A DNA stretch of 64,000 nt, taken from the IMG/VR virus record IMGVR_UViG_3300045988_117002; one strand, given 5' to 3'. The number at the start of each line of letters is the position of its first letter. Position 1 is the stretch's first letter. The translations under genes and the position numbers were made by a program. Source of the DNA: a virus. Below, in pieces: positions 1-64,000 of this stretch. Under the pieces are notes generated by a model. The model made no database searches. It had not been told where the DNA came from and saw only the letters and a list, made by a program, of their open reading frames with translations.

Positions 1-296
1 TCAATACTTACTTTCTTTCCAGAATACATTTTCATCCGCTTCATCTTTTTAAGAAATAGTTTCATTTCGTATCCTGTAAGTCCTACACAAGTATTTCCAA
101 TTCCTTTATCATCTCCTAAATCTGGATCATAAGACTGCAAAATATGTCTACCAGATTTTTTGTGTAAAATGTCGACTTTTTGTGTAAAATTATATTTCTT
201 ATCTTTTCTTTCATAGCTACATCCATATTTATCTTCTTCAACTTTTGTAAATCCAATCTCTGCTATTTTCTCATCTACTGTTTTAAATAATTTCAT
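1..296 (-). CDS. hypothetical protein (C-terminus beyond window edge); paralog of 18885..19145
   Basis: ATG (complement of 294-296) follows GGAGGA. Hand translation MKLFKTVDEKIAEIGFTKVEEDKY...VGLTGYEMKLFLKKMKRM shares EIGF and VGLT..EMKLFL.KM blocks with the 86-aa ORF at 18885..19145. Confidence 0.6.
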   Translation of the reverse strand, partial: MKLFKTVDEKIAEIGFTKVEEDKYGCSYERKDKKYNFTQKVDILHKKSGRHILQSYDPDLGDDKGIGNTCVGLTGYEMKLFLKKMKRMKMYSGKKVSI

Positions 297-331
297 TTTG
301 TGTCCTCCATATTTTAATTTTTATCATGATG

Positions 332-718
332 TTACTTTTTAAATCCAGAACTATACTCAAAATCATCATCATTGAATACAATAACTTCTTTATCACTCAT
401 ACCACAAAATTCCATTTCATATTCTCTGATATAATTATCCATAGATTTCTGATGCATCTCTCCGAAAAATGGATATGGAAATGTACTCACTTCATGGTTT
501 TTGACTTTATTGTAATCAATTCCTTTTGACACACTGATATGTTTATCAAATGCTTCTTCGTTAATTCTTACCCAGTCTATAATTGAGTTCATATTGAATG
601 TATAAGCTGTTTCAGATCCTCTAGTATACGAAACAAAATCAATTACAAAATCTGTCCAGGGGTATTTCTTGCTTCTGAATATCATTCCTGTTTTATATTT
701 CTCTTTATACTTTTTCAT
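332..718 (-). CDS. hypothetical protein
   Basis: 128-aa ORF from the track; 4-nt overlap with the upstream co-oriented ORF 715..1371. Confidence 0.55.
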   Translation of the reverse strand: MKKYKEKYKTGMIFRSKKYPWTDFVIDFVSYTRGSETAYTFNMNSIIDWVRINEEAFDKHISVSKGIDYNKVKNHEVSTFPYPFFGEMHQKSMDNYIREYEMEFCGMSDKEVIVFNDDDFEYSSGFKK

Positions 719-1371
719 TTACTCCTCTCATATTTCATTCTTCTCTCTACTTCTTTATCATTTTCCTCATCATTAAAATACTTGTAAGCTAACATCATAG
801 GATAATCAGAATCTTTAGCTCTTGGATATAACATATATTCACACCAATTAACTTCTCCATCATCCCTAACCCAACTTGTCCCTTCGAATAAATTCAAGAA
901 AACATTCTGATATGAATATTTTTCATTCTGCACAAAATAATCTTTGATGATTGTAGACTTATTATATCCACTGATTTTTACAAGAATATTATCAATCATG
1001 ACTCTTTTGCCTAATCGTACAAGCCATTTAATAAACTCTCTGTATGTTTCATCAAATTCTCTATCTCTCAAAGCAGCATCTACAACTAAGATGTATTCAT
1101 CTTGTGTACGCAACATTCCTCTACTTCTTGTTCTCTCACCATACCAATCAGTTAAATTATTAGTTCTTTCACCAAATTCATCACAAGAACAGGAACTATT
1201 ATGTCCATTCTTTTGAATTACATATACATCCATATCTTTCTCTGAACCAGAAACTATCGGTAAATGTGCCAGGACGGTATCAAGAATATACCTTTTCTGA
1301 GCTTGTGTGCATCCTATGGGAGATACTGTTATTGTTCCTGTTATGTAAGTCCAATATGACATTATAATCAC
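715..1371 (-). CDS. hypothetical protein
   Basis: 218-aa ORF from the track; overlaps both co-oriented neighbours by 4 nt. Confidence 0.6.
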   Translation of the reverse strand: MIIMSYWTYITGTITVSPIGCTQAQKRYILDTVLAHLPIVSGSEKDMDVYVIQKNGHNSSCSCDEFGERTNNLTDWYGERTRSRGMLRTQDEYILVVDAALRDREFDETYREFIKWLVRLGKRVMIDNILVKISGYNKSTIIKDYFVQNEKYSYQNVFLNLFEGTSWVRDDGEVNWCEYMLYPRAKDSDYPMMLAYKYFNDEENDKEVERRMKYERSK

Positions 1372-1553
1372 TCACTTTCGTTATTATCTTCTGGTTGATT
1401 GAAGTAAATTCTGTCGATAATCTCATAAACTTCATCAACATCAAATGTTTCTACTTCTGGAAAATATTTTCCGTTACAAATTCCACCGTGATAACGACTT
1501 GCATTATTATTCAACCTGTCTATTAATTCATTTCTAAATTCAACTGTTGTCAC
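1368..1553 (-). CDS. hypothetical protein
   Basis: 61-aa ORF from the track; GGAGGTG-type RBS just upstream on the minus strand; 4-nt overlap with the next gene. Confidence 0.5.
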   Translation of the reverse strand: MTTVEFRNELIDRLNNNASRYHGGICNGKYFPEVETFDVDEVYEIIDRIYFNQPEDNNESE

Positions 1554-1590
1554 TTTATCGCACCTCCTGAAAGCAATATTTCATATGTCG

Positions 1591-1764
1591 CTATATTCTC
1601 TGTTTTAATAATTTTGCCGTACTCTCAATTCTTTCAAGTAATGCCTTGTTATATTCATCAGGGATATGTCCTTTTAATAATCCTAATACACAAAATTTAA
1701 TATCTCCTAATTCTTCCATAATTGTCATCTGGTTTTCTAAAATTTCTCTAAATGCTGAGTTCAT
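1591..1764 (-). CDS. hypothetical protein (57 aa)
   Basis: Hand translation MNSAFREILENQMTIMEELGDIKFCVLGLLKGHIPDEYNKALLERIESTAKLLKQRI. Below the track's size cut-off; fills a gap in the minus-strand array. Confidence 0.4.
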   Translation of the reverse strand: MNSAFREILENQMTIMEELGDIKFCVLGLLKGHIPDEYNKALLERIESTAKLLKQRI

Positions 1765-1825
1765 AAAATAATCCTTTCTATAAATTTAATATTAATTTTT
1801 AATTATCCATTTTGGAAATATCGAC

Positions 1826-1854
1826 TTGAACAAGTCATAGAAACATGATATGAT
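1826..1854 (+). promoter_or_regulatory. sigma-A-type promoter on the antisense strand of the left arm
   Basis: TTGAAC (1826-1831), 17-nt spacer ending in TGa, TATGAT (1849-1854). Confidence 0.5.
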
Positions 1855-1860
1855 TTTCTA

Positions 1861-1930
1861 CATAGATCACTGGTCTTGATCTATTCCAATAACTCTACTG
1901 ATTGTCCACAACGTCAGTAGAGTTTTCTTT
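1861..1930 (+). ncRNA. candidate ~70-nt sRNA (orphan promoter-terminator cassette)
   Basis: Predicted start about 7 nt after the -10 box. Internal hairpin agatca/tgatct. Terminal 10-bp hairpin aactctactg(1891-1900)/cagtagagtt(1915-1924) followed by TTCTTT. No plus-strand ORF. Confidence 0.4.
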
Positions 1931-1970
1931 ATGTACAGCAAAGCTATTTATATATTCTCTAAATACTTCA

Positions 1971-2189
1971 TCAATAATCTCCCAAATATCCTGTGATAAC
2001 TTCTATCGTCCATAATAATACATACCATACAACAGGTGCTAAAAAGCATTTTAATAGTGAAATTCCCAATAATTTACCCGAAAATACCCCTGTTGCAATG
2101 GAAAATAACAGATGAAAGACGGGTTTCATGAATAAAAATCCCAATGAAATTATCACATTTGCTACTATTCCACCTAGAAAACAATCCAA
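1971..2189 (-). CDS. small multi-pass membrane protein
   Basis: 72-aa ORF with TTG start. Almost entirely hydrophobic segments (GGIVANVIISLGFLF, LLFSIATGVF, APVVWYVLLWTI). Confidence 0.45.
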   Translation of the reverse strand: MDCFLGGIVANVIISLGFLFMKPVFHLLFSIATGVFSGKLLGISLLKCFLAPVVWYVLLWTIEVITGYLGDY

Positions 2190-2226
2190 CCTAACTTTCT
2201 ACGAAATTTATGTATCTTTTCTTTAC

Positions 2227-2817
2227 TCATTCCTCTCCAATCAGCTCCTTATATACTTTTAATTTCTCCGCTAACTCAGGATTATCATTTGCATACATCT
2301 CATATCGCTTTGTCTGATCCATTTCAGTAATCATTTTATCCATCTGTTTCTTAATTTTATCAGCTTCTTTCTTACGTTCAGCTTTCTCTTTACGTTCTTC
2401 CACACGTTTATCATATGCTGATGTATCAACTTTGCAGATAACTTCTGCGGTGATATTTGTATTACATTCATCTGGTGTAAGAATTTCTTCAATTGTAAGA
2501 ATATCCTTATTTGCACCACTTACTACAATTTTGTCACCTGCTTTATATGTTTCTCCATCATCATAAATTGCATAGAAATATTTCTTTCCATAGCATCCTT
2601 CTTTTGTCCCTGCTACTGCATAATATCCTTCTAATTTTGCCATGTTATTATCCTCACTTTCAATTATTACAACATCTTTTTTATATAGGTAAAGAATTAT
2701 CCCATTGTCAAATTCAACCTGTACAATATCTGCATTTTCTTTAACAATTATCCCCTCTTTATAAAACATACCATAAACATTACCAATGTATTTAACCCTA
2801 CTCCCTACGCAACTCAA
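2227..2817 (-). CDS. hypothetical protein with Lys/Glu-rich coiled-coil C-terminus
   Basis: 196-aa ORF; TTG start 8 nt after AAGGTG; overlaps the stop of the upstream gene. Confidence 0.6.
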   Translation of the reverse strand: MSCVGSRVKYIGNVYGMFYKEGIIVKENADIVQVEFDNGIILYLYKKDVVIIESEDNNMAKLEGYYAVAGTKEGCYGKKYFYAIYDDGETYKAGDKIVVSGANKDILTIEEILTPDECNTNITAEVICKVDTSAYDKRVEERKEKAERKKEADKIKKQMDKMITEMDQTKRYEMYANDNPELAEKLKVYKELIGEE

Positions 2818-3608
2818 TTATTTACACCTTCTTTCAATTGTAATAATAATTTTACGTGGGTATTGTCGTGAATATCGACATCGAAATCTTGTTTGATTTT
2901 GTTAGATGTGAAAGGTAAGATATAATCTTCAAAATATATAATCTCATATTTATATGTAGGGATTTTACTAAGTAATTGTTCAAGAGTAATTGGAAAATAG
3001 TTTTCTCTCACTTCTCTATCCCAATTCTCTTTATATCTATATTTCATGAGATAATGAATCAAATTCCTGTTATCTCGTAAACTTCCCCATATTGATTCAT
3101 AATCCATTATCTGTAATTCGTCTGCTCGCCTGATTACTTTTGTATAATCATTAATATCACTCTGTCTATTGACTGATCTACTTACACAAAAATCTCTGAT
3201 AGCTATGTATCCATAATCATATCCAAAAACATTATTCCAAAACTTATCAATTCCATTAATATTTGAATAAGAATATACTTCATGAATCACGCTTGATAAA
3301 TTTAATAATGTTTTATTTGGGTTATTTTCTTTCAAAGATTCTTTTAAATCACTTACATATTGAATGTTTTCTAATTCATGAGGTGTCCTTATTCCCGCAA
3401 GAGAAATCATATCCTTGCTATTATCATATCCTATATATTGTAAATCTGGCATTTCACTATTCATTTCTCTAATTAATGTACCATCAGCACATCCAAAATC
3501 AACAACAGTGTTAATCTTCTCAATTTTACTCATCCAAAATAGTTTATCTGCGCTTGATTTCCCCATTCCTGATGTATAAGAATCATAATTCCTAATAATT
3601 TCTTCCAC
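2814..3608 (-). CDS. class I SAM-dependent methyltransferase
   Basis: 264-aa ORF with GTG start. SAM-binding motif I VVDFGCADGTLI followed by an acidic residue about 20 aa later (IGYDNS). No DPPY/NPPY DNA-MTase motif seen. Confidence 0.7.
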   Translation of the reverse strand: MEEIIRNYDSYTSGMGKSSADKLFWMSKIEKINTVVDFGCADGTLIREMNSEMPDLQYIGYDNSKDMISLAGIRTPHELENIQYVSDLKESLKENNPNKTLLNLSSVIHEVYSYSNINGIDKFWNNVFGYDYGYIAIRDFCVSRSVNRQSDINDYTKVIRRADELQIMDYESIWGSLRDNRNLIHYLMKYRYKENWDREVRENYFPITLEQLLSKIPTYKYEIIYFEDYILPFTSNKIKQDFDVDIHDNTHVKLLLQLKEGVNN

Positions 3609-3784
3609 TATTTACACCTCTTCTCTTCTGCTATTTTAAGCCATCTAAGAAGTTTCTCTTCTTCACGTAGCATTTTAGAATACATTTTGATAATCTGATC
3701 CTGTTCTTTGTAAAACTGTCTTACATACCTTGGAAAATCATATCCAAATAGCCACAAAATTATCTTTCCCTTAATCCATTTCAT
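3608..3784 (-). CDS. hypothetical protein (58 aa)
   Basis: Hand translation MKWIKGKIILWLFGYDFPRYVRQFYKEQDQIIKMYSKMLREEEKLLRWLKIAEEKRCK; its stop overlaps the GTG start of the methyltransferase. Confidence 0.4.
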   Translation of the reverse strand: MKWIKGKIILWLFGYDFPRYVRQFYKEQDQIIKMYSKMLREEEKLLRWLKIAEEKRCK

Positions 3785-3951
3785 GATTTATATTCCTCAT
3801 TAAAAGCATAATCACTACAAGTCCACTTCTCACCTCTATATACAAATCCATACATGCCTTTAAATTTTGGATGTGTATATACGTCTACGACTGCGCCTTG
3901 AACTTGTTTTGCCACACCTATGTTTTCTCCTTGCTTAATATGTTTAATCAT
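3781..3951 (-). CDS. hypothetical protein (56 aa)
   Basis: Hand translation MIKHIKQGENIGVAKQVQGAVVDVYTHPKFKGMYGFVYRGEKWTCSDYAFNEEYKS; ATGA overlap with the next gene. Confidence 0.4.
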   Translation of the reverse strand: MIKHIKQGENIGVAKQVQGAVVDVYTHPKFKGMYGFVYRGEKWTCSDYAFNEEYKS

Positions 3952-3956
3952 ATTCG

Positions 3957-4274
3957 TCACCCATTATAATTCTCTCCGTAGACTGCTATTTCTGGTTTAC
4001 CATTTTCATCCAATGCGTAATACGGCATTGTAGAAGTTGAATATGAACGCTCAGTATATACATACACAATTTTCGTGTCTTTATCATACACAAATATTTG
4101 ATTCGTAGCATTTCCTCTACTATCTGTATAATGATTTCTTTTAATTTCTATAAATTGTCCATAAGAGCTAACTTTTTCACCTTTCTCATTTATAACTTCA
4201 TCACCGCCACATCCACTAAATGAAAGTGTCAATCCAGATATAAGCAATCCAATTAATAGTTTCTTAACTTTCAT
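3957..4274 (-). CDS. lipoprotein
   Basis: N-terminus MKVKKLLIGLLISGLTLSFSGCGG: basic n-region, hydrophobic core, lipobox-like SFSG|C. Confidence 0.7.
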   Translation of the reverse strand: MKVKKLLIGLLISGLTLSFSGCGGDEVINEKGEKVSSYGQFIEIKRNHYTDSRGNATNQIFVYDKDTKIVYVYTERSYSTSTMPYYALDENGKPEIAVYGENYNG

Positions 4275-4510
4275 TCAATCACCATCCTTTTCTTTAGTTC
4301 ATTCAATAAATCTTCATTAGAAAGCTGCTCTACAATTTCTTCTTTGAAACACGTTTCAACCGTATAACATAACTCTCCATCTTGGTCTGTATATACATTA
4401 CTTATCCATGATGTTCTTTTAGATGGCACTTGAAAAATTGTCAATTCACAATCTTTCACCTGCAATGATGTGATTACTTCATTTCTGTCACTCTTTATTT
4501 TAATTTTCAT
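4271..4510 (-). CDS. hypothetical protein
   Basis: 79-aa ORF; AAGGAGG RBS upstream; 4-nt overlap with the lipoprotein gene. Confidence 0.55.
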   Translation of the reverse strand: MKIKIKSDRNEVITSLQVKDCELTIFQVPSKRTSWISNVYTDQDGELCYTVETCFKEEIVEQLSNEDLLNELKKRMVIE

Positions 4511-4561
4511 GCGATTACCTCCTTAAAAATTCCACCACCATATCATTTTTAATTATTCTAT

Positions 4562-4789
4562 TCATGTACTCTCTTCTATTTTTAATAGATCATATTTTTC
4601 ATGAATATCATTTAAAAATTCATTAAATATTAAATCAACTGCACATCCAAAACCTTCACAAAAATCATTGTTAATTTCTTCTGTAAAATATTCGTCATAT
4701 TCATTTTTCAGCATATATTCTTTAATGAGTCGTTTTGATTGTTTTGGCTTACCATAGACATATCTTGGTATGTGATTCATAATATTCAA
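4562..4789 (-). CDS. hypothetical protein
   Basis: 75-aa ORF from the track, co-oriented in the array. Confidence 0.5.
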   Translation of the reverse strand: MNIMNHIPRYVYGKPKQSKRLIKEYMLKNEYDEYFTEEINNDFCEGFGCAVDLIFNEFLNDIHEKYDLLKIEEST

Positions 4790-5243
4790 AATATAATTAT
4801 GAATATAATCTAATTTATAAAATTCATTTTCAAATTCCTTACTTATTGTATATCACTTCTTTTCTTTGAAACTCAAGTTTTAATAAAACAAGTCTTTCAT
4901 CTACATTTTTAAATTTATCACACTGACTCTCTTTCATTTCTTCTCCATGAAAACCCAATTGTAAATAACATTTATTAAGTATATTGCAGGTATCATAATC
5001 AACATAATATTATAAATCAATTCTATCATTCTTAATTACTCCTAAAACTCACATTTTATCTATGTTTTTGATATATTTTTAAAACTTTCAAATTTCATAT
5101 GACAATACGTTTCAAGTTTTGTAGCTATGTCAAATTAAATAGTTATCGTGTATATTACATAGCTTTTAGTGAGTGCTTAACCTCACCTTTCAGGTGCAAA
5201 ATCACCTGTACATTTCTGCAATGACGTGAATGAAACCACGCTT

Positions 5244-5411
5244 TTATCCTGTCTCCTCGAATATATTCCCAATCTGATGTCCAATCATCTTTCTATCCTT
5301 TATCTTCTTACATTTCGTGCATCGACATTTACCAATTACAACTTCTAATCCACTATAATCATACTTTAAATGTCGTGACTTTTCGATTAATACCCAATTG
5401 TGATTACACAT
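5244..5411 (-). CDS. small Cys-rich (zinc-ribbon-like) protein
   Basis: Track ORF 5244..5435. I prefer the ATG at 5409-5411 (MCNHNW...), 8 nt after AAGGATGG. Contains C..H...CRCTKCKK. Confidence 0.45.
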   Translation of the reverse strand: MCNHNWVLIEKSRHLKYDYSGLEVVIGKCRCTKCKKIKDRKMIGHQIGNIFEETG

Positions 5412-5991
5412 TATTTGTTCCATCCTTAGTATCATATTTTAGTAATTCTCCATCTCTATAAATCTTCTGTGAGCATACTTTTTTAATACATAAATTGGTA
5501 TCAAAATTAGATTTTAATTCCACTTTAGTTACAACAACAGGTGCAACTCCAAATCTTGTGCCGCAATAAATTACATCACCTTTCTGTAACATAAGACTCA
5601 TATAACCCCATGTTTGTGGTAATCTCCAAACAAATTCCTTATCATCTTTACTGTTAGGATGTTTCCCGTATACATAAGCAGTTAGTTTTTCCTTGTATGT
5701 AACAACGTGTTTAGATGGAATCAATCGTCCATACTTTTTACGTTGCTTATCAGTATAAGTATGTTTTCTCAGCGTCAAACGTTTTGCATTAACATATTCC
5801 ACATCATGACTTTTCAACACAAGATACATTATGTAACCATCTACTAAAACATTCTTCTCATCTACTATTATGTACCTATCCTGGTTTCCTGTTTTGTTAT
5901 AGTAATTCTCACACTTTTCATATTTCGACGCATTTGGTGTGCTGCTTTCAAAATCTGTAGGAATTTTAATTTCTGAAAGTTTCATTTTCAT
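5404..5991 (-). CDS. hypothetical protein, possible ParB-like N-terminal domain
   Basis: 195-aa ORF. The N-terminus IKIPTDF...RYIIVDEKNVLVDGYIMYLVLKSHDVEYVNA loosely resembles the ParB/Srx-fold pattern (..I.V....l.DG.hR..A). The assignment is weak. Confidence 0.5.
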   Translation of the reverse strand: MKMKLSEIKIPTDFESSTPNASKYEKCENYYNKTGNQDRYIIVDEKNVLVDGYIMYLVLKSHDVEYVNAKRLTLRKHTYTDKQRKKYGRLIPSKHVVTYKEKLTAYVYGKHPNSKDDKEFVWRLPQTWGYMSLMLQKGDVIYCGTRFGVAPVVVTKVELKSNFDTNLCIKKVCSQKIYRDGELLKYDTKDGTNNV

Positions 5992-6006
5992 ATGTATTCT
6001 CCCTTC

Positions 6007-8304
6007 TTATGCAACTGCTCCTTTATTAAATGCAATCAAGTCATTTCTCATATTGAGATAGTTCTTTTTCTGATCAACATCATATGTATTATTTCTATTG
6101 AAATAGTCCTTAAACCAATCGTCACAATCTACATCGTTTTGATAGGCATATGCAATAACTCCAATGATGGAATCATGGTTAGCGGCCTCGAGAAGTTTTG
6201 ATGAATTATCAACGTCTAAAGTAATCGTATCTAAATATTCTTCATAGTCCTGCACATCAAGTTCTGAAACTGCCTCATCAACACAATCCTGTACAAACTT
6301 TAATGCAGATTTCATATCAGTATGAATTGTGTTATCAATTACTTCTCCGCTCACATGTTCAATTTCAGTGTTTCCAATCGCTGAATACTCTGTTACTTCT
6401 GCGATAGCAGGTTTCTCAGGTGATTCTTCGACCGTTTCTGTATCAAATAAATCATCTTCAACGGTTTCTGGTTCATGTTCTTCTGTGATTTCCTCAACAG
6501 AATCTTCGATATGTAAATATTCTTTCATCAGAGTAAACAAATGATTGAATCTTTTTGTTACGGAAGAACGATCCTTTGTCCCTTTCTGACCATTTAAACA
6601 ATCGTATGTAATGCCATCAATTTCTTTATTATGTAATGTCTCTTTAAATTCCTGAATAAATCCATTAAATTTATCATCTTCAATGTCGTATTCTAAGAAT
6701 TTATCAAATAAAGCAAACCATAAAAATGAATTTTTATTATTAAAAATATCTGATGTATCACCTCTTAACACATTAAATAACTTCTCCAATGTCAAATAAA
6801 AATCAATAAATACTGATTCATTTGCATTTTCAGTTAAGTAAGCACACATTTTACCAAAATCTTTATCAAAATGGCTAAGATATTTAGATGTCATTATTGC
6901 TTCAATAATAATTCTTCTAAGTGATCCATTCTTAATATTCGTATTTGAATAACTTGACTTATCACAATCAACTTTAAAGAAGTCCATCTTTAAAATCTTA
7001 TCTACATATTCAGCATAGGATTCTTCTAATCCTAGCCATCCTGACTGAGAAACGTTCATTGGTCTACATCTGTTGAATCGTGCAATATCATAAGCAATAT
7101 CTTTCTTTGTACAATTCAAATTGAGCATTACAGGAACTTGATAATCTCTAAATTTGTCTTGTAATTCTTCTGGCAACTGAGAAAATTTCTTTCCACGAAT
7201 ATCAAACGTTTTACTTTCAGGTATTGGAAATCCATCTTCATTCAAAATTACATTTCCATCTTCATCTGTTTTGTCGCTCTGATATTCAATCATATATCTC
7301 TGTACATTTTTGGAAATTGCAAATCCATCTTCCAGATAATCTTTTAAATTTGTAGAACGCTGTTTTCCATCAATTAACCAATGCATTATAATTCCAGCTT
7401 TAATTTCTTCTGAAATTACAATCTGTAAAAGTGAATTACCTTGTAAAATATCAGAAATTAATTCACTTTTTGTAAGTAAACTCCATTGTCCATAAGTTCT
7501 TTGCAACGGATGGTTGTCTCTTAATCTGTGCTGCCTTAACTGTTTACTAAGAGATTCTATTGAATAACTGGTAGACTTTGTTCTTTCTGATGTTGTTGTT
7601 TTTGTTTCCATTGGTAATTCCTCCTCAATATTTGCATTCTCACATTCTTCCATTTTTAGAAGTTGTCTTTTTTCATATTCTTTCATATCAGAAAGATATG
7701 TATTATATTCCTTATCGGAGATATGTAAAATCTCTTTAATTTCCGTAGAATTACATCCTTGCATTATTAAATCCACAATTTGACGTTGCACAGATCCAAG
7801 TGAACTAATATATCTAATTACATTTTCTCCAAGATTTAACAATTCTCCAACATCAATACTACTTTCAATATCAAAATCTGAAGGAATTACATCAATATAT
7901 TTTGTTTCTCCATCATCTGTCATTAAATTATCTAATGACGTTGGATAAATATATTCCTTTACTTCCTTTCCATCTTCTTCTGTAACTACTATTTGACAAC
8001 GTTTTCCTCTGTTCTTACGTGTCATATAGGTTTTTATTTTATTTGAAATTGCAAAATACATAAATCCATTGAACTTATTTTCGTCAAAATCTTCAATTCC
8101 TTGTTCCAATTGAGAATTTACATACTTTGTAATCTCTAAATTTGCTATCGAATAGCATTCTTCTCTATCAAAATCGGTGATACCACCAAATTGTGAAAGA
8201 ATTTTATCTACGATGTTATGTAATTTTCTTGCTGATTCTTCTGGTTTATCCTCATTTACTTTATAATAAGATTCCAGAATGTCTTTGTAGTGCATTCGTA
8301 TCAC
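6007..8304 (-). CDS. sigma-70-like (regions 2 and 4) :: DUF262 (ParB/Srx-fold) fusion protein
   Basis: Continuous 765-aa ORF. The N-terminus has a region-2-like block FNGFMYFAISNKIKTYMTRKNRGKR and a region-4 HTH-like block LGSVQRQIVDLIMQGCNSTEIKEILHISDKEYNTYL. The middle has the DUF262 signature PLQRTYGQWS...ELISDIL...WLIDGKQRSTNLKDYL. The C-terminus is paralogous to the 59275..60252 protein. Confidence 0.7.
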   Translation of the reverse strand: MIRMHYKDILESYYKVNEDKPEESARKLHNIVDKILSQFGGITDFDREECYSIANLEITKYVNSQLEQGIEDFDENKFNGFMYFAISNKIKTYMTRKNRGKRCQIVVTEEDGKEVKEYIYPTSLDNLMTDDGETKYIDVIPSDFDIESSIDVGELLNLGENVIRYISSLGSVQRQIVDLIMQGCNSTEIKEILHISDKEYNTYLSDMKEYEKRQLLKMEECENANIEEELPMETKTTTSERTKSTSYSIESLSKQLRQHRLRDNHPLQRTYGQWSLLTKSELISDILQGNSLLQIVISEEIKAGIIMHWLIDGKQRSTNLKDYLEDGFAISKNVQRYMIEYQSDKTDEDGNVILNEDGFPIPESKTFDIRGKKFSQLPEELQDKFRDYQVPVMLNLNCTKKDIAYDIARFNRCRPMNVSQSGWLGLEESYAEYVDKILKMDFFKVDCDKSSYSNTNIKNGSLRRIIIEAIMTSKYLSHFDKDFGKMCAYLTENANESVFIDFYLTLEKLFNVLRGDTSDIFNNKNSFLWFALFDKFLEYDIEDDKFNGFIQEFKETLHNKEIDGITYDCLNGQKGTKDRSSVTKRFNHLFTLMKEYLHIEDSVEEITEEHEPETVEDDLFDTETVEESPEKPAIAEVTEYSAIGNTEIEHVSGEVIDNTIHTDMKSALKFVQDCVDEAVSELDVQDYEEYLDTITLDVDNSSKLLEAANHDSIIGVIAYAYQNDVDCDDWFKDYFNRNNTYDVDQKKNYLNMRNDLIAFNKGAVA

Positions 8305-8341
8305 CGATCCTCTCTGTTGATATGCTGTAATTATGTAATAA

Positions 8342-9073
8342 TTATTTTTTCTCTTTCGTTACGCCTTTCGCATAATCTTCGAGATATTCTTTAGACAAAC
8401 GTCTGTATTTATATTTAGAATTTGCAATCTTATCAATCACTTTCATGTATTTCCTGTTTTTAAATCTCTCCACATGGTATTGGAAAAGTTTTGCACAATT
8501 CCTATTTCTTTTACATATAGCACGTTGACGTTCATAATATTGCAATAAGTAACTAATTCTACTCATTGGCACTGTTCCCAATTTTGTTTCTTCATCTCGG
8601 ATAAAATGTCTTACGTCAAGAATTTTCAGATCATATTCTTTAATAAGATATTCCATATTCTCAATGTATTTCTCTCTATCAGAAATACAATCAATTACCA
8701 TCTTAAAGAAATTGCCGATTCCTATATCATTCATAGAAAGTTCTTTCTCTAAAGCAGTTTCTCCATGATATGTATAAGGATTATCATACTTTGGATTTCG
8801 CTGATAATCTTCATAGTAATCGTCAAGTTCCGCTAAGATACCGTTAATATCTTCTGGTAGTTTTTCTTCTTCAATTGGTTTAGGTTGAGCAGCGATTTCA
8901 GAGACTAGCTGAACATTAAAGTGAAATTTTCTCAATGGTTTAGGAAGATTCTTGATAATGTTTTTTGCTTTATCTTCTGAAAATCTTTCTGCAAGTACCT
9001 GACCGCATGTTTGAGGACTACCATTTGAATCTAAACGGATATATTGCTTGCCGTTTGTAATTAAGCAATCCAA
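8342..9073 (-). CDS. hypothetical protein
   Basis: 243-aa ORF; TTG start 9 nt after AAAGGGG; first gene downstream of the tRNA on the minus strand. Confidence 0.6.
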   Translation of the reverse strand: MDCLITNGKQYIRLDSNGSPQTCGQVLAERFSEDKAKNIIKNLPKPLRKFHFNVQLVSEIAAQPKPIEEEKLPEDINGILAELDDYYEDYQRNPKYDNPYTYHGETALEKELSMNDIGIGNFFKMVIDCISDREKYIENMEYLIKEYDLKILDVRHFIRDEETKLGTVPMSRISYLLQYYERQRAICKRNRNCAKLFQYHVERFKNRKYMKVIDKIANSKYKYRRLSKEYLEDYAKGVTKEKK

Positions 9074-9121
9074 TTTACATCGCCCCTTTCATTTTTATAA
9101 ACGTTATTTCTCCGTTTTGAA

Positions 9122-9195
9122 TGGAAATTGTGGGACTTGAACCCACGACCTATAGTTTATGAGACTATTTCTCTAACCAACTGAGATAAATTTCC
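9122..9195 (-). tRNA. tRNA with CAT anticodon (elongator Met or lysidine-dependent Ile2)
   Basis: Hand-folded 74-nt cloverleaf on the minus strand: acceptor GGAAATT/AATTTCC, D arm TCTC-AGTTGGTTA-GAGA, anticodon arm ATAGT-CTCATAA-ACTAT, variable AGGTC, T arm GTGGG-TTCAAGT-CCCAC, discriminator A. The 1-72 pair is G-C, so it is not initiator-like. No encoded CCA. Confidence 0.85.
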
Positions 9196-9321
9196 ATAAA
9201 ATACTTAAAAATGAGTACAAAAACTACGATGAAAGCCGACTTTCATTTGTAATATTTCTCTATATTTAGTTGTAATTAATTGGAATAATCGCAGAAACGC
9301 TATGATTAATAAAGATTTTGC

Positions 9322-9350
9322 TTGACATTTTTTGCCAAGAGTTCTAAACT
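9322..9350 (+). promoter_or_regulatory. sigma-A-type promoter (orphan, plus strand)
   Basis: TTGACA (9322-9327), 17-nt spacer, TAAACT (9345-9350). Confidence 0.5.
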
Positions 9351-9356
9351 AATTAT

Positions 9357-9454
9357 AACATATTAGATTATTCCAGTAATCTTCTATGTTGTGTGTTGTA
9401 AGGATCTTATCTCATATGGTGTTCCAGCACCGAGATAAGATCCTTACTTTTTTT
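9357..9454 (+). ncRNA. candidate ~100-nt sRNA convergent with the MazF operon
   Basis: Promoter at 9322-9350. Perfect 16-bp terminator stem gtaaggatcttatctc(9398-9413)/gagataagatccttac(9432-9447) followed by T7 (9448-9454). Only a 31-codon ORF inside. Confidence 0.45.
9398..9454 (+). terminator. rho-independent terminator
   Basis: 16-bp perfect stem plus TTTTTTT. The T-run is on the plus strand only. Confidence 0.75.
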
Positions 9455-9538
9455 ATTCTTGTGAAGATGTTTATATGATATACCAAACATTTGTTTGTGT
9501 CAATACTTTCCAGAACATTTGTTTGTATTTTTTCGATT

Positions 9539-9817
9539 TTATATTTTCATATGTCCCTTCTCAGCAAATAATATTGTTTTCTCTTTATTTTTATCTTGTG
9601 TTTTTAACGTAGACATTATGAAGTTTCTATTATATGTGATTGGAAGTCCAGTTGTAATAGCTTTAATTCCACAAGTTACACTTATTGGAATAGCTTCACA
9701 ATCAGGCGATCTCGTATCTAAATCAAATGAGGAAAATAACACATTCTCTCCACCGTTTTTCTTATACTCAGTTAATAATCTTATAGCTTCATCTACGGAC
9801 ACAATTCTTCCACTCAT
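9539..9817 (-). CDS. hypothetical protein, translationally coupled downstream of the MazF-like gene
   Basis: 92-aa ORF; 4-nt overlap with the stop of 9814..10203. Confidence 0.55.
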   Translation of the reverse strand: MSGRIVSVDEAIRLLTEYKKNGGENVLFSSFDLDTRSPDCEAIPISVTCGIKAITTGLPITYNRNFIMSTLKTQDKNKEKTILFAEKGHMKI

Positions 9818-10203
9818 GCTAATTCCTCCACTCTGATTTTCTTTTTACCATATAAGTTTGCAAGGAAACATTTTTCTACTAAAAGTCTATCCTCTTCATT
9901 GTCAATATTTCCCCATTTTTCAACTACATCACGCTTATCAATGGTAAAAATCTGTTCCCCTAAAACCATTGAGTCACATTTTAAACCATTAGATTTACTA
10001 GCTTTAATTACTTCGTGAGTGGGCTGCTCAACCTTTTTGATTTTACTGGTCAAGCACATGACAATCAAAGTAGGAGCAAACTTATTTCCAGAATCATTCT
10101 GGATTACAACAACAGGTCTTTCGATCTGCTGAACGTGTGATTTAGCTGATGTATTAACATTTGTTTTGACATAAAGAATATCAAATATATTAAACTCCAT
10201 CAT
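9814..10203 (-). CDS. mazF: MazF/EndoA (PemK) family endoribonuclease toxin
   Basis: ERPVVVIQNDSGNKFAPTLIVMCLTSKIKKVEQPTHEVI...DSMVLGEQIFTIDKRDV aligns nearly residue-for-residue with the remembered B. subtilis EndoA core [38 protein letters not shown]...DSVILLEQIRTIDKQRL. Confidence 0.85.
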   Translation of the reverse strand: MMEFNIFDILYVKTNVNTSAKSHVQQIERPVVVIQNDSGNKFAPTLIVMCLTSKIKKVEQPTHEVIKASKSNGLKCDSMVLGEQIFTIDKRDVVEKWGNIDNEEDRLLVEKCFLANLYGKKKIRVEELA

Positions 10204-10241
10204 ATCGTGTGTGCAGCTCCTTTCTTTATCTTATGTACCCC

Positions 10242-10270
10242 ATTATAGCGTATAGACTATATATTGTCAA
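10242..10270 (-). promoter_or_regulatory. consensus sigma-A promoter of the MazF operon
   Basis: Minus strand: TTGACA (complement of 10265-10270), 17-nt spacer, TATAAT (complement of 10242-10247). Confidence 0.7.
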
Positions 10271-10282
10271 GACTATATATTG
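10254..10282. repeat. 13-bp direct repeat x2 (AGACTATATATTG), candidate operator pair
   Basis: Identical copies at 10254-10266 and 10270-10282, separated by TCA. They overlap the -35 boxes of both divergent promoters. Confidence 0.7.
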
Positions 10283-10308
10283 CAAAAAATAAATATTTTT
10301 GTTATAAT
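10280..10308 (+). promoter_or_regulatory. sigma-A promoter of the XRE regulator gene
   Basis: TTGCAA (10280-10285), 17-nt spacer, TATAAT (10303-10308). Confidence 0.7.
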
Positions 10309-10336
10309 CAATTCATCAAATTTTGGAGGTATCACA

Positions 10337-10546
10337 ATGAAAGTAATCCTCAAAGAAACCCTTGAAAAACAGGGTAAATCACAATATTGGCTTGCAAAAG
10401 AGACAGGTATAGCTCAATCTACATTGAGTAATCTTTGTGCCAATAAAACAAGTAAAATTGATTTTCTTGTGTTGCAAAAAATCTGTAATGCTCTTGATTG
10501 TGATATTACAGACATAATTTCTGTCAAAGAAAGCGATGACAAATAG
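10337..10546 (+). CDS. XRE/Cro-CI family HTH transcriptional regulator
   Basis: ATG at 10337, 7 nt after TGGAGGT. QYWLAKETGIAQSTLSNLCANK is a classic HTH_3 helix-turn-helix. The track's longer TTG start (10280) would begin inside the promoter. Confidence 0.8.
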   Translation: MKVILKETLEKQGKSQYWLAKETGIAQSTLSNLCANKTSKIDFLVLQKICNALDCDITDIISVKESDDK

Positions 10547-10590
10547 TCATCGCCTACATAGTCATTGCTTAAAAGCAACCTTTCATCCAG

Positions 10591-11135
10591 TTATTCCAAA
10601 TCATTGATAAGTTTCTTAACCCTATCAATTTCTTCTGTTGTATGTGGTGTTCCACCTGCGTTCATGTCAATGTACCACTGTAATACTTCTTTCTCTGTTT
10701 TCAGATTATTTACATGAATAATTAATGTATTTGTATTCAAATGCCTTGGATCTTCATATTCTCTATAATAAGAATTAACACTTTAATCTCATTATTTATA
10801 AATCTCTGAATGGAAGTTAATCTCTGTAAACCATCTACACAAACAAAATCTTTATATGTATCTGGCTTTATGTTATTCATGTTCCAGTCCATCCAAAATG
10901 GATCATTGAAATAGACATCATTACCAGATTTACCACCTTTGAGAAAAAACTCTAACCACGCAATCTGTTGTTCCTCCGTCCATACATGTCCTCTCTGGAA
11001 ATCTGGATTAAGTTGCAAATTATATTCTTTAATGTTTTCTTCAATCCATATAGATACTCTACGAATATCCATATTCACATGATAGCTTGCATCTCTTGTA
11101 AATTGTGGTATATCCTTAAATTTTGTATACTTCAT
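10591..11135 (-). pseudogene. short DUF262 (ParB-like) gene interrupted by a single frameshift
   Basis: ORF 10737..11135 carries DFQRGHVW...FVCVDGLQRLTSIQRFINNEIKV, then runs into nonsense (LILIIENMKIQGI*). A second frame opens at 10780-10782 and reads SVNSYYREYEDPRHLNTNTLIIHVNNLKTEKEVLQWYIDMNAGGTPHTTEEIDRVKKLINDLE* (stop 10591-10593). Confidence 0.6.
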
Positions 11136-11278
11136 GATATAATCCTTTCTGATCTTAATGTTGTTTCAATCGCAATAGCGGTACACCCAATAACATTTGC
11201 TATCTCTTCAAATGATTTGCCATCTTTATACATTTTCTTAATATTTTCAATATCATTATAAGTAAACCAATTTTCCAA
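11132..11278 (-). CDS. small HTH protein (49 aa)
   Basis: TTG start 5 nt after GAGGTGA. Hand translation (M)ENWFTYNDIENIKKMYKDGKSFEEIANVIGCTAIAIETTLRSERIIS. ATGA overlap with the DUF262 gene. Confidence 0.5.
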   Translation of the reverse strand: MENWFTYNDIENIKKMYKDGKSFEEIANVIGCTAIAIETTLRSERIIS

Positions 11279-11306
11279 TTGTATCACCTCACTTGAAAGC
11301 TGGATT

Positions 11307-11612
11307 TCAGCGTTGTTTCTCTATCGGAAGCTCAAATCTATCTGGAAATAATCTATCATCAAGTAGTGAAGATATTCTTATTTCAGTTTCCTTATATTTT
11401 CCATCTTTTGTAAATATTCTATTGCTATCGGAATCGTTTGCAATACGGAAAATATATTCTGTCTCCCTATCACCATCACAAATTATAGCAATGCCTTTAA
11501 CTGCTCCAATTCCATTTTGCTTTTCATATTTTTGCAATTTTTCAATTATCTCTCTTGTACTTGCTACTTTTGAACCAAACATAATACCTCCATGAAAGTC
11601 GAATTTCATCAT
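11307..11612 (-). CDS. hypothetical protein
   Basis: 101-aa ORF from the track; its start overlaps the stop of the upstream 50-aa ORF (ATGATGA). Confidence 0.55.
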   Translation of the reverse strand: MMKFDFHGGIMFGSKVASTREIIEKLQKYEKQNGIGAVKGIAIICDGDRETEYIFRIANDSDSNRIFTKDGKYKETEIRISSLLDDRLFPDRFELPIEKQR

Positions 11613-11761
11613 TCTCCAATAATAATTGGTCTATAAATAACATCCACATTCTTTAAAAGTTCCAATGCTTCATCACACGCTTTCCAAGCATCACTTAATT
11701 TTTTATATCGTCCTAAATAAATACTACCTTTAGGAGCATAATTAATGTAACTTGTATACAT
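11609..11761 (-). CDS. hypothetical protein (50 aa)
   Basis: GGAGAA RBS. Hand translation MYTSYINYAPKGSIYLGRYKKLSDAWKACDEALELLKNVDVIYRPIIIGE. Confidence 0.4.
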   Translation of the reverse strand: MYTSYINYAPKGSIYLGRYKKLSDAWKACDEALELLKNVDVIYRPIIIGE

Positions 11762-11785
11762 ATATTCTCCATTATTTAATATACT

Positions 11786-12007
11786 TTATTTATTCTCTTT
11801 ATACCATAAATCAGCAATTGCATGAGTTAATTCAATTTGTAACATCCATGTTGTATTTGATCCAAAGTCTTCATTATAAGCCTTTCTAATCTTGTCTAAA
11901 TCTGTATCTGAATCAAAGAATCCCATTTCCTCTACTTTAAGAAATTCTCCATACAATTTTACCAGTTCTTCTTTTGATTTAGTTTCAAAAATATTAACAT
12001 GTCCCAT
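11786..12007 (-). CDS. hypothetical protein; intact paralog of the pseudogene at 18635..18862
   Basis: 73-aa ORF with TGGAGGT RBS. The decayed copy elsewhere in the window argues that this one is a real gene. Confidence 0.65.
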   Translation of the reverse strand: MGHVNIFETKSKEELVKLYGEFLKVEEMGFFDSDTDLDKIRKAYNEDFGSNTTWMLQIELTHAIADLWYKENK

Positions 12008-12030
12008 ATATTATACCTCCAAATCTGTCA

Positions 12031-12414
12031 TCATAAAATTTTATTCCACAATGATACTTTAATAATTTCATCTATTTCTTTATCTGTAATTGGTAACAAT
12101 TTTTTAACTTCTTTTCTACCTATATCTGAAAAACATAACGCCTCCATATACGCATCCATAGATATCAATAAATGTCTTTCTTTTAGTATAGGTACTCTCT
12201 TTAACATTCCAAGATGATCGTCCTCTTCTATAACGCACATTCGCATATTATTTTTTACTACAATATAAATAACTTCGTAAATGTCTAATTTCTCACCAGG
12301 TTCTCTGTTATCATAATAATTGATAAGCTCATTAATATCTTCTTTGTGTCCCACAAAAAACAACTTTCCATCTGGAAATCCAATAGAAAAAGTACCTATA
12401 TTAAGCATATTCAC
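12031..12414 (-). CDS. hypothetical protein
   Basis: 127-aa ORF; GGAGGTGTG RBS immediately upstream. Confidence 0.6.
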   Translation of the reverse strand: MNMLNIGTFSIGFPDGKLFFVGHKEDINELINYYDNREPGEKLDIYEVIYIVVKNNMRMCVIEEDDHLGMLKRVPILKERHLLISMDAYMEALCFSDIGRKEVKKLLPITDKEIDEIIKVSLWNKIL

Positions 12415-12459
12415 ACCTCCATAAAATCAGTCATTCATCGTATTATTCTACGTTTATAA

Positions 12460-13623
12460 TTATAAATTTATAATTGCAGGGTGTGAATATGCACCCACTA
12501 TCTCATTTGTAGTTACATTTGAGAATACTTTTCTCATAATTTGAAATGCACCATTAACATCCGCATTGATATATTCTCCGTTATTACTCTTAAATAATCC
12601 ACGTTTAATACGTCTTGATTTATTATAATTTTCTTTTATTGGTAACTCATTATCAAGAAAACTCGTTCCTGATGTATAGCTTTCTTCTGTCTTAATCAAG
12701 TTAATTCCAACGCTTTCACATTTATATTCAAGCTTATTGATAAATGTTTCGTATGGAATATACACAAAATTTTGATTAGTAACTTTATTCATTTCAGAAT
12801 TTTGTTTCCATTTATCGTTCTTTCCTATAACAATCGTACCAATATCGTATTTTATACAATAATTGACAATATATTTACTTGCACAGTGCATAAGGTATTC
12901 CATCTTGAAATATCTTTTATCTGTTAATTTTTGCATTTGTTTTGTCCAGTTAAGATCGTTTACTGTTTTGGCAATACTTCTTAATCTCGACATTTTCTTA
13001 TTCCAATATTGATTATAAGATTTTATTCCTTTGCCATTTATAACAATAGAAGATTCTCCTATGTTATTTACAATTGTTACAAAGTTATTTAATCCCAAGT
13101 CAATTGCAGCAATTCTATTACTGTTTAATTGGTAAATGTTTCCATCATCCTCATAAACAATTTCAATAATATAACAACCACCTTTAGGAATAATTCTTGT
13201 TGATAAATGATGTCCTTTTACATTTGATTTAATCAAATTGTTATAAGGTTTCATTCTCTTAAAAGCAAAATATAAATATCCATCTTTAATATGTGTTTGC
13301 ATGTTAGTTAATGTACAAGTAAATCTTCCATCTTTCTTCTTATAAGCAGGAATTTTCGGTTTTCCTAAATATTTTTCTGGATGTAATGTATAATCTTTTA
13401 CAGCTACAAGAAATGATTTCCACGATTTACATAATATTTTTGTAACCATTTGAGCAGAATTTGATCCTAACTCTTTAAATGCATCTGTACTTTTCAATTC
13501 TTTATTCAAGTCCCCATATTTTTTAATTTTTTGAGTTTTAAAAAATTCTTGACGGATAGTATAGTTGCAAAGATTATACATATTCTTTGATAAATAACAT
13601 AACTCATCACATATTTGAAACAT
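12460..13623 (-). CDS. tnpB: TnpB-like RuvC-fold protein (IS200/IS605-IS607 OrfB family)
   Basis: RuvC-I AAIDLGLNNFVT, RuvC-II INLIKTEESYTSGTS and RuvC-III INADVNGAFQIMRKV. No CxxC zinc finger between II and III. The reading frame stays open about 60 nt upstream of the ATG without a canonical start. Confidence 0.8.
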   Translation of the reverse strand: MFQICDELCYLSKNMYNLCNYTIRQEFFKTQKIKKYGDLNKELKSTDAFKELGSNSAQMVTKILCKSWKSFLVAVKDYTLHPEKYLGKPKIPAYKKKDGRFTCTLTNMQTHIKDGYLYFAFKRMKPYNNLIKSNVKGHHLSTRIIPKGGCYIIEIVYEDDGNIYQLNSNRIAAIDLGLNNFVTIVNNIGESSIVINGKGIKSYNQYWNKKMSRLRSIAKTVNDLNWTKQMQKLTDKRYFKMEYLMHCASKYIVNYCIKYDIGTIVIGKNDKWKQNSEMNKVTNQNFVYIPYETFINKLEYKCESVGINLIKTEESYTSGTSFLDNELPIKENYNKSRRIKRGLFKSNNGEYINADVNGAFQIMRKVFSNVTTNEIVGAYSHPAIINL

Positions 13624-13678
13624 TTGATGATTTCTATTTATTACATGTCGTTCTACATTTTGTATATTATCACCTCTA

Positions 13679-13828
13679 TTATTTCTTCTTTACAATCTTA
13701 GTCACTTCTCCAACACTTATACAGAATCTTTTGGCAACATTTTTCTTGTCACCACTTCTATTATAAGCATTCACAATATCATAGTATGTAAATTCTTTCT
13801 CAACTGGTTTATTCATAAAGCTATCCAT
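13679..13828 (-). CDS. small HTH protein (49 aa)
   Basis: Hand translation MDSFMNKPVEKEFTYYDIVNAYNRSGDKKNVAKRFCISVGEVTKIVKKK. Lies between the integrase and tnpB on the same strand. Confidence 0.5.
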   Translation of the reverse strand: MDSFMNKPVEKEFTYYDIVNAYNRSGDKKNVAKRFCISVGEVTKIVKKK

Positions 13829-13889
13829 AATCTATATACCTCCAAAATCTTTCTATAATATACTTCTCTGTTTGTTTCATTAATTACTC

Positions 13890-14714
13890 CTATTCTATCA
13901 TATCTGAATCATCTTGTGGACATAAATAATCTTCTGGTGTTTCTTCTTCATTCGAGAAAATGCACATTCTTTCCTGGTTTTTAAATATTTCTTCATCAGT
14001 GATACAAATATATCTTAAAGTAATACGCATATCAGAATGTCCGAAGATTGTCATAAGCTGTATCAGAGCCTGTTGTTTGTCTGGTGCTGCTAAATAATAA
14101 CTATGTCCAAAAGTCTTACGAAGTCCATGAGTACCAATAGACTGTTTAATACCTGCTTTTATTCTATTCCTCTCAACAGTTCTATACCATGTCATTTCTC
14201 CAATATGTTCACCTTTATTAGAAGAAAAAATATAATCAGTTAACTCAGGAGTTTCATTATGATCTTCTAACCACTTATGCCAATTCTGAATAGCCATTTT
14301 AAAGTCACTGTCATATCTTAATTTGACATATTTTCTTTTAATTACATTTCCACATCTATCTCTACGCTCTGTTTTTTCTGGAACAAACTTCTGTGACTTT
14401 TTAATTCTCCATCCATCTTCATATACATCTTTCCATGTGAGTTTGCAAAAATCCCCACCACGCAATCCAATATTGATTGCACATATGAACATTGTAAGAT
14501 TTCTCATAGCGTTCTTTTCTTTATTAACAGTAGTTGCATTATCAACATCTGTTTTAAACACATTATATACAGATAAAATTTCATCCTTAGTATACAAGCA
14601 TTCCATCTCTGTTGACTTCCCACGCCGTAATGTTTTCTGTTTTGGGAAGTTGTATATCGTTGCTTTCTGTTTTTGATTGATATAACACGACTGTTGGATT
14701 GCTAAAGCTGGCAT
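13890..14714 (-). CDS. tyrosine recombinase (short, catalytic-domain type)
   Basis: Catalytic signature GLRGGDFCKLTWKDV (Arg I), THGLRKTFGHSYY (H-x-x-R), IFGHSDMRITLRYI (His/Tyr). Confidence 0.85.
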   Translation of the reverse strand: MPALAIQQSCYINQKQKATIYNFPKQKTLRRGKSTEMECLYTKDEILSVYNVFKTDVDNATTVNKEKNAMRNLTMFICAINIGLRGGDFCKLTWKDVYEDGWRIKKSQKFVPEKTERRDRCGNVIKRKYVKLRYDSDFKMAIQNWHKWLEDHNETPELTDYIFSSNKGEHIGEMTWYRTVERNRIKAGIKQSIGTHGLRKTFGHSYYLAAPDKQQALIQLMTIFGHSDMRITLRYICITDEEIFKNQERMCIFSNEEETPEDYLCPQDDSDMIE

Positions 14715-14734
14715 AATTCCACCTCCTAACTATT

Positions 14735-15127
14735 TTATTTCTTCCAATATCCGTATAAGCAACAATCACCAGAGTCCCATTTATCATAGAAATTTCCATC
14801 AACTGATGCAACTGCGTGATTTGCCACGCTTAAAAAGTATGTACCTTCTTTATGTTCTTTTGTAAAGCTTTCTACCGTAGGACGTTTAGATCCTTTCTTA
14901 TTACTAATCCCTACATACTCAAAACCATGTTCCTCTAAGTATCTCTTGCAACATGGCTTGCTATTTGGATTACACTGTATATCTCTTGCAATCGGAATCA
15001 ATTCATCAAATACTTCTAACCATGTTTTGTTCATTACCTTGCATAATGCACGAATAACACAATCACTTTGTTCATCTTTTTTGTCTTTATCATTCGGATT
15101 AAAGTGCATATAATGTTTACTTGTCAT
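14735..15127 (-). CDS. hypothetical protein, possible Cys/His peptidase-like fold
   Basis: Track ORF 14735..15205. I prefer the ATG at 15125-15127 (MTSKHYMHF...), 7 nt after AAGGAGAA. Conserved-looking SDCVIRAL ... ANHAVASVDG ... DKWDSG spacing. The peptidase call is speculative. Confidence 0.5.
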   Translation of the reverse strand: MTSKHYMHFNPNDKDKKDEQSDCVIRALCKVMNKTWLEVFDELIPIARDIQCNPNSKPCCKRYLEEHGFEYVGISNKKGSKRPTVESFTKEHKEGTYFLSVANHAVASVDGNFYDKWDSGDCCLYGYWKK

Positions 15128-15146
15128 TTGATTTTTCTCCTTATCA

Positions 15147-15173
15147 CCGGGGATTATTCCCCGGTATTTTTTT
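15147..15173 (+). terminator. GC-rich hairpin with T-run on the plus strand only
   Basis: CCGGGGA-ttat-TCCCCGG (15147-15164) followed by TATTTTTTT. On the minus strand it sits between two genes without a U-tract. Confidence 0.4.
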
Positions 15174-15513
15174 ACTTTAACGCCTCTACAAATTTGCACA
15201 TCCATTTTTCAGATACGTTTCCAGCAATGATATAGTTAAGATTTTCCATAATTTCATCAATATCATAATTTCCAAACAGATCTGCCTTCTTGATATTATC
15301 CATCTTTAATTCAATTAATTCAGAAAAATTAACTTCAACGGAATCTTTAATAATTTTTGTAATAGTAAGAAGCTTTGATAAATCTTCTATTGCCTTATTC
15401 CAGTCATCGTCTGGTTTATCGGCATAGAAATAAACCTCCATATCATACTCTTTGTCGCATACCGTAATCTCTGCTCCGTTTTCTCTTAATTTAATATAAT
15501 CATATAACTTCAT
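15172..15513 (-). CDS. hypothetical protein
   Basis: 113-aa ORF; AAAGGAGAT RBS; first gene after the promoter at 15546-15574. Confidence 0.6.
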   Translation of the reverse strand: MKLYDYIKLRENGAEITVCDKEYDMEVYFYADKPDDDWNKAIEDLSKLLTITKIIKDSVEVNFSELIELKMDNIKKADLFGNYDIDEIMENLNYIIAGNVSEKWMCKFVEALK

Positions 15514-15545
15514 TTCTGGTATCTCCTTTCTCTTAACTTGATTAT

Positions 15546-15574
15546 ATTATAGCATTAGTACCATTGTATTTCAA
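15546..15574 (-). promoter_or_regulatory. sigma-A promoter with operator-like repeat in the spacer
   Basis: Minus strand: TTGAAA (complement of 15569-15574), 17-nt spacer, TATAAT (complement of 15546-15551). Confidence 0.65.
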
Positions 15575-15634
15575 TAGGCATTAGTACCAATATTCATAGT
15601 TATTATTTGTTATATTTATACAATAGTACCATTG
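15554..15634. repeat. three copies of (A)TTAGTACCA(T/A)T(G), candidate operators
   Basis: attagtaccattg at 15554-15566, attagtaccaat at 15580-15591, aatagtaccattg at 15622-15634. Confidence 0.6.
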
Positions 15635-15644
15635 CATTTCTTGT

Positions 15645-15673
15645 ATAAAAATAAGACACCTATTAAGATGTCT
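15645..15673 (-). terminator. rho-independent terminator after the RHH gene
   Basis: Minus strand: agacatc-ttaata-ggtgtct (7 bp including one G.U) followed by TATTTTTAT. Confidence 0.55.
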
Positions 15674-15682
15674 CATTTCTAA

Positions 15683-15870
15683 CTATCTCTTTCCATTTTT
15701 TCTTTAATAGCTTGCCTTATGAAACCTGCTTTTGTATATCCCTTTTCTTCACAATAAGTCGCAAGAGTAGCAGCTTCTTCTTTTGGCATAGACAGTTTAA
15801 CTTGTGCATATGCCTTTTTAAAATAACGCTCATTGGCTTCTTTTTTTGCTTTTGATACTGTTATCTTAAC
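15683..15870 (-). CDS. ribbon-helix-helix (CopG/Arc-like) protein, start codon unclear
   Basis: Open frame ..KITVSKAKKEANERYFKKAYAQVKLSMPKEEAATLATYCEEKGYTKAGFIRQAIKEKMERDS*, similar in pattern to the RHH ORF at 38833..39021. GGGAGG lies upstream, but no ATG/GTG/TTG occurs before Met-27. Confidence 0.45.
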
Positions 15871-16034
15871 CGCCTCCCATCATATCTCTTCTTATTATAA
15901 AGGAAATCTGCTCACGTAGCAAGTAATTATTTATCCGTTTTAACCGCATATCACCGCATTTATACGGTGATTTACGTCCGTTACCACTGAAAAGTCCTAT
16001 AAGTACTTATAACTTTTTCCATGAAATGTCTGTT

Positions 16035-16349
16035 TTAACTTTTCATCAAATCATCTACTGAATCAAAAAGTTTCAAATCATCATCTAAATTTTCATGAAC
16101 CCCATGATGATAAGCAAATCCTCCAATCCATTCAATAACTTCTTTTCTGTTTTGTAAATAATCTTCTTTTCGCATCTTTCTAACGTCATGTAATCGTTCA
16201 CTTGTTACCGATCCATTCCTCGTAAAAATCGTACAGTAACAATATCCGTCTTCTACAAAATCATGTAGTAAATGACAAGGATACCAGGATTTACCAATCC
16301 TAAACTCATACATATGATTATAATTTCCGTTAGCTTGTTCAACAGTCAT
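16035..16349 (-). CDS. hypothetical protein
   Basis: Track ORF 16035..16397. Start moved to the ATG at 16347-16349 (MTVEQANG...), after GGTGA. This removes the overlap with the upstream gene. Confidence 0.55.
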   Translation of the reverse strand: MTVEQANGNYNHMYEFRIGKSWYPCHLLHDFVEDGYCYCTIFTRNGSVTSERLHDVRKMRKEDYLQNRKEVIEWIGGFAYHHGVHENLDDDLKLFDSVDDLMKS

Positions 16350-16354
16350 TCTTA

Positions 16355-16564
16355 TCACCATCCAATCACACAATATCCATTTACGATTCCAACACAATTA
16401 TTTGATATAGATGTAATTTTAAAACATGCTTCTTTATTAGGTTGTATACTATAAAAGCAGATCATATCTCCAATCATATAATCATTATTTTGAGTAATTA
16501 CGTAACTTTTTATACCACTGATAATACAATCATATTCTTCTGACTGTATCTTTAATTTATGCAT
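16355..16564 (-). CDS. ASCH/DUF3850-like (PUA-fold) small protein
   Basis: MHKLKIQSEEYDCIISGIKSYVITQNNDYMIGDMICF matches the remembered DUF3850 pattern HeLKi.p.yF..i.sG.K..EiR.nDR.y.vGD.l. Confidence 0.5.
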   Translation of the reverse strand: MHKLKIQSEEYDCIISGIKSYVITQNNDYMIGDMICFYSIQPNKEACFKITSISNNCVGIVNGYCVIGW

Positions 16565-16763
16565 TTTCGGTTTTCTTATCATGTATATTTTCCTTTATTC
16601 CAAGATAATAATGATGAGTATCTTCTTTTATTTGTTCATCTTTTCTATAAATTCCATAACCATTTTGTTTATCAATAAACTTATATCCGTCTGGAATTTT
16701 ATCAACCAATTCTACCTTCAAATTATTTTCATTAATTTGAAATTCTTCAAAACCTATTACCAT
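16557..16763 (-). CDS. hypothetical protein
   Basis: 68-aa ORF from the track; GGAGGAAT RBS upstream. Confidence 0.5.
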   Translation of the reverse strand: MVIGFEEFQINENNLKVELVDKIPDGYKFIDKQNGYGIYRKDEQIKEDTHHYYLGIKENIHDKKTENA

Positions 16764-16797
16764 AATTCCTCCGATCTAATTTTATGAAATGCATGTT

Positions 16798-17040
16798 TTA
16801 TTGTAATTTGACCAAATCATAACTATTTACTGACATATCAATGATTTGTTGACCATCCCATTGTACATAAACAAATCCATCTGAGTAATAATGGAGTCCT
16901 TTTATAACAGTTCCATCTATATATTCTGTTGTATGATCATGTCTGTTTTTATATTTTCTTACTCGATCTCCCTTTCTTAAACACTTCCAATCTTTATTTT
17001 CTACCAACCACATACCCCTTTCATGAAAACAATCTTTCAA
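16798..17040 (-). CDS. hypothetical protein
   Basis: 80-aa ORF; 4-nt overlap with the upstream gene. Confidence 0.5.
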   Translation of the reverse strand: MKDCFHERGMWLVENKDWKCLRKGDRVRKYKNRHDHTTEYIDGTVIKGLHYYSDGFVYVQWDGQQIIDMSVNSYDLVKLQ

Positions 17041-17237
17041 CTTCTCACCAAATCCATCACAATCTTAACACCAAATCTCTCAAATGCTTCATAAGTTCTT
17101 TCCAACTCGTCATAAGTTGCCTTACTTAATCTGTCTCGCATCAACATTAAGTCATTTTCTGATGGATTAATTTCTTTTTTAATTTGATTTAATATAGCAT
17201 CTCTATATTTACATTTTATCGAAAAATCCCCAACCAT
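17037..17237 (-). CDS. hypothetical protein
   Basis: 66-aa ORF; AAGGAAGG RBS upstream. Confidence 0.5.
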   Translation of the reverse strand: MVGDFSIKCKYRDAILNQIKKEINPSENDLMLMRDRLSKATYDELERTYEAFERFGVKIVMDLVRS

Positions 17238-17256
17238 ATTTTAACCTTCCTTAGAA

Positions 17257-17484
17257 CTATAACATTACCCATAGATTTCTACCATAATATTCTCTTCTTA
17301 TATGAGAAACATCATTATCAATTTTAGACAATTCAACTTTTTCAAAAGTTACATTTTTGCAGCCATCCATAGTTCTGTTTCCAAATCTATTTTTAGTACA
17401 TTCAATTCCATTTGATAATTCCTCAACCATAACAGAAGTCACTTCTCGTAAATGTTTGATTTTTTGTGTTTCTTCATACGTCAT
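17257..17484 (-). CDS. hypothetical protein
   Basis: Track ORF 17257..17493; ATG at 17482-17484 lies 9 nt after AAGGA. Confidence 0.5.
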   Translation of the reverse strand: MTYEETQKIKHLREVTSVMVEELSNGIECTKNRFGNRTMDGCKNVTFEKVELSKIDNDVSHIRREYYGRNLWVML

Positions 17485-17522
17485 ATTATTCACATCCTTT
17501 ACAATGAAAGCAATTTTTCAAC

Positions 17523-17669
17523 TTATTCTACAATCTGTATAATATGAACATTTTCTTTTGGATAATTCATCTTCAAACAATCATCTTTGAATTTTCTTGC
17601 AGCGTTCAATGTCATTTCATCACTCATCTGATAACCGCCACTATGTCCTTTATATATAACTCTATACAT
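17523..17669 (-). CDS. hypothetical protein (48 aa)
   Basis: GGAGTGA RBS. Hand translation MYRVIYKGHSGGYQMSDEMTLNAARKFKDDCLKMNYPKENVHIIQIVE. Confidence 0.4.
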   Translation of the reverse strand: MYRVIYKGHSGGYQMSDEMTLNAARKFKDDCLKMNYPKENVHIIQIVE

Positions 17670-17691
17670 ATCTATCACTCCTTTAAAACCG

Positions 17692-17883
17692 TCATTTTAT
17701 GTTATTCTTAATCTTTTTTAATCTCTCTTGTGTTCCACCAAATTCGTAACACTTGCATGGTTGATTATTAACAGATACATCTTTTCCGTACTTCTTTCCG
17801 AAGCATCTACCAAGCCATTCTTTTTTTCTACATAGCTGGCAGTTATGCTTATTTTGTCCTGGTGTAATATGCATCATTATCAT
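17692..17883 (-). CDS. small Cys-rich protein
   Basis: 63-aa ORF with CQLCRKKEW...CKCYEFGG. Confidence 0.5.
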   Translation of the reverse strand: MIMMHITPGQNKHNCQLCRKKEWLGRCFGKKYGKDVSVNNQPCKCYEFGGTQERLKKIKNNIK

Positions 17884-17887
17884 CCTA

Positions 17888-18055
17888 TTAATTAGCTCTC
17901 ATTATTTCAAATATCTTTTCCTTCAATACAAGCTGACAAGCAATTCCGCAATCTTTCATATCGGTGATTGAAACATGGTTGTCCTCACAGAACTTCCTAT
18001 AATCTGTAACTGCCTGATTGATCTTCTGCGGATCCAGACTTCCTACATGATCCAT
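17888..18055 (-). CDS. hypothetical protein (55 aa)
   Basis: Hand translation MDHVGSLDPQKINQAVTDYRKFCEDNHVSITDMKDCGIACQLVLKEKIFEIMRAN. Locally higher GC than its surroundings. Confidence 0.4.
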   Translation of the reverse strand: MDHVGSLDPQKINQAVTDYRKFCEDNHVSITDMKDCGIACQLVLKEKIFEIMRAN

Positions 18056-18109
18056 GATTAGATTTCGGCAATAATAGACATCGTAGTATATCAGCTTACT
18101 AGATATATA

Positions 18110-18466
18110 TTATTCATTTTCTAACTCCTTCAGCTTTTTCGTTGCTTCTGCTCTTGTTAAAAATACTGTTTCTCCAAAAGATTCTTTGTAAAATATGATG
18201 CTAGATGTTGAAAATTCAATTGTTGTGCTTAAAATTTTTATTGATTTTATTTTTCTCCCGCAAATATTTTCTCCGCTGATGATAAAAACTGAATCTCCGA
18301 CTTTACACGGTAGTTTTAATAATAATCCCTGTTCTTCTAAATCTTCATATTCAGCAAGCTTAGTAAGAATTTTGTCTGCAAACGATTTTAATAATCCATC
18401 TGTGATTTCTTCCTTTGCAATGCCCGTACCATCAATATTTCTTTCTCTTTCTGTTAATCTTTCCAT
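18110..18466 (-). CDS. hypothetical protein
   Basis: 118-aa ORF; GAGGTGGA RBS. Confidence 0.6.
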   Translation of the reverse strand: MERLTERERNIDGTGIAKEEITDGLLKSFADKILTKLAEYEDLEEQGLLLKLPCKVGDSVFIISGENICGRKIKSIKILSTTIEFSTSSIIFYKESFGETVFLTRAEATKKLKELENE

Positions 18467-18634
18467 TATTCCACCTCTCTTACTTCCTGATATATAATTT
18501 CCATATCGAAATTACTTTCAACATCTGCGTTCGTCTTCATTACGTTTACTGATAAATTCATCAAAACTCAATATTTCTGACATGTTTATCTTCCTTTTGT
18601 TTGAAAGTTAAATTTCAAACTACTTAATACTATT

Positions 18635-18862
18635 TTAACATTCTTCATACCATATATCACAAATTGCACAAGTTAATTCAATCTGCATCATCCATGTTGC
18701 ATTACATCCAAATCATTATTCATATAATTCTTTTATTTTACCGATCTCTGAATCAATATCAAACATTCCAGTTTCTTCAACTTTTAAAAATTCAGAATAC
18801 AGTTTATGTAATTCTTCTTTAGTTTTAGTTCAAAAAATATTTTCATTATTCGTAGTAAATAT
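18635..18862 (-). pseudogene. decayed paralog of 11786..12007
   Basis: Hand translation ..NIF*TKTKEELHKLYSEFLKVEETGMFDIDSEIGKIKELYE**FGCNATWMMQIELTCAICDIWYEEC*, compared with the intact MGHVNIFETKSKEELVKLYGEFLKVEEMGFFDSDTDLDKIRKAYNEDFGSNTTWMLQIELTHAIADLWYKENK. Three in-frame stops, and the ATG is lost. Confidence 0.7.
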
Positions 18863-18884
18863 ACCTCTATCATTTTATTTTTCT

Positions 18885-19145
18885 TTATTTAATGTTTTCA
18901 ATTTCTTCCATTTTTTCTAAAAATAATTTCATTTCATTGACGGTAAGCCCAACAACAATATTTCTATCAGAAACCGTCTGATAAGAATATAAAACATATT
19001 CATTAGAGATTAATTTCTTCGCAATATCAACTTTATGAATATATTTAGATTCTTCATTTTCTCTAACATATTCATATAAATTTTCGTTTTTTATTTTCTT
19101 TTTAAAACCGATTTCTAATAACTTTTTATCTATATTTTTACTCAT
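18885..19145 (-). CDS. hypothetical protein; paralog of the partial gene at 1..296
   Basis: 86-aa ORF sharing the EIGF..K / VGLT..EMKLFL.KM blocks. Confidence 0.6.
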   Translation of the reverse strand: MSKNIDKKLLEIGFKKKIKNENLYEYVRENEESKYIHKVDIAKKLISNEYVLYSYQTVSDRNIVVGLTVNEMKLFLEKMEEIENIK

Positions 19146-19184
19146 TATTCTATCCTCCTAGCAAAATTCAATCTTGGAACTATT

Positions 19185-19391
19185 CTACTCATAATCTACT
19201 ATTCCAATTTGACTTCCCTGAGTTAATACTACTTTCTTTTCTTCTCCGTACTCCCAATCATTCACTGTAAATTCATCAATGTCATCTAACTCTGTAGCAA
19301 AATTACTTCCAAATGACTGTATCATTCCGATGCAAACAGGCATATCTTCATCATAATTTTCAAGTGCAGCTTTTAAATCTCCTACTGTCAT
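19185..19391 (-). CDS. hypothetical protein
   Basis: 68-aa acidic ORF, co-oriented. Confidence 0.5.
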   Translation of the reverse strand: MTVGDLKAALENYDEDMPVCIGMIQSFGSNFATELDDIDEFTVNDWEYGEEKKVVLTQGSQIGIVDYE

Positions 19392-19399
19392 AATTTCAC

Positions 19400-19600
19400 T
19401 TATCCTCTATTATACTTCTGTATATGCATATTAATAATCTCCGACTGACTAAGCATTCTTAAATATCCATTTCTTAATTCTTCATCAATCCAATCATCAA
19501 ATGATTTATCATATCCATGTGCAGTTTTAAAGACAAATAATGTCTTTAACTGATCTTCTGTATATACTCTTTTATCCGCAGCGCATTCAAAATATCTCAT
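19400..19600 (-). CDS. hypothetical protein
   Basis: 66-aa ORF, co-oriented; 8-nt gap to the next gene. Confidence 0.5.
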   Translation of the reverse strand: MRYFECAADKRVYTEDQLKTLFVFKTAHGYDKSFDDWIDEELRNGYLRMLSQSEIINMHIQKYNRG

Positions 19601-19634
19601 ATTCTTTACCTCTTAACATTGTCTTCTATATCTT

Positions 19635-19850
19635 TCATGTATTTTCCCTGTGAAAAATCTCATTCATCTGTAACATTAATTCAAGCTGCTCAATTTCCGT
19701 TTTCAACTTTTTCATTACCAGCAAATCATTAATTGTATTATCCTCATATGTGGGAGAATCTATGTTTTGTATATTTATTTTGAAGTATTCCTGTTTCTTA
19801 GATAAATCTTCTTGTAAAGAATTTATTCTTGCAATAATCCATTCATTCAT
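19635..19850 (-). CDS. hypothetical protein (coiled-coil)
   Basis: 71-aa ORF, co-oriented. Confidence 0.5.
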   Translation of the reverse strand: MNEWIIARINSLQEDLSKKQEYFKINIQNIDSPTYEDNTINDLLVMKKLKTEIEQLELMLQMNEIFHRENT

Positions 19851-19879
19851 ATTTTCGCTCCATAAAACTATTCTTTCAT

Positions 19880-20401
19880 CTATTGAATCTTACAATAATC
19901 TCTACTCATTTTTACAATTTGATTTGTAGAATAAGATGAATAAATTTTATTAAGTGCTTCTCTGTATTCAATAACATTAAAATCTTTTAATTTTTGTTCT
20001 GAAACTACTTTAAATAACTGTTTTGTAAATCTTTCTGATAATCCAACTAACCTCATATGTTTAATTTCTCCTGTTACAGCATCCACTAACATAATTGTCA
20101 GTCCTAATCCTTGATTTTTTCCAACTGAACTTAATTCTGACAAATTCTTGCTCAAATGTGACGAATATGGAGCGTCCATCCAATTAAGATTTCCGATTTT
20201 CGCCGTAATTATTATCAATCCATATAATTCTAAGAATCTTATTTCAAATTTATTTCCACTTTTAAATTGATTAATTTCATCTTGTGTTGGATTTCCAAAA
20301 AATATTATTAATGTTGCACCATCATCAGCAATATCAAAAAGAACACCTTCATGATGATTTTTAAAATTTTCTATAACCTGACCTACTCTATATGATGTCA
20401 T
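19880..20401 (-). CDS. hypothetical protein
   Basis: 173-aa ORF; 4-nt overlap with the upstream gene. Confidence 0.6.
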   Translation of the reverse strand: MTSYRVGQVIENFKNHHEGVLFDIADDGATLIIFFGNPTQDEINQFKSGNKFEIRFLELYGLIIITAKIGNLNWMDAPYSSHLSKNLSELSSVGKNQGLGLTIMLVDAVTGEIKHMRLVGLSERFTKQLFKVVSEQKLKDFNVIEYREALNKIYSSYSTNQIVKMSRDYCKIQ

Positions 20402-21363
20402 TTTACTTCAACCTCCTTAATATTATTTAATTGCTCAATATAACCATCTATTTTTATTTTTGCTGCATTAGTAAATCTAAAACCATTTTTCTCTGCAAAA
20501 ACTTCCACTTCTTTATAATGAGATACATCTACAATTACGCTTGAAGTGTCCCAATCCCATTTTGAAGTTTTTATTTTTCTCGCATCTTTATATATTTTAT
20601 CACTTTTGCCTTCCCATTTAATTGATAATAAGGTTGTATCTTTTCTTGAATATATCCATTTTGTATATTCATGTTTATATTTTCCGTCAACAGCTTTTTT
20701 AAGAATATCTTTATCGTGAATACAAATACAAAATCCATTTTTTAATAATTTATTTCCAATTTCCGCAGCTCTATCAGAGAAATCTCCAATAGTCTCTGTT
20801 AGGTTTCTATACCATGTTCCATCCCATTGATACTTGTTTGCTTTTACCAGATCAATAAAATCACTATTTTTTTCATATTGTAATACAATTCTATTATTAT
20901 TTTTTACAATTTCTACAATTCCGTTATGTTTTATTTCGTCAGGCTTTATACTATCTAAACTTACTAAAAGCTCATTCACTCTTTTCTTTTCATATTGACT
21001 ATGATATTCTTTAACAAACTTACCATTTAAACAATTTCTATTATCAATCCAAAATTTCGATTCTGCTTCATTATTTATTATATCATTAATATCAATATTT
21101 CTTTTTTCGCATTCTTCATAAAAATTAAGTCTAATGGTGTTAGCCCATGCTATCTGCTTTTCTGTGCCTTTCAAATCTGGAAACTCGTATTCTTTGGAAG
21201 TTTCCATTGATTTTTTATTCGATTCTTCTATTTGTTTAGCTTTGCAATTTTCACAAATTCCTTCAAAATGTCTATCTATCTTCCATTGTCTTTCAGACAT
21301 CTTTCCAACTACATTCACTCTGCCCTCATGTCCACACGAATATGTTCCATAATACCATGCCAT
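20398..21363 (-). CDS. hypothetical protein with N-terminal Cys/His cluster
   Basis: 321-aa ORF; N-terminus YSCGHEGRV...GICENCKAK. Confidence 0.6.
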   Translation of the reverse strand: MAWYYGTYSCGHEGRVNVVGKMSERQWKIDRHFEGICENCKAKQIEESNKKSMETSKEYEFPDLKGTEKQIAWANTIRLNFYEECEKRNIDINDIINNEAESKFWIDNRNCLNGKFVKEYHSQYEKKRVNELLVSLDSIKPDEIKHNGIVEIVKNNNRIVLQYEKNSDFIDLVKANKYQWDGTWYRNLTETIGDFSDRAAEIGNKLLKNGFCICIHDKDILKKAVDGKYKHEYTKWIYSRKDTTLLSIKWEGKSDKIYKDARKIKTSKWDWDTSSVIVDVSHYKEVEVFAEKNGFRFTNAAKIKIDGYIEQLNNIKEVEVK

Positions 21364-21383
21364 AATATTTCTCCTTCCGTAAT

Positions 21384-22004
21384 TTACTTTTCTCCGAAAA
21401 TCTCCATAAATTTATTATACTTAATAATCTTCGGAATATTTCCTTCTCTTTGCATTACAAATATATATTCTTTATCAATCATTCCAAGTGGCATGATAAA
21501 TAATTTTGATCCTTTATATTCATTTCCACAATCATCCATGTAAAATGTATTTGCGTATACTCCTTCAGGAAAGAATTTAACATCATAAAATTCATATCTT
21601 TCACCATTGTAATTTACATATTTTCCAACGAGATTCCGCAGTAATGGAAATGATCCTTTCCCGAAACCTTTAAATGGTTTATATTCTGGAATATATTCTA
21701 TGTATTCAAGATCATTTAATGTGTTATCAAGTTTATATATGTCATTATCAGAGAATTTATGCTCAGACACAAATGTTTTACTATAAAAACCATCAACTTC
21801 TGAATGACAACATTCATAAGCATATAATGTTTTCCCAGTTTTATGATTAACATATTCTATTTCTGTCCAAGATACAAATGACTTGTTAATATTAATATCT
21901 CTTTCTTTATATTGTATATTATTTTTATTTAATGCATCAATATAATACTCATCCACTTTGTCAATTACTACAAATTCTACCCCTTCAAAATATGTTTTCT
22001 GCAT
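21384..22004 (-). CDS. hypothetical protein
   Basis: Track ORF 21384..22016; ATG at 22002-22004 lies 5 nt after GGAGGA. Confidence 0.6.
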   Translation of the reverse strand: MQKTYFEGVEFVVIDKVDEYYIDALNKNNIQYKERDININKSFVSWTEIEYVNHKTGKTLYAYECCHSEVDGFYSKTFVSEHKFSDNDIYKLDNTLNDLEYIEYIPEYKPFKGFGKGSFPLLRNLVGKYVNYNGERYEFYDVKFFPEGVYANTFYMDDCGNEYKGSKLFIMPLGMIDKEYIFVMQREGNIPKIIKYNKFMEIFGEK

Positions 22005-22083
22005 ATTATCCTCCAAATTATACTAAAACCATCTTATTATTTTACCACATTATATACAAATTGTCCATGAGATAAGAATACTT

Positions 22084-22293
22084 TCATATATTAACTACGT
22101 TTCCGTTAAAGTTTTTCAAACGATTAAATTCGCTCGTAGCTCTCAATAATTCGCCAGTTTCCAGAAAGAAGAATATAGTTCTTTTCGAATCCTTATGGCT
22201 CTTCTGATATTCTTCTGGTATAAATCCTTTCAGCAAATATCCTGCCATTTTCATAGAATAAATATTTATATATCTGTTATTATTAACCCCCAT
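22084..22293 (-). CDS. hypothetical protein
   Basis: Track ORF 22084..22308; ATG at 22291-22293 lies 8 nt after GGAGGT. Confidence 0.5.
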   Translation of the reverse strand: MGVNNNRYINIYSMKMAGYLLKGFIPEEYQKSHKDSKRTIFFFLETGELLRATSEFNRLKNFNGNVVNI

Positions 22294-22347
22294 TATATTT
22301 ACCTCCATACATATGTAATATTCGTGTTGTTTGTAAGATTCTTATAT

Positions 22348-22749
22348 CTAATTTTTAAATTTAATATTTCTTTCCTCTAAATAATCAATTAATGGTCTAA
22401 AATAAACATCTGGTTCTTTGATGCTAGAAATGTTATTTTTCGCCCATTGAAGTAATTTTTCTGATAATTCTCCACCATTCACTAAATAATTCAATTCAAG
22501 AAGATGTAATTTATCTGCTACATCTAGTGGATATTTTTCATATAAGTATTTAGATGGAAGCATACATATCCATTCTTTTGCCAAATAAGTTTTCATCTTT
22601 AATTTAGTAATTTTCGATTTTGTCAATTCGCTTATCAAATCAATTCCATCTTCTTCCATATCATTTAATCGAAAGAAATTCTGTATAACTTCTATATCAG
22701 TTCTGCCAGAAATCTGTTGTTCCGTTACTAAATCTTTTAATGTAATCAT
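22348..22749 (-). CDS. hypothetical protein
   Basis: 133-aa ORF; AGGGAGTGAG RBS upstream. Confidence 0.6.
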   Translation of the reverse strand: MITLKDLVTEQQISGRTDIEVIQNFFRLNDMEEDGIDLISELTKSKITKLKMKTYLAKEWICMLPSKYLYEKYPLDVADKLHLLELNYLVNGGELSEKLLQWAKNNISSIKEPDVYFRPLIDYLEERNIKFKN

Positions 22750-22776
22750 TATCTCACTCCCTTTGAAAACTGGTTT

Positions 22777-23052
22777 TCATCTACTCTTTTCAATCATATC
22801 AAAAATTTCATCCCAATCAGAATAATTCTGTAATTTTTCTTGCGGAACTAATAATTCATATTCTTCTTCAATTTCTTCTCGTGATCCATATCCATTAAAA
22901 CTAGGAAGACTACCAAATAATTCATTATGTTTTTCCATTTGTCTAAAAACAACAATGCTTTTCTCTGGGAAATTTCCCATATGTGTAGCGTAACTATCAA
23001 TTTGAATAATTGACTTATCTTTTTTGTTTACATAAATATCTCCAAGTTTCAT
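22777..23052 (-). CDS. hypothetical protein
   Basis: Track ORF 22777..23067; ATG at 23050-23052 lies 8 nt after GGAGGA. Confidence 0.55.
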   Translation of the reverse strand: MKLGDIYVNKKDKSIIQIDSYATHMGNFPEKSIVVFRQMEKHNELFGSLPSFNGYGSREEIEEEYELLVPQEKLQNYSDWDEIFDMIEKSR

Positions 23053-23117
23053 TTTATTTTCCTCCATGAAATTCTCGTTTCAAATTGACTTACACTCTCT
23101 GTATTCTGATTCTGTAA

Positions 23118-23417
23118 TTAATCCTTCATTATACATATCTTCAAGCGTTCTAAATATTGCATTCGCTCTCCAACTTGCATAACAATGACCATCAAATTCT
23201 CCAACAACTGCATCTTCATTCTCTTCTCGTTGTTTTTGTAATTTCTCTCCCAAATCCCAATTATGAAAGAAAACGCTTTATATTGAGCTGCAATAATTCT
23301 CAATAATTCTATTTCGTATTCTTGTGAAATTAATTTCTCTTGTGCATTTAATAATTCCAATCCTGCACTTCCTAATGGACTGTTCTCAATTCTATTCTTA
23401 AAATATTTGTCATTCAT
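23118..23417 (-). CDS. hypothetical protein
   Basis: 99-aa ORF, co-oriented. The C-terminal third looks odd, so an undetected frame problem is possible. Confidence 0.45.
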   Translation of the reverse strand: MNDKYFKNRIENSPLGSAGLELLNAQEKLISQEYEIELLRIIAAQYKAFSFIIGIWERNYKNNEKRMKMQLLENLMVIVMQVGERMQYLERLKICIMKD

Positions 23418-23438
23418 AATTTTTATTCTCCAATTATA

Positions 23439-23507
23439 TTAACTCAACAGCGCAATAATGAATACTGCAATTCCTACATATGCGATTATACATCCTAAAG
23501 TATACAT
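23439..23507 (-). CDS. 22-aa hydrophobic micro-ORF (paralog of 28661..28729)
   Basis: MYTLGCIIAYVGIAVFIIALLS, compared with MYELGYCLGIGLTILIIVAILS at 28661..28729. Same length, and the same position directly 5' of a larger gene. Confidence 0.4.
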   Translation of the reverse strand: MYTLGCIIAYVGIAVFIIALLS

Positions 23508-23522
23508 CTCATTTCCCCAATC

Positions 23523-24077
23523 TTATTTATAAATGTTACTTGTAATATGAACAGTCGCATAATATGTTCTTCCAATCTCTTTTGCGATTTCCACATTACC
23601 CTTATTCTGTTTCATAAGAACTTTAATTCTTCTTCGTTCTTCTGGTGTGATCTTGTTTCTATGCCTTTCTGGTATGTACGAATTTTTTATACTACACATC
23701 CAATCTGGCTCTGGTAATATAGAACCAGCTTCATATTTACGCCAGTTGATTTCTGTTTTATGATTTTTCGCCCATTCCCAAAAGTTATCAGGATCAATCA
23801 GATATCGTGTCGAATTGGAAACTTTAAACTTCTTACATGGAAGTTTTAACTTTTCAATCCATCTGATCACAACAGATATGTCACAATTGAATGCTTTTGC
23901 TATTGTTTTAGCAGCAAGGCATTCTCCGCAGTAATGATTAAGACCTAATTTCCTCGCCTTATGTTTAACAGATGATACACTTCTGTTCAAAAATTTTGCC
24001 GTAGTTTCAACTGATTGATTCAAATACCTTCTATACATATAAGTTTCTTCATCTTTTGTCCATTCTCTTCTTCCCAT
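23523..24077 (-). CDS. DNA-binding protein with two HTH-like segments (Myb/SANT-like N-terminus)
   Basis: REWTKDEETYMYRRYLNQSVETTAKFLNRSVSSVKHKARKLGL, plus a C-terminal ..RRRIKVLMKQNKGNVEIAKEIGRTYYATV. Confidence 0.55.
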   Translation of the reverse strand: MGRREWTKDEETYMYRRYLNQSVETTAKFLNRSVSSVKHKARKLGLNHYCGECLAAKTIAKAFNCDISVVIRWIEKLKLPCKKFKVSNSTRYLIDPDNFWEWAKNHKTEINWRKYEAGSILPEPDWMCSIKNSYIPERHRNKITPEERRRIKVLMKQNKGNVEIAKEIGRTYYATVHITSNIYK

Positions 24078-24120
24078 ACACTACCTCTTAGCTCTAGCTT
24101 TCAATAAAATACGATTTTCA

Positions 24121-24339
24121 TTATTCTCTAAAACAGTTTTGATAAATAACTCCATTTTCGTTTATGTGTATTTCTGTTACATTTTTTACATCTGCAAAAG
24201 TTTCGCCGTGTAAATGATTATTGATATATTTATAAGCTTTTTCTTTTGCATCTTCTTTATTTTGAGCATATAAAATACAAATTTTACAAAATATTTCATA
24301 GCCAGTGTCTATAATTAATTTCACTTTATAAACTTCCAT
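24121..24339 (-). CDS. hypothetical protein
   Basis: 72-aa ORF, co-oriented. Confidence 0.5.
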   Translation of the reverse strand: MEVYKVKLIIDTGYEIFCKICILYAQNKEDAKEKAYKYINNHLHGETFADVKNVTEIHINENGVIYQNCFRE

Positions 24340-24501
24340 AAATTTTCTCCTATTTATGCAACATTTCTCTCAACCACACATCAAAGTTAAAATTTTCCAT
24401 ATTTTCTTCTCTTTCTGTATAATTTCCATTATAATTACGAAAACAGTTTCCAGAATCACGCTTGTCTTTATCCCAATGTTCTACATATTTATTTGTTCCT
24501 T

Positions 24502-24720
24502 TCATTCTTTCTTCACCTCTTCCATAAGATATGATAATCCCTTACTATAGTGACGATTGAACCAATCATATACAGCATTCTTATTAGTTCCTTTTGGAAA
24601 TGCATACCATGCAGCTTTAAGATTTCCATTACGATCTACAGGAATACTCTGAAATTCTTTCCATAATGCTTCTACATTCTTATCAATTATATTCTGTAAC
24701 GTTAATTCTTTTGCTTCCAT
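24502..24720 (-). CDS. hypothetical protein
   Basis: 72-aa ORF, co-oriented. Confidence 0.5.
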   Translation of the reverse strand: MEAKELTLQNIIDKNVEALWKEFQSIPVDRNGNLKAAWYAFPKGTNKNAVYDWFNRHYSKGLSYLMEEVKKE

Positions 24721-24932
24721 ATAGTTCTCCCATCATTTATGAATTTGTTGTATGATTTGCAAAAAGGATTAAAACATCTATCCACTAACACAAATTTCCC
24801 ATTAACAAAATCAAAATACTGTTTTCTACTTTTCTGTCCGCACACATAACAATTAATCATGTTCTCATTCCATTCTTGATACTGAATCACAAATTTTCTG
24901 ATTAAGTCTCTGATATATTTCCGCTGACTCAT
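24702..24932 (-). CDS. small zinc-ribbon-like protein
   Basis: 76-aa ORF with CYVCGQ...CFNPFCKSY. Confidence 0.5.
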   Translation of the reverse strand: MSQRKYIRDLIRKFVIQYQEWNENMINCYVCGQKSRKQYFDFVNGKFVLVDRCFNPFCKSYNKFINDGRTIWKQKN

Positions 24933-25079
24933 CTACTCATCTAATGCTTTAATTACAGATGTTTCATATGTTAATTTTTCTGCTCTGTAAACATTGTCAA
25001 TTAAACAAATCAAACCATTTGATAAAATACTTATTTCCTTTGGTGTAAGTTCCAATTTGATTTTCCCGTTATTGTCCAT
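24933..25079 (-). CDS. hypothetical protein (48 aa)
   Basis: GGAGGAAAA RBS. Hand translation MDNNGKIKLELTPKEISILSNGLICLIDNVYRAEKLTYETSVIKALDE. Its stop abuts the next ATG. Confidence 0.45.
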   Translation of the reverse strand: MDNNGKIKLELTPKEISILSNGLICLIDNVYRAEKLTYETSVIKALDE

Positions 25080-25103
25080 AATATTTTCCTCCTGATCCTC
25101 ATA

Positions 25104-25283
25104 TTAAGTGAATTGCATTCTAATTTTCCTTAAATCATTAACCGCATAATCACATATTGTTTGTAAACTTACGCTATCACAATCATCGTTTACCACTTTT
25201 GTTAAATCTTCGATAATTCTATCAAGATCATTTCTTAACTTTTCTGTTTCGTTGAATGTAAGAATCGTGCATTCTTTCAACAT
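25104..25283 (-). CDS. hypothetical protein (59 aa)
   Basis: GGAGGAAAT RBS. Hand translation MLKECTILTFNETEKLRNDLDRIIEDLTKVVNDDCDSVSLQTICDYAVNDLRKIRMQFT. Confidence 0.45.
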   Translation of the reverse strand: MLKECTILTFNETEKLRNDLDRIIEDLTKVVNDDCDSVSLQTICDYAVNDLRKIRMQFT

Positions 25284-25295
25284 AAATATTTCCTC

Positions 25296-25754
25296 CTACA
25301 AATTAGTTGCGTTTCCATCTGCATCGTATTTAATTGGCTCAAAATGTCCTACATACCCAATATCTGTTTCCTTATCATAAATTCTTATTGAATGACCTGT
25401 ACCACCTTCAAATGAATAACGTTTATCATCAGATTCTAATAAATTAATTATATGTTCAACAATATTACATAACTGTATGGCTTCTTCTTTCTGTTTTTCG
25501 ACTTTTGTTATTTTTACATAAAACTTATGATTAAAACACCATTTAAGTGAATGTAATACATTTAATGTTTTATCGTACGTTCCACCAATAACACATCCAT
25601 ATTCATAACAAAATCCTTTACTATCATCAAAATAAATATATTCATCTTCTTCTAATCCATCAGAAAATAATTTATCTGTATTTCCTAATTGGACAGAATT
25701 AAGACCGGCTTGTAAAGTAACTTCTCTATATTCATTTGTTGGATAAAATTGCAT
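25296..25754 (-). CDS. hypothetical protein
   Basis: 152-aa ORF, co-oriented. Confidence 0.6.
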   Translation of the reverse strand: MQFYPTNEYREVTLQAGLNSVQLGNTDKLFSDGLEEDEYIYFDDSKGFCYEYGCVIGGTYDKTLNVLHSLKWCFNHKFYVKITKVEKQKEEAIQLCNIVEHIINLLESDDKRYSFEGGTGHSIRIYDKETDIGYVGHFEPIKYDADGNATNL

Positions 25755-25804
25755 ATGTATTCCCTGTTCCTTTCTGCAAATTAATTAGTTTTATAAATAT
25801 TACT

Positions 25805-25966
25805 TTATGATTCGTAATTTCCTTTTTGAACTTCATTTTTAATGTAAAGTGGAATAATCCCAAATAACCAAAATGAAGTTTGCTTTATATATTGTTCACC
25901 AACTTTTGTATAATAACCAGATTGCTTAACTTTTTTAATGTAAAATCTTTCTCTTTTAACTAACAT
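25805..25966 (-). CDS. hypothetical protein (53 aa, one TM-like segment)
   Basis: Hand translation MLVKRERFYIKKVKQSGYYTKVGEQYIKQTSFWLFGIIPLYIKNEVQKGNYES. Confidence 0.35.
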   Translation of the reverse strand: MLVKRERFYIKKVKQSGYYTKVGEQYIKQTSFWLFGIIPLYIKNEVQKGNYES

Positions 25967-25992
25967 ATAACAATCTCCTTTCGATCAAAAAT

Positions 25993-26370
25993 CTATTCTA
26001 ATTCTTCTATTGAAAATCCATATTTTTCTTCGAATTCATTTTCCCCGTAAGTCTCTAACATATCCATAATATTAGGATGTTGCCAATCAACAAATTCAAA
26101 TAATTCTTCTGCTACATCTTTGTGTCCATTACATTCTTCTACAAAATCATTTCCCGTATAACAACTATGAAGAACATTTTTAATTTCTTCCTTATTTAAT
26201 TTTGTATCTATATTAATTTCATTCAAATCAATATCTGGAATATAAATAATATCATCAGTTATTTCAAAATCACTTTTATATATAATACAGTCCTGTCCAT
26301 CCGAAAAATGAAATAAATCTTTAAGTCTATATCCTTCGATTAATTTTTTCTTTAATTCTTTTGCTGTCAT
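25993..26370 (-). CDS. hypothetical protein
   Basis: 125-aa acidic ORF, co-oriented. Confidence 0.6.
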   Translation of the reverse strand: MTAKELKKKLIEGYRLKDLFHFSDGQDCIIYKSDFEITDDIIYIPDIDLNEINIDTKLNKEEIKNVLHSCYTGNDFVEECNGHKDVAEELFEFVDWQHPNIMDMLETYGENEFEEKYGFSIEELE

Positions 26371-26403
26371 ATTTATTATTCCTTTCTTAAAATCATCATT
26401 TCA

Positions 26404-26556
26404 TTAAAATCCTAAAATCATCAATATAATTGCTACTACTAACATTACAAATGACATCAAAGCTAAAAATACTCTCTCACCATCTCTTTCGTCATTATAA
26501 TTTGTAAGTATATACCAACAAGCCAAACTGATTATCGCACTCGAAATACTTCTCAT
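26404..26556 (-). CDS. small membrane protein (2 TM)
   Basis: Track ORF 26404..26607. I prefer the ATG at 26554-26556 (MRSISSAIISLACWYIL...), 5 nt after GGAGGA. Second TM segment LALMSFVMLVVAIILMILGF. Confidence 0.55.
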   Translation of the reverse strand: MRSISSAIISLACWYILTNYNDERDGERVFLALMSFVMLVVAIILMILGF

Positions 26557-26581
26557 AATTTCCTCCAATTCTTCTTTTATA

Positions 26582-26800
26582 TTATAATTTGTTAATTTCT
26601 TCTGCAATTTTCTTCAATACATTACCGCCTTCTATTTTCTCAATGCTATCTCCATTTTCCCATATTGTTAAAATTGGGTAATCATTATATTGTGGATCAA
26701 AATAAGTTTTGTCACACATTTTCTTTCTTATCATGTTAATATCTTCTGATATACAAGCAGTGCGCCCTGTGTTGTATTCTTCTAATATATATATTTTCAT
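26582..26800 (-). CDS. hypothetical protein
   Basis: 72-aa ORF; AGGAGGAAAA RBS. Confidence 0.55.
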   Translation of the reverse strand: MKIYILEEYNTGRTACISEDINMIRKKMCDKTYFDPQYNDYPILTIWENGDSIEKIEGGNVLKKIAEEINKL

Positions 26801-26834
26801 TTAATTTTCCTCCTGAAACTCTTGTTTCAATCTA

Positions 26835-27062
26835 TTACACTAAATCATCAATCTCAATCACATCTGGATTATCACTAAACCATGTATCGTTCTCAGAAAT
26901 TTCCTTTAATTCAATAAAATCACATTCTGGATTATATTCATTGGAATGTTTTAAATATGCTGTTTTAACTTTCTCTCTTGCATCATCGTATGATTTAGCT
27001 TTAACAATCCCGATTGCTAAATGTTCAATTCTATATCCGTATAATCCTTCTATATTTAACAT
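26835..27062 (-). CDS. hypothetical protein
   Basis: 75-aa ORF, co-oriented. Confidence 0.5.
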   Translation of the reverse strand: MLNIEGLYGYRIEHLAIGIVKAKSYDDAREKVKTAYLKHSNEYNPECDFIELKEISENDTWFSDNPDVIEIDDLV

Positions 27063-27170
27063 AACATTTCCCTCAGTTCTTCAATTTGAAATATCTCTTT
27101 CATCTGTTAATTCTCTGTTAATTAAAACAGGTGGCACTCTATATCAAGTACCACCTGTAAGTATGTAATA

Positions 27171-27908
27171 TTATCGTTCTGTATATTCCCATTCTGCGAT
27201 AAAGTCAAACGCTTCATTGTAATACATAGGGTTTAAATCCTTATAAGAACTACATCCAAACCTTTCCTTTAATTCATTCCACATATTGATAAAATAGCTT
27301 TTGGAATAGCATTTGTATTTAGTCCCATGCGCTCCATCCAGAAGTTTATCGATTCTGTCTTTCGCTGCTTTATATAACTTCTGTTGCTGTCTAGTGGATA
27401 ACGTCATATTTTCCACCATCTTGTTGAGCATTTCTGTCTGTTCTCCGAGAAGATCTTCCATTGCGTTAATTTGAACTTGCATTCCTTCAATACGTCCTGT
27501 AAGTCCTAAATCATTAAAAAATTCTTGTTTCTGTTCTTCTGTTCCGAAAAATGCCTCGTGAAGTGTTTTAGCAGCTTTTAACTGATATAAAACAAGTTTT
27601 TGTACACCTTCTGGATTATTCCTTCTCATAGTAGGAGTAAGAGAAATTTTAGCAAGCCATAGTGTAACATAATCTTCAACGACACATAATGTTTCCTGTT
27701 CTCCACCTTTGGAAGGGTAACGCAAAATTGCGATTCCTTTTGAAAGCACGATATCTTTTCTTGCATTTTCAACCTGTCTCCTAGTCTGACCATCCGAAAA
27801 CCCTAAGTCATAACAAACATTTCTGATTGCCAACCATAATTTTCCAGAATCATCTTTGATTCCTAACAGTTCACTACCTTCAAATGGAATTTTCTTTGTT
27901 TCTACCAT
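27171..27908 (-). CDS. antirepressor-like protein (P22 Ant N-terminal-type domain plus ORF6C-like C-terminus)
   Basis: ATG 5 nt after CAGGAGGA. IPFEGSELLGIKDDSGKLWLAIRNVCYDLGFSDGQTRRQ...PSKGGEQETLCVVEDYVTLWLAKI fits the remembered P22_AR_N pattern (F.g..l..v...g..wv....vc..LG.....Q.r.l.....GG.Q......l..WL..I). Confidence 0.6.
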   Translation of the reverse strand: MVETKKIPFEGSELLGIKDDSGKLWLAIRNVCYDLGFSDGQTRRQVENARKDIVLSKGIAILRYPSKGGEQETLCVVEDYVTLWLAKISLTPTMRRNNPEGVQKLVLYQLKAAKTLHEAFFGTEEQKQEFFNDLGLTGRIEGMQVQINAMEDLLGEQTEMLNKMVENMTLSTRQQQKLYKAAKDRIDKLLDGAHGTKYKCYSKSYFINMWNELKERFGCSSYKDLNPMYYNEAFDFIAEWEYTER

Positions 27909-27980
27909 AATTGATTCCTCCTGTACTTGCATATTATTTAGTTCTCAATGTGCATTTGTAAAATATTGGAAATTTTCTGA

Positions 27981-28010
27981 TTGACTAATCGTGTTGAAAT
28001 GATATATAAT
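27981..28010 (+). promoter_or_regulatory. sigma-A promoter on the antisense strand between the RHH and antirepressor genes
   Basis: TTGACT (27981-27986), 18-nt spacer, TATAAT (28005-28010). Bracketed by a perfect 10-bp inverted repeat ctgattgact (27977-27986) / agtcaatcag (28016-28025). Confidence 0.55.
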
Positions 28011-28016
28011 AGATAA

Positions 28017-28100
28017 GTCAATCAGTTAATGGTTTTCCATGCTGATGGCGGTTAATGGTGGTTTCTAGTTTCTCAGGCTGTGAACCACCATTTCTATTTC
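28017..28100 (+). ncRNA. candidate ~85-nt antisense RNA (sar-like) in the RHH-antirepressor intercistronic region
   Basis: Promoter at 27981-28010. 9-bp terminator stem atggtggtt(28055-28063)/aaccaccat(28083-28091) followed by TTCTATTTC. No ORF. Confidence 0.4.
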
Positions 28101-28249
28101 TGCTTATCTTTCTCCCGTTCTACAAGAATCATTCTTATGAGATTAGAAAAATTTGTCCCCTTTTCTTGTGCTTCTCTTTCCAATGATTCCTCCAATTCTT
28201 TTGAAATATAAACAGACTTTCTTATTCCATTCTGCTTAGGTTTCGCCAT
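28094..28249 (-). CDS. ribbon-helix-helix (Arc/CopG-like) regulator
   Basis: GGAGGAAAT RBS. Hand translation MAKPKQNGIRKSVYISKELEESLEREAQEKGTNFSNLIRMILVEREKDKQK, with a beta-strand/helix/helix pattern typical of RHH proteins. Confidence 0.65.
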   Translation of the reverse strand: MAKPKQNGIRKSVYISKELEESLEREAQEKGTNFSNLIRMILVEREKDKQK

Positions 28250-28272
28250 TGGATTTCCTCCTTACGTCTATT

Positions 28273-28301
28273 ATATTATCATTTTAACAGGTACTTGTCA
28301 A
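28273..28301 (-). promoter_or_regulatory. sigma-A promoter driving RHH and antirepressor
   Basis: Minus strand: TTGACA (complement of 28296-28301), 17-nt spacer, TAATAT (complement of 28273-28278). Confidence 0.65.
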
Positions 28302-28385
28302 CATCTATTTTCATTATTTTTATGTTCATAAGCACTATCATAGTTACTAAAATTTCCATTCTAGCAACTACTAACTACAAACGAA

Positions 28386-28646
28386 TCATGCTATATGTAA
28401 TCCTGATGCTTTCAATAATGCTTCAAATGCGTTTATCAATTCTATCCTCATTTTCTTTTTAGCAACTGAACCTTTTCCGCCTTCTCTTATACTATCATCC
28501 AGGCGTGTTTTGTATTTTCTTACTTTATCATTCGCAAACAGATCAATCTCTTCTATTTTTCCGTTATCCATCTGCATTCTCATAAAAACGTGTGTATTCT
28601 GTTTATTTCCATCTGTATACTCTATGAAGCTTGCTAAATTCTGCAT
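28386..28646 (-). CDS. hypothetical protein
   Basis: Track ORF 28386..28712. I prefer the ATG at 28644-28646 (MQNLASFIEY...), 8 nt after GGAGGA. Confidence 0.55.
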   Translation of the reverse strand: MQNLASFIEYTDGNKQNTHVFMRMQMDNGKIEEIDLFANDKVRKYKTRLDDSIREGGKGSVAKKKMRIELINAFEALLKASGLHIA

Positions 28647-28660
28647 ATGTATATCCTCCA

Positions 28661-28729
28661 TCAACTCAGTATTGCTACTATAATAAGTATTGTAAGTCCA
28701 ATTCCCAAACAATAACCTAACTCGTACAT
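28661..28729 (-). CDS. 22-aa hydrophobic micro-ORF (paralog of 23439..23507)
   Basis: MYELGYCLGIGLTILIIVAILS; see 23439..23507. Confidence 0.4.
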   Translation of the reverse strand: MYELGYCLGIGLTILIIVAILS

Positions 28730-28818
28730 TTTAATCTTCTCCTTTAATCCTGTTCTAAGTATAAAATTAGCCTTATAGATTTATTCTCTACAAGGCTATA
28801 AAAGATACATTTCATCTG

Positions 28819-29016
28819 TTAGTCTTCATCTGGTTCATCCCATCCGTATGTATCTCTAACTTGTTCTAAAATATCATCACTGGAAATCATAGCACTACAA
28901 CAAAGACATATAGGGATGGTTTTCTGTACACGTTTTCCATTTTTCTTTCCATGATATGTATATTTCCCAATAGGCACTCTATTATTAGTTGTATTACAAT
29001 ACCAACAATTTGACAT
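28819..29016 (-). CDS. small zinc-ribbon-like protein
   Basis: Track ORF 28819..29031; ATG 8 nt after GGAGGA. CWYCN...CLCCSAM. Confidence 0.55.
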   Translation of the reverse strand: MSNCWYCNTTNNRVPIGKYTYHGKKNGKRVQKTIPICLCCSAMISSDDILEQVRDTYGWDEPDED

Positions 29017-29056
29017 AACTATTTCCTCCATAACGTTCTTTATATATTATTTCCTA

Positions 29057-30139
29057 TCATTCCTTATATAAAGGATTTACACCAGCAGATTTTTCAATAG
29101 TCTTTCTTGCATTCTCAATCATCTGTTCTGCATTTCCCATATTGTCAATGTTTACTTTTAAATTTTCCATAGCTTCTGAACGTGTTTTCCCTTTTGCTAT
29201 CAGCAAACCAACTCTTTTAACAGATATTTTCCATTCGTCATTATCACGTAATATAAAGAAATCTATTCCATATTTAGTAAAACATTCTGCAATAACTTTT
29301 CTCCATGCAGAATGATCTTTATTATGAAATACAATGTAAACTTCCTGGATGTCTTTTTCTTTGTGTTCTGCTTTCTTACGTGGATTATACTCAACAGGTT
29401 CTTTAAAATCTGAACTCGTAATATTTTCCAGATATGCCATTCTTTCCTTATAACCTTTAGGAAGTTTCAAGCCTGTTACACACTCAAAGATTTTAATGCT
29501 TGCTTTATTTCCATTATGTAAACGTTCTTTAATCTGGTTCTTACAATATGGAATATCATAATAATGGATTAATGGCAATAAATTATAATTCCATTTCTTT
29601 TCCATGCCATATACATCAAGAAAAATATCATCAATAATTTTAGTTTCCATTTCTGGTAAACGTTCCATATCTTCTGCAAGTAAAGTCTTAACACGTTCTA
29701 TTTCTTTCCGTTCCTGTTCTACTTTTCCCAACGCAGCACGTTCATTTTCTTCCTGTAAACGTTTCTGTTCTTCCATATATACTTTATGGTCTGCAATAGC
29801 TTTTTTCATAGCTTGTTCTGTATCAAGTCCGTTATTGATAAGGTATTCAACAAAACCATATTCTGTCTTTTTCAATTCTATATAAGTCTTTTCATTCTTG
29901 TTGACAAACTTATATAATGTTTTCGGTTTGGTCAATTCGCCATTACGCTTATAGTATGTATAGTTCTCTACTTTTTCCAGATAGTAACCTTCTAAAAGCT
30001 TTAAGCAAAGATAATCTACCATATTATATATTTTTCCATCATATCTAATTAATTTGTCAAATAAGTTTTCCACTTTTGTTTTACGTGGTTCTTTGATATT
30101 GTCTGTAAATCCGAAATAAAAGCTATCTGTTTCAATCAT
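29057..30139 (-). CDS. hypothetical protein (central coiled-coil)
   Basis: Track ORF 29057..30157; ATG at 30137-30139 lies 8 nt after GGAGGA. Confidence 0.6.
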   Translation of the reverse strand: MIETDSFYFGFTDNIKEPRKTKVENLFDKLIRYDGKIYNMVDYLCLKLLEGYYLEKVENYTYYKRNGELTKPKTLYKFVNKNEKTYIELKKTEYGFVEYLINNGLDTEQAMKKAIADHKVYMEEQKRLQEENERAALGKVEQERKEIERVKTLLAEDMERLPEMETKIIDDIFLDVYGMEKKWNYNLLPLIHYYDIPYCKNQIKERLHNGNKASIKIFECVTGLKLPKGYKERMAYLENITSSDFKEPVEYNPRKKAEHKEKDIQEVYIVFHNKDHSAWRKVIAECFTKYGIDFFILRDNDEWKISVKRVGLLIAKGKTRSEAMENLKVNIDNMGNAEQMIENARKTIEKSAGVNPLYKE

Positions 30140-30153
30140 ATTCTTATCCTCCA

Positions 30154-30663
30154 TCACTTACATTTAAAACTGTCTAATACGTTCTTTAAATTTTCCAACT
30201 GATTCTCTGCTTCTGTTCTTGCGTATTCGTCAACAAGAAATTGTTTTCTTTCCTGTCTACATTCTTCAAGAACATTCTGTAGTTTTGTATCTATACTATT
30301 AATGATAACAGTTTCCGCTGTTTCCCAGTCCTCTACTTCTTGCGATTCTCTTTCTTTAAGGTAACGATTGTATAAATCACGTTCCTGTAATTTCTGTTCT
30401 ATGTCATCATCTGGAATAGGATCGTCAATCCAATTCTGCATACAGAAATGTAACAATTCTATTGATTTTCCATTGTATGTAGACATATGGAAACTATTTC
30501 CACCAGCTACGTCATACCACATTGTTATAATTCCATCTTCTGAAATTTCTACAATGTAGCGTAAATTTTTATTCTCTAAAGCTGATTTATACGCTTCAAT
30601 TCCTTTATGGATGATTCTTTCTTTATTCTGTTCAATCAGTTCTAGCCATTCTCTGTTAGTCAT
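30154..30663 (-). CDS. hypothetical protein
   Basis: Track ORF 30154..30687; ATG at 30661-30663 lies 7 nt after TGGAGGT. Confidence 0.6.
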   Translation of the reverse strand: MTNREWLELIEQNKERIIHKGIEAYKSALENKNLRYIVEISEDGIITMWYDVAGGNSFHMSTYNGKSIELLHFCMQNWIDDPIPDDDIEQKLQERDLYNRYLKERESQEVEDWETAETVIINSIDTKLQNVLEECRQERKQFLVDEYARTEAENQLENLKNVLDSFKCK

Positions 30664-30688
30664 TCTTATACCTCCAAAATTTTCCACT

Positions 30689-30723
30689 AAAAAAGGAAAC
30701 TAATTCAATTTAGTCTCCTTTTT
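30689..30723 (-). terminator. hairpin with flanking A/T runs (bidirectional-type terminator)
   Basis: aaaggaaactaa / ttagtctccttt (12 bp, 1 mismatch), flanked by A-run and T-run. A U-tract follows on the minus strand. Confidence 0.5.
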
Positions 30724-30739
30724 AGTATTCTCTATTATT

Positions 30740-30991
30740 CTATTCTTCATCATATCTTTCATTAATGACATCTATAATATCATCCAGATACATTTCTTCA
30801 TTGTATGTTGATTGATTAGAAATTTCTAATATTTTATTATCTATATCAAAATTAAAATAAATACCGTAATCAATTCCTCCTGCATTAATTGTCACTGTCC
30901 ATTCATCAATGTTATTTACTCCGTTATTTACTTTATTCAAACAATACGCAAGTGAGTTTACACTCCTTTCAATGTCCACTGAATATCTCAT
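30740..30991 (-). CDS. hypothetical protein
   Basis: 83-aa ORF; AGGAGGAAAT RBS. Confidence 0.55.
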   Translation of the reverse strand: MRYSVDIERSVNSLAYCLNKVNNGVNNIDEWTVTINAGGIDYGIYFNFDIDNKILEISNQSTYNEEMYLDDIIDVINERYDEE

Positions 30992-31052
30992 TCTTATTTC
31001 CTCCTATTCTCACATTCCATAGAAAACACTTTCTTTTCTATTTTTAATCATT

Positions 31053-31241
31053 CTAGCATGCTGATTTTACAATTCTATAATCCTGTTCTTCCCATCCATC
31101 TGCAATAAGATCGTCATACAATTTATTAAATTCTTCTGCATTGTAAATAGTTCCTAAACCCTCTGTAATATCTCGATACTCACCATCTCCAAAATCCCAA
31201 AAGACTTTCTCTTCCGTTCCTTTTTTTATTACTATATCCAT
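31053..31241 (-). CDS. hypothetical protein
   Basis: 62-aa acidic ORF, co-oriented. Confidence 0.5.
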   Translation of the reverse strand: MDIVIKKGTEEKVFWDFGDGEYRDITEGLGTIYNAEEFNKLYDDLIADGWEEQDYRIVKSAC

Positions 31242-31254
31242 GTGCTATCCCCCT

Positions 31255-31497
31255 TTACAATATCTCAACTTCTTTCACATTCCATGTGATTTTTGTTAAA
31301 TCATCAGAAATTTTCCCATCATAACTCTGATGTGTAGAATCCCATATGAGTTCTACTGTATCATCTGGACGTACACAAGCCCATAAATGATCATGATTTA
31401 CTTTTGTGATACAGATAATTCCTGTATCGTCAAATGTTCTATGCTTTTCTGCTCTTTCCTGTTTTAATAATTCCATTGCTTTTTCATAATTTGTCAT
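31255..31497 (-). CDS. hypothetical protein
   Basis: 80-aa ORF; GGAGGGTTGA RBS. Confidence 0.55.
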   Translation of the reverse strand: MTNYEKAMELLKQERAEKHRTFDDTGIICITKVNHDHLWACVRPDDTVELIWDSTHQSYDGKISDDLTKITWNVKEVEIL

Positions 31498-31545
31498 AGT
31501 ATCAACCCTCCATCACGTTTTGACCTGTTTATATTATTGATTATA

Positions 31546-31782
31546 TTACAATGCTTTTAATTTCACAACACCATTATATATAGTAAATTTTCCATATACA
31601 TAATTGTCTTGTGTAAAATCATAATCGTAAACGTGCCATAATTCCAATTCAGTGTTACATTTCCATCTGTTCTTATTTAAGATGTCGCAAATTTTCTTTG
31701 CGCTTCTATCCGAAGCAAAGAAAGCATATGTTTTTGAATGTAGATACTCCGTTCCCTTATTTGTCATTGCAATTAATTTCAT
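31546..31782 (-). CDS. hypothetical protein
   Basis: Track ORF 31546..31836. I prefer the ATG at 31780-31782 (MKLIAMTNKG...), after AAGGAAGG. Confidence 0.55.
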   Translation of the reverse strand: MKLIAMTNKGTEYLHSKTYAFFASDRSAKKICDILNKNRWKCNTELELWHVYDYDFTQDNYVYGKFTIYNGVVKLKAL

Positions 31783-31867
31783 GTTATCAATTCCTTCCTT
31801 ATTATATAGTGTTCTGTTTGACCGTTCAATCGGCATACAGAACTATTTTCCGTATGCCTATCAACGG

Positions 31868-32077
31868 TCAAACATTGTTGTATAAGCGGTCAATTGTTCT
31901 CATGATCTTCATCATCAAACCATATTCTGTTAAACCTTCCCACATAACAATAGAAGTCTTTCCGTTTACGGTAACAAACACGCTTTCCGATTCTTCTGAA
32001 TATGTCACTGTTACTCTGTTTCCGTTTGTATACGGATTTTCTTCTAACATTTCATTAAATTTGTTGATCCATTCCAT
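31868..32077 (-). CDS. hypothetical protein
   Basis: 69-aa ORF, co-oriented. Confidence 0.5.
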   Translation of the reverse strand: MEWINKFNEMLEENPYTNGNRVTVTYSEESESVFVTVNGKTSIVMWEGLTEYGLMMKIMRTIDRLYNNV

Positions 32078-32093
32078 TTTTCTTTTCTCCTGT

Positions 32094-32276
32094 TCATTCT
32101 ATTAATTCTTCTATTGTTTCGCACAATCTTAAAAGAGCAGCTTTCACCACACTATTTCCGTTAAGTTGTGATAACTCATTGTATAGTTCTGTTTCCGCTT
32201 CTTCTCTGTTTTCTTCATCGTCATAGCCATCGGAAAGACAGTCGATAATCTTTCTTGCTAATTCTGAACTATTCAT
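32094..32276 (-). CDS. hypothetical protein
   Basis: 60-aa acidic ORF; GGGAGGAAAT RBS. Confidence 0.5.
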   Translation of the reverse strand: MNSSELARKIIDCLSDGYDDEENREEAETELYNELSQLNGNSVVKAALLRLCETIEELIE

Positions 32277-32297
32277 GTTTATTTCCTCCCTTGTGGT

Positions 32298-32654
32298 TTA
32301 ATGAACTTTCCAACATTGCCAATAATAATCTTCTTTTGTTGCTATTTCTTCTGGAGTCATATCAGGATTAAACATTTGTGTTCTTCTAATAAAATCTTTG
32401 TACTGTTCATTAAAATCATCACAATATGTAATTTCTTCTGATAAAATTCTCCCATCATCACTCGCATATTCATAAATAATACTTGATTCATCACTATTGT
32501 ATGTTTCCAAAAATTTATTAATTGTTCTGCCGTCTTCTGTTTCTATTAAATAATCTTGTAAACATTCTTTTGTAATTTTAAATCTTACTTCTCTTTCTAC
32601 ATCCAAAGTATCATCAATATAGTTACAAATTTTTAATTCTACAAACTTATCCAT
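32298..32654 (-). CDS. hypothetical protein
   Basis: 118-aa ORF; CAGGAGGTAA RBS. Confidence 0.6.
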   Translation of the reverse strand: MDKFVELKICNYIDDTLDVEREVRFKITKECLQDYLIETEDGRTINKFLETYNSDESSIIYEYASDDGRILSEEITYCDDFNEQYKDFIRRTQMFNPDMTPEEIATKEDYYWQCWKVH

Positions 32655-32685
32655 ACCAGTTTACCTCCTGTCTGAAATGTGAATT

Positions 32686-32916
32686 TCAACCTGTTATATA
32701 TATTTTCCTATTACTTGTTTTTTTAATAAGTGTTAACTCTTTAATTGTTGGAATTTTAATATTATAATATTCTTCTAAGATACATTTTAAAGAACTGTAA
32801 CTCATTCCATCCCATCCCCATATATTTCCTGTGTGTTCTCTTTTAGTGGTTTCTTCATTTTTGATTTCTGCAAACCATTTACCATTTTCTTGTGTAATAT
32901 GATCGAGTATATACAT
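32686..32916 (-). CDS. hypothetical protein
   Basis: 76-aa ORF; GGAGGAATGA RBS. Confidence 0.55.
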   Translation of the reverse strand: MYILDHITQENGKWFAEIKNEETTKREHTGNIWGWDGMSYSSLKCILEEYYNIKIPTIKELTLIKKTSNRKIYITG

Positions 32917-32919
32917 CTT

Positions 32920-33096
32920 TCATTCCTCCATATCCTGATATGCAAAATTTAAGCGTTCTTTTAAATCTTCAATGTTATCATGTAAACTGATCAATGTTTC
33001 ATCATCTGCATTATTTTCCAATGCAAGTTTATATTCACGTTTTAAATTTGTAAGTGCTTCTTTTAATGTGTTTGGTTTCTCATACTGTTTATACAT
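32920..33096 (-). CDS. hypothetical protein (58 aa, coiled-coil)
   Basis: GGAGGTGAAG RBS. Hand translation MYKQYEKPNTLKEALTNLKREYKLALENNADDETLISLHDNIEDLKERLNFAYQDMEE. Confidence 0.45.
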   Translation of the reverse strand: MYKQYEKPNTLKEALTNLKREYKLALENNADDETLISLHDNIEDLKERLNFAYQDMEE

Positions 33097-33106
33097 GCTT
33101 CACCTC

Positions 33107-33394
33107 CTAAAATTCCGCTTTCAGCTTTCCATTGTACTTTTCCGTGTATTCAAATTCAGGTTCACCAAAATAAAAGCCTGTTACTTCTGTGCTAATACAA
33201 AGATTTGTTTTCTTTTCGATTATATCCGACATAATAAAAGTTGCATCTGCTTCTGCTGAATAACATCCATACACAACTTTTTTATACGCATCTGCTTCTG
33301 CTGAATAACATCCATACACAACTTTTTTATACGCATCTGCTTTGCCTCCGTCGTATGTAATAGTTTTCTTTTTCTTATCTTTAATGATAAACAT
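33107..33394 (-). CDS. hypothetical protein containing an in-frame 15-aa tandem duplication
   Basis: Track ORF 33107..33409; ATG 8 nt after GGAGGA. ADAYKKVVYGCYSAE is repeated exactly. Confidence 0.55.
   Translation of the reverse strand: MFIIKDKKKKTITYDGGKADAYKKVVYGCYSAEADAYKKVVYGCYSAEADATFIMSDIIEKKTNLCISTEVTGFYFGEPEFEYTEKYNGKLKAEF
33243..33343. repeat. perfect 45-bp tandem duplication (2 copies plus 11 bp)
   Basis: gcatctgcttctgctgaataacatccatacacaacttttttatac at 33243-33287 and 33288-33332, then gcatctgcttt. Confidence 0.9.
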
Positions 33395-33421
33395 ATTATT
33401 TTCCTCCATGAAATTGTACTT

Positions 33422-34018
33422 TTATCTTGAAATTTTATCCGCATATTCCATCATAAATTGAGCTGTTTTCTTAATTGTTTTTGATTTGTCGACTACTTCA
33501 TCATTAAAACAAATTGTAAATACATCGCCAACATTGTCATCAACAATCCAGTACGGTATATTCTTACGGGGTTTCCAATATGTTGTCCAATAATTATAGT
33601 TGTAATTGTCACCAATTATATTTTTTCTATAAAAGTTAGCATCTTCGATTCTTACTGGATGACAAATACCATAACCAACAAAAAGCTCTTTTGTAATTAT
33701 TCTACTATTTTGATATTTTTTAATTGCTTCTTCTTTACCAAAACAAGCAATCCAATTGTATGTTAAATCTTTTTCCGTATCATTAAAATATTTATAATTC
33801 ATCATCTCTTTTTCGTTCCGTGGTGTACTATATGACATTTCCCAATTAAAAGGATTGTCTAACGCCGGATTTTTCATTCTAATAGGATATGCTTGATCTC
33901 CATTTTTTCTAAGTTCAATCCATGCATTTTTTCCACTATCAAGACATGATAATAACATTATCATAGCCTTATTTACGTTTGTTGTTGCTTCTGTCCATGT
34001 TGTATGTACTTTGCTCAT
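33422..34018 (-). CDS. hypothetical protein
   Basis: 198-aa ORF, co-oriented. Confidence 0.6.
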   Translation of the reverse strand: MSKVHTTWTEATTNVNKAMIMLLSCLDSGKNAWIELRKNGDQAYPIRMKNPALDNPFNWEMSYSTPRNEKEMMNYKYFNDTEKDLTYNWIACFGKEEAIKKYQNSRIITKELFVGYGICHPVRIEDANFYRKNIIGDNYNYNYWTTYWKPRKNIPYWIVDDNVGDVFTICFNDEVVDKSKTIKKTAQFMMEYADKISR

Positions 34019-34157
34019 ATGTTTAAATTCCTTTCTTTATCTATTCTTTAATGCCTCTATAACGCTGTTAAACTCACTTTAACAGTGGTCAAATTGTAAC
34101 TATTTCCGCTGTTCTCTACATTGATAACTTTTCCACCTGCATAGATATTAATTTCCA

Positions 34158-34343
34158 TTAACGTTCCACCACCTCTCTGATATAATAGTCTTTCAGATAA
34201 TAACGACTTGAGCGTGGGTTATTACGCTTTATAACGTAACCTCTTCCGTATCTGCCCTTATACGGTTCTTTGATTTCTTTCCCGACAGGAATATATCCCC
34301 TGTCGCTTGCGGTATGGTGATATGTATACTTAACTTCTTTCAT
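34158..34343 (-). CDS. hypothetical protein (basic, Tyr/Arg-rich)
   Basis: Track ORF 34158..34352; ATG after AGGTGGA. Confidence 0.5.
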   Translation of the reverse strand: MKEVKYTYHHTASDRGYIPVGKEIKEPYKGRYGRGYVIKRNNPRSSRYYLKDYYIREVVER

Positions 34344-34355
34344 GCTTTCCACCTT

Positions 34356-34751
34356 CTACTGTATAAAGTCCCAACGTTCTATAACGTCATCATCATAATT
34401 GCTATATGGGTTATATACGCAATAAGTAATGATTGTATCTCCAATTTCTGCATCATCTACGCTTGCATAGCTGATATAATAGCCTCCATCAACAGGCGGA
34501 TTGAGTACAGTTCCGTTCTTTTCATTATCGGTTACTTTTCCGATAATGCGCTCAATGTACATAATGTTATGATCTGCTCTTGTTGTAAGCATTTCCTCTG
34601 TTAAGTCATTACAATCAATGACTTTTGTGATAGGTGCATTTTTTGCGACATCTGGAAATGTTCTTGCCTGTACAGGTGCGCTTGTTACGTTTCCGATAAT
34701 GCTAATACTTGCAAGTGTTATAATTAATGCTTTCTTAATTCTGTTCATCAT
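34356..34751 (-). CDS. secreted protein (signal peptide)
   Basis: MMNRIKKALIITLASISIIGNVTSAPVQA|R: n-region, h-region, AXA-like cleavage site. Confidence 0.65.
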   Translation of the reverse strand: MMNRIKKALIITLASISIIGNVTSAPVQARTFPDVAKNAPITKVIDCNDLTEEMLTTRADHNIMYIERIIGKVTDNEKNGTVLNPPVDGGYYISYASVDDAEIGDTIITYCVYNPYSNYDDDVIERWDFIQ

Positions 34752-34778
34752 AGTTCTTTCCACCTTTCTTATATATAA

Positions 34779-34934
34779 TTAATATCCTTTTGCAATGTAG
34801 TCTAAAAACATCCAAACAGGCATTGTAAACAGGAAGAAAGCGCAAATATATGTAAGTGCTGTTTTAACTTTCCGCTTGCGTTCCTGTTTAAATACTGCTT
34901 TCCAATAACTTCTAGTTCCATAAATCTTTTCCAT
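34779..34934 (-). CDS. small membrane protein (51 aa)
   Basis: Hand translation MEKIYGTRSYWKAVFKQERKRKVKTALTYICAFFLFTMPVWMFLDYIAKGY. Confidence 0.4.
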   Translation of the reverse strand: MEKIYGTRSYWKAVFKQERKRKVKTALTYICAFFLFTMPVWMFLDYIAKGY

Positions 34935-35041
34935 AGTAGTTCCCCTTTCTTTTATGTTGTGTTATTTGCCATTATAAGCACTATAAAAGGCACGAATGAT
35001 ATAATTTCCATTCATGCCCTATTTAGTGATTATAAAGCGGT

Positions 35042-35362
35042 TTAGGCTTCATGTTTCCGTTCTAATTCTTTGCAAATTTCAGAATCGTAGCTAAACGGAT
35101 ATTCTTTCACAAGTCCATTCTTACTGTAAATACTTGTGATAAACTTCACATCATAGAATGATGTATAATTCAGTGAATATGTAATTGTGTTATTAATATA
35201 AATGTTTACGGATTGCCCGTTATCGTAATACTGAAAAGGTACGTCCGATATTTCCAGATCATCAAGAACTTTCTTTCCTTCATAATAATTTCTTTCAAAC
35301 TGTTCTTTATTTCCCCATGTTTCACCTTTTGTAAGTTCCTGTAACATTGATACGATTGACAT
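35042..35362 (-). CDS. hypothetical protein
   Basis: Track ORF 35042..35398. I prefer the ATG at 35360-35362 (MSIVSML...), 7 nt after GAGGTGG. Confidence 0.55.
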   Translation of the reverse strand: MSIVSMLQELTKGETWGNKEQFERNYYEGKKVLDDLEISDVPFQYYDNGQSVNIYINNTITYSLNYTSFYDVKFITSIYSKNGLVKEYPFSYDSEICKELERKHEA

Positions 35363-35381
35363 ATTATTCCACCTCTTCATT

Positions 35382-36314
35382 TCATCTTTCAAAATCAATC
35401 TGTAATGGTTTTACTTTTCCGCTTCTCAATTCTTCCAGTGCGATTTTATTAACTTCATTTGTAAAATAATCCACCTTGTAAGAATCAATAATTTTGTTTT
35501 GATTGTTCATTCTGGTATAAAATTCTTGTGAATTATCTTCCCAGTACCATACAAAATAAGTATGAAGAATACAATTTTCATCATCATATACACGCTTACA
35601 ACGTCTTTTATTTCCATTCATTAAGAAAATATCTTCTGTTACGTTTAATGCGTCATACTCTGTATTTGAACAATGATGTACTACTTCTTTATATGTCCAG
35701 ATGACCGATCCGCCCCAGGTTTTTCCTGTCACAATAGCTCTATGAGTTCTTAACCACGCTTGCATTTCTTCTTCTGTTCTCCATGCGTGATTCTCTATAA
35801 AATACTGATAATCACTATCTGATTTTCTATGAGACAGATAATATTTATCATGTGTTTTTGTGGAAAACATTTCTTTATTATCGTTACATTCCCACAAATT
35901 AACAGTTGCGGTAAAATAAACTCCACCATTTGCACATGCCCCGTTATGTCCAAATGTCCAGAAAATATTAGTTGTCTTTCCAATATATGTAAATCCGTTC
36001 ATTTCATGATGGCTAAATGAACCACCAGAAGTACTATGACAAAATTCGCCTTCGTGAATATTTGTGTACATGTTTCCATTTTCGCAAATTTCCGTATTGT
36101 CATAGATGTTGGTTATCATTGCATGTGGGAAATATTCCCCGTATTCATTTGTATATTGCACTACGTCCCCAACCTGGATACGTTCTGTTGATCGTGAATT
36201 TTCGATCGCATCAATAATTTTATTAACTTTCATCACATCTGATTCTGTGATACCATGTTCATAGTCAAAATGATAATTTTCTTTCTTTAATGTTTCCACT
36301 GTATATTTCTTCAT
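35382..36314 (-). CDS. hypothetical protein
   Basis: 310-aa ORF, co-oriented, His/Trp/Cys-rich. No motif recognised. Confidence 0.65.
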   Translation of the reverse strand: MKKYTVETLKKENYHFDYEHGITESDVMKVNKIIDAIENSRSTERIQVGDVVQYTNEYGEYFPHAMITNIYDNTEICENGNMYTNIHEGEFCHSTSGGSFSHHEMNGFTYIGKTTNIFWTFGHNGACANGGVYFTATVNLWECNDNKEMFSTKTHDKYYLSHRKSDSDYQYFIENHAWRTEEEMQAWLRTHRAIVTGKTWGGSVIWTYKEVVHHCSNTEYDALNVTEDIFLMNGNKRRCKRVYDDENCILHTYFVWYWEDNSQEFYTRMNNQNKIIDSYKVDYFTNEVNKIALEELRSGKVKPLQIDFER

Positions 36315-36336
36315 AATTTCCGCCTTTTAACCTTTC

Positions 36337-36699
36337 TTATTTAATCTCTGTAATTTCTTTCTTGATACTTTCCACTTCTTTATAAAGTGGCTCAAAAATT
36401 TCATAACCATATCCATACTGTTTCAAATACTTTTTGAGCTGTTCTGAATTACATTTATATGAATATCCTTCATTTTCCAGATAATCATTTGTCATAGAAA
36501 TAAATGCAGTCCAGATGATTGTTGTTACTTTTCTTGTGTTCTTTATGTACTCACGCATCTGTTTATCACATCTGAATGTAACATCAATCTCTGTATAAAT
36601 AGAGTCTAAAAAATAATCCTTATTCAATTTCATGTTTCCCGTATTGAGAAAATAGCTATCAAGTGTATCAAATGTAGCTTTAATGTTTGTCTTTGCCAT
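36337..36699 (-). CDS. hypothetical protein
   Basis: 120-aa ORF; AAGGAGGTTT RBS. Confidence 0.6.
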   Translation of the reverse strand: MAKTNIKATFDTLDSYFLNTGNMKLNKDYFLDSIYTEIDVTFRCDKQMREYIKNTRKVTTIIWTAFISMTNDYLENEGYSYKCNSEQLKKYLKQYGYGYEIFEPLYKEVESIKKEITEIK

Positions 36700-36713
36700 T
36701 ATTTTAAACCTCC

Positions 36714-36881
36714 TTAAATTCTTGTGAACATTTCAATAGGTGCTGTTATCGTTCCACCTTCACAAGTTGCGGAAATAACAATATTTCCGTCCTTTGTGAT
36801 TCTATATTCTCCTGTATAAGTGCATTTGATTGAATGCGCTTTGTCGTTGTTACCATAAATAAGTTTCTGTCCTTTTGTCAT
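36714..36881 (-). CDS. hypothetical protein (55 aa)
   Basis: Hand translation MTKGQKLIYGNNDKAHSIKCTYTGEYRITKDGNIVISATCEGGTITAPIEMFTRI. GGGAGGTAAAC RBS. Confidence 0.45.
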   Translation of the reverse strand: MTKGQKLIYGNNDKAHSIKCTYTGEYRITKDGNIVISATCEGGTITAPIEMFTRI

Positions 36882-36886
36882 TCTGT

Positions 36887-37036
36887 TTACCTCCCTATCA
36901 GAGCATTGATTGTTTCAACGTTCTTTAAAACCTGCTTACGTGTTTCTTCATACTGTTTTGACATTGCTTTAATTTCTGCAATGTTTTTTTTGATAGCTGT
37001 CGTGTATGAATTACGACGGAATAACTTTTTGATCAT
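36887..37036 (-). CDS. hypothetical protein (49 aa)
   Basis: Hand translation MIKKLFRRNSYTTAIKKNIAEIKAMSKQYEETRKQVLKNVETINALIGR. GAGGAGGTG RBS. Confidence 0.45.
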   Translation of the reverse strand: MIKKLFRRNSYTTAIKKNIAEIKAMSKQYEETRKQVLKNVETINALIGR

Positions 37037-37049
37037 TCTGTACACCTCC

Positions 37050-37259
37050 TCACATGCACCGACAAACCAAACCGCCTCTTGTGCGGTTACGTTTCAGAGT
37101 TGCTAACTCTTTTTCAAGAGTGTTTGATCTTTCGATCAGGTCAACGGGTACAGATTCCTGATTCCAGAAGTCATAGCAAGCGGAAATTTGACTTTCCACT
37201 TCTGAAAGCTCTTTCTCAAGAGTGTTAATAGTTGCATATTCTCCAAAATATTTAATCAT
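37050..37259 (-). CDS. hypothetical protein (coiled-coil)
   Basis: 69-aa ORF, co-oriented. Confidence 0.5.
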   Translation of the reverse strand: MIKYFGEYATINTLEKELSEVESQISACYDFWNQESVPVDLIERSNTLEKELATLKRNRTRGGLVCRCM

Positions 37260-37297
37260 GACACATTCTCCTTTTTCTTATTCTCTGTTTATAGGTA

Positions 37298-37332
37298 CTA
37301 AAAAGCACACAAGCGTTATTTACTTGTGTGCT
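37298..37332 (-). terminator. rho-independent terminator (minus strand)
   Basis: 10-bp stem agcacacaag (37304-37313) / cttgtgtgct (37323-37332), followed on the minus strand by TTTTT. Confidence 0.6.
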
Positions 37333-37342
37333 ATGTTACTGC

Positions 37343-37501
37343 CTATAAATTTGTTGATACCCAACGTTTTGCACTTGTAAGTGATTTACAATTCTTTAAA
37401 ACTGTATCATTTGCAACTACGTCATAAGTGTTATTATATGTAAGTTCAATCCATACATATTGACCATTGCGTTGGTGTGCCGTTCTCTGTATCACATTCA
37501 T
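37343..37501 (-). CDS. hypothetical protein (52 aa)
   Basis: Hand translation MNVIQRTAHQRNGQYVWIELTYNNTYDVVANDTVLKNCKSLTSAKRWVSTNL. Confidence 0.4.
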   Translation of the reverse strand: MNVIQRTAHQRNGQYVWIELTYNNTYDVVANDTVLKNCKSLTSAKRWVSTNL

Positions 37502-37549
37502 GAATAATATGCCATTCTTTCATTGTAAAACCTCCTTAAAACATGGATT

Positions 37550-37753
37550 TCATTTTGTGTAATACTTTAAAACGTTGATGGTATCTTCAAGGTCGCACAT
37601 CTTACAACCTTTAACATTTTCAATCTGCTCTTGAATATCAACAGGAAAAGCAAGGCTCTCAAACGTTTCTTTGCATTCCTGGAATATCTGATTTTGAATT
37701 GTTTCGGGCAACTCACATACATAGGTATGAGCTGTTATCTTTGTTTTTGTCAT
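37550..37753 (-). CDS. hypothetical protein; first gene of the leftward arm
   Basis: 67-aa ORF; CAGGAGGTATAA RBS. Confidence 0.55.
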   Translation of the reverse strand: MTKTKITAHTYVCELPETIQNQIFQECKETFESLAFPVDIQEQIENVKGCKMCDLEDTINVLKYYTK

Positions 37754-38609
37754 TGTTATACCTCCTGTTATATATTGTTTATTCTCTTTTTGTTCTCATT
37801 TTTGCAAGCCATTATAATTCAACATTAGAAATTATTTATACTTGACTACTACTCACCGCCACGGGTCTTACGCTTTTGCCCGTCTTTCAAATAACTTTGC
37901 TTGTTGATAATGCCTTGCAACCTAAGTAAAACAAAAAAGTAAATGCTTTATGATATAGAATCAACCACATTTACAAGAATTAACTATTTCGGCAGTCATC
38001 CGCTTTTAACGATTGTATGTTATCGGAAAGTTTTATGTATCATTGATAGATGTTACCTTTCAAACTATTTCAGTCTAAACAAAATCTTAGGTCTTTGTTT
38101 TGCATCTTTCCCCGTTTTTTGATCAGATACGGACAACTGAACTTTTTGTTATTGTTACCCTGTTCACATGGGCTTTTGGTTAGACTTTTTATTTACTTGC
38201 TATCTTGTCAGTATCGCAACCCTTGCAAGAAACTTTATAGCAGTTTATACTTTGTTGCTCTGTATTTTACAAGACTTCTCTTGTCTGGATTTAGTTTATG
38301 TATTACCAGAATCAAAAATCTGTTTTTTTTTTGAAAAGAAATAGATAAAACTTTTTGTTGCAATTGCTTTTTAAGATTTTAAAAATCTTTTGAGATATCC
38401 GATTAAAGCTAACCAGATGTCGTTAGACTTGAGGTATCTACTTTTTCAAACTCGACGCGCCCTCACGGGATACTACACGGCTCATAGCTATTAACTAGAG
38501 ATCTCACGAATTATTTCGCTTTACCTCACAAGCGGTAACGACTCCGCTTGTCACAATATGAAGTTTTATGTATCAACTTGTTTCCCTCTGTTGATGGTAT
38601 TACTATAAC

Positions 38610-38623
38610 ATAGGGTACCCTAT
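38610..38623. promoter_or_regulatory. operator O1: perfect 14-bp palindrome ATAGGGTACCCTAT
   Basis: Self-complementary 14-mer; a second identical copy lies at 38686-38699. Confidence 0.7.
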
Positions 38624-38629
38624 TAGTCA

Positions 38630-38643
38630 ATAGGTTACCCTAT
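38630..38643. promoter_or_regulatory. operator O2: ATAGGTTACCCTAT (one mismatch)
   Basis: Lies 6 bp after O1; 13/14 identical to the palindrome. Confidence 0.6.
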
Positions 38644-38685
38644 GATTTTTTATGTTTGTGAATTGTGTATAATTTACATATTTGT

Positions 38686-38699
38686 ATAGGGTACCCTAT
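38686..38699. promoter_or_regulatory. operator O3: perfect 14-bp palindrome ATAGGGTACCCTAT
   Basis: Occupies the spacer between TTTGTA (38681-38686) and TATAAT (38703-38708). Confidence 0.7.
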
Positions 38700-38731
38700 T
38701 AGTATAATATATACAAATGACCATAGAAAAG

Positions 38732-38760
38732 TTGACAAGATAAAGCTATAATGTTAATAT
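38732..38760 (+). promoter_or_regulatory. sigma-A promoter of the rightward arm
   Basis: TTGACA (38732-38737), 17-nt spacer, TAATAT (38755-38760). The predicted start falls on ACTACTCTT (38766-). Confidence 0.6.
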
Positions 38761-38832
38761 GTAATACTACTCTTACACCAAAAATGAAAAGAGAATTATT
38801 ACATATAATAAATAAAGGAAGGTGTAAGAATT

Positions 38833-39021
38833 ATGGCATATAGCCCAAAATCACAAAAAGATTATAATGATAGATGTACAGTTGTAAAACTTAAATATAC
38901 ACCAGAAGAAACGGAAGAATGTGCAAGAATGAAACGGTATGCAAAAGATAATAACATACCAATGAGCGTATATATCAAGAAGCTAATACAGGATGATCTT
39001 GACAGAAAAGGTTATAAATAA
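38833..39021 (+). CDS. ribbon-helix-helix-like small protein
   Basis: AAAGGAAGGTG RBS. VVKLKYTPEETEECARMKRYAKDNNIPMSVYIKKLIQDDL has the strand-helix-helix layout and resembles the 15683..15870 product. Confidence 0.55.
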   Translation: MAYSPKSQKDYNDRCTVVKLKYTPEETEECARMKRYAKDNNIPMSVYIKKLIQDDLDRKGYK

Positions 39022-39025
39022 ATAT

Positions 39026-39472
39026 ATGATAGACGATAAAATAACAAAAGAGCACATAGAACATTTAAGAGACATAAACTATTATGATGCTTTAAAGTTG
39101 TTTGATAATGGAAATATACGTTATTTATATGATGATTTATTTATAGAGTATATACGCCACATAATAAAGAAATGCTTGTTTATAACTGATACTGATAACA
39201 TGACAGATATAATATATAAATGTTTTGTTGTATCTGGTAACGTGTCAAGATGTCTTAATATGCTTAGATATAATAATATACAGTATAATCAAAAGTTATC
39301 AAATGGAAGATATAGAGTTAATAAGGAAGACGTATATAACGCTTTGAATAATGGTAGATGTGCAGATATTGAAATAGATTTTATAGCACATTTATTATGG
39401 TATGGAAGAAACTACAATGAATTAGATAGTTATATAGATACTATGTTGTCAAAGATAAAACAGTTGTATTAA
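39026..39472 (+). CDS. hypothetical protein
   Basis: Track ORF 38993..39472. The ATG at 39026 avoids overlap with the upstream gene. Confidence 0.5.
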   Translation: MIDDKITKEHIEHLRDINYYDALKLFDNGNIRYLYDDLFIEYIRHIIKKCLFITDTDNMTDIIYKCFVVSGNVSRCLNMLRYNNIQYNQKLSNGRYRVNKEDVYNALNNGRCADIEIDFIAHLLWYGRNYNELDSYIDTMLSKIKQLY

Positions 39473-39876
39473 CCGCATATAATAGGAAGTAACCCTTTAT
39501 CAATCATTGTGATCTGCATAACCTGTTATCATGCGTAAAATGTACAGATAGCCTTGTAAGCTTGTATTTTGCGTTTTAAGGGCTTTTATATCGTATATGA
39601 TAATTATTATAGGCTTATATGCTTAAAGTCATTTATACGGCGTTTTACAAGGTTGTTTTTAAGATAGGATGTACAAAAAGGTTACATCTGGACTGTTTGA
39701 AACGTGCAACATGATGATATTTATGTATCATTTTAATACATTGTTGAGCGTATTTTTACGTCAAAATGTGCGCTATTTTATGCAAGAATATTGTGTATTT
39801 ATACATTGTTTGCGATGTGTTTTTATGCAAAAATTTGTATAAGATAGCGTTGTTTTTATGGGTGGAATAGGTAAAA

Positions 39877-39898
39877 TATTGCGGTAAAATTGCGGTAA
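39877..39898. repeat. perfect tandem 11-mer ATTGCGGTAAA x2
   Basis: Copies at 39877-39887 and 39888-39898. Confidence 0.8.
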
Positions 39899-40680
39899 AG
39901 TGTGAGTATTTTATCTGATTTATGATGTATTTTTATCTTGTTTAATGTGTGGTTTTATCTGTTTTTATGTGGTGTTTTATGTCCTGTTTTGAGATAATTT
40001 TGTTGTGATCTGTTGTTATATTTTAATCTCTGGACGGTGTTAGAATGCTGTATCTATAATGATTTTAGATGATACAGATTGTATAATGTGGCGTGGTTAG
40101 TGTGGTTATATTATGCGTTGTTTGTGTGGTATTATGTTAGATTATGTGAGTATGTATTGTAGTATATTGTATAGTATATCAGAGGTATTATAATAGTAAT
40201 ATTATGTGGTATATTGTAGATGTATAGTTGGATATAGATAGATGTATATTGTGAGTTATATGTGATGTATAATGTATATTATGATGTATATTATTGTATG
40301 TTTATGGTGTGAATTAAGCGTGAGTATTTGATGTGATAGTATGTTATGTTAATATGATTTTGTAGTGAGTTTGGGATGTAATCTTGTCTGCTGTTGTGCG
40401 TCCAGATTGTTTTATTTCGTCCAGATTTGTGTTATGTAAGTGTGTTACAATTTTTGTGTTACATTTGTGTATTATAGTGTAGTGGTGTGCCATCCCATTT
40501 TTACCGCTGTTTTTGATGATAAAGTGGAGTGTATTAGTCTTATTTGTTACGTTTTTGTGGTGTAAGTGGTGATATGATTTTGTGTTATTATTTTGTGTTA
40601 TAATCTTGTAATCGAATTTTTTGTTGGAAATCCAACATAACGAACAGAATTGACCAATAGTCATTTATTTACGTTTTTTC

Positions 40681-40726
40681 GCTCATTTTCTCTTGTTTTC
40701 TCTTATTTTCTCACTTTTCCTTTTTT
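40681..40726. repeat. four T-tracts phased at exactly 10 bp (..TTTTCTC..)
   Basis: cattttctc ttgttttctc ttattttctc acttttcc. Helical phasing predicts intrinsic DNA bending. Confidence 0.7.
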
Positions 40727-40748
40727 CGAGTATACTATAATAATATTT

Positions 40749-40766
40749 ATAATTGTATATACAATT
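40749..40766. repeat. 18-bp perfect palindrome TAATTGTATATACAATTA
   Basis: Self-complementary. It sits where the plus-strand composition flips from C-poor to G-poor. Confidence 0.8.
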
Positions 40767-42062
40767 AAAATCTCCCGTCCGTGATCTGCGTCCAGAATAC
40801 CCAATAAAATTTTAGTTTTATCATACTAACTTTTATATCCTGTACCACCCCCATGTTTTTGACCGGAGTAAAAATGTCAAATAATAACAAAACTTGACTT
40901 TTTACACTTCCTACAAAAGTGCAAAAGTTAGTTTTATTCAACAATAGCAAGGCTTTTCGGGAATTGCATATTACACTATTTTAATCCGATTTTATGATCC
41001 TGTTTTATAATGTATACCAGTAGGACGGGGATAGTTTACATTTGTAATTTTAATATGATATTGTCATATCCACTGATGAGTTCAACTCACACTACTCGTC
41101 CAAAAATCAAAACTGGTAATCCATCATCCCACACTCGCCTCCAACAGAAAAAATTCTCACCCTCACATCACCTCACAAATTGCACCAAATCTACACACAA
41201 CTCACCAAAATAATCAAAATGAGTTCGAGACGGAGTTCGACCGCACCCTTACATGTCAACGCAAAATAAATTTTCTGACAATTCTAAATCACCAATTTTC
41301 ACCCAAAATTACCTATCCCAAATCACAATATCCCTTGCAAAATCTAACAATTTACGAAGTCCTCTCGAAGCGATACCATCACATAATAAATTTAATCTGC
41401 GCACAATTCCAAATAATTTACTCCATCTTCATCCTGCAATATCCCAAATTCCCTTGCCACATCTACCTAAAACGCAGCAATCACTTCTTATTATAAGCAC
41501 ACATCACTCTCCCATCTCAATCAAAATTATCACCCAAAACACTCCCCTCGAAGTCCCAAATCTCAGCTTACCAGAAAATACCCATCTAAATTGTGTTAAA
41601 CTTTCGCACAATTCTAATCACTAAAATTTACTTAAAAAATATATCATAAAAACTTGAAGTGCCAAATTGACACCTCAAGATACAATCATCAAAAACTCTA
41701 AAATCAATTTTATTCTCACTATTCTAATGTACAACTTAAAGCAGACATCACAACTACCCTCACCTGAGCAACTTAGCATCTGCATATTACAATTTTCAAA
41801 TTAAATCTACATCATATTATCTGCAATAAATATCTCAAACAGAGAATCTTATATACAAAGATATATAGGGGGTACTTTTACATCTACAAAAAATCACTAC
41901 TCTCATATCCCACCTAACCTCAAATTTTCACCAGCAAAAATAAATCCTATTTATTTCAAATAGAGAATCTACAACCAGTAACATGCAAACTAAATATTTC
42001 AATACGCAAAGAGAGAAATAATAATTATCAAAAATCATTAAAATAAAAAGGAGATTACACAA

Positions 42063-42686
42063 ATGAATAATAAAATTAACAGTAATGAATATTTGACTAA
42101 ATATTTTAATGGCACAAGATTATATCCTATCAATCTTATTAATTATTTTAAACATTATTACAATTATGATTTTTGCTACCAACATAATGATAATAATTTT
42201 GATGGATCTTTAGATATTATTTTGGATTATCAAGATGCATATAGATTAATTACTTCAAATATATTTCAACCACTTACAATATACAAATGGAATTTTTCAT
42301 CGGCAACATTAAACAAAATCAAATCCATAACAAACAAATATCTTGCCGATAAGAGAATATACATACCAAAAATAACACCAAAATCATACTACTATCTCTC
42401 AAGGGGATATGGTAAATCAATCAGAGAATTGCGTTATTTCATAAAACTAATATCAGATTCAGAAAAGAGTCAATTTTCATATAATCCATATTCATCAGAA
42501 TATACAGTGCAAAATTATAAATCTGATATGGAGAATTTATATAAGAAGATAATATCTGAAAAGATACTTAACTCATATGAAACACAAAATAACTCTACAA
42601 AACAGAAAAGTAATAACAAAGAAGAAATGAGCTGCTTAAAAATTATTGCCGATAAAAACAATATAAATAAGAAATTTCACAAATAA
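42063..42686 (+). CDS. hypothetical protein (Asn/Tyr/Lys-rich)
   Basis: 207-aa ORF; AAAGGAGAT RBS. Confidence 0.6.
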   Translation: MNNKINSNEYLTKYFNGTRLYPINLINYFKHYYNYDFCYQHNDNNFDGSLDIILDYQDAYRLITSNIFQPLTIYKWNFSSATLNKIKSITNKYLADKRIYIPKITPKSYYYLSRGYGKSIRELRYFIKLISDSEKSQFSYNPYSSEYTVQNYKSDMENLYKKIISEKILNSYETQNNSTKQKSNNKEEMSCLKIIADKNNINKKFHK

Positions 42687-42701
42687 AGGAGATCAACCAT
42701 T

Positions 42702-43244
42702 ATGAGAAAATCAAAAGACGACAAAAATAACACAACTACTACTATCACACCATTGACATCTAATGAGACACCAATTGAGATTGCATTACAGATTGACAAA
42801 GATGGAATGACAACGGCAAGTAAACTATATGCTTTCTTAGAATTATTACCATCAAATTTTGCTAGATGGTGTAAGAAAAATATCGTAAATAATAAATTTG
42901 CAACTGAAAATGAAGATTATTTCCCGTTCATCATGCAAGAAGAACGAGATAAACCAAAAAATCCAAAACCAAAAACAGACTATAAACTTACATCTGAATT
43001 TGCAAAGAAACTTTCAATGACAGGTAACACTGAAAAACATGAGAAAGCAAGAAATTATTTTATTGCTTGTGAGCAAGGATTAAAAATCGCTACCGCTAAA
43101 TTACAGGCAAGAAATGATGATATTCAAGCTTTAGCACAGAGTGTAAATAATCTTGTACAAAAGATTGATAATAAATTTGATTCATTAGAAGCTAGAATAT
43201 CTACATTAGAAAACACTACCCCAAAATCATTACCAAAGAAATAA
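42702..43244 (+). CDS. AntA/AntB-type antirepressor-domain protein with coiled-coil tail
   Basis: AAAGGAGAT RBS. TASKLYAFLELLPSNFARWCKKNIVNNKFATENEDYF fits the remembered AntA pattern (Lh.fL.....f..W.k..i....f.en.Df). Confidence 0.5.
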   Translation: MRKSKDDKNNTTTTITPLTSNETPIEIALQIDKDGMTTASKLYAFLELLPSNFARWCKKNIVNNKFATENEDYFPFIMQEERDKPKNPKPKTDYKLTSEFAKKLSMTGNTEKHEKARNYFIACEQGLKIATAKLQARNDDIQALAQSVNNLVQKIDNKFDSLEARISTLENTTPKSLPKK

Positions 43245-43268
43245 CGGTTCACATACTGGCAATCCAAG

Positions 43269-43562
43269 ATGTTTCCTAAATATCAAGCATTAGCAGAATA
43301 TTTTGAAATCCAACTGAAAGATCTCTATAAGAATCTATATAGAGAATTTCAGAATATGTATCCTGATATTGAGCTAAACCAGATTGTAGATGATTATTGC
43401 TACGAGAATAAATTAGAAACTTGTTACACCTTAGACGCAATAGAACACGATAAAACTGTAAGAGTATTATTTGAGCAGTTAGTAGATACTCTTTTGGAGA
43501 AATATGATTTAGTACTTCATAAAGAGAAACTTATAGTATCAACAATTTTTGACACAAAATAA
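43269..43562 (+). CDS. hypothetical protein
   Basis: 97-aa ORF, co-oriented; weak RBS. Confidence 0.5.
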   Translation: MFPKYQALAEYFEIQLKDLYKNLYREFQNMYPDIELNQIVDDYCYENKLETCYTLDAIEHDKTVRVLFEQLVDTLLEKYDLVLHKEKLIVSTIFDTK

Positions 43563-43625
43563 TTATCCTTTGTGAGAACAAATAAAAAATACACCAAAAA
43601 TCAATTTGAAGGGAGAAACACATAA

Positions 43626-43832
43626 ATGTCCACTAAGTCCATTACAATTGAAAATCACAGCCCAAAATATAATAGATTACTGAAAAACTTAGCAAACCAA
43701 TCAACTGATACTATTCTGGAATGGAAAACGTATTTCAAAAAATGTAAAGTAAATCCAAAATGCAACACTGACTATTTCATAATGACTATTCAAGTGTGTG
43801 AAGATATTCTAAAAGAAAGAAGAGAGAAATAA
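43626..43832 (+). CDS. hypothetical protein
   Basis: 68-aa ORF; GAAGGGAGA RBS. Confidence 0.5.
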   Translation: MSTKSITIENHSPKYNRLLKNLANQSTDTILEWKTYFKKCKVNPKCNTDYFIMTIQVCEDILKERREK

Positions 43833-43837
43833 TACAT

Positions 43838-44044
43838 ATGACCGATTTAGAAAAGAAATTAAATAAGATTTACAATTATGCTGATTTAATCCATTCGGAG
43901 AATCTACTAATACTATCAATTATTGGCTCTCTGTTAAGAGAAGTTGATAAACCAGAGATTGAAAAATGTATCAAAACTTATATTCAGCAAAGAGAGAATA
44001 TTCAAAAAGGAGTATACGAAGATGATGTTGAGATTACACAATAA
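43838..44044 (+). CDS. hypothetical protein
   Basis: 68-aa ORF; 5-nt gap from the upstream gene. Confidence 0.5.
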   Translation: MTDLEKKLNKIYNYADLIHSENLLILSIIGSLLREVDKPEIEKCIKTYIQQRENIQKGVYEDDVEITQ

Positions 44045-44171
44045 TACAAGCAAGATGTGGTTTTTTAAAATATATTTTATTTATGAATGTAATGAATAAA
44101 TAAAATATATTTAGTCTGTCTTATTAAAAAGTAGTATATCTTCTTTCTGTTCAGTTTATGGGAACTGGGTA

Positions 44172-45425
44172 TTGTCAGATGAACACTCATTTGAGGTTTT
44201 CATAGGACTCAGCGCACATAAACTGAACGCTCGTAAAATGAATATGGGGGTGAGAATCATTAATAAAAACACAAATAATTATAAAGTGTATATACATACT
44301 AACATATTAAATAATAAGAAATATATTGGTATAACAAAAACATCAGAAAGAGAAAGATGGAATAACGGAAATGGTTATCATAAAAATCAAAAATTCTATA
44401 AAGATATTCAAAAATATGGTTGGGTTGATGGATTCACTCATGAGATCATACAAGACAATTTATCATATAGTGAAGCAAGGCGTTTAGAGAAGTATTATAT
44501 ATCAAAATATAATTCTGTTTCAAATGGATATAACAATGAAAATTTTAATTTAAGTGGATCTTTACAATTTGATTTTGATAATTTCATTCCAATAGATAAT
44601 CCTGATGGAGAAATAAATAATAACAAGGAATATTTTACAAGAGTACCAAATGAATTTATACAAATTGATATTAGAAAGAAATATAATCTTCACAGAATAT
44701 TTTATGTTGTATATATTCTTATTGATAAACATAGAAGTTACGAGGATAAATCATACATTGTAATTTCAGAAATATTTGATTTATGTGGTTATAAACTTGG
44801 TAAAAATAAACCAAAGGTATTTTATGAAATTATAAAATGTTTACTATTCTTAAATGAAAGTAACATGATTAGAATTACATCTAATTTTGATATTTACGCC
44901 GTTGGATATACTGATTGTATTCAAATGGATATTATATCTTCTAATTTTGACGCAACAGATAAATTCTCAAAAATTACATCTTCGCAACTTGACTTCATAA
45001 TGATGAGTGAATTAAGTATTAACAAAGAGAATATATTAATGGCATTCCTTTATATCAATTCTTATATTTTCATTCGTCCAAAGAATAAAAATAATGAAGA
45101 AATAATAAGTGATCCGAAATCTAAACCAGAAGCATTTTTTCGCAGCATGGAAAGTATGGCAAAAGAATTGGCAATTTCAAAAGATACATTAAATCAATGT
45201 ATTCAATGTTTAACTTCTTCTAGCGAAAACCAAAAACCTCTTTTGATAAAAAGAGAAGTAGGTAGTATACAACCAGATCCTAAAAAGCCACCACAAAATG
45301 TTCCAAATATCTATGTACTTAATAAAGAAGGATATGAACAAGAAATTGAATGGGCTATTTTAAAGATGCTAGAAGTATATAATGTAGATTCATTTGGAGA
45401 ATTAACAGGTAAGGATGTGAAATAA
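44172..45425 (+). CDS. GIY-YIG nuclease domain fused to a C-terminal putative winged-helix DNA-binding region
   Basis: YKVYIHTNILNNKKYIGITKTS..RW.NGNGY...FYKDIQKYGW..FTHEII...SYSEARRLEKYYISKYNS is a textbook GIY-YIG domain. The start is uncertain: TTG 44172, or ATG 44238/44244 just before the domain. Confidence 0.8.
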   Translation: MSDEHSFEVFIGLSAHKLNARKMNMGVRIINKNTNNYKVYIHTNILNNKKYIGITKTSERERWNNGNGYHKNQKFYKDIQKYGWVDGFTHEIIQDNLSYSEARRLEKYYISKYNSVSNGYNNENFNLSGSLQFDFDNFIPIDNPDGEINNNKEYFTRVPNEFIQIDIRKKYNLHRIFYVVYILIDKHRSYEDKSYIVISEIFDLCGYKLGKNKPKVFYEIIKCLLFLNESNMIRITSNFDIYAVGYTDCIQMDIISSNFDATDKFSKITSSQLDFIMMSELSINKENILMAFLYINSYIFIRPKNKNNEEIISDPKSKPEAFFRSMESMAKELAISKDTLNQCIQCLTSSSENQKPLLIKREVGSIQPDPKKPPQNVPNIYVLNKEGYEQEIEWAILKMLEVYNVDSFGELTGKDVK

Positions 45426-45563
45426 ATTTGACGGATAGAAAGGACGTTGATGATACACATGATTGAATAAATAAAAAAGAGAATATACATATATAACTAT
45501 TAACCAGTATCACAAAAAGGAGTGATGCAATTATGAATTTTAAATCAAAGGAGAACATTAAAT

Positions 45564-45806
45564 ATGACAGAAACAGAAAACAGAAAAAACCATGAATACA
45601 GCTATAACAAATATTATACTATGCCAAGCAGAGAAGAATTACATAGAGGATATAGTGGTTGGTTAAACAATGCGGATTTCATTATGTCAAGAGGAAATAA
45701 TCAAAAACAATCCAGAATTGCGGAAAAAATTGCATCCGATTGGCGATTAGATGAACAATTTCATAAAAATATTATTAGTAAAGAAAGAGAGAAAAACAAT
45801 GACTGA
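45564..45806 (+). CDS. hypothetical protein
   Basis: 80-aa ORF; AAAGGAGAA RBS. Confidence 0.55.
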   Translation: MTETENRKNHEYSYNKYYTMPSREELHRGYSGWLNNADFIMSRGNNQKQSRIAEKIASDWRLDEQFHKNIISKEREKNND

Positions 45807-46116
45807 AAGAAATTTTGATAACAATAATGAAAATTGTATTGAATTCCTATCTGGTGAACGATATGCCGTTGCAACTTTTACAAACAGGAAACATATCACT
45901 CGTTTGAAGAAAATTTATGCTGAAAGAAAAGATGAGATTAAATACTTTAGAGAAAATAAAGATGGTAGTATTTGTGTGAAATTTCCTCTTAAATGGGTAA
46001 AGATAAATCCTGGCTCTATACCTGATCCAAATAAACCCAAAAAAGTATTAACAGAAGAACAAAAGGAAAAATTGATACAGAATTTGCAAAAATATCGTGA
46101 GTCTAAAAAGAAATAG
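45799..46116 (+). CDS. hypothetical protein
   Basis: ATG at 45799 (MTERNFDNN...) overlaps the upstream stop by 8 nt. The track's longer start (45751) is unnecessary. Confidence 0.55.
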   Translation: MTERNFDNNNENCIEFLSGERYAVATFTNRKHITRLKKIYAERKDEIKYFRENKDGSICVKFPLKWVKINPGSIPDPNKPKKVLTEEQKEKLIQNLQKYRESKKK

Positions 46117-46283
46117 TATATACCACTACTCTCTTATGTTCAGTTTATCGTAAAATTATAAAGAAATGATAGTCAAATTTCAATTCTACGGTATCTATGG
46201 TTAAGTTGTTCCACCTACAACTTAAAATCGAAATTTACCCAAAATTTATCAATATATATTGAGAATAATTAAATAAGGAAAAT

Positions 46284-46727
46284 ATGATGAGAAAAATGGA
46301 TTACAAATATTTCTCAAAAGCCAAGCAGATTGCACAGGTGTCTGATTTCCCAAAGGTACATATTGGATGTATCGCTGTTTATCAGAATCGCATTATCGGA
46401 ATTGGTTGTAATACAAATAAAACTCACCCTACCCAGAAGTATTATAACCGATACAGAATAGATGACAACGATTTTGATAATTCTGAATCACTTCTACCAA
46501 AACTCCACGCAGAAATAAATTGTATAAATCAACTGAAACATTTGAATATTAATTTTTCAAAAGTCAAGTTGTACATATATCGCACTAGAAAAGATATTGT
46601 GTGTGGAATGGCTAGACCTTGTGCAAGCTGTATGCAAGCGATAAAGGATCTTGGAATTAGAGAAATATATTATACAACAAATGATGGTTATTCATATGAA
46701 AAGTTAGAGAAAGGATGTGTTGCTTAA
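46284..46727 (+). CDS. dCMP (deoxycytidylate) deaminase
   Basis: Zinc-binding CDA signature LHAEINCI ... ARPCASCMQAI; size and layout match ComEB/T4-Cd-type deaminases. Confidence 0.85.
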   Translation: MMRKMDYKYFSKAKQIAQVSDFPKVHIGCIAVYQNRIIGIGCNTNKTHPTQKYYNRYRIDDNDFDNSESLLPKLHAEINCINQLKHLNINFSKVKLYIYRTRKDIVCGMARPCASCMQAIKDLGIREIYYTTNDGYSYEKLEKGCVA

Positions 46728-46948
46728 TGGTGTGCGCAGGTTGCCACATGAGTTATTGTCCGTCAACGTATCCTAACTATATTCCTGAGAATGTAACTCA
46801 CTACTGCTCTATTTGCGGTAATGGAATTTACAATGGAGAAGAATTTATAAGGAATGATGGTGATTATGCTCATTGGGAATGTATTGACGGAAAGAATGAC
46901 TTAGCTGAATGGTTAAATTATGAGATTGGAATTATGGAGGAAAATTAA
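46727..46948 (+). CDS. small Cys-rich protein
   Basis: TAATG overlap with the deaminase stop. MVCAGCHMSYC...YCSICGNG...HWEC. Confidence 0.5.
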   Translation: MVCAGCHMSYCPSTYPNYIPENVTHYCSICGNGIYNGEEFIRNDGDYAHWECIDGKNDLAEWLNYEIGIMEEN

Positions 46949-46949
46949 A

Positions 46950-47387
46950 ATGGGAAGTAAATATTATTGTAACGATTGTGGAGAAATTTACGATAGCTCT
47001 TTATTAAGAACTGATTTATATAGTGCGTATGATATGCCTTGTCCTAAAGCAGGATGCAATGGATCAATGTATGAAGTAGATGAATTAATGTTACCAATAA
47101 TTAAAATTTTGAATGAAAAAGGGTATACAACCAAGTTTTGTTGTTCTGGTCATTATTATCATAGTCCTTCTAGTGGATATTTATGGTTTGAAGAATGGGT
47201 TGAATTACCGAATTTACCAGAAGGATTTTCAATTGATAAAAATACAGAAGTTGGAATTTGTATTCGCCCCACAAGAGCATTTGATAAAAATCATTATGAA
47301 TCTACGGACAAAGATTTTAGCATTATTTGTGACGAAGCAAAGTCTTTATTTGAATGGGCGGTAAATCTCCCAGAAGTGGATTATTAA
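46950..47387 (+). CDS. zinc-ribbon-containing hypothetical protein
   Basis: ATG at 46950 after GGAGGAAAA. YYCNDCGEIY...CPKAGCNG, later FCCSGHYYH. Confidence 0.55.
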   Translation: MGSKYYCNDCGEIYDSSLLRTDLYSAYDMPCPKAGCNGSMYEVDELMLPIIKILNEKGYTTKFCCSGHYYHSPSSGYLWFEEWVELPNLPEGFSIDKNTEVGICIRPTRAFDKNHYESTDKDFSIICDEAKSLFEWAVNLPEVDY

Positions 47388-47445
47388 TTGGGGGTGAGTT
47401 GTCATTAGTGAATATGGAATTAAGATAAAAAATATAAGTGCAGGT

Positions 47446-50169
47446 ATGTTATATGATGTAAACTTAGGAATTAGAGATTATTTTACATATACTGATGCAA
47501 TGTTAAATAATAGTTTATTTAGTTTTTTTCTTAAAAATAATGGGTTGAAAATTCATAAAAGTAAAAATAAAAAAAATGAAAGCACACGTGATATTATTTG
47601 TTTAGATTATGAATTCGGCAGTCGCTCATATGAAGAAGAAAAACAACGACTTGAAAAATTATTCAAAAATTCTGATGACATTTCTAAAGAACGAATAAAA
47701 AATACACTTCAAAAAGTAGAGTCTCAAAAAGATTTATATTCCCCTAAAAAACGTGATGAAATTCGTGAATATTTTTATGAAAATGGTGTTGATGTAACTT
47801 ATAGACGAAAATCACATAATGAAACTATTGAAGAGGAAACAATTCATTATGAAATGTTATTTCGGACAAGTGCAAAAGCTAAATTGGGACAAGTAATTTT
47901 TATTAATAGTAAATTATATGATATTGCTTATGATTGGTTAACAATTGGACTTGGTAAGAAAATGCAATATGATAATGCAAAAATTGTGGAAATGTCAGCA
48001 TATGCACCTCTCACTACATCTACTATTGTTGGAACAATTTATATTCCGGTTGAAGATATTTTAATTTTAAAAGATCAAGATTCATTTTTTAAAACAATTG
48101 CAAATGTGGTAAAAGCTGAAGAATATGTTGATAAAAATAAAAAGACTCAAAAGAAATGTATTGTGTCAAAAGAAGAACGAGAAGTAAAAAACACTATTTG
48201 GGATGGAATGGCATTAATTGAAGCTGATGCTAAATATTTAAAACTTCCTTCTTTTGTTAATGGAATGGCATTATTGAGACAACATTTGTTTAAAGCATGT
48301 AGTTTTAAAGCATATTTACAATTATTTTTTCAACAATGGTGTAGAGAAAATGGACATGATTATAATACATACAGAGTTCAAGATATGTTTGGCAAATGGC
48401 ATTATCTAAAAGATATTAAAATGATTACTACTGATAATGCAATTAAATGGAAAAAATTTGCGGATTTAATGGGGAATAACTTAACAGAAGCATATGAATA
48501 TTGGTGTGATAAAATTCGTGCAGATAAAAATGTTTGGGGAATTGTAAAAACAGACCACCCAAGTAAACTTGGAGAATATCAACAACTTAGTTATCAAATG
48601 ATAAATACCCTTCCTTGTACAAGTGATGATGTTAAAGATATTGCAAAAATAAGCATTGATTATATAGAAACACTAAAACAAAATAATGATGAGTTTGAAA
48701 AGTTTCTTAGAAAAAACGCAAATGAAGTAAATCATTATGAAATGTTAGCTGATTTATATGCACAAAACCATAATTTTGGAAATAGTAAATTTTTTAGATA
48801 TGAAAAAAAAGAAATTATTAAGCAATATGTTTTTCGTATGAGAAAAGGAAAGATTATGGTAAACGGTGATAATCTTACTGTATGTGGTAATCCATATGCA
48901 TTACTACTTTATTCGGTTGGTGAAAATTTTGAAAAAGATCCTTGCTTTAGTCAAGAATTTGGAACTATACAATGTTATACAAAACGTTTTGGTAACAATG
49001 AGTATCTAGCAGCATTTCGTAATCCACATAATTCCCCAAATAATGTTTGTTATTTACATAATGTATATTCTAATGAAATGGAAAAATATTTTCCATTTAG
49101 CAAAAACATTATTGCTATAAATTGTATTCGTACTGATATTCAAGATAGAGCTAACGGGATGGATGAAGATTCGGATTTTATGTTAGTTACAAATCAGCCA
49201 ACAATTGTGAGATGTGCAAAAGAATGTTATGAAAATTTCCCGACTATTGTAAATGCTTTAAAAGAATCTGGAATCACATATACAAATAGTAAAAAAGATT
49301 ATGCCGCGATGGATAATAAGTTTTCAAAATCACGTATGGGAATTGGATATTCAAGCAACCTAGCGCAATTGGCAATGACGTATTATTGGACGGAAAAGCA
49401 TAAAGAAGATCCAGATAAATCACGTTTAAAAGAATTATATGATAATTTTATTATTCTATCAGTTCTTGCGCAAGTTATTATTGATGGATGTAAACGAGAA
49501 TATGAAATTGATAGTAATAAAGAAATTGATCGTATAAGTAAGCTTCAATGTATGTCTATGAAAAAATTAATAGGATATACTTCGACTGGTAAATCAAAAT
49601 ATCAAAAATGTGATTTTCCAGAATTTATGAAATACACAAGAGAGATCAAATATACTAAAGATGGAAAAGAACTACCTCAAGAAGAAATAAATGAATCAAA
49701 AAACAAATTAAAAAATCGCATCAATGATAATTTATTATGTCCTATGAATTGGCTTGAAAAATGGCTTGATAAAATACAGCATGCTACTACTTCTGATGCA
49801 TATGAAACTTCTAAGTTTTTTATTAAAATGTCAGGTGATGCAAATAGAAGACAAATGACAAAAATAATGAAAATAATTGAAGATTATGATTCATGTATTA
49901 AAATTGTAAAAGCTAATTCAAAAAACAATGATGAATATGTAAAATTTATAATTGAGAAAAATGAAGAAATTATAAATGAATTATCTAAAATGAAAATCAA
50001 AAACATTGTTACTATAAATAGACTTATAGAGCTTGCACTTGGACTAAGTTCTGAAAAAGGTGCTTCTAAATCCAGAACATATAATCCAGAAAAATACAAA
50101 AGAAAAATATTGAATCTATTGTACAAAATTGACAAAAATAGATTTTTAGCTAATTTTTCTTGTGAATAA
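47446..50169 (+). CDS. YonO-like single-subunit RNA polymerase candidate (two-barrel, RdRP-related)
   Basis: 907-aa ORF. AAFRNPHNSPNNVCYLHNV...(32 aa)...RANGMDEDSDFMLV (D573/D575/D577, nt 49162-49176) mirrors the RNPxxxPGD...GGDLDGD block of cellular RdRPs/YonO and the NADFDGD loop of beta-prime. HU gene nearby, as in SPbeta. The frame is open back to 47398, with GGGGGTGAG and an in-frame ATT at 47404, so the true start may be non-canonical. Confidence 0.6.
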   Translation: MLYDVNLGIRDYFTYTDAMLNNSLFSFFLKNNGLKIHKSKNKKNESTRDIICLDYEFGSRSYEEEKQRLEKLFKNSDDISKERIKNTLQKVESQKDLYSPKKRDEIREYFYENGVDVTYRRKSHNETIEEETIHYEMLFRTSAKAKLGQVIFINSKLYDIAYDWLTIGLGKKMQYDNAKIVEMSAYAPLTTSTIVGTIYIPVEDILILKDQDSFFKTIANVVKAEEYVDKNKKTQKKCIVSKEEREVKNTIWDGMALIEADAKYLKLPSFVNGMALLRQHLFKACSFKAYLQLFFQQWCRENGHDYNTYRVQDMFGKWHYLKDIKMITTDNAIKWKKFADLMGNNLTEAYEYWCDKIRADKNVWGIVKTDHPSKLGEYQQLSYQMINTLPCTSDDVKDIAKISIDYIETLKQNNDEFEKFLRKNANEVNHYEMLADLYAQNHNFGNSKFFRYEKKEIIKQYVFRMRKGKIMVNGDNLTVCGNPYALLLYSVGENFEKDPCFSQEFGTIQCYTKRFGNNEYLAAFRNPHNSPNNVCYLHNVYSNEMEKYFPFSKNIIAINCIRTDIQDRANGMDEDSDFMLVTNQPTIVRCAKECYENFPTIVNALKESGITYTNSKKDYAAMDNKFSKSRMGIGYSSNLAQLAMTYYWTEKHKEDPDKSRLKELYDNFIILSVLAQVIIDGCKREYEIDSNKEIDRISKLQCMSMKKLIGYTSTGKSKYQKCDFPEFMKYTREIKYTKDGKELPQEEINESKNKLKNRINDNLLCPMNWLEKWLDKIQHATTSDAYETSKFFIKMSGDANRRQMTKIMKIIEDYDSCIKIVKANSKNNDEYVKFIIEKNEEIINELSKMKIKNIVTINRLIELALGLSSEKGASKSRTYNPEKYKRKILNLLYKIDKNRFLANFSCE

Positions 50170-50421
50170 TGCACCAAAATTACACGATTAAATTGTTAAA
50201 AACGCCTGGAAGTGTCTATTTTATTGAATTTTTAAGCTATACTTATAGGGTGTAATATGGAGAGAGAAAACGCAAAATTGTGTGAGTAGGCTTCCACGCT
50301 ATTGCCAATGCGTGTAATTAAATATGGACTTGCAAGTTTAAAAGTATACTAGGGGCAGACGTAGTATTATCTGCCCTGAAACAAAATAATTAAATGATTA
50401 GTTAAAAAGGAGAATCAGTAC

Positions 50422-51033
50422 ATGATTTTAAAAGAAGCATATCGCTATCAGAACTTTCTTACAAACCTTATTAGCAATGCACAGACATATCTTGGAAGTG
50501 GATCATTTGTCATGACAACTACTCAAAGACATATGAAAAGCAAAGCTAATCCAGAAGCAACTGATGATGATTTGGAAGTTCCAAAATCTTATAATGTAGA
50601 TTTCACACCAATTCAATTAGTTGATTTCCTAATGGATACAATTCAAGAAAAGCAAAAGTTGTCTGATGCTATCGCAGAAGCTAAGAAAAATACTGAGATT
50701 GATTTGGATTCTTCTTATGCTATGAATAAAACAAAACAGAGCCTTGCTAAAGTCTTCAAGACGATGGCTGGTAGAAAAGCTACTGAGACTGAAAAGCAAG
50801 GTCGAGATTATAGATTCAATGTCAACCAGGAGCAGGTTGCTTATACATACACTATCAAAGAAGTTACCAAACTTGACTATGATAGAAATGTGGTCAAAGC
50901 ACTTGCAAAGAAATTAGCAAAAGAAACAGATGAAGTTTCAACTAAACTTGATCAGCTTGAGCTTACTACTCTTGTTGACCATGAACCTAAGTATGATATG
51001 AATGATACACTTGAAGATATTGTGGTGAAGTAA
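50422..51033 (+). CDS. hypothetical protein
   Basis: 203-aa ORF; AAAAGGAGAA RBS. Confidence 0.6.
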   Translation: MILKEAYRYQNFLTNLISNAQTYLGSGSFVMTTTQRHMKSKANPEATDDDLEVPKSYNVDFTPIQLVDFLMDTIQEKQKLSDAIAEAKKNTEIDLDSSYAMNKTKQSLAKVFKTMAGRKATETEKQGRDYRFNVNQEQVAYTYTIKEVTKLDYDRNVVKALAKKLAKETDEVSTKLDQLELTTLVDHEPKYDMNDTLEDIVVK

Positions 51034-51865
51034 AATTCACCACTACTCTTCTATTCGGATATTTACAAGAGACTAAGATTGATTCGTAATGGTCAATCGG
51101 TTCAGATGCAGATGAACTGTGATGCTGCGAGGTAGATGATAATACCAGAATTGTCATAATTAAAATTTAAAAAAGAATATGTCATACATATTATTATAGA
51201 TATTATTGGGTAAGTATAAGTTATACTTAACATTGGAAATTTAAGAAAAATCAAGATGATTCGTTAATCAACATTACGTTTCATTAATGCGAAAATACAA
51301 GATTTCATTATTTCGATATTCCAACAATTTGTAAATTCGATAAAACAATATACGTTTCGTTAATATTAATTCTTAAAAGAATATATCGGGCGAAAAGCCT
51401 AAACATTTGAAGGGACGAATTATTCAAATTCGATCGAAACATTTGTGTTTCAGATGAAATTAAAAGGTTTTGTGCAATTTTTGTACAGATTTTTAGCAAA
51501 TTGGTTGAGATTATGGAGAAATCTTAGTCTGTTTTATGTATTCGAATGGATGTTAGTTTTACTACGGTATATTTTGATGCCGAAGAGTGAGAACTTAGTT
51601 ACTCACTAAAATCTATGTTTTAAAAAAATAGATACAAAACTTATGAATATCCGAATAGAAATACAGTTATAATTAATTTTGCGATTAATTGGTATAGTAA
51701 TCGGTGGTTGCACTGTTGTTTCGCCTTTCTTTTAACGGTGCAATCGCTGGTTTTCTTTTGATTATAATAAGAAAGCTGAGTCGTGATATTTGAGCCGAGA
51801 GGTGAATGATATGTAAAGTAAATTTTTGATTAAAAGATAATTAGACTATTTGAAAAGACAGATAT

Positions 51866-51950
51866 GGCAACGTGGCAGAATTGGCAAATGCTCCTGACTT
51901 GAAATCAGTGAACCCGAAAGGGTATGTGGGATCGAAACCTACCGTTGTCG
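51866..51950 (+). tRNA. type-II tRNA-Ser (anticodon TGA)
   Basis: Hand fold: acceptor GGCAACG/CGTTGTC (one G.U), 3-bp D stem GCA/TGC, anticodon loop CTTGAAA, long variable arm ACCC-GAAA-GGGT, T arm GTGGG-ATCGAAA-CCTAC, discriminator G. Atypical A at position 54 and a 27-43 mismatch. Confidence 0.65.
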
Positions 51951-52019
51951 TTACTCTCCTACTTGGAGAAATAAATGCAAAGGACGTGAATTGTTATAAA
52001 AGCAATTAGTAAAAAAGAA

Positions 52020-52172
52020 ATGGAATACCTTATGAAGAAAGGCTTTAAGTTCCATGAAGACATTTTTAAGACATATAGTGGTAAGAATAAATACTACTAT
52101 AGAGAATGCAATGCTATTAATAAGACATTAGATGATTACCATAATGGATTAAATGTTGTGGAATATAAATGA
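52020..52172 (+). CDS. hypothetical protein (50 aa)
   Basis: Hand translation MEYLMKKGFKFHEDIFKTYSGKNKYYYRECNAINKTLDDYHNGLNVVEYK. ATGA overlap with the next gene. Confidence 0.4.
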   Translation: MEYLMKKGFKFHEDIFKTYSGKNKYYYRECNAINKTLDDYHNGLNVVEYK

Positions 52173-53649
52173 CAGAAAAGAAAGATAAAATATATAGGAA
52201 AGGTGGTAAGTTACCATCGGAAAGAAAAAGAAAAACAGTGTTAAAATATCATTTATAGACTCACCATCATCAGAAGATGTTACAGGGAGTCTTATTTATA
52301 TTTCAACACAGAATCATCGAATTTTAGTTGATTGTGGCTTACATCAGACAAATGACAAGTATAAAGATTTTTTGGTAAACAATCGTAAATATAAAGAATT
52401 TAAACCAAAGGACATTGATTTTGTATTTATCACTCACAATCATGGGGATCACTGCTTGTTATTACCGAAATTATATAAAGAAGGATGTAGAGCTGCCACT
52501 ATTGTTTCAGAAGGATCAAAGCAAGTTTTGAAAGATATGGCAATTGATTCTGCTTTAATTAGTGAAAGAGACATATTGGTTATCAATTCTCAGAATAATA
52601 AGAATTATTCACCACTTTATTCTATAGAAGATGTAAACAAAATGTTGGAATATACACTAGAGAAACCAACAAATGAAAAAATTATCATTGATGATGAATT
52701 AGCTTTTGAATTAATTCCAAGTGGTCATCTTCTTGGAAGTTGTCAAGTGAAATTATATTTTACTGTTGATGGACTAACAAAAACCTGTTTAGTTACAGGA
52801 GATTTAGGAAATAAGATAATTCATAATAGATTTGTTGGTGAGTATCAACAAGTAGATTATGCTGATGTTGTTATTGGAGAATCAACATACGGAGATAGAC
52901 CTGATTTAAAAACTGGACTTAAAGAACGAAAAAATGATTTAGAAAAATTTAAAGCAATTATAGAAACACAAGTTCATGAAATGAAAGGACGGGTTGTTAT
53001 CCCAAGTTTTGCGCAATCAAGACTTCAACAACTTGTACTGATGATTTATGAAATGTATAAAGATTCTCAATGGAAACCAAAAGTGTATATAGATTCACCA
53101 TTGTCTATTAAGATTTTTGATGATTATGAAGAATGCTTAACAGGTGAAGATAAAAAACTTTTTGATGAAATGATTCAAGATAAGATATTTACTTTTGTAA
53201 AAGAATCCGAAGACAGTAAAGCACTTGTACAAAGTAATGAACCTTGTGTAATTTTATCAACCAGTGGCATGTGCATGGTCGGCAGAATCAGGCATCATTT
53301 AAAAAAATGTATTCCAAATCCTAATGCTACGATGCTTTTTGTGGGGTTCAGTACAGATGGAAGCCTTGCTTCACTTTTAAAAGACAATAAACGTAAGTCT
53401 GTTACTATTGATCAGAAAGAATATCCGTGTAGATGTGCTTCTTATTCATTAAAATCAATGAGTGGACACGCACCATTCTGGCAGCTGATAGATAATTATA
53501 CAAAAATTAATAGTCAAAAAATTGTTTTACATCATGGTTCTAAACAAGCAAAAGAAACATTAAAAATTGCTCTTGAAAAAGAATTAGAGAAGCAATGTAA
53601 GTCAACAAGAGTTGTAATCGCAAACTCAAGTTTAAAATTTACATTATAA
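52169..53649 (+). CDS. beta-CASP metallo-beta-lactamase-fold nuclease (frame break in an A-rich tract near 52221-52236)
   Basis: ITHNHGDHC (HxHxDH). The N-terminal MBL strand ISFIDSPSSEDVTGSLIYISTQNHRILVDCGLHQ lies upstream of the track's TTG start in the same frame but has no start codon. An ATG-led ORF (52169, MTEKKDKIYRKGGKLPSERKRKT..) lies one frame away and meets it in GAAAGAAAAAGAAAAAC. Confidence 0.75.
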
Positions 53650-53680
53650 AAATATTACGAAAATCGAGGTATTACAGCCT

Positions 53681-54325
53681 ATGACAAATAAAAAAAAAGC
53701 AGATACAGCATATCTTGATATTGCTATTCCACAAAATGCAGAAAACCTTCAATTACCAGATCCATCTCTACTTCAATTTTATAAAAATTACGAAAATAGA
53801 ATAATCTGGATTGACGATGAGATTACTACTATGACATTGGAATACGCAAAAATGATTATGCAATGGAATTTTGAAGATAAACAAAAGAATATTCCTATTA
53901 ATGAGCGTACTAAAATTAAAGTTGTATTCTTTAGTCCTGGTGGAGATTTAGAAGTAAATAATTGTCTTGTTGATACAATCTCACTTAGTCAAACTCCTGT
54001 CGTTGGAGTAAATGTCGGTATGGCGGCTTCAAGTGGATGTTTTATTTATCTTGCTTGTCATGAACGACTAACTCTACCTTCTGCTGAATTCCTCATTCAT
54101 AAAGGAGCAGGACAATTTAGTGGTTCTTATAATGATGTAGTTGCTGCTATTTTAAATTATCAAAGACAAATTGATGAACTTGGTAAATTTGTATTATCCA
54201 GAACAAATATACCAGAAGATATATTCTATGAAAACTTTGAAAATGACTGGTATTTATCTGCAAAAGAAGCTATCGAGTACAAAGTAGCAGATAGAATTAT
54301 TAAAAGTTTAGACGAAATTATCTAG
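53681..54325 (+). CDS. ClpP-family serine protease
   Basis: FFSPGGDLEVNNCLVDTI...VGMAASSGCFIYLACHERLTLPSAEFLIHK...WYLSAKEAIEYKVADRII parallels E. coli ClpP GQAASMGAFLL..R..LPNSRVMIHQP...FMSAPEAVEYGLVDSIL (Ser and His in place). Confidence 0.85.
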   Translation: MTNKKKADTAYLDIAIPQNAENLQLPDPSLLQFYKNYENRIIWIDDEITTMTLEYAKMIMQWNFEDKQKNIPINERTKIKVVFFSPGGDLEVNNCLVDTISLSQTPVVGVNVGMAASSGCFIYLACHERLTLPSAEFLIHKGAGQFSGSYNDVVAAILNYQRQIDELGKFVLSRTNIPEDIFYENFENDWYLSAKEAIEYKVADRIIKSLDEII

Positions 54326-54358
54326 GAAGAGTGGTTATCACTACTCTTCTATTTTTAT
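54326..54358 (+). terminator. hairpin plus T-run carrying the CACTACTCTTCTATT motif
   Basis: gaagagtggt-tatc-actactcttc (10 bp, one G.U), then TATTTTTAT. Confidence 0.6.
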
Positions 54359-54388
54359 GCAAATATATAGATTCAAGGAGAAGAAAAC

Positions 54389-54586
54389 ATGATCAAGATT
54401 AACGAAATTAAAAGTAAAACCACCCCACGTAAGAAGAATATTCAGCTTAAAAATATTTCATTACATGACCTAAATCTTATTAATACAGATACAGGTGAAA
54501 ACATTACTCAAGAAGTCATTGATGCCTTACCAGAAGGAATAGAAACAATTGACTTCAATATTAGTGTAGAACTTCCAGAAGAATAA
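54389..54586 (+). CDS. hypothetical protein
   Basis: 65-aa ORF; CAAGGAGAAG RBS. Confidence 0.55.
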   Translation: MIKINEIKSKTTPRKKNIQLKNISLHDLNLINTDTGENITQEVIDALPEGIETIDFNISVELPEE

Positions 54587-54594
54587 TAAGTTGG

Positions 54595-55812
54595 GTGGTG
54601 GATGATATAAAGTCATATAAAAGATTAGACGGAGAAACACCAGAAGAATTAATTTATAGAGTATGTGCCGATAAAGATTCTATTGGATCTTGGAATGATG
54701 TTGCTTTAATTTTAAATACATTATTAAATCAAGATTATGGTGAATCTACATACCGTAAAAAATTTCAATCATTTAATAAAATGTTAGATGCAAATAGAAA
54801 GAAATTTTCAGATTCAAGTAAACAGTTAGATGAATTGGATAAGAAAATTAAAGAATACCGTCAAGAACAGATTAAACTTCAAACTCTTAATATTGAAAGA
54901 AATCGTTTAGATAGAAGTGAATCTCGACAAGAACTGTATTATCAGTATGTTGGAAATGTTATTAATACATTACCATTGCCAGAATTTGAAGATATTATAA
55001 GTTATGAAGACAATAATTCTCATGAATATATTCTAAACCTCAGTGACTTGCATTACGGGGCTTCATTCGTAAGCGAAAATAATATTTATTCACCAGAAAT
55101 CACAAGAGAAAGATTATTCTATCTTACATCTTATATGATTGATTTTATCAAATCACATAAGCTACATAAATTACATGTTTTGTGCACAGGTGATATATTG
55201 CAAGGACTTATTCATTTAACCGATCTAAAAATAAACGATAGTACAGTCGTAAAATCATGTGTGGAAATTTGTAGATTGATTGCACAAATGTTAAATACAT
55301 TATCTGCTTATGTACAGATTGAATATTATCATACCCCATCAGCTAATCATACACAGATACGTGCATTAGGTGCGAAAGCAAATGAGTTAATGGATGAAGA
55401 TATGGAATATCTGATTGGAAATTATATTAAAGATTTATGTGCCAATAACAATCGTATTATTGTTCATCTTGCAGAAGAAGGAAAACAATATGTAGCATTT
55501 AGTATCAATGGGTATAATATTGTTGCCATGCATGGACACCAGATTAAAAACATTGAATCAGCAATTAAAGATATTTCTATGATGCGTAGAGAATTTGTAG
55601 ATATTTTAATTTTAGGACATTTTCACGCAGGAAAACAAATAACTGTTGGTGAAGGATGCTGTGCAGATTGTGAAGTACTAATTAATCCATCATTTGTAGG
55701 AAGTGATCCATATTCTGATTCACTTATGAAAGGTAGCAAGGCTGCTGTAAATATATATGGTATACACGAAATCTGCGGGCATGATGAAACGTACAAAGTA
55801 ATTTTAAATTAG
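54595..55812 (+). CDS. calcineurin-like metallophosphoesterase with N-terminal coiled-coil extension
   Basis: GTG start. Motifs LSDLHYG (DxH), CTGDILQG (GD), PSANHTQ (NH), AMHGHQ (H), LILGHFHAGK (GHxH). Confidence 0.7.
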   Translation: MVDDIKSYKRLDGETPEELIYRVCADKDSIGSWNDVALILNTLLNQDYGESTYRKKFQSFNKMLDANRKKFSDSSKQLDELDKKIKEYRQEQIKLQTLNIERNRLDRSESRQELYYQYVGNVINTLPLPEFEDIISYEDNNSHEYILNLSDLHYGASFVSENNIYSPEITRERLFYLTSYMIDFIKSHKLHKLHVLCTGDILQGLIHLTDLKINDSTVVKSCVEICRLIAQMLNTLSAYVQIEYYHTPSANHTQIRALGAKANELMDEDMEYLIGNYIKDLCANNNRIIVHLAEEGKQYVAFSINGYNIVAMHGHQIKNIESAIKDISMMRREFVDILILGHFHAGKQITVGEGCCADCEVLINPSFVGSDPYSDSLMKGSKAAVNIYGIHEICGHDETYKVILN

Positions 55813-55869
55813 TATTGAGCTAGATTATTTTTCTAGTACAGACCAATTTGTAATTGGATTAATTGACAT

Positions 55870-55897
55870 GGAGAGTACACCGCTACTCTCCTATTTT
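55870..55897 (+). terminator. hairpin plus T-run carrying the CGCTACTCTCCTATT motif
   Basis: ggagagta-caccgc-tactctcc (8 bp perfect), then TATTTT. Confidence 0.6.
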
Positions 55898-55929
55898 AGT
55901 ATAAATATATAGAAGAAAGAGGTTTAAAA

Positions 55930-56205
55930 ATGACAAAAATTGAATTTGTAGATGCAGTTGCAAAAGAAACAGAATGGACAAAGAAAGATTCTGAGGAAGC
56001 TATTAATGCTGTGGTTAAAGTAATCACAAATGCTTTAGTAGCAGGTGAGAAACTTTCTATTGTTGGATTTGGAACATTTGAAGTTGTTGAAAGAGCTGAG
56101 AGACAGGCTAGAAATCCACAGACTGGGACTGCAATTATGGTTCCAGCATGTAAAGTCCCTAAATTTAAACCAGCAAAGGCACTTAAAGAACTTATTAATG
56201 CGTAA
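55930..56205 (+). CDS. hup: HU-family DNA-binding protein
   Basis: MTKIEFVDAVAKET..SKKDSEEAINAV...GEKLSIVGFGTFEVVERAERQARNPQTGTAIMVPACKVPKFKPAKALKE aligns along its whole length with remembered HBsu. Confidence 0.9.
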   Translation: MTKIEFVDAVAKETEWTKKDSEEAINAVVKVITNALVAGEKLSIVGFGTFEVVERAERQARNPQTGTAIMVPACKVPKFKPAKALKELINA

Positions 56206-56221
56206 TAAGAGGGTTAATTAT

Positions 56222-56818
56222 ATGAATAAAATTCCAACTATTTGTTTTGAAGATATTTATGAATTCTGTGAATCTATGGATTCTGAATTTAATAGACGAT
56301 ATTATGCATCTAAGTCAGATGAATCTGTAGATATTTCAATCTTTGCAAAATATGACAATGCAAGAAAAATCATTAATTTTCTTACTGACTATGATTATGA
56401 GCTTGCTAATATAAATTTTCATGATCCTGAGATTGATGGATATGAAGATGAATTTATAATTACGTTATGCGCAAGAATCAGTAATCATGATACACCTGAA
56501 ATCTGGGTTGAACCTGCCAAACGAAAAGACGGTTATCTTCTGAATGAAGCAGATGCAACTTATATTCTTGACGAATGTAGTAGAGCACTTTTACCACAAG
56601 TAGAAACTGTTAAAACTTACTTTGTTGAGTTAAAAGAAAATGTTGATGATGAATATGACGATTTCGCAGATGACTTAGAATTAGGCAATTGTTACGATTG
56701 CTGTTGTCATCATGATTGCGTAGATTGTGATATGGATGATGAAGAATATGTAAATGTGACTCTTCCTAAAGAAGATATTGAAACTTTACATATGCTTTGT
56801 CGTATTTTCAAAGTGTAA
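56222..56818 (+). CDS. acidic hypothetical protein with Cys/His-rich C-terminal patch
   Basis: ATG at 56222 after AAGAGGG. CYDCCCHHDCVDCD near the C-terminus. The track's 56045 start would overlap the HU gene out of frame. Confidence 0.55.
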   Translation: MNKIPTICFEDIYEFCESMDSEFNRRYYASKSDESVDISIFAKYDNARKIINFLTDYDYELANINFHDPEIDGYEDEFIITLCARISNHDTPEIWVEPAKRKDGYLLNEADATYILDECSRALLPQVETVKTYFVELKENVDDEYDDFADDLELGNCYDCCCHHDCVDCDMDDEEYVNVTLPKEDIETLHMLCRIFKV

Positions 56819-57090
56819 TCTATCTTTATAATAGACATAGATCTCCTTTTAGTGTGCGTGGGTGTCATAGCTTACGCACTCTTTTTATATTCCATTGGAT
56901 TGTTTTGATCAATGGAGAATTAATTATTGGGTGGGATGGATAATCCCTCAAAGAGTAAACGTAGGATGGTTGGTACTCTCCTATCTCTGAACCTCTGTAA
57001 ATATTAACTGGTTGGTCAGTTAGACCAATAAAGAGAATTACAAGCGTAGGCTTATCTCTACCTTCAATTGTATTATTGGAGGATTTTTTA

Positions 57091-57897
57091 ATGAAAAACG
57101 AAATCAAAATTAATGGAACTCAAAAATTTATGGGAATGGATATTCCTGTTGTAGAAGGTGGCTTTGGCGAAGATCAAAAAGTCATACTAGCAAGAACTGT
57201 AGCTGAAATTCATGGTGTAAGGATGAATGATATACAAGATTTAATCATTCAAAATTATGATGAATTTGAGATTGGCGTTGATATTCTTGATTTGTGTGAT
57301 GATAATTTCAAAACCGACGCTATCGGTTTAGGATTTGTAACCAGTAACCGACAAAAACATTGTTATCTTCTTTCTGAACAAGGATATGTTTTACTTGTTG
57401 GATTCATGAGAACTGATAAGGCAAAAGAAATCCGAAAGAATTTAAGAAGAGAATATTTTACAATGAGACAAATCATTAATTCTGATGAACAACTAACGGC
57501 AAATTTATTATTATCAATTTACAAAGGTGGACAAGATGCTGTTGTAGCTTCTAAGAAATTATCAGAATTAGAAGTTGCTAAAGCTACTGCCCCATTAATT
57601 CCAAAAGCAGAATATCATGATAATGTTCTTAACAAAGATGGTTTAATTTCTACGACTATTATTGCAAAAGATTTAGGTCTTAGAAGTGCAATGAGATTAA
57701 ATCAAATTATGAATAAAAACGGAATCATCTGGAAGCAATCTGGTGTATGGAATCCACGTGCAGATTACGCATGGCTCATAACGGAACATTATGCTGATTA
57801 TCAGAGTTATGAAAACGATAATTCTGCACCTTGTTTGAAATGGACTGAAAAAGGACGCAAATGGATTATTGAAAATTTTGATAGCTGGGCTAAATAA
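57091..57897 (+). CDS. phage antirepressor (ORF6N/Bro-N-like N-terminus plus KilAC/ANT C-terminus)
   Basis: ATG after TGGAGGA. The N-terminus VILARTVAEIHGVRMNDIQDLI and the C-terminus AEYHDNVLNKDGLISTTIIAKDLGLRSAMRLNQIMNKNGII match the remembered KilAC pattern. Confidence 0.65.
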   Translation: MKNEIKINGTQKFMGMDIPVVEGGFGEDQKVILARTVAEIHGVRMNDIQDLIIQNYDEFEIGVDILDLCDDNFKTDAIGLGFVTSNRQKHCYLLSEQGYVLLVGFMRTDKAKEIRKNLRREYFTMRQIINSDEQLTANLLLSIYKGGQDAVVASKKLSELEVAKATAPLIPKAEYHDNVLNKDGLISTTIIAKDLGLRSAMRLNQIMNKNGIIWKQSGVWNPRADYAWLITEHYADYQSYENDNSAPCLKWTEKGRKWIIENFDSWAK

Positions 57898-57959
57898 ATA
57901 TCAAGTACATAGAGAGACAGTTTTAATACTGTCTCTTTTATAAAAATTTATGAAAGGAA

Positions 57960-59000
57960 GTGAGATTATTGGATGGTAAAATCGCAGATAGATCTGTTGA
58001 AATAACAGATGAAGAATGGCAAACAGTAAATGAATTTAATAGAGAAATGGTTGAGGATTATCTTGATAATCAAGCTGACCTTTCTGTAAAAACTTTGCCA
58101 GCATATAAATCGGGATTAAGGATTTTCTTTATCTGGGTTAGGGATAACCTCAAGGACAAGAATTTCACCGATATCAAAAAGAAAGAATTTCAAAAATATC
58201 TTAATTGGTTAACCAAAAGAGGTTTTTCTGATTCTGGTATTAAATTTAAAAAATCTGCTGTAAGTACATTTTGCAATTATGTAATGATGATGTATGAGGA
58301 AGAATATCCTACATTTCGTAATTTCACAATTGGGCTTAAAGTAGTACAAACAGGATATGTTCATGAAAAAGTTCCTCTTACCCCAGATGAATATATTAAT
58401 TTATGTCAAGAACTTGAAAAACGTGAAGAATGGCAAATGTTAGCATATCTTACATTTTCTTACAGTACAGGATGTAGACGTGCAGAAGCTAGACAATTAC
58501 TCAAGGAAGTAATTGATTATTCTGCAAACGAAAAGAAAATCAAAGTTCTGGATGAAGATGGACATGAATATGAAACTATTTCAAAACAGTATTTGACTCA
58601 CACTATTCGTTGCAAAGGAGCATCTCTTGTAGGTAAACCACGTAAACTTAAATTCGGTGATGATGCAATGCAATGGTTGAAAAAATGGATTGAAGTACGT
58701 GGCGAAGATGACTGTCCTTATATGTTTGTAATTAAATCTAAAGATGGGAAAGAAGTTAGACAAGTGAGTGAAAGCACTTTTAATAATTGGTGTCAAGGAT
58801 TATTTACACAAATTGTTGGACGTAGGGTGCATCCTCACTTATTCAGAGAGTCAAGAGCTACAAACCTTGTTGTGTTTCAGCATAAAGCACCAGAGGTAGC
58901 TCAGAAATTACTAGGACATAATCAAGTTACTACGACTTTAGATCATTATATTATTCGTAATGATGAAAATGATGAGTCTGATGAAGCATTTACCGATTGA
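57960..59000 (+). CDS. tyrosine recombinase / integrase (XerC/D-like)
   Basis: SYSTGCRRAEARQL (Arg I), HPHLFRESRATNLV (H-x-x-R), LLGHNQVTTTLDHYI (His/Tyr). Start is GTG 57960 or TTG 57969. Confidence 0.85.
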   Translation: MRLLDGKIADRSVEITDEEWQTVNEFNREMVEDYLDNQADLSVKTLPAYKSGLRIFFIWVRDNLKDKNFTDIKKKEFQKYLNWLTKRGFSDSGIKFKKSAVSTFCNYVMMMYEEEYPTFRNFTIGLKVVQTGYVHEKVPLTPDEYINLCQELEKREEWQMLAYLTFSYSTGCRRAEARQLLKEVIDYSANEKKIKVLDEDGHEYETISKQYLTHTIRCKGASLVGKPRKLKFGDDAMQWLKKWIEVRGEDDCPYMFVIKSKDGKEVRQVSESTFNNWCQGLFTQIVGRRVHPHLFRESRATNLVVFQHKAPEVAQKLLGHNQVTTTLDHYIIRNDENDESDEAFTD

Positions 59001-59274
59001 TGTAAAATAACCCATCAAAGCCCGTAGTGTAGACCAAACACACCTATATGGAAACAAGCGCACGACATCGGACTGTCAAATCGCTTCGGGCAAATACCTT
59101 TCTTTCTATATATTTTTGTTTCATATTTCTTCTCAAAAGAGACATAACTTTTTCATATGATCTCTTCTCCTGAAAAGGGCAGCTCACTACTGCCCTATCT
59201 TAAAGCAAACTTGTCCTTTACAATATTTTCCAATTGTGATAATGTAAAAATATCAAAAATTGGAGGTGTTGTAT

Positions 59275-60252
59275 ATGGAGTTCAACAGAAAGACACAAAC
59301 TGTCAAATCATTTGCACGAGATATGAAAAATGGAAAATACAATATGTTCCATAAACTACAGCGAAAAGAAGGACAATGGAAAAATTATGAGCAGAGCTTA
59401 TTGATCGACTCAATGCTTCGCAACTATCCTGTTGATCCTATTCGTTCAGAAGAAAAAGAAGATAAAATCAGATATGTGTTTGACGGTGTTCAGCGTAGTA
59501 CAACTATCAGAGATTTCTTAACTGATGGATTCAAATTAAGCCAAAAGCTGAAACCAGTAGCAATCGAAGGCACTGTATATAACATTGCAGGTAAGAAATT
59601 CTCACAATTTGATGAAGTTGTCCAGGATAAAATCAATGACTATGAAATGATACAATATATCTTTTCTGATTGTACAGATGAAGATATTCGTGAAATGTTC
59701 CGTAGACAGAATGGTGGAAAACCATTATCCAATACTCAGAAAAGAAAATCATTAGAGAGTGATGAAGTTAGTGCAATTATCTTTGATGTTGCAAATCATC
59801 CATTCTTTGCAAAAATATTATCGCCAACACAATTGAAGAAAGATGTTGCGAATGATATTGTGCGTCAGACACTTATGTTGATTAATACTACAGATGATAA
59901 TGATTTTACATCATTCAGAGCGAAAGATATTGATACATTTGTAGAATGGTATAATGAACATGTTGATGAGAAAGATATTATTTTATTGAAATCTGCTCTG
60001 GCATTCTTGGATGAAAAATTTGAAGAAAAACTTAATCTCAAGTCTACTTCTCTTCCGATGATGTTATATGCTGCATATACATGCGTGAAGAATGAAAAAG
60101 ACTTTGATGAATTTGTAAATATTGTGCAGGAATTTGTAAATAGCTATGGTGATAATATGGACTATGTTCAGTATTGTACCAGCGGTACATCTTCTGCTCA
60201 GTCTGTCCAAGGAAGATTTAATTACTGGAAGAATCTTTGCAAAGGATTATAG
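59275..60252 (+). CDS. DUF262 (ParB/Srx-fold) protein, paralog of the central part of 6007..8304
   Basis: ATG after TGGAGGTG. FHKLQRKEGQWKNYEQSLLIDSMLRNYPV...YVFDGVQRSTTIRDFL. The C-terminal ..TSGTSSAQSVQGRFNYW parallels ..NGQKGTKDRSSVTKRFNHL of the 765-aa protein. Confidence 0.7.
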   Translation: MEFNRKTQTVKSFARDMKNGKYNMFHKLQRKEGQWKNYEQSLLIDSMLRNYPVDPIRSEEKEDKIRYVFDGVQRSTTIRDFLTDGFKLSQKLKPVAIEGTVYNIAGKKFSQFDEVVQDKINDYEMIQYIFSDCTDEDIREMFRRQNGGKPLSNTQKRKSLESDEVSAIIFDVANHPFFAKILSPTQLKKDVANDIVRQTLMLINTTDDNDFTSFRAKDIDTFVEWYNEHVDEKDIILLKSALAFLDEKFEEKLNLKSTSLPMMLYAAYTCVKNEKDFDEFVNIVQEFVNSYGDNMDYVQYCTSGTSSAQSVQGRFNYWKNLCKGL

Positions 60253-60306
60253 CATATAATATTGCTGAATCAAATAAGAAAGCATGGATTTATTCGATGT
60301 TATGCT
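60233..60306 (+). pseudogene. 3' remnant of a gene homologous to 60735..60986
   Basis: The alternative frame reads ..LQRIIAYNIAESNKKAWIYSMLC*, compared with ..LIAKIIGDVAELNKKAWIYSML* at the end of 60735..60986. 37/41 nt identical (60261-60301 versus 60942-60982). Confidence 0.6.
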
Positions 60307-60486
60307 GAAATAATATAAATTTAATTTATATTCAGGTAATTCCATACCTGTATAGTGAGGTAATTACACTCACTAAATATTGTAGAATGAAATACGATAA
60401 TGGAAATAGAAACTTAATATTGAAATTTATGAGAAGTCGCCTTATTGGTGGCTTCTTTTTGTATACGAAAAAAATGGAGGTATTAC

Positions 60487-60735
60487 ATGGCAGCTAATTT
60501 ATTAAAAGTTGGTAATGATCCAAACTCAGCAATCAAAACATTTTGCGTAGATACTATTGAAGAAATTGCAAAACTTCCTACTATGGAACATGGCGCAACA
60601 GGTGATTTTGCAAATATTCCTGGTCTTGAATCTCCTGCTCCTATGGGAAGTCAAGCTATTGTAGGAAATGAATCAGGCACAGTGAAAATCTATATGCTGT
60701 TTTCATTTGGTTGGAAAGATACAGGCACAGAATAA
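60487..60735 (+). CDS. hypothetical protein
   Basis: ATG at 60487 after TGGAGGT; 82 aa. Confidence 0.55.
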   Translation: MAANLLKVGNDPNSAIKTFCVDTIEEIAKLPTMEHGATGDFANIPGLESPAPMGSQAIVGNESGTVKIYMLFSFGWKDTGTE

Positions 60736-60986
60736 TGGATGTATTATCTTATATTATTACAAGCAGACTTCTCTCCTGTCCTGGTGGAAATGGGGCAAAT
60801 ATTAAACTAGATGAAAACGGAAATATTATTACAGATGAAGATGCAACATTGTATGTAGATTTTCCTACTGCAAGTTTGATGACTGATGGAGATATATTCT
60901 CAGTTACAAATAGTTATTTAATCGCAAAAATTATTGGTGATGTTGCTGAGTTAAATAAGAAAGCATGGATTTATTCAATGTTGTAA
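60735..60986 (+). CDS. hypothetical protein
   Basis: TAATG overlap with the upstream gene; 83 aa. Its 3' end is duplicated at 60261-60301. Confidence 0.55.
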   Translation: MDVLSYIITSRLLSCPGGNGANIKLDENGNIITDEDATLYVDFPTASLMTDGDIFSVTNSYLIAKIIGDVAELNKKAWIYSML

Positions 60987-61024
60987 AAGAGTCATTCACG
61001 ATGATGTGGGTGGCTCTTTTATTA
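60986..61024 (+). terminator. rho-independent terminator
   Basis: aaagagtca / tggctcttt (9 bp, one G.U) with trailing TTTTATTAT. Confidence 0.55.
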
Positions 61025-61038
61025 TGCAATTTTGTTGT

Positions 61039-61231
61039 TTCGTATAGAGTGATTATTTCACTCTGCGATTATATTTAAAGGTTTCCTTCATAAATGTAGA
61101 ACGACTATTATTCCCCCCCCCTTCAACCCAAAATAGTCGCTCTATACGAGACAATAAATGAAACATATAAACCGCAGTTTCGCTGAAACTACGGTTTCGA
61201 CTCCACTTTGCTAAGGCAAAGCGGTGTCGGA
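61039..61231 (+). other. GC-rich multi-hairpin element with a C9 loop (unclassified RNA or DNA structure)
   Basis: Long-range pair tcgtatagag(61040-49)/ctctatacga(61140-49). Inner stem cgactatt(61102-09)/aatagtcg(61132-39) encloses CCCCCCCCC (61113-21). Then hairpins at 61170-61196 and 61197-61231. Confidence 0.4.
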
Positions 61232-61283
61232 GATATAGATATTTTACTTTAAAGAATTTTAAACATTACAGGAGGATTTTGTT

Positions 61284-61880
61284 ATGGCAAAAACAAAGAA
61301 AACAGTTTATCTAAGTGAAGATTATGGTGTAATTGACACTATAACAGGAGAATTAAAAAGTGAAAGCGGTGATACCGCAAATCTGGTTATGAGAAAAATT
61401 ACAGTTGAAGAATTATTTGAAGAACCAGAAATAGAAAACAATGAGGTTAGATTTATGGATGATACTACATATATTAGAAGTTTTAGAGGTAATGGTGTGT
61501 TATTTCGACAACTATTGACTGCCGAAGAAACTCAGTTAGCATTATTCTTGCAAGATTTTGTATGCTATAACGATTGTATTTTAAGAACTAATGGAAATAA
61601 ACAAGGAAATCCATTAACCCTTGATATGTTGGCAAGTATGTATGGATTAAAATATGATACTTTCAGAAAGATTATGTCATCTTTAAAGAATAAAGAAGTT
61701 ATTGCATATCATAAATCTGGAAGTGCAAGTCCAGAGAAAAATAAAATGAAATGTATTACTTTAAATCCTTACATATTCTGTAGAGGTATGGAAGTTGATA
61801 AATGGATTAGTGATTACTTTTCAAATAGTCAATGGGCTAATTTTGAACGTCAGAAAATCAAAAAATATACAAAAGATTAA
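61284..61880 (+). CDS. winged-helix DNA-binding protein, RepL-like
   Basis: ACAGGAGGA RBS. The layout F..LLTAEETQLALFLQDFVCYNDCIL....PLTLDMLASMYGLKYDTFRKIMSSLKNKEVIAYHK...ITLNPYIFCRG resembles the remembered Firmicute RepL pattern. Unverified. Confidence 0.45.
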   Translation: MAKTKKTVYLSEDYGVIDTITGELKSESGDTANLVMRKITVEELFEEPEIENNEVRFMDDTTYIRSFRGNGVLFRQLLTAEETQLALFLQDFVCYNDCILRTNGNKQGNPLTLDMLASMYGLKYDTFRKIMSSLKNKEVIAYHKSGSASPEKNKMKCITLNPYIFCRGMEVDKWISDYFSNSQWANFERQKIKKYTKD

Positions 61881-62041
61881 TGATACAACAATATAGTATT
61901 AAGAGTTAGCGATGCGAAAATTCTTAAAATCACTTGTGAATATTGAATATTATAAAACGTACTTATCCGAAATTTGACTCATTTTCGGAATATTAATGAC
62001 GGTTTTTATTTTACATCAAATACACATTAAAGGAGCTTAAC

Positions 62042-62224
62042 ATGGAAACAAGAATTGTATTTAAAATTAGCGTAGCAAGACAATTAATCAAACTCGGATA
62101 TAGAGTTATTGATCTAAAACCTCAGAAGAAAAAAGATGGAAACTTAGATTTTACGAGATGTTATTTTGTATTTGAATACCAGAAGGGACTTGATGATGAT
62201 ATTAGATTACTAATTAATAAGTAA
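62042..62224 (+). CDS. small protein, DUF5659-like
   Basis: AAAGGAGC RBS. FKISVARQLIKLGYRVIDLKP...RCYFVFEYQKGLDDDI resembles the remembered DUF5659 pattern. Flanked by a 12-bp inverted repeat. Confidence 0.5.
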   Translation: METRIVFKISVARQLIKLGYRVIDLKPQKKKDGNLDFTRCYFVFEYQKGLDDDIRLLINK

Positions 62225-62438
62225 TTTCGGATTCTCAATGCCTTTGATGGCACTCATATTCCGAAAAATTAGTAGAAACTACTAAACATTTGCAGAAATG
62301 ATTTTTAATATTATGGGAAGATTATACAACTAAATTTAGATTATAAGAGAAAATCTCAGAATCCCTTGGTACACTTGAAAACCTTGTTCACAGAAATACT
62401 ATCTTTTTAATTTTGTGAACTCATATTATGATTTTTAC

Positions 62439-62470
62439 GGAGAGTGGTTTTATAACTACTCTCCTATTTT
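62439..62470 (+). terminator. hairpin plus T-run carrying the AACTACTCTCCTATT motif
   Basis: ggagagtgg-ttttataa-ctactctcc (9 bp, one G.U), then TATTTT. Confidence 0.55.
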
Positions 62471-63100
62471 AATGGAGAAATAAATATTGACTATAAGCGG
62501 TTGGCGTTTGTTGTCCTGTCGGTGGGGTGTAGTTGAATCTTAATAGAGTGAGAAACTAAGGAAGTCATGAGCCTTGGCATAGTAGATACTCGCACTACTC
62601 TCTCACTCTATTGTACTAAAGATGTTTGCGAGTGGAAAGCGAGAAATTGGAATTATGGGTTTATTAACAAAAGAAATTGAAGTAACATTAAATTCAAGAA
62701 ATATAGAGCATTATGCGAATTTGGGATATGAAATTCCAAAATATTATAATAAAAATAGTTGTACTTGGAGAGTGAAAAGAAATACTAAAATAATAGTTAA
62801 AATTGAAGATGTTCCAAAATTCACAAATTATTTAGTTGATGTTCAATGTGATAATGAAAATTGTGCTAATGTTTTACATATGCCATATCAAAGATATAAT
62901 TATCATCTTAAAAACGGTAAATATTATTGTCAAAAATGCGCAATGGCTATTTATAATAGTGGAGAAAATAATCCTTCATGGAATCCCAATCTAACAGATA
63001 AAGAAAGAATTACAGGTAGACATTTTCCAGAATATAAGGATTTTGTCAAAAGAGTTTTAGCAAGAGATCATTATACGTGTAAATGTTGCGGACATTCTAG

Positions 63101-63978
63101 AGCGTGTCTGAAAAACATTTTAAATTGTTTATTTTAACCAAATTAATATTGAGGCGATACAAATAAATACCAAGTAGGTTGCAGCTAATTTGTCATAACG
63201 TGTAGCGATTCGTCGGAATGCTTTTAATTTCAGAAAATACTTTTCTACTAAATGGCGTTCTTTGTATAACCACCAATCACAATGACGTTCAAATTTAGCT
63301 CCCTTTCGGGATGGAATGGTTGGCTCTCCACTGCGGGCGTACACATAATCAAGTAATTTATTACTGTCATATCCTCGGTCAGCTAACACATTGCTTCCGT
63401 TTATTTCAATTTGATCGAGCAAAGGGATTGCATAATTGATATCATTACGCTGTCCCTCACTGATCATTAAATAAACTGGATATCCATAGGCATCTACTGC
63501 CGCATGGATTTTGGTGCTGGCTCCTCCACGGCTATGCCCGATTTCATTTGAAGGCCCCCTTTTTTTGCACCGGCACTATGCTGGTGCGCCTGAATAATAG
63601 AAGCATCAATGGATAATTCTTCCAATTCTGCTTCAAGACTTAAAATACGGAAAATATTATCAAGGATACCATCATCGATCCATTTTCGGAATCGGCTATA
63701 GACAGTTTTCCATGAACCATAACGTTCAGGAAGATCGCGCCAAGGTGCCCCACTACGTGCAAGCCATACAATTCCATTCATAATGATACGATTGTCTTTT
63801 CTTGGACGTCCTTGTTTTCCAGTATTTTCAGGAGGTAATAAAGGTTCAATGCGAAGCCATTCTTCATCAGTCAACTCATATCGTCTCAACATAGTGAACA
63901 CCCCCTTTTTCTTTATTTTATCATGAAAAAGGGAAATAAAACATGCGTTTTGTGCAATTTTTATTTTTCAGACACGCT
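63101..63978 (-). mobile_element. IS5-family insertion sequence (IS427/IS5-like)
   Basis: Perfect terminal inverted repeats AGCGTGTCTGAAAAA (63101-63115, and complement of 63964-63978), flanked by a CTAG direct repeat (63097-63100 and 63979-63982; YTAR-type target). Confidence 0.85.
63129..63901 (-). CDS. IS5-family DDE transposase made from two frames by -1 frameshifting
   Basis: orfA (63494..63901) MLRRYELTDEEWLRIEPLLPP...GRPRKDNR..NGI.WLARSGAPWRDLPERYG.W.TVY.RF..W. orfB (63129..63467) ..LADRGYDS...ATRYDK. Shifting -1 at A AAA AAG (63559-63567) gives ..GAKKRGPSNEIGHSRGGASTKIHAAVDAYGYPVYLMISEGQRND... Confidence 0.85.
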
Positions 63979-64000
63979 CTAGTACAAATTTAGAAGTTCA

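What the first reader, a model, noticed from the sequence alone, without database searches (positions are those of the whole stretch)
6007..8304. Single 765-aa ORF fusing a sigma-70-like N-terminus to a DUF262 (ParB/Srx-fold) module; four ParB-type genes in one window
- The N-terminal ~215 aa carry blocks that read like sigma region 2 (FNGFMYFAISNKIKTYMTRKNRGKR) and the region 4 HTH (VQRQIVDLIMQGCNSTEIKEILHISDKEYNTYL).
- Residues ~255-330 carry a clean DUF262 signature (LQRTYGQWS..LISDIL...LIDGKQRST).
- The remainder is paralogous to the stand-alone DUF262 protein at 59275..60252.
- A third, frameshifted DUF262 gene lies at 10591..11135.
- A possible ParB-like protein (5404..5991) lies immediately downstream of the fusion.

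I am not aware of a described sigma-DUF262 architecture. ParB-fold proteins can act as NTP-gated DNA clamps, and T4 late transcription couples a sigma-like factor to a sliding clamp. A covalent sigma-clamp-like protein would therefore be a plausible new way to direct host RNAP. Alternatively, the DUF262 part could be an anti-defence or nuclease-targeting module.
Basis: partly seen in the sequence, partly recalled or inferred. Interest (0 to 1): 0.8.

Follow-up and report, generated by a model that had tools for sequence, protein, structure and literature searches.

The report
Phage sigma factor fused to DUF262 NTPase
A large gut phage makes one protein that joins a complete RNA-polymerase sigma factor to a ParB-fold, NTP-binding DNA-sensor module. 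The same two parts are always fused or adjacent in about 85 related phages and prophages, a pairing I did not find described, which suggests a new way of controlling transcription initiation.

Summary
Window 6007..8295 (-) (ATG start; GTG at 8304 is also possible) encodes a 762/765-aa protein with four parts:
- aa 1-215: a minimal but complete sigma-70-type factor (sigma2, region-3.2-like linker, sigma4).
- aa 239-597: an NsnA-type DUF262 (ParB/Srx NTPase) plus helical "ParBDB" core, with the conserved residues of the three DUF262 motifs (motifs I and III in variant form).
- aa 598-657: a variable acidic linker.
- aa 658-762: a family-private five-helix domain (CTD).

It is not an assembly artefact. 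More than 100 independent assemblies carry the same open frame.

The key new result comes from 85 related loci at 27-94% identity. The sigma and the DUF262-CTD are fused in 54 and are separate adjacent genes in 31. They are never apart.

The module sits in an apparent early operon with host-sigmaA-type promoters, beside an Xre-type regulator and an integrase. These are 100-180 kb temperate phages of gut Clostridia.

The mechanism is inferred: a phage sigma for host RNAP whose activity or targeting is governed by a DNA-sensing NTP switch.

Only three of the four claimed ParB-type genes are supported; 5404..5991 is not. No description of this pairing was found.

The parts
6007..8295 (-). Fusion ORF: 762 aa from the ATG at 8295 (765 aa if the GTG at 8304 is used); stop codon at 6007-6009
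   Evidence: All homologs start MHYK. Contiguous in MT835469.1.
7651..8295 (-). Sigma-70-type domain, aa 1-215. It comprises sigma2 (~aa 20-100), a beta-hairpin insert (aa 101-116), a region-3.2-like 'SLDxP...D.I' segment (~aa 118-140) and the sigma4 HTH (~aa 157-213).
   Evidence: PHROG 1740. Family Pfam hits Sigma70_r2, r4_2, ECF and GerE. Profile versus PDB hits SigA, SigH and SigK. AF2 secondary structure.
7582..7650 (-). Short flexible linker, aa 216-238. It contains the conserved T-S-E-K/R-x-K motif, which begins the DUF262 gene in split relatives.
   Evidence: pLDDT <50 at aa 219-234. Alignment A2. Split loci.
7021..7581 (-). DUF262 (ParB/Srx-fold NTPase) domain, aa ~239-425. Motifs: I Q265-R266...W271, II D309-G310-K-Q312-R313, III I404-A-R-F-N408.
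   Evidence: Invariant and near-invariant columns. PHROG 2598. PADLOC NsnA. Foldseek BrxU, ParB, Noc and PadC. Motif definitions from PMC12065111.
6505..7020 (-). Helical 'ParBDB'-type domain, aa ~426-597, contiguous with the DUF262 domain as in NsnA, GmrSD and SspE
   Evidence: The NsnA profile is covered to position 383 of 385. Aligns to paralog aa 160-323. All-helical, pLDDT ~90. Domain concept from PMC12065111.
6325..6504 (-). Disordered acidic linker, aa 598-657
   Evidence: pLDDT ~30. Across the family it is 0-101 aa, with 31% D/E against 8% K/R.
6010..6324 (-). Family-private C-terminal five-helix domain (CTD), aa 658-762. The chain ends in -VA; the last residue is Ala in 42 of 70 relatives.
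   Evidence: AF2 pLDDT 92.7. No PDB fold match. Only its own family in BFVD. No PDB sequence match. Not found outside the family. C-terminal residues.
8342..9073 (-). Upstream 243-aa gene of unknown function. Its N-terminal ~60 aa are conserved in the gene that precedes the sigma in distant relatives.
   Evidence: Overlapping or abutting stop and start with the sigma gene in L074 and L083.
9121..9196 (-). tRNA-Met (CAT) between the second promoter and the upstream gene
9475..9503 (-). SigmaA-type promoter-like site (TTGACA-17-TATCAT, 11/12) ahead of tRNA-Met, the 243-aa gene and the fusion gene
   Evidence: consensus match only.
10242..10270 (-). Perfect sigmaA-type promoter (TTGACA-17-TATAAT) flanked by two TATATAGTCT repeats. 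It heads the operon that starts with the PemK-like gene and is divergent from the HTH_3 gene.
9814..10203 (-). PemK/MazF-like toxin gene, first gene of the operon. Its synteny with the sigma module is conserved.
   Evidence: PF02452 on homologs in L079-L083. Synteny.
10280..10546 (+). Divergent Xre/HTH_3 regulator, a probable lysis-lysogeny repressor
   Evidence: NCBIfam HTH hits. HTH_3/HTH_26 on homologs.
5404..5991 (-). Downstream 195-aa gene with a C-terminal DUF5839. No terminator-like site separates it from the fusion gene. It is not demonstrably ParB-like.
   Evidence: Homologs lie downstream of the module in many loci.
59275..60252 (+). Stand-alone NsnA-like DUF262+ParBDB paralog (325 aa) next to a tyrosine recombinase gene (57960..59000)
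   Evidence: PF03235 E 8.6e-12. NsnA E 6e-32. BLASTP to the fusion E 4e-20.
10591..11135 (-). Frameshifted small DUF262 gene
   Evidence: PF03235 E 2.8e-10. The frame break is visible. Intact homolog in L001.

Best explanation
The gene encodes an early-expressed phage sigma factor for the host RNA polymerase. It is permanently coupled to an NsnA-type DUF262 module, either fused or encoded by the adjacent downstream gene.

Proposed sequence of events:
1. On induction or infection, host sigmaA-RNAP transcribes the early operon: PemK-like RNase, tRNA-Met, the 243-aa protein, sigma-DUF262, then downstream genes.
2. The sigma part (sigma2, region 3.2, sigma4) binds core RNAP and redirects it to phage middle/late promoters.
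3. The DUF262+ParBDB part binds DNA and NTP. It acts as the sensor or switch that decides where or when this sigma is active. In defence proteins (GmrSD, SspE, BrxU, NsnA) the same module senses DNA and switches on a nuclease partner. Here the nuclease effector is replaced by a sigma factor.
4. The module hangs from the C-terminal end of sigma4 by a ~20-aa tether. That would place it on DNA just upstream of the -35 element.

Shown: the domain identities, the intact NTP-site motifs, the obligate fused or adjacent pairing, the position in the operon, and the temperate gut-Clostridia phage context.

Inferred: RNAP binding, promoter redirection, NTP and DNA sensing, and the direction of control (activation or tethering rather than inhibition).
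For: Sigma identity.

DUF262/NsnA identity and conserved motifs.

Obligate coupling:
- 54 fused and 31 split-adjacent among 85 loci, none otherwise.
- All 5 stand-alone sigma homologs that were looked up have the DUF262(-CTD) gene immediately downstream.
- The split genes have their own stop codons and ribosome-binding sites.

Selection acts on the NTPase core. Among relatives of >=85% identity, the DUF262+ParBDB core is the most conserved part (entropy ~0-0.25, mostly <=0.13). Sigma region 2, the linker and the CTD vary more.

Operon context: sigmaA-type promoters with repeats next to a divergent HTH_3 gene, and no terminator-like site within the module. The synteny integrase / HTH_3 / PemK / sigma / DUF262 is conserved.

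Only one sigma gene is present in the window and in the related 176-kb genome. No multisubunit RNAP was seen among that genome's large ORFs.

Precedent for DUF262 acting as a sensor that activates a partner: PMC12065111.
Against: - No phage-specific promoter motif could be found in the window or in the related 176-kb genome. The sigma's targets are therefore unknown.
- The window's own sigma domain is below the Pfam thresholds.
- Nothing shows that the DUF262 part contacts the sigma, DNA or NTP.
- The sign of regulation is unknown.
- The phage carries three ~900-aa proteins that may be YonO-like RNA polymerases. These could do the late transcription instead.
- The phage has other DUF262 paralogs with no sigma. 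DUF262 may therefore serve a different, for example defence-related, purpose.
Confidence: 0.5

Rival explanations
1. Anti-sigma-like brake. The DUF262-CTD part holds the sigma inactive, in cis when fused and in trans when split. It releases the sigma on an NTP or DNA signal, or is removed by proteolysis. This resembles ECF sigmas with inhibitory C-terminal extensions, or pro-sigma factors.
For: - The partner gene occupies the classic anti-sigma position, immediately downstream and co-transcribed.
- Fused regulatory extensions on sigma factors are an established theme (ECF41/ECF42; from knowledge, not tested here).
- The CTD and the sigma region are the fast-evolving parts.
- The C-terminal residue is Ala in 42 of 70 relatives, which could be a protease tag. 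The phage also encodes a ClpP-like protease.
Against: - No similarity to any known anti-sigma domain. The CTD has no PDB match.
- The most constrained part is the NTPase/DNA-binding core, not a sigma-binding surface.
- This rival overlaps with the best explanation and differs only in the sign of control.
Confidence: 0.2
2. The DUF262-CTD part is an NTP-gated ring that loads on DNA and slides, carrying the sigma along the phage genome. This would be a covalent analogue of T4 gp55 on the gp45 clamp.
For: - The domain order (ParB-fold NTPase, helical DNA-binding domain, flexible linker, C-terminal helical domain) parallels ParB (PMC12065111).
- Foldseek places ParB-CDP, Noc and PadC among the top hits.
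Against: - The Foldseek E-values are weak (0.01-0.5), and the best hit is BrxU, which is not a clamp.
- The linker before the CTD is 0-12 aa in many family members.
- No recurring parS-like sequence was found in the 176-kb relative.
- Some members lack the CTD altogether (P0148 and P0202).
- No DUF262 protein is known to slide, to my knowledge.
Confidence: 0.1
3. This is not a transcription-initiation factor. It is an NsnA-like conflict protein, for superinfection defence or as an anti-defence decoy. Its N-terminal sigma-derived domain serves only as a DNA- or RNAP-binding 'sensor', like the polymorphic N-terminal sensor domains of type II Menshen NsnA.
For: - The core aligns end-to-end with NsnA.
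- 23% of NsnA proteins carry N-terminal DNA-binding sensor domains, including sigma region-1.1-like ones (PMC12065111).
- The phage carries two further DUF262 paralogs, one next to a recombinase gene.
Against: - No NsnB/NsnC or nuclease partner is nearby.
- The N-terminus is a whole sigma (regions 2, 3.2 and 4), not a single DNA-binding fold.
- In basal lineages it is a free-standing ~200-aa protein of typical sigma size.
- The gene appears to lie in the repressor-controlled early lytic operon rather than in a lysogen-expressed moron position.
Confidence: 0.12
4. These are two functionally unrelated neighbours that became fused by loss of a stop codon.
For: Gene fusions of adjacent phage genes do occur. 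The split state appears ancestral.
Against: - Adjacency is kept in 85 of 85 loci down to ~27% identity. The fused state is maintained across a large clade, with at least 4 state changes.
- 34 of the 150 best 50%-identity clusters are fusions.
Confidence: 0.05

Closest known systems
NsnA of the Menshen (NsnABC) anti-phage system, and the DUF262+middle domain of GmrSD/BrxU/SspE
   Same: - ParB-fold DUF262 NTPase with variant forms of the QRxxxW and FxxxN motifs (here QRxxxxW and IxxxN) and a canonical DGxQR motif.
- It is followed by the helical ParBDB domain, with end-to-end profile alignment (PMC12065111).
- N-terminal domain polymorphism is known for NsnA.
   Different: - It is phage-encoded, in an apparent early lytic operon.
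- No NsnB/NsnC and no DUF1524 nuclease is present.
- The partner is a complete sigma factor.
- It has an extra acidic linker and a private five-helix CTD.
Group 3/4 (SigH-like or ECF-like) sigma-70 factors, including phage sigmas (for example SPO1 gp28, PBSX Xpf) and ECF sigmas with C-terminal regulatory extensions (ECF41/42)
   Same: - Sigma2 plus sigma4 joined by a region-3.2-like linker, ~200 aa when free-standing.
- An early phage gene placed to switch the transcription programme.
- A covalently attached or co-transcribed regulator.
   Different: - The attached or adjacent partner is a ParB-fold NTPase, not a SnoaL, TPR or zinc-binding anti-sigma domain.
- A beta-hairpin replaces region 3.0/3.1.
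- The promoter specificity is unknown.
T4 late transcription (gp55 sigma, gp33, gp45 sliding clamp)
   Same: The concept of a phage sigma whose activity depends on a DNA-loaded, nucleotide-dependent accessory protein positioned upstream of the promoter complex.
   Different: - No homology.
- gp45 is a PCNA-like trimer loaded by a clamp loader.
- Ring formation and sliding by this DUF262 module are unproven and partly contradicted by the evidence.
ParB-family nucleotide switches that act on transcription (KorB/KorA, VirB, DndB)
   Same: ParB/Srx-fold nucleotide-binding proteins that bind DNA and regulate promoters.
   Different: - Those act as repressors or anti-silencers and have no sigma partner. 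Here the fold is tied to the initiation factor itself.
- This comparison rests on knowledge, not on a test made here.

Membership tests
Sigma-70 family | Sigma2 domain (Pfam PF04542, regions 2.1-2.4) | tested here: met
   16 of 27 fused N-termini and 48 of 96 mainly stand-alone relatives hit PF04542 (best E 2.9e-8 and 1.4e-7). Profiles align to region 2 of SigA, SigK and SigH. The window copy itself is below threshold.
Sigma-70 family | Sigma4 HTH domain (PF08281, PF04545 or GerE-like) | tested here: met
   r4_2 in 7 of 27 and 13 of 96; GerE in 6 of 27 and 23 of 96. The SigH alignment runs through region 4. The window copy hits GerE at E 0.042, aa 168-208.
Sigma-70 family | Region 3.2 linker between sigma2 and sigma4 | tested here: met
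   The family motif 'SLDxPxxxDxxxTxxDxI' aligns to SigA 'VSLETPIGEEEDSHLGDFI'.
Sigma-70 family | Binds core RNAP and confers promoter-specific initiation | not testable with these tools
   No biochemical data. The search for a candidate promoter motif failed.
DUF262 / GmrSD_N (PF03235) ParB-fold NTPase | Motifs I (QRxxxW), II (DGxQR) and III (FxxxN) | tested here: met
   R266, D309, G310 and N408 are invariant. Q265, W271, Q312 and R313 are >=90% conserved in 38 fusions. Motif I has one extra spacer residue. Motif III reads IARFN.
DUF262 / GmrSD_N (PF03235) ParB-fold NTPase | Profile or fold match to the family | tested here: met
   PHROG 2598 E 2.8e-10. PADLOC NsnA E 3e-11. PF03235 on close homologs. 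Foldseek BrxU prob 0.96. The window copy gets no direct Pfam hit at E<=1.
DUF262 / GmrSD_N (PF03235) ParB-fold NTPase | NTP binding and hydrolysis | not testable with these tools
   Inferred from motif conservation only.
Menshen system (NsnABC) | NsnA accompanied by NsnB (AAA_15/OLD-type ATPase) and NsnC | tested here: not met
   Neither flanking gene (8342..9073, 5404..5991) hits any PADLOC model or a relevant Pfam family.
GmrSD/BrxU/SspE type IV restriction enzymes | C-terminal DUF1524 His-Me nuclease domain | tested here: not met
   No Pfam hit in aa 598-762. The CTD is a five-helix bundle with no PDB match.
Canonical ParB CTPase sliding clamp | Clamp architecture: N-terminal gate, DNA-binding domain, linker forming a lumen, C-terminal dimerisation domain, and parS loading sites | tested here: inconclusive
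   The domain order is similar, with weak Foldseek hits to ParB and Noc. However, the linker is 0-101 aa, no repeated parS-like sites were found, and dimerisation could not be tested.
ECF sigma factors with fused C-terminal regulatory extension | ECF-type sigma2/sigma4 with a known extension type (SnoaL-like, TPR, and so on) | tested here: not met
   Sigma70_ECF hits occur in only 5 of 27 and 8 of 96. The extension is DUF262, not a known ECF extension.

The most novel reading that the evidence does not exclude
A ParB/Srx-fold (DUF262) NTPase is the dedicated regulatory subunit of a sigma factor. It reads a property of DNA, such as phage versus host origin, modification or replication state, using NTP binding or hydrolysis. 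It thereby licenses or tethers the sigma so that host RNAP is committed to the phage genome. This would be a new class of control of transcription initiation. It would also be a non-defence, phage-side use of the sensor module found in GmrSD, SspE and Menshen.
Probability: 0.3. Interest if true: 0.85.

Novelty: new variant of a known kind. Interest (0 to 1): 0.68.

Why it matters
DUF262 modules are currently understood as DNA sensors that trigger nucleases in anti-phage defence. Sigma factors are understood to be regulated by anti-sigmas, proteolysis or small ligands.

A conserved sigma/DUF262 unit in abundant gut phages would link these two fields. It would mean a nucleotide-driven DNA sensor wired directly to promoter recognition.

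The finding offers three practical things:
- A testable model of how large temperate phages of gut Clostridia run their lytic programme.
- A natural fused-versus-split pair for dissecting the interaction.
- Possibly a portable DNA-state-dependent transcription switch.

Culturable lysogens carry close relatives (Eubacterium plexicaudatum ASF492, Faecalicatena contorta, Lactonifactor). The question can therefore be addressed experimentally.

Tried and rejected
1. Direct Pfam, NCBIfam and PDB searches with the single window protein gave almost nothing. Family profiles were needed.
2. A whole-model Foldseek search gave only weak E-values, although the hits were consistent.
3. The CTD could not be identified. 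Profile versus PDB, Foldseek against PDB and BFVD, and a 5.8-billion-protein search found only its own family.
4. The search for a phage-specific promoter found nothing convincing. I tried repeats, k-mer enrichment in 106 upstream regions of the 176-kb relative, and inspection of late-region upstreams by eye. One apparent motif (D3) looks like a terminator stem plus T-tract.
5. The search for parS-like recurring 12-16-mers found none.
6. I tested the idea that the 'split' loci are really fused through stop-codon read-through or recoding. 19 of 31 are in the same frame, but the spacers hold several stop codons plus AAGGAG-type ribosome-binding sites and an ATG. They are true separate genes.
7. 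ParB-likeness of 5404..5991 was rejected.
8. Bacillus phage PJN02, the only cultured-phage DUF262 hit, has no adjacent sigma.
9. A weak CTD-like segment in ORF 61284..61880 was not significant (hhalign probability 16%).
10. Cluster look-ups gave no source names for any homolog.
Full report

The minus-strand ORF 6007..8304 exists. It gives 765 aa from a GTG start. An ATG three codons in (8295) gives the 762-aa product that every database homolog starts with (MHYK...). An AGAGAGGA ribosome-binding site lies upstream of both starts.

The frame is not an assembly artefact.
- The 176-kb phage record MT835469.1 carries the same uninterrupted ORF at 96% aa identity.
- A search of 5.8 billion proteins returned 719 relatives. 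The best 120 are 751-766 aa, come from many independent assemblies, and share >=85% identity.
- Fusions as distant as ~28% identity keep the same frame and domain order.

**2. The N-terminal ~215 aa are a sigma factor.**

On its own the window protein gives only PHROG 1740 'RNA polymerase sigma factor' (E 1.3e-4) and a sub-threshold GerE hit.

An exhaustive phmmer search with aa 1-232 against 1.84 billion cluster representatives found 309 relatives. Among the best 150:
- 102 are free-standing proteins of 170-270 aa.
- 34 are fusions of 550-900 aa, with the match always at the N-terminus.

In an alignment of the window's N-terminus with 95 free-standing relatives, the Pfam hits among the 96 members were Sigma70_r2 (48), GerE (23), Sigma70_r4_2 (13), Sigma70_ECF (8) and Sigma70_r3 (7). 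The profile of that alignment hits solved sigma structures: C. difficile SigA 7l7b at E 1.8e-9 and SigH 3mzy at E 3.9e-9. The alignments run from region 2 through the region-3.2 motif (family 'SLDxP...D.I' against SigA 'VSLETPIGEEEDSHLGDFI') into the region-4 HTH.

Repeating the test with fused N-termini only gave the same answer. 16 of 27 hit Sigma70_r2, and the profile hit SigA at 9e-7, SigH at 3e-6 and SigK at 2e-5.

The AlphaFold model (mean pLDDT 79.9) shows helical sigma2 and sigma4 separated by a beta-hairpin insert and a flexible segment.

**3. The middle is an NsnA-type DUF262 module.**

- aa 222-586 match PHROG 2598 (E 2.8e-10).
- aa 209-594 match the PADLOC NsnA model end-to-end (profile positions 20-383 of 385, E 3e-11).
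- The stand-alone paralog at 59275..60252 matches the same models (E 1.6e-33 and 6e-32), matches PF03235 (E 8.6e-12), and aligns to aa 248-594 of the fusion (26% identity, E 4e-20).

The three motifs that define DUF262 are QRxxxW, DGxQR and FxxxN (PMC12065111). In 38 diverse fusions, R266, D309, G310 and N408 are invariant, and Q265, W271, Q312 and R313 are >=90% conserved.

Foldseek with the full model gives weak E-values. Its top hits are nevertheless BrxU (a GmrSD-family enzyme), ParB-CDP, Noc, ParB and PadC, followed by sigma-containing entries.

The helical region at aa ~426-597 corresponds to the 'ParBDB' DNA-binding domain that follows DUF262 in NsnA, GmrSD and SspE.

There is no nuclease domain. 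Beyond aa 597 come:
- a disordered acidic linker;
- a confidently predicted five-helix domain (pLDDT 92.7). It has no match in the PDB by sequence or fold, and in BFVD it matches only a member of its own family, annotated just 'DUF262 domain-containing protein'.

**4. The decisive new observation is an obligate pairing, fused or split.**

Scans of IMG/VR, of GTDB genomes and of contigs encoding free-standing sigma homologs gave 103 loci.

I built HMMs for the three parts and mapped them onto the first 85 loci. 54 loci have SIG-DUF-CTD in one ORF. 31 have a sigma gene immediately followed by a DUF262(-CTD) gene. None shows any other arrangement.

All five free-standing sigma homologs that I looked up (43-26% identity to the window's N-terminus) have the DUF262 gene directly downstream.

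The split genes are truly separate. Their spacers carry one or more stop codons, an AAGGAG-type ribosome-binding site and an ATG. In other loci the two genes overlap in different frames.

On a neighbour-joining tree of the DUF262 domain, the split forms are basal and the fusion marks a large derived clade. Parsimony requires at least four state changes. The tree is NJ and support was not assessed.

This is a classic Rosetta-stone signal that the two proteins work together. It also shows that covalent linkage is not required.

**5. Genomic context.**

A perfect sigmaA-type promoter (TTGACA-17-TATAAT, 10270-10242) carries two TATATAGTCT repeats. It faces away from an Xre/HTH_3 gene (10280..10546). 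It heads a minus-strand operon:
1. PemK/MazF-like toxin gene (9814..10203).
2. A 92-aa ORF.
3. A second 11/12 promoter-like site (9503-9475).
4. tRNA-Met.
5. A 243-aa gene.
6. The fusion gene.
7. A 195-aa gene.

No terminator-like site lies within the module.

The order integrase / HTH_3 (divergent) / PemK / small ORF / ~210-260-aa gene / sigma / DUF262-CTD recurs in distant relatives. The gene preceding the sigma shares a conserved N-terminal ~60 aa.

Some relatives sit in contigs of 1.4 and 3.3 Mb. The 18 loci found in GTDB genomes are almost all in Lachnospiraceae-type Clostridia, including the isolates Faecalicatena contorta, Eubacterium plexicaudatum ASF492 and Lactonifactor.

These are therefore large (100-180 kb) temperate phages of gut Clostridia. 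The module lies where an early lytic regulator would be expected. That reading is an inference from promoter consensus and synteny.

The related complete genome encodes a DNA polymerase, a primase-helicase, NrdD and a siphovirus-like structural block. It has no second sigma and no multisubunit RNAP among the large ORFs examined.

**6. Mechanism.**

What is shown:
- a complete minimal sigma;
- an NsnA-type module with an intact nucleotide site;
- strict co-occurrence of the two;
- stronger purifying selection on the DUF262+ParBDB core (column entropy ~0-0.25, mostly <=0.13, among relatives of >=85% identity) than on sigma region 2 (0.35-0.57), the linker or the CTD.

In every characterised system, the DUF262 module is a DNA-sensing NTPase that switches on a partner effector (PMC12065111). 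The most economical extension is that the effector here is the sigma. The module would sense DNA and nucleotide state and would tether or license the phage sigma on host RNAP. Attachment to the C-terminal end of sigma4 by a ~20-residue tether would put it on DNA just upstream of the -35 element (inference). I give this about 0.5.

An inhibitory, anti-sigma-like version of the same coupling is the main rival (0.2).

- The ParBDB-CTD linker is 0-12 aa in many members and up to 101 aa in others.
- Some members have no CTD.
- No parS-like repeats were found.

A defence or anti-defence role with a sigma-derived 'sensor' domain (0.12) is suggested by the N-terminal polymorphism of NsnA. It fits poorly with a whole, ancestrally free-standing sigma and with the absence of NsnB, NsnC or a nuclease.

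Accidental fusion of unrelated neighbours is very unlikely (0.05).

**7. What failed.**

I could not find the promoters this sigma would use. This is the main gap in the argument.

**8. Comparison with what is known, and novelty.**

The parts are known: the sigma-70 family, and DUF262/NsnA. The locus is not a Menshen system and not a GmrSD enzyme, because defining partners or domains were tested and are absent. It cannot be filed as a ParB clamp.

Five full-text searches found no description of a sigma-DUF262 fusion or operon. Public annotations call the protein 'ECF sigma factor...' (an automated label in nr), 'DUF262 domain-containing protein' (UniProt/BFVD) or hypothetical. The library does not cover subscription-only papers.

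I rate it a new variant of known kinds: a sigma factor with a new class of dedicated partner, and a DUF262 sensor with a new class of effector.

**9. Verdict.**

Three DUF262 genes are supported, not four ParB-type genes.
- Interest is 0.68. The pairing is robust, widespread in gut phages, unexplained and experimentally approachable. Every functional step beyond domain identity is still inference.

Noticed in passing
window 47446..50169 (+); paralogs in MT835469.1 at 2240..5131 and 164851..167721: Three ~900-960-aa paralogs of PHROG 8308 (unknown function) have no Pfam or PDB match. Distant homologs in Enterocloster phage PMBT24 and Thomasclavelia phages are annotated 'RNA-dependent RNA polymerase'. 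The window copy has a DxDxD-type triad (DEDSD, aa 573-577). They may be YonO-like single-chain RNA polymerases, which would bear on who transcribes the late genes.
   Followed up: partly
window 9814..10203 (-), promoter 10242..10270, HTH gene 10280..10546 (+): A PemK/MazF-like endoribonuclease toxin is the first gene of the apparent early operon. It sits behind a perfect sigmaA promoter with two TATATAGTCT repeats and is divergent from an Xre-type regulator. This toxin/HTH pair is syntenic with the sigma module in relatives sharing only ~35-45% identity for the toxin and 23-36% for the sigma. No obvious antitoxin was identified.
   Followed up: partly
window 10591..11135 (-): The small DUF262 gene is broken by a frameshift. 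An intact ~177-190-aa version exists in L001 (4933..5505). Relatives L010 and L016 match the truncated 132-aa ORF at 100% over its full length, which suggests (not checked directly) that they share the frameshift. That would make it a real pseudogene or a programmed shift rather than a read error.
   Followed up: partly
fusion protein aa 1-120 and 160-180 versus aa 240-600; loci L001-L021: In close relatives whose flanking genes are mostly 82-100% identical, the sigma domain is only 81-85% identical while the DUF262 core is 95-99% identical. This suggests allele exchange or diversifying selection focused on sigma region 2/4 and, separately, on the CTD (60% or 92-98% variants).
   Followed up: partly
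fusion protein C-terminus (window 6010..6015); ClpP-like gene window 53681..54325 (+): The last residue is Ala in 42 of 70 family members (-VA, -AA, -TA and similar), reminiscent of C-terminal protease tags. The phage encodes a ClpP-family protease in its early/replication block, next to a beta-CASP RNase-J-like gene (52372..53649).
   Followed up: no
window 12460..13623 (-): A TnpB/IS605-OrfB-like gene (PHROG 506) lies between the integrase-like gene (13890..14714) and the regulatory module. An identical copy is present in L002 and L019 and absent from most other close relatives. A 51%-identical copy sits downstream of the module in L074. The element therefore appears mobile within this phage group.
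   Followed up: no
window 27171..27932 (-), 42702..43244 (+), 57076..57897 (+): Three different antirepressor-type genes (P22_AR_N+ORF6C, AntA, ORF6N+KilAC) occur in one 64-kb window. The window also holds two tyrosine-recombinase genes (13890..14714 and 57960..59000), the second next to the stand-alone DUF262 paralog.
   Followed up: no
whole window (GC 27-34%): The window's ~30% GC looks low for Lachnospiraceae (from general knowledge, not checked here), which are the hosts of most diverged relatives. One partial close homolog of the CTD is labelled Intestinibacter sp.. The actual host of this phage may therefore be a low-GC Peptostreptococcaceae member.
   Followed up: no
window 33243..33332: A perfect tandem duplication of a 45-nt unit lies near the 3' end of the minus-strand gene 33422..34018. 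A 220-nt repeat occurs at 11781..12000 and 18627..18846 (71% identity), reflecting paralogous small ORFs.
   Followed up: no
window 61284..61880 (+): The 198-aa ORF about 1 kb downstream of the stand-alone DUF262 paralog has a weak resemblance to the CTD motif 'N..SLIA..AY...D.D..WF..Y' (HMM E 0.0015 within the window; hhalign probability 16%). It is not significant, but the position is suggestive.
   Followed up: partly
window 44172..45425 (+): A GIY-YIG homing-endonuclease-like gene lies in the replication block. An HNH endonuclease sits inside the structural region of the related genome (MT835469.1 129373..130803), next to tape-measure-like fragments. This suggests intron or intein-type interruptions.
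   Followed up: no

Follow-up and report, generated by a model that had tools for sequence, protein, structure and literature searches.

A strand-specific intergenic motif in the rightward arm of a phage genome appears to be mostly one half of a conserved terminator-like RNA hairpin family

Introduction

Promoter-early stem-loop cassettes (PeSLs) of T4-type phages have reportedly been proposed to mediate modular shuffling. At the RNase III sites of the T7 early region and the intergenic processing sites of SP82, cutting leaves protective 3' hairpins or 5' stabilisers. Stoperators, known from mycobacteriophage L5 and cluster A, measure about 13 bp, are asymmetric and occur on both arms, where protein binds them as double-stranded DNA. 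Thermus phage P23-45 encodes two-barrel single-subunit RNA polymerases (RNAPs) and carries conserved promoter motifs together with a conserved 26-nt terminator motif (PMC10770324). Here we analyze a 64-kb stretch of viral DNA (the window) whose rightward arm encodes a YonO-family RNAP and contains a repeated motif, for which a combined terminator/promoter cassette, or else an RNA processing or translational-control element, had been hypothesised from the sequence alone. Most of the repeat consists of loop bases, 3' arm and T-rich tail belonging to a terminator-like RNA hairpin family that is conserved.

Results

The exact 8-mer ACTACTCT occurs eight times on the plus strand and never on the minus strand when both strands of the window are searched, with all copies between 38.7 and 62.6 kb, and the proposal of a one-strand motif absent as its reverse complement is thus borne out. 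No other 8-mer of the right arm is as over-represented (8 copies where a second-order Markov model predicts 0.22), and all but one of the copies are intergenic. A search of both strands also returned eight matches to the 14-mer with at most two mismatches, all on the plus strand, whereas shuffled sequences give 1.43 over both strands and none of 100 reaches eight. Searching the coding strand of the left arm yielded no motif comparable to ACTACTCT. In related phages, ACTAC[CT]CT is found 210 times on the plus and 8 times on the minus strand, and [AG]CTCT[CT]CTA[TC]T 119 times and never, respectively; the exact 8-mer itself is confined to the clade of the window, and other clades have variants.

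The ten main positions listed in the sequence-only reading all carry the sequences quoted for them, and the 27 of 33 identical positions between 54339-54371 and 55881-55913 are exact. Copies are exact or nearly so at 38766, 41895, 46124, 51041, 54339, 55881, 62454 and 62593, while those at 51952 and 56972 are partial (TACTCTCCTA only). The sequence at 44130, listed as degenerate, fails to match the motif and has only the downstream block TGTTCAGTTTAT in common with the 46125 site, and the supposedly related one at 37848 is reduced to ACTACTC. Two copies had been missed: an intragenic one at 50965, which is probably coincidental or coding, and, at 59177-59195, a variant hairpin whose loop is CTCACTA (Table 1). 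That the motif heads nearly every rightward unit was an overstatement, given that about twelve intergenic gaps of the right arm have no copy. Several copies adjoin the upstream stop codon rather than the downstream start: the one at 46125 follows a stop codon by 8 nt, with 159 nt remaining to the next start, the one at 51042 overlaps the end of its upstream gene and the 54325 hairpin begins at a stop codon, the distance to downstream starts ranging from 28 to more than 800 nt.

Table 1. Motif copies, hairpins and associated features of the window
Feature	Position	Strand	Sequence or structure	Remarks
Operator-like palindromes (three)	38611-38697		TAGGGTACCCTA	By early rightward promoter
Early rightward sigma-A-like promoter	38732..38760	+	TTGACA-17-TAATAT with TG	Conserved in L002, L003, L044
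Copy at predicted +1 of early promoter	38766..38779	+	ACTACTCTTACACC	No 5' arm or T tail; no significant fold, z = +0.37
Copy without hairpin	41895..41909	+	CACTACTCTCATATC	Within G-free non-coding block
Copy with imperfect hairpin only	46105..46138	+	CACTACTCTCTTATG; AAGAAATAGT / ACTACTCTCTT	No T tract; z = +0.68
YonO-family single-subunit RNAP gene	47446..50169	+		907 aa; phrog_8308, E = 5.6e-86; context, outside motif
Exact 8-mer within 203-aa gene	50965..50972	+	ACTACTCT	
Two-tier hairpin	51013..51058	+	GAAGA..GTGGTGAA-loop-TTCACCAC..TCTTC; tail TATTCGG	Motif is 3' side; -17.9 kcal/mol, z = -2.95
Half copy	51951..51977	+	TTACTCTCCTACTT, then GGAGAAATAAATG	Adjoins tRNA-Ser 3' end; small CTCC/GGAG hairpin possible
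Terminator-like hairpin	54325..54358	+	GGAAGAGTGGT-tatc-ACTACTCTTCT + ATTTTTAT	From ClpP stop codon; -14.5 kcal/mol, z = -3.57; R1 E = 0.022
Terminator-like hairpin	55870..55899	+	GGAGAGTA-caccgc-TACTCTCC + TATTTTAG	Upstream of HU gene; R1 E = 3e-6
Weak copy	56955..56987	+	GGTACTCTCCTATCTCT	Alternative short pairings AGAGTA/TACTCT or TAGGA/TCCTA; z = -0.76; sequence kept in relatives
Variant family member	59177..59205	+	GGGCAG-ctcacta-CTGCCC + TATCTTAAAG	Stem differs, loop CACTA kept; R1 E = 0.098
Terminator-like hairpin	62439..62485	+	GGAGAGTGGTT-ttat-AACTACTCTCC + TATTTTAAT, then GGAGAAATAAAT	-18.5 kcal/mol, z = -4.16; R1 E = 1e-4
Long hairpin	62541..62612	+	AATAGAGTGAGA...TCTCACTCTATT	Upstream of HNH-like gene; insert of ~45 nt (GGAAGTCATGAGCCT..) with CACTACTCT on 3' side

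The motif can be divided into the last loop bases (ACT), the 3' arm (ACTCTYC), and TA with the T-rich tail behind it. In full, the family consensus runs from (A)GGAGRGY through a loop that closes with ACT to RCTCTCC, after which come TA and the T-rich tail (TATTTT). A covariance model (R1) searched against the window and 91 related phage loci (1.94 Mb) gave 61 matches, 60 of them on the strand of the RNAP gene. In the R1 alignment 94.2% of stem cells are paired, compared with 85.3% in shuffles, and compensatory changes on both sides are seen at six of the eight stem pairs, values that none of 500 shuffles reaches; sliding the structures by 1-3 columns lowers pairing to 47-63%. One-sided stem changes are nearly all G.U or U.G in our reading of the pair-type table, and inner pairs are almost never broken. 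This combination of compensatory and G.U-preserving changes points to a hairpin folding in the plus-strand RNA.

Folds are stable at four window sites (z between -2.3 and -4.2), three of which a generic scan also called terminator-like. The earlier count of at least four sites with a hairpin and TATTTT holds cleanly for three (54325-54350, 55870-55891 and 62439-62464), while the fourth, 51013-51051, is two-tiered with a weak tail; there, an A-to-G change in relatives L001 and L002 yields a G.U pair. Orthologues of the 62541-62612 hairpin in L074 and L064 were aligned by covariance model. Among distinct copies, 32 of 44 have a T-rich tail (at least five T in the 9 nt past the stem), and the 12 without a good tract are mostly those just upstream of tRNAs. 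Despite the stem covariation, ACT closes the loop of about 32 of 45 distinct family members, a count that leans towards ACT because R1 was seeded with ACT or GCT loops. The excess conservation already claimed for the 3' arm and the downstream bases is upheld and extends to the loop: the ACT of the loop, the 3' arm and the TA behind it are more conserved than pairing or an intrinsic terminator needs. A second block, GGAGAAATAAAT, TTGGAGAAA or AAATATATAGA, often follows the hairpin, so that cassette was a fair word. At least three copies in the window (38766, 41896 and 46125) have no 5' arm.

Within the window, no hairpin copy precedes the end of the RNAP gene, the one at 51013-51058 being the first on the plus strand after the RNAP and orf203 genes. 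The scan for terminator-like sites found none on the plus strand between 38.8 and 51.0 kb and seven beyond 51.0 kb; right-arm sites at 56854 and 60431 do not carry the motif. In the left arm, terminator-like sites on the minus (coding) strand show no sequence relationship to the hairpin family, which therefore belongs to the right arm. The conserved site after ClpP accounts for 14 of the 44 distinct copies. In every case the hairpin there begins at the ClpP stop codon. The orthologues of this site, found in all clades, alternate GGAGAGT/ACTCTCC with GGAGAGC/GCTCTCC and GGAGGGC/GCCCTCC. The motif also lies within 40 nt upstream in 19 of 204 distinct tRNA contexts, against about 1.3% expected.

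SPbeta YonO belongs to the same phrog_8308 as the 907-aa RNAP (E = 0), and the DxDxD motif of the latter aligns with YonO. On either side of the RNAP module, the phage scaffold MT835469.1 shares about 97% identity with the window. The module itself has been replaced and its RNAP homologue is only 27% identical, yet the flanking motif copies show few or no changes, which argues against an RNAP-specific promoter. In relatives with a 77%-identical RNAP, the orthologous site reads ACTGCTCTCC and the 5' arm has changed to compensate. Taken with the RNA-hairpin pairing, the T tails and the starts at stop codons, these observations indicate that the motif does not head transcription units and make a promoter for the YonO-like RNAP unlikely. 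Of the combined cassette, strand specificity, intergenic position and several terminator-like hairpins stand, and the promoter part is not supported. A different strand-specific motif, AACAGAGAATA, is more abundant than the hairpin motif and is the better promoter candidate.

Discussion

The explanation we favor, with a probability of about 0.55, is that the motif represents the sequence-conserved half of a family of small RNA hairpins in the rightward transcript, most of which would act like Rho-independent terminators or as 3'-end-forming or stabilising hairpins, punctuating the genes downstream of the YonO-type RNAP gene at sites just past stop codons or a few bases from tRNA genes. Early transcription from the sigma-A-like promoter at 38732 would run hairpin-free for some 12 kb, through the RNAP gene, before the transcript reached the first family member at 51013-51058. 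Each further hairpin might then stop or attenuate transcription, or mark or protect a 3' end, for instance after an RNase P cut of the adjacent tRNA, and expression would resume via a downstream element or by read-through. The hairpins may effect termination or RNA stabilisation, and a trans-acting factor might recognise the ACU that is invariant in the loop together with the UA that follows the stem. Copies without a 5' arm (38766, 41896, 46125 and 51951) could be binding sites for such a factor, or half-sites left by recombination at short conserved blocks. A terminator role does not explain the +1 copy at the early promoter, which is conserved in L044 as ACTACCCT while the neighboring bases differ.

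That copy is among the reasons for considering, as a much less probable alternative, that an RNA-binding factor encoded by the phage recognises the hairpin. An antiterminator could bind single-stranded ACUACUCU, load at the +1 leader copy and block hairpin closure downstream, or an endonuclease, such as the beta-CASP nuclease encoded at 52372-53649, could cut polycistronic RNA at the hairpins. Such a reading overlaps with the terminator-like family but assigns the conserved bases a specific reader, and RNA processing or RNA binding would be a possible explanation of the conserved loop. Stems of 7, 8 or 9-11 bp place ACT in the loop or in the stem, and ACTACTCTCC is conserved in any pairing register; the loop ACT survives replacement of the stem (GGGCAG/CTGCCC at 59177, GGACAGT/ACTGTCT in L015), the hairpin-less copies include the one at the early-transcript 5' end, other copies directly adjoin tRNA genes, which are RNA-processing sites, and a beta-CASP/RMMBL nuclease gene is present in the right arm. 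However, the model seeds bias the loop count, and Group A relatives keep the hairpin with a PhoH-like gene in place of the beta-CASP gene. An antiterminator binding the 3' arm has no clear precedent, those known to us binding 5' of, or within, the 5' arm. Still less likely seems a role as a signal for the YonO-type RNAP or for the sigma-like protein (6007-8304), whether to initiate transcription as a promoter or initiation site or to end it as a dedicated terminator, even though one copy sits at the start of the early promoter and others 6-12 nt upstream of tRNA genes. Behind the first hairpin copy after the RNAP module comes a gap of 832 nt free of ORFs. It is syntenic with the gap between SPbeta yonN and yonK that holds the YonO start site, and the SPbeta P_YonO primer-extension amplicon includes GGAGA-ttcc-TCTCC and CTACTCCCTTCTTTTCT, a resemblance at the level of the amplicon. 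The promoter and 26-nt terminator motifs of P23-45 also speak for this reading (PMC10770324). Against this stand the near-unchanged copies flanking the 27%-identical RNAP of MT835469.1, a pairing pattern that reflects selection for an RNA hairpin, and hairpins that begin at upstream stops with variable spacing to downstream starts; moreover, no bases are conserved at a fixed distance up- or downstream of the core, and copies are almost absent in MAG relatives with 60-69% RNAP identity.

Persistence as a mainly recombinational linker, a short intergenic block maintained through module exchange between related phages, in the manner reportedly suggested for PeSLs, and devoid of a regulatory role of its own, is improbable. 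Homology between the window and its closest relatives does break at, or within about 20 nt of, several copies: exactly at 51951, a mosaic junction where the same block follows four different tRNA 3' ends (in the window, L001/L003, L002 and L213), at 41928, some 20 nt past the 41895 copy (L002), and at 62481, just past the block behind the 62439 hairpin (L093), and the RNAP-module swap of MT835469.1 ends at a tRNA/motif junction. Other breakpoints (45752, 46281, 46949, 56165/56204 and 61241) lie away from copies, and stem covariation and T tails imply selection on RNA structure, so that exchange at these blocks is compatible with the favored hairpin explanation but does not replace it. Least probable in our analysis is a stoperator-like DNA operator, an asymmetric repressor site in one orientation on the lytic arm that would block elongation in lysogens, as L5 stoperators do. 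The 13-15 nt asymmetric core, the intergenic copies in a single orientation with transcription, the copy overlapping the early lytic promoter start and the clade-specific 8-mer with variants elsewhere, as immunity groups would show, are all in keeping with it. Nevertheless, a DNA operator has no need of the single-strand hairpin implied by stem covariation. The family-wide core CTCTCC-TA is common to clades with different early regions, the left arm has no copies, and three operator-like palindromes already accompany the early promoter.

Among described systems, L5 and cluster A stoperators likewise lie in short gaps between genes, all oriented the same way with respect to transcription and one of them at the early promoter, but they have no hairpin partner and are present on both arms, whereas the window's motif is mostly part of right-arm hairpins. 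The T7 RNase III and SP82 sites are also related hairpins between successive genes of one operon, although the stems here (8-11 bp) are too short for RNase III. PeSLs share the repeated intergenic cassette of a stem-loop with a second regulatory block at mosaic boundaries; in them a sigma-70 early promoter precedes the stem-loop, whereas here the hairpin comes first and a sigma-A consensus accompanies the motif only at 38732. The pre-early units of P23-45 likewise have one conserved sequence at several transcript 3' ends, and their motif is tied to the virion RNAP (PMC10770324), unlike that of the window, which survives an RNAP gene swap. Rho-independent terminators differ in that the phage family conserves the loop ACU, the 3' arm and UA across paralogous sites and RNAPs 60-100% identical, and in that about a quarter of its copies have no U tract and some no 5' arm. 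They resemble it in stems of 7-11 pairs with G-C pairs at the base, in loops of 3-7 nt, in the T-rich tract after the stem of most copies, in location on the transcribed strand past stop codons and in pairing that fits an RNA fold.

Genomic setting and relatives

The window comes from a large phage or prophage, is AT-rich (about 30% G+C) and has genes running leftward over about 37 kb and rightward over about 25 kb. The 907-aa protein encoded at 47446-50169 matches phrog_8308 along its full length (E = 5.6e-86), the family into which SPbeta YonO itself falls (E = 0), and BLASTP aligns its GMDEDSDF with the DxDxD motif of YonO; on these sequence grounds, it is a member of the YonO family of single-subunit RNA polymerases (RNAPs). 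The other right-arm products comprise antirepressor-like proteins, a GIY-YIG endonuclease, a dCMP deaminase, tRNA-Ser, a beta-CASP nuclease, ClpP, an exonuclease, HU, an antirepressor, a tyrosine recombinase and a GmrSD-N protein. The first rightward gene (38833-39021) resembles a ribbon-helix-helix protein. Near the right end, two adjoining ORFs on the minus strand (63129-63901) resemble an IS transposase split by a frameshift and abut the 3' end of an HNH-like gene (62622-63137), which may be truncated. In the left arm, the 765-aa protein at 6007-8304 (minus strand), previously described as a sigma-like fusion, shows a weak N-terminal match to the sigma-factor family phrog_1740 (E = 1.3e-4) and a central match to phrog_2598.

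Close to where the two arms part, the ORF-free gap 39473-42062 holds a block of about 0.8 kb that is nearly free of C (39850-40650), followed by one of about 0.95 kb that is nearly free of G (41080-42040), with GC skews of +0.34 and +0.28 over 39-41 kb and of -0.53 over 41-42 kb. Both blocks are kept at 76-90% identity in three related loci (L002, L003 and L213); they may mark an origin or an R-loop region, or encode a non-coding RNA.

In IMG/VR, 106 related stretches were matched, the longest contigs reaching about 220 kb. The best 80 of these were joined with 11 loci from metagenome-assembled genomes (MAGs), whose source contigs are named Lachnospiraceae, Acetatifactor, Eubacterium and similar, to give 91 related loci (L numbers). 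Querying the phage collection with the DNA of the RNAP gene returned no near-identical match; MT835469.1 (L213) was found through its divergent RNAP, and its likeness to the window through a covariance-model search and blastn.

A strand-specific repeat in the right arm

The 14-mer, with at most two mismatches, has eight matches in the window, all on the plus strand, against 1.43 expected from shuffled sequences, none of which (0 of 100) reaches eight. The 8-mer ACTACTCT occurs eight times on the plus strand and never on the minus strand, and an unbiased ranking of k-mers puts it first among the over-represented 8-mers of the right arm (8 seen, 0.22 expected); nothing comparable appears in the ranking for the coding strand of the left arm. 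The shuffles and the Markov expectation rule out chance or composition as the source of the repeat, and coding constraint is ruled out for the window because the sites there are intergenic. A chance match is plausible only for the copy in the G-free block at 41896, where we estimate from base composition about 0.09 chance matches, and for an in-gene copy at 50965. Among the relatives, the raw counts of ACTACTCT (125 against 8 on the two strands) overstate the case, since many of these hits are orthologous coding copies; intergenic sites alone give 66 against 6. A motif scan of the viral collection yielded, among the matches listed, scattered single hits.

The strand specificity claimed in the sequence-only reading is thus borne out, its coordinates are all correct and the identity that it gave for two of the sites, 27 of 33 positions, is exact. 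Its list of copies needs amendment, in that those at 51952 and 56972 are only partial, that at 44130, described as "degenerate", is no copy of the motif, and both the in-gene copy at 50965 and a variant hairpin at 59177-59195 had been overlooked. The statement that the motif heads nearly every rightward unit was too strong: about 12 intergenic gaps have no copy, and in several cases the copy lies beside the stop codon of the preceding gene.

Coordinates of promoter elements and motif copies in the window, and arm sequences of the hairpin after the ClpP gene across clades
Feature	Position or locus	Strand	Remarks
Operator-like palindromes (three)	38611-38697		TAGGGTACCCTA; one variant TAGGTTACCCTA; upstream of early rightward promoter
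Early rightward promoter	38732-38760	+	Sigma-A-type, near-consensus extended -10, TTGACA-17-TAATAT; begins right arm
Repeat copy	38766	+	Predicted +1 of early promoter; no fold
Repeat copy	41896	+	Inside G-free block
Repeat copy	46125	+	Imperfect partner only
Repeat half copy	51951	+	Adjoins tRNA-Ser
AAC-AGAGAAT motif	37787, 37286, 30733, 28789, 27116, 11798, 1601	-	
AAC-AGAGAAT motif	38790, 41841, 41962, 45478, 57032	+	
AAC-AGAGAAT variants	51965, 62474		
Post-ClpP arms	Window		GGAAGAGTGGT/ACTACTCTTCT
Post-ClpP arms	L018, L022		GGAGAGTA/TACTCTCC
Post-ClpP arms	Relatives with 77%-identical RNAP		GGAGRGCR/YGCTCTCC
Post-ClpP arms	L026		GGAGGGC/GCCCTCC

A covarying hairpin in the transcript

When 142 distinct instances from the window and its relatives were anchored on the core, no fixed-distance conservation was seen outside about 13-15 nt. 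Many copies can pair, as the 3' arm of a hairpin, with a 5' arm that reads GGAGAGT(R), and T for C in the 3' arm is accompanied by A for G in the 5' arm. The site after the ClpP gene is orthologous in all clades, with the hairpin starting at the stop codon each time. As MAFFT misaligned the 5' arms of hairpins differing in loop length, a covariance model (R1) was seeded instead with nine members of equal length and searched over the window and the 91 loci (1.94 Mb), giving 61 matches at E <= 1, of which 60 lie on the strand of the RNAP gene. In the resulting alignment of 45 distinct sequences, pairing is seen in 94.2% of cells, against 85.3% in shuffles, and six of the eight pairs show both-sided changes, values that none of 500 shuffles reaches. 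These counts lean towards structure because the alignment is fitted to the model, and they agree with the independent cases of pairing found by eye and with slid controls, in which structures displaced along the alignment pair at only 47-63%. By our reading of the table of pair types, one-sided changes are nearly all G.U; read from the opposite strand they would give A.C mismatches, which assigns the fold to the plus strand, that is, to the transcript.

Four window sites (51013, 54325, 55870 and 62439) fold far better than shuffles, at -12.9 to -18.5 kcal/mol (z -2.3 to -4.2), and a generic scan labels three of them terminator-like. Of 44 distinct members, 32 have at least five T among the first 9 nt 3' of the stem and 12 do not; in the window, 54325, 55870 and 62439 have such a tract and 51013 and 59177 do not. 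Median distances to the preceding stop and the following start are 99 nt and 46 nt, respectively.

Conservation nevertheless extends beyond what a plain terminator needs, as had been remarked of the 3' side from the sequence alone. The string ACTACTCTCC is kept with stems of 7, 8 or 9-11 pairs, which places ACT in the loop in some cases and in the stem in others; of the 45 distinct members, about 32 have a loop with ACT as its last bases and about 6 one with GCT, a count biased somewhat by R1 seeds that had ACT/GCT there. Loop ACT persists even where the stem has been replaced (GGGCAG/CTGCCC at 59177; GGACAGT/ACTGTCT in L015, L011 and L023), TA after the stem is nearly invariant, and terminator-like sites on the coding strand of the left arm have no common sequence.

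Two further structures were noted beside the family. In many relatives (L004 22278, L017 21667, L027 19668, L031 21781 and others), a GGGTGG-TACTCTT-CCACCC hairpin lies 6 nt 5' of tRNA-Glu, with the ACTCTT string in the loop and not in an arm. The family hairpin 5' of the HNH-like gene contains a conserved insert of about 45 nt (GGAAGTCATGAGCCT...; window 62555-62600, L074 18130-18206, L064 18686-18762). A CACTC/GAGTG pairing that involves the start of the coding region covaries in L033 (CACCC/GGGTG), and the element may represent a small structured RNA or an attenuator.

Distribution, tRNAs and mosaic junctions

Every hairpin copy of the window lies downstream of the RNAP gene, as do most R1 matches in the relatives, and plus-strand terminator-like sites number zero between 38.8 and 51.0 kb and seven thereafter. 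The motif occurs within 40 nt upstream of a tRNA in 19 of 204 distinct contexts (about 1.3% expected), the hairpin usually ending 6-12 nt before the tRNA, and immediately 3' of a tRNA in four. The boundary between tRNA and TTACTCTCC at 51951 is an exact homology break with the closest relatives: four different tRNA 3' ends precede the same TTACTCTCC block in the window, L001/L003, L002 and L213. Further breaks fall about 20 nt past the 41896 copy and just past the 62455 hairpin and GGAGAAAT, so that 3 of about 8 breakpoints, a small sample, lie at or near copies, the others being away from them. Kinship with a tRNA-like acceptor minihelix was discarded, the acceptor stem of tRNA-Ser (GGCAACG) being unrelated to GGAGAGT.

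Between the RNAP module and tRNA-Ser lie 832 ORF-free nucleotides (51034-51865), in which Rfam gave no match at E <= 0.1 and which are syntenic with the yonN-yonK gap of SPbeta; over the whole window at the gathering threshold, Rfam reports two tRNAs only, to which a relaxed scan of 50100-52400 adds nothing. Elsewhere, an intergenic 12-mer, TGTTCAGTTTAT, is repeated, being common to 44150-44161 and 46137-46148, 3' of the 46125 copy and 5' of the GIY-YIG endonuclease gene.

Terminator, dedicated signal or polymerase promoter

The reading that we favor, with a probability of roughly 0.55, is that the repeat belongs to a conserved family of terminator-like or 3'-end hairpins, apparently serving as "punctuation" cassettes of the right arm distal to the RNAP gene. 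As in a terminator, a stable G+C-containing stem-loop forms in the predicted transcript, according to the four folds and the covariation, and it lies downstream of a gene on its coding strand, as seen in 60 of 61 hits and at the stop codon of the ClpP gene. On the best reading of the junctions, the cassettes would also act as short homology blocks between modules. A terminator role leaves the copies at 38766, 41896, 46125 and 51951 unexplained; at the early-promoter position of 38766, L044, with a 73%-identical RNAP, has ACTACCCT, with a different spacer, -10 element and following bases. The conserved loop and these single-stranded copies suggest a candidate sequence-specific reader, the part that could be new. 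It is conceivable, if rather unlikely, that the hairpin is a dedicated signal for a trans-acting phage factor through loop ACU, the 3' arm and the UA after the stem, with the single-stranded 38766 copy as loading site. Such a factor could be an RNA-binding antiterminator or a processing enzyme; YonO-type polymerases generally, if their specificity survives 27% identity, are a less likely reader.

The proposal that the motif is a promoter or terminator of the phage polymerase itself now appears improbable. L213 matches the window at 92-97% identity in the stretches 42.3-46.9 kb and 51.9-61.2 kb and at 76-85% in 39.5-41.9 kb, but in it window 46949-51926 is replaced (8490-13653) by a segment with a YonO homologue of only 26.6% identity, the right junction being the tRNA/TTACTCTCC boundary. 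The swap is a natural control for polymerase-dependence of signals, and L213 keeps with few or no changes the copies at 41896, 46125 and 51951, the weak copy at 56974 and the hairpins at 54340, 55882, 59177 and 62455. Because these flanking copies survive next to a 27%-identical RNAP, a promoter or terminator tuned to one polymerase is unlikely, and the motif does not vary with its cognate enzyme; relatives with a 77%-identical RNAP alter it jointly with its 5' partner, and in the MAG relatives, whose RNAP identity is 60-69%, the motif is nearly absent. A promoter of a T7-like or YonO-like single-subunit RNAP would be expected to show a conserved block at a constant spacing from the start site, 5' of the genes served, whereas here the hairpins adjoin upstream stop codons and the motif lies 28-824 nt from the next start in the window, findings that, with the persistence through the swap, speak against the promoter role first proposed. 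A bipartite promoter of the motif and a downstream GAGAAT or TATATAGA block was rejected on its varying spacing (16, 20 and 25 nt), and a sigma-A promoter within the hairpin loops for want of an acceptable -35/-10 pair. Readings as an RNA-factor site, operator or linker hold what confidence remains after the hairpin/terminator and polymerase readings.

A second motif as promoter candidate

A second strand-specific intergenic motif, (A)AAC-AGAGAAT-A(WATA) (AACAGAGAATA), accompanies the hairpins. In ORF-free DNA of the relatives it is far more abundant than the hairpin motif, with CAGAGAAT found 97 times on the plus strand and never on the minus strand and GAGAATAT 141 and 7 times, respectively, and L004-L069 have many sites. 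It lies on the coding strand of both window arms, follows hairpins and tRNAs and is commonly found 10-30 nt 5' of start codons, with a broad spread. It is a candidate phage-specific promoter or leader element, and a better promoter candidate than the hairpin motif.

YonO-type RNAP phages are common in gut Lachnospiraceae metagenomes, as the 106 related stretches in the viral collection indicate; phages like MT835469.1 derive from human faeces, and the names of the MAGs point to Lachnospiraceae as possible hosts. The hairpin family marks genes downstream of the RNAP gene and, with the accompanying AACAGAGAATA, helps to annotate operon boundaries in uncultivated phages; both also supply concrete fragments for functional assays. 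Were a trans-acting reader to prove real, it would represent a new way of timing gene expression in large SPbeta-like gut phages and the first cis-signal tied to a YonO transcription programme; should the hairpins be nothing more than terminators, only their unusual sequence conservation would be out of the ordinary.

Comparison with known systems

Several known elements share features with the family. A PeSL, a type of mobile regulatory cassette placed at the borders between exchanged modules, joins a host-type early promoter to a stem-loop, whereas a sigma-70-type scan beside the hairpins found no good promoter; only 38732-38760 qualifies, and it is without a hairpin. Stoperators, asymmetric repressor-binding sites that keep one orientation on every repressed arm and form no hairpin, were rejected because the left arm has no copies and the 5' partner covaries. 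Integron attC sites, with R''/L''-L'/R' boxes, a GTTRRRY core, a length of 57-141 nt and IntI nearby, differ from hairpins of about 25 nt with GGAGAG/CTCTCC arms and no GTTRRRY, and the defining boxes of REP-like mobile repeats are absent.

For YonO-type RNAPs, no promoter or terminator signal has been defined, and in the literature searched no paper after Forrest et al. 2017 addresses the promoter. That study mapped one YonO start upstream of yonK, at B. subtilis 168 coordinate 2225998, without defining the promoter (Forrest et al. 2017, PMC5467207). The yonN-yonK gap of SPbeta contains this start site and a non-coding RNA, and it also holds a DUF3800-VIII RNA match (locus L211, 4410-4475). 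We located in it the P_YonO primer-extension amplicon of Forrest et al. 2017, which has a GGAGA-ttcc-TCTCC hairpin, with CTACTCCCTTC just 3' of it, and, 35 nt on from the hairpin, CTACTCCCTTCTTTTCT. The resemblance of the GGAGA/TCTCC hairpin and CTACTCCC to the window family is a lead, drawn from sequence comparison. The order of RNAP, then HU, then late genes is common to SPbeta and the Enterocloster phage PMBT24. Finally, phage P23-45, with its two-barrel single-subunit RNAPs, provides a precedent for terminators that are conserved in sequence (PMC10770324).
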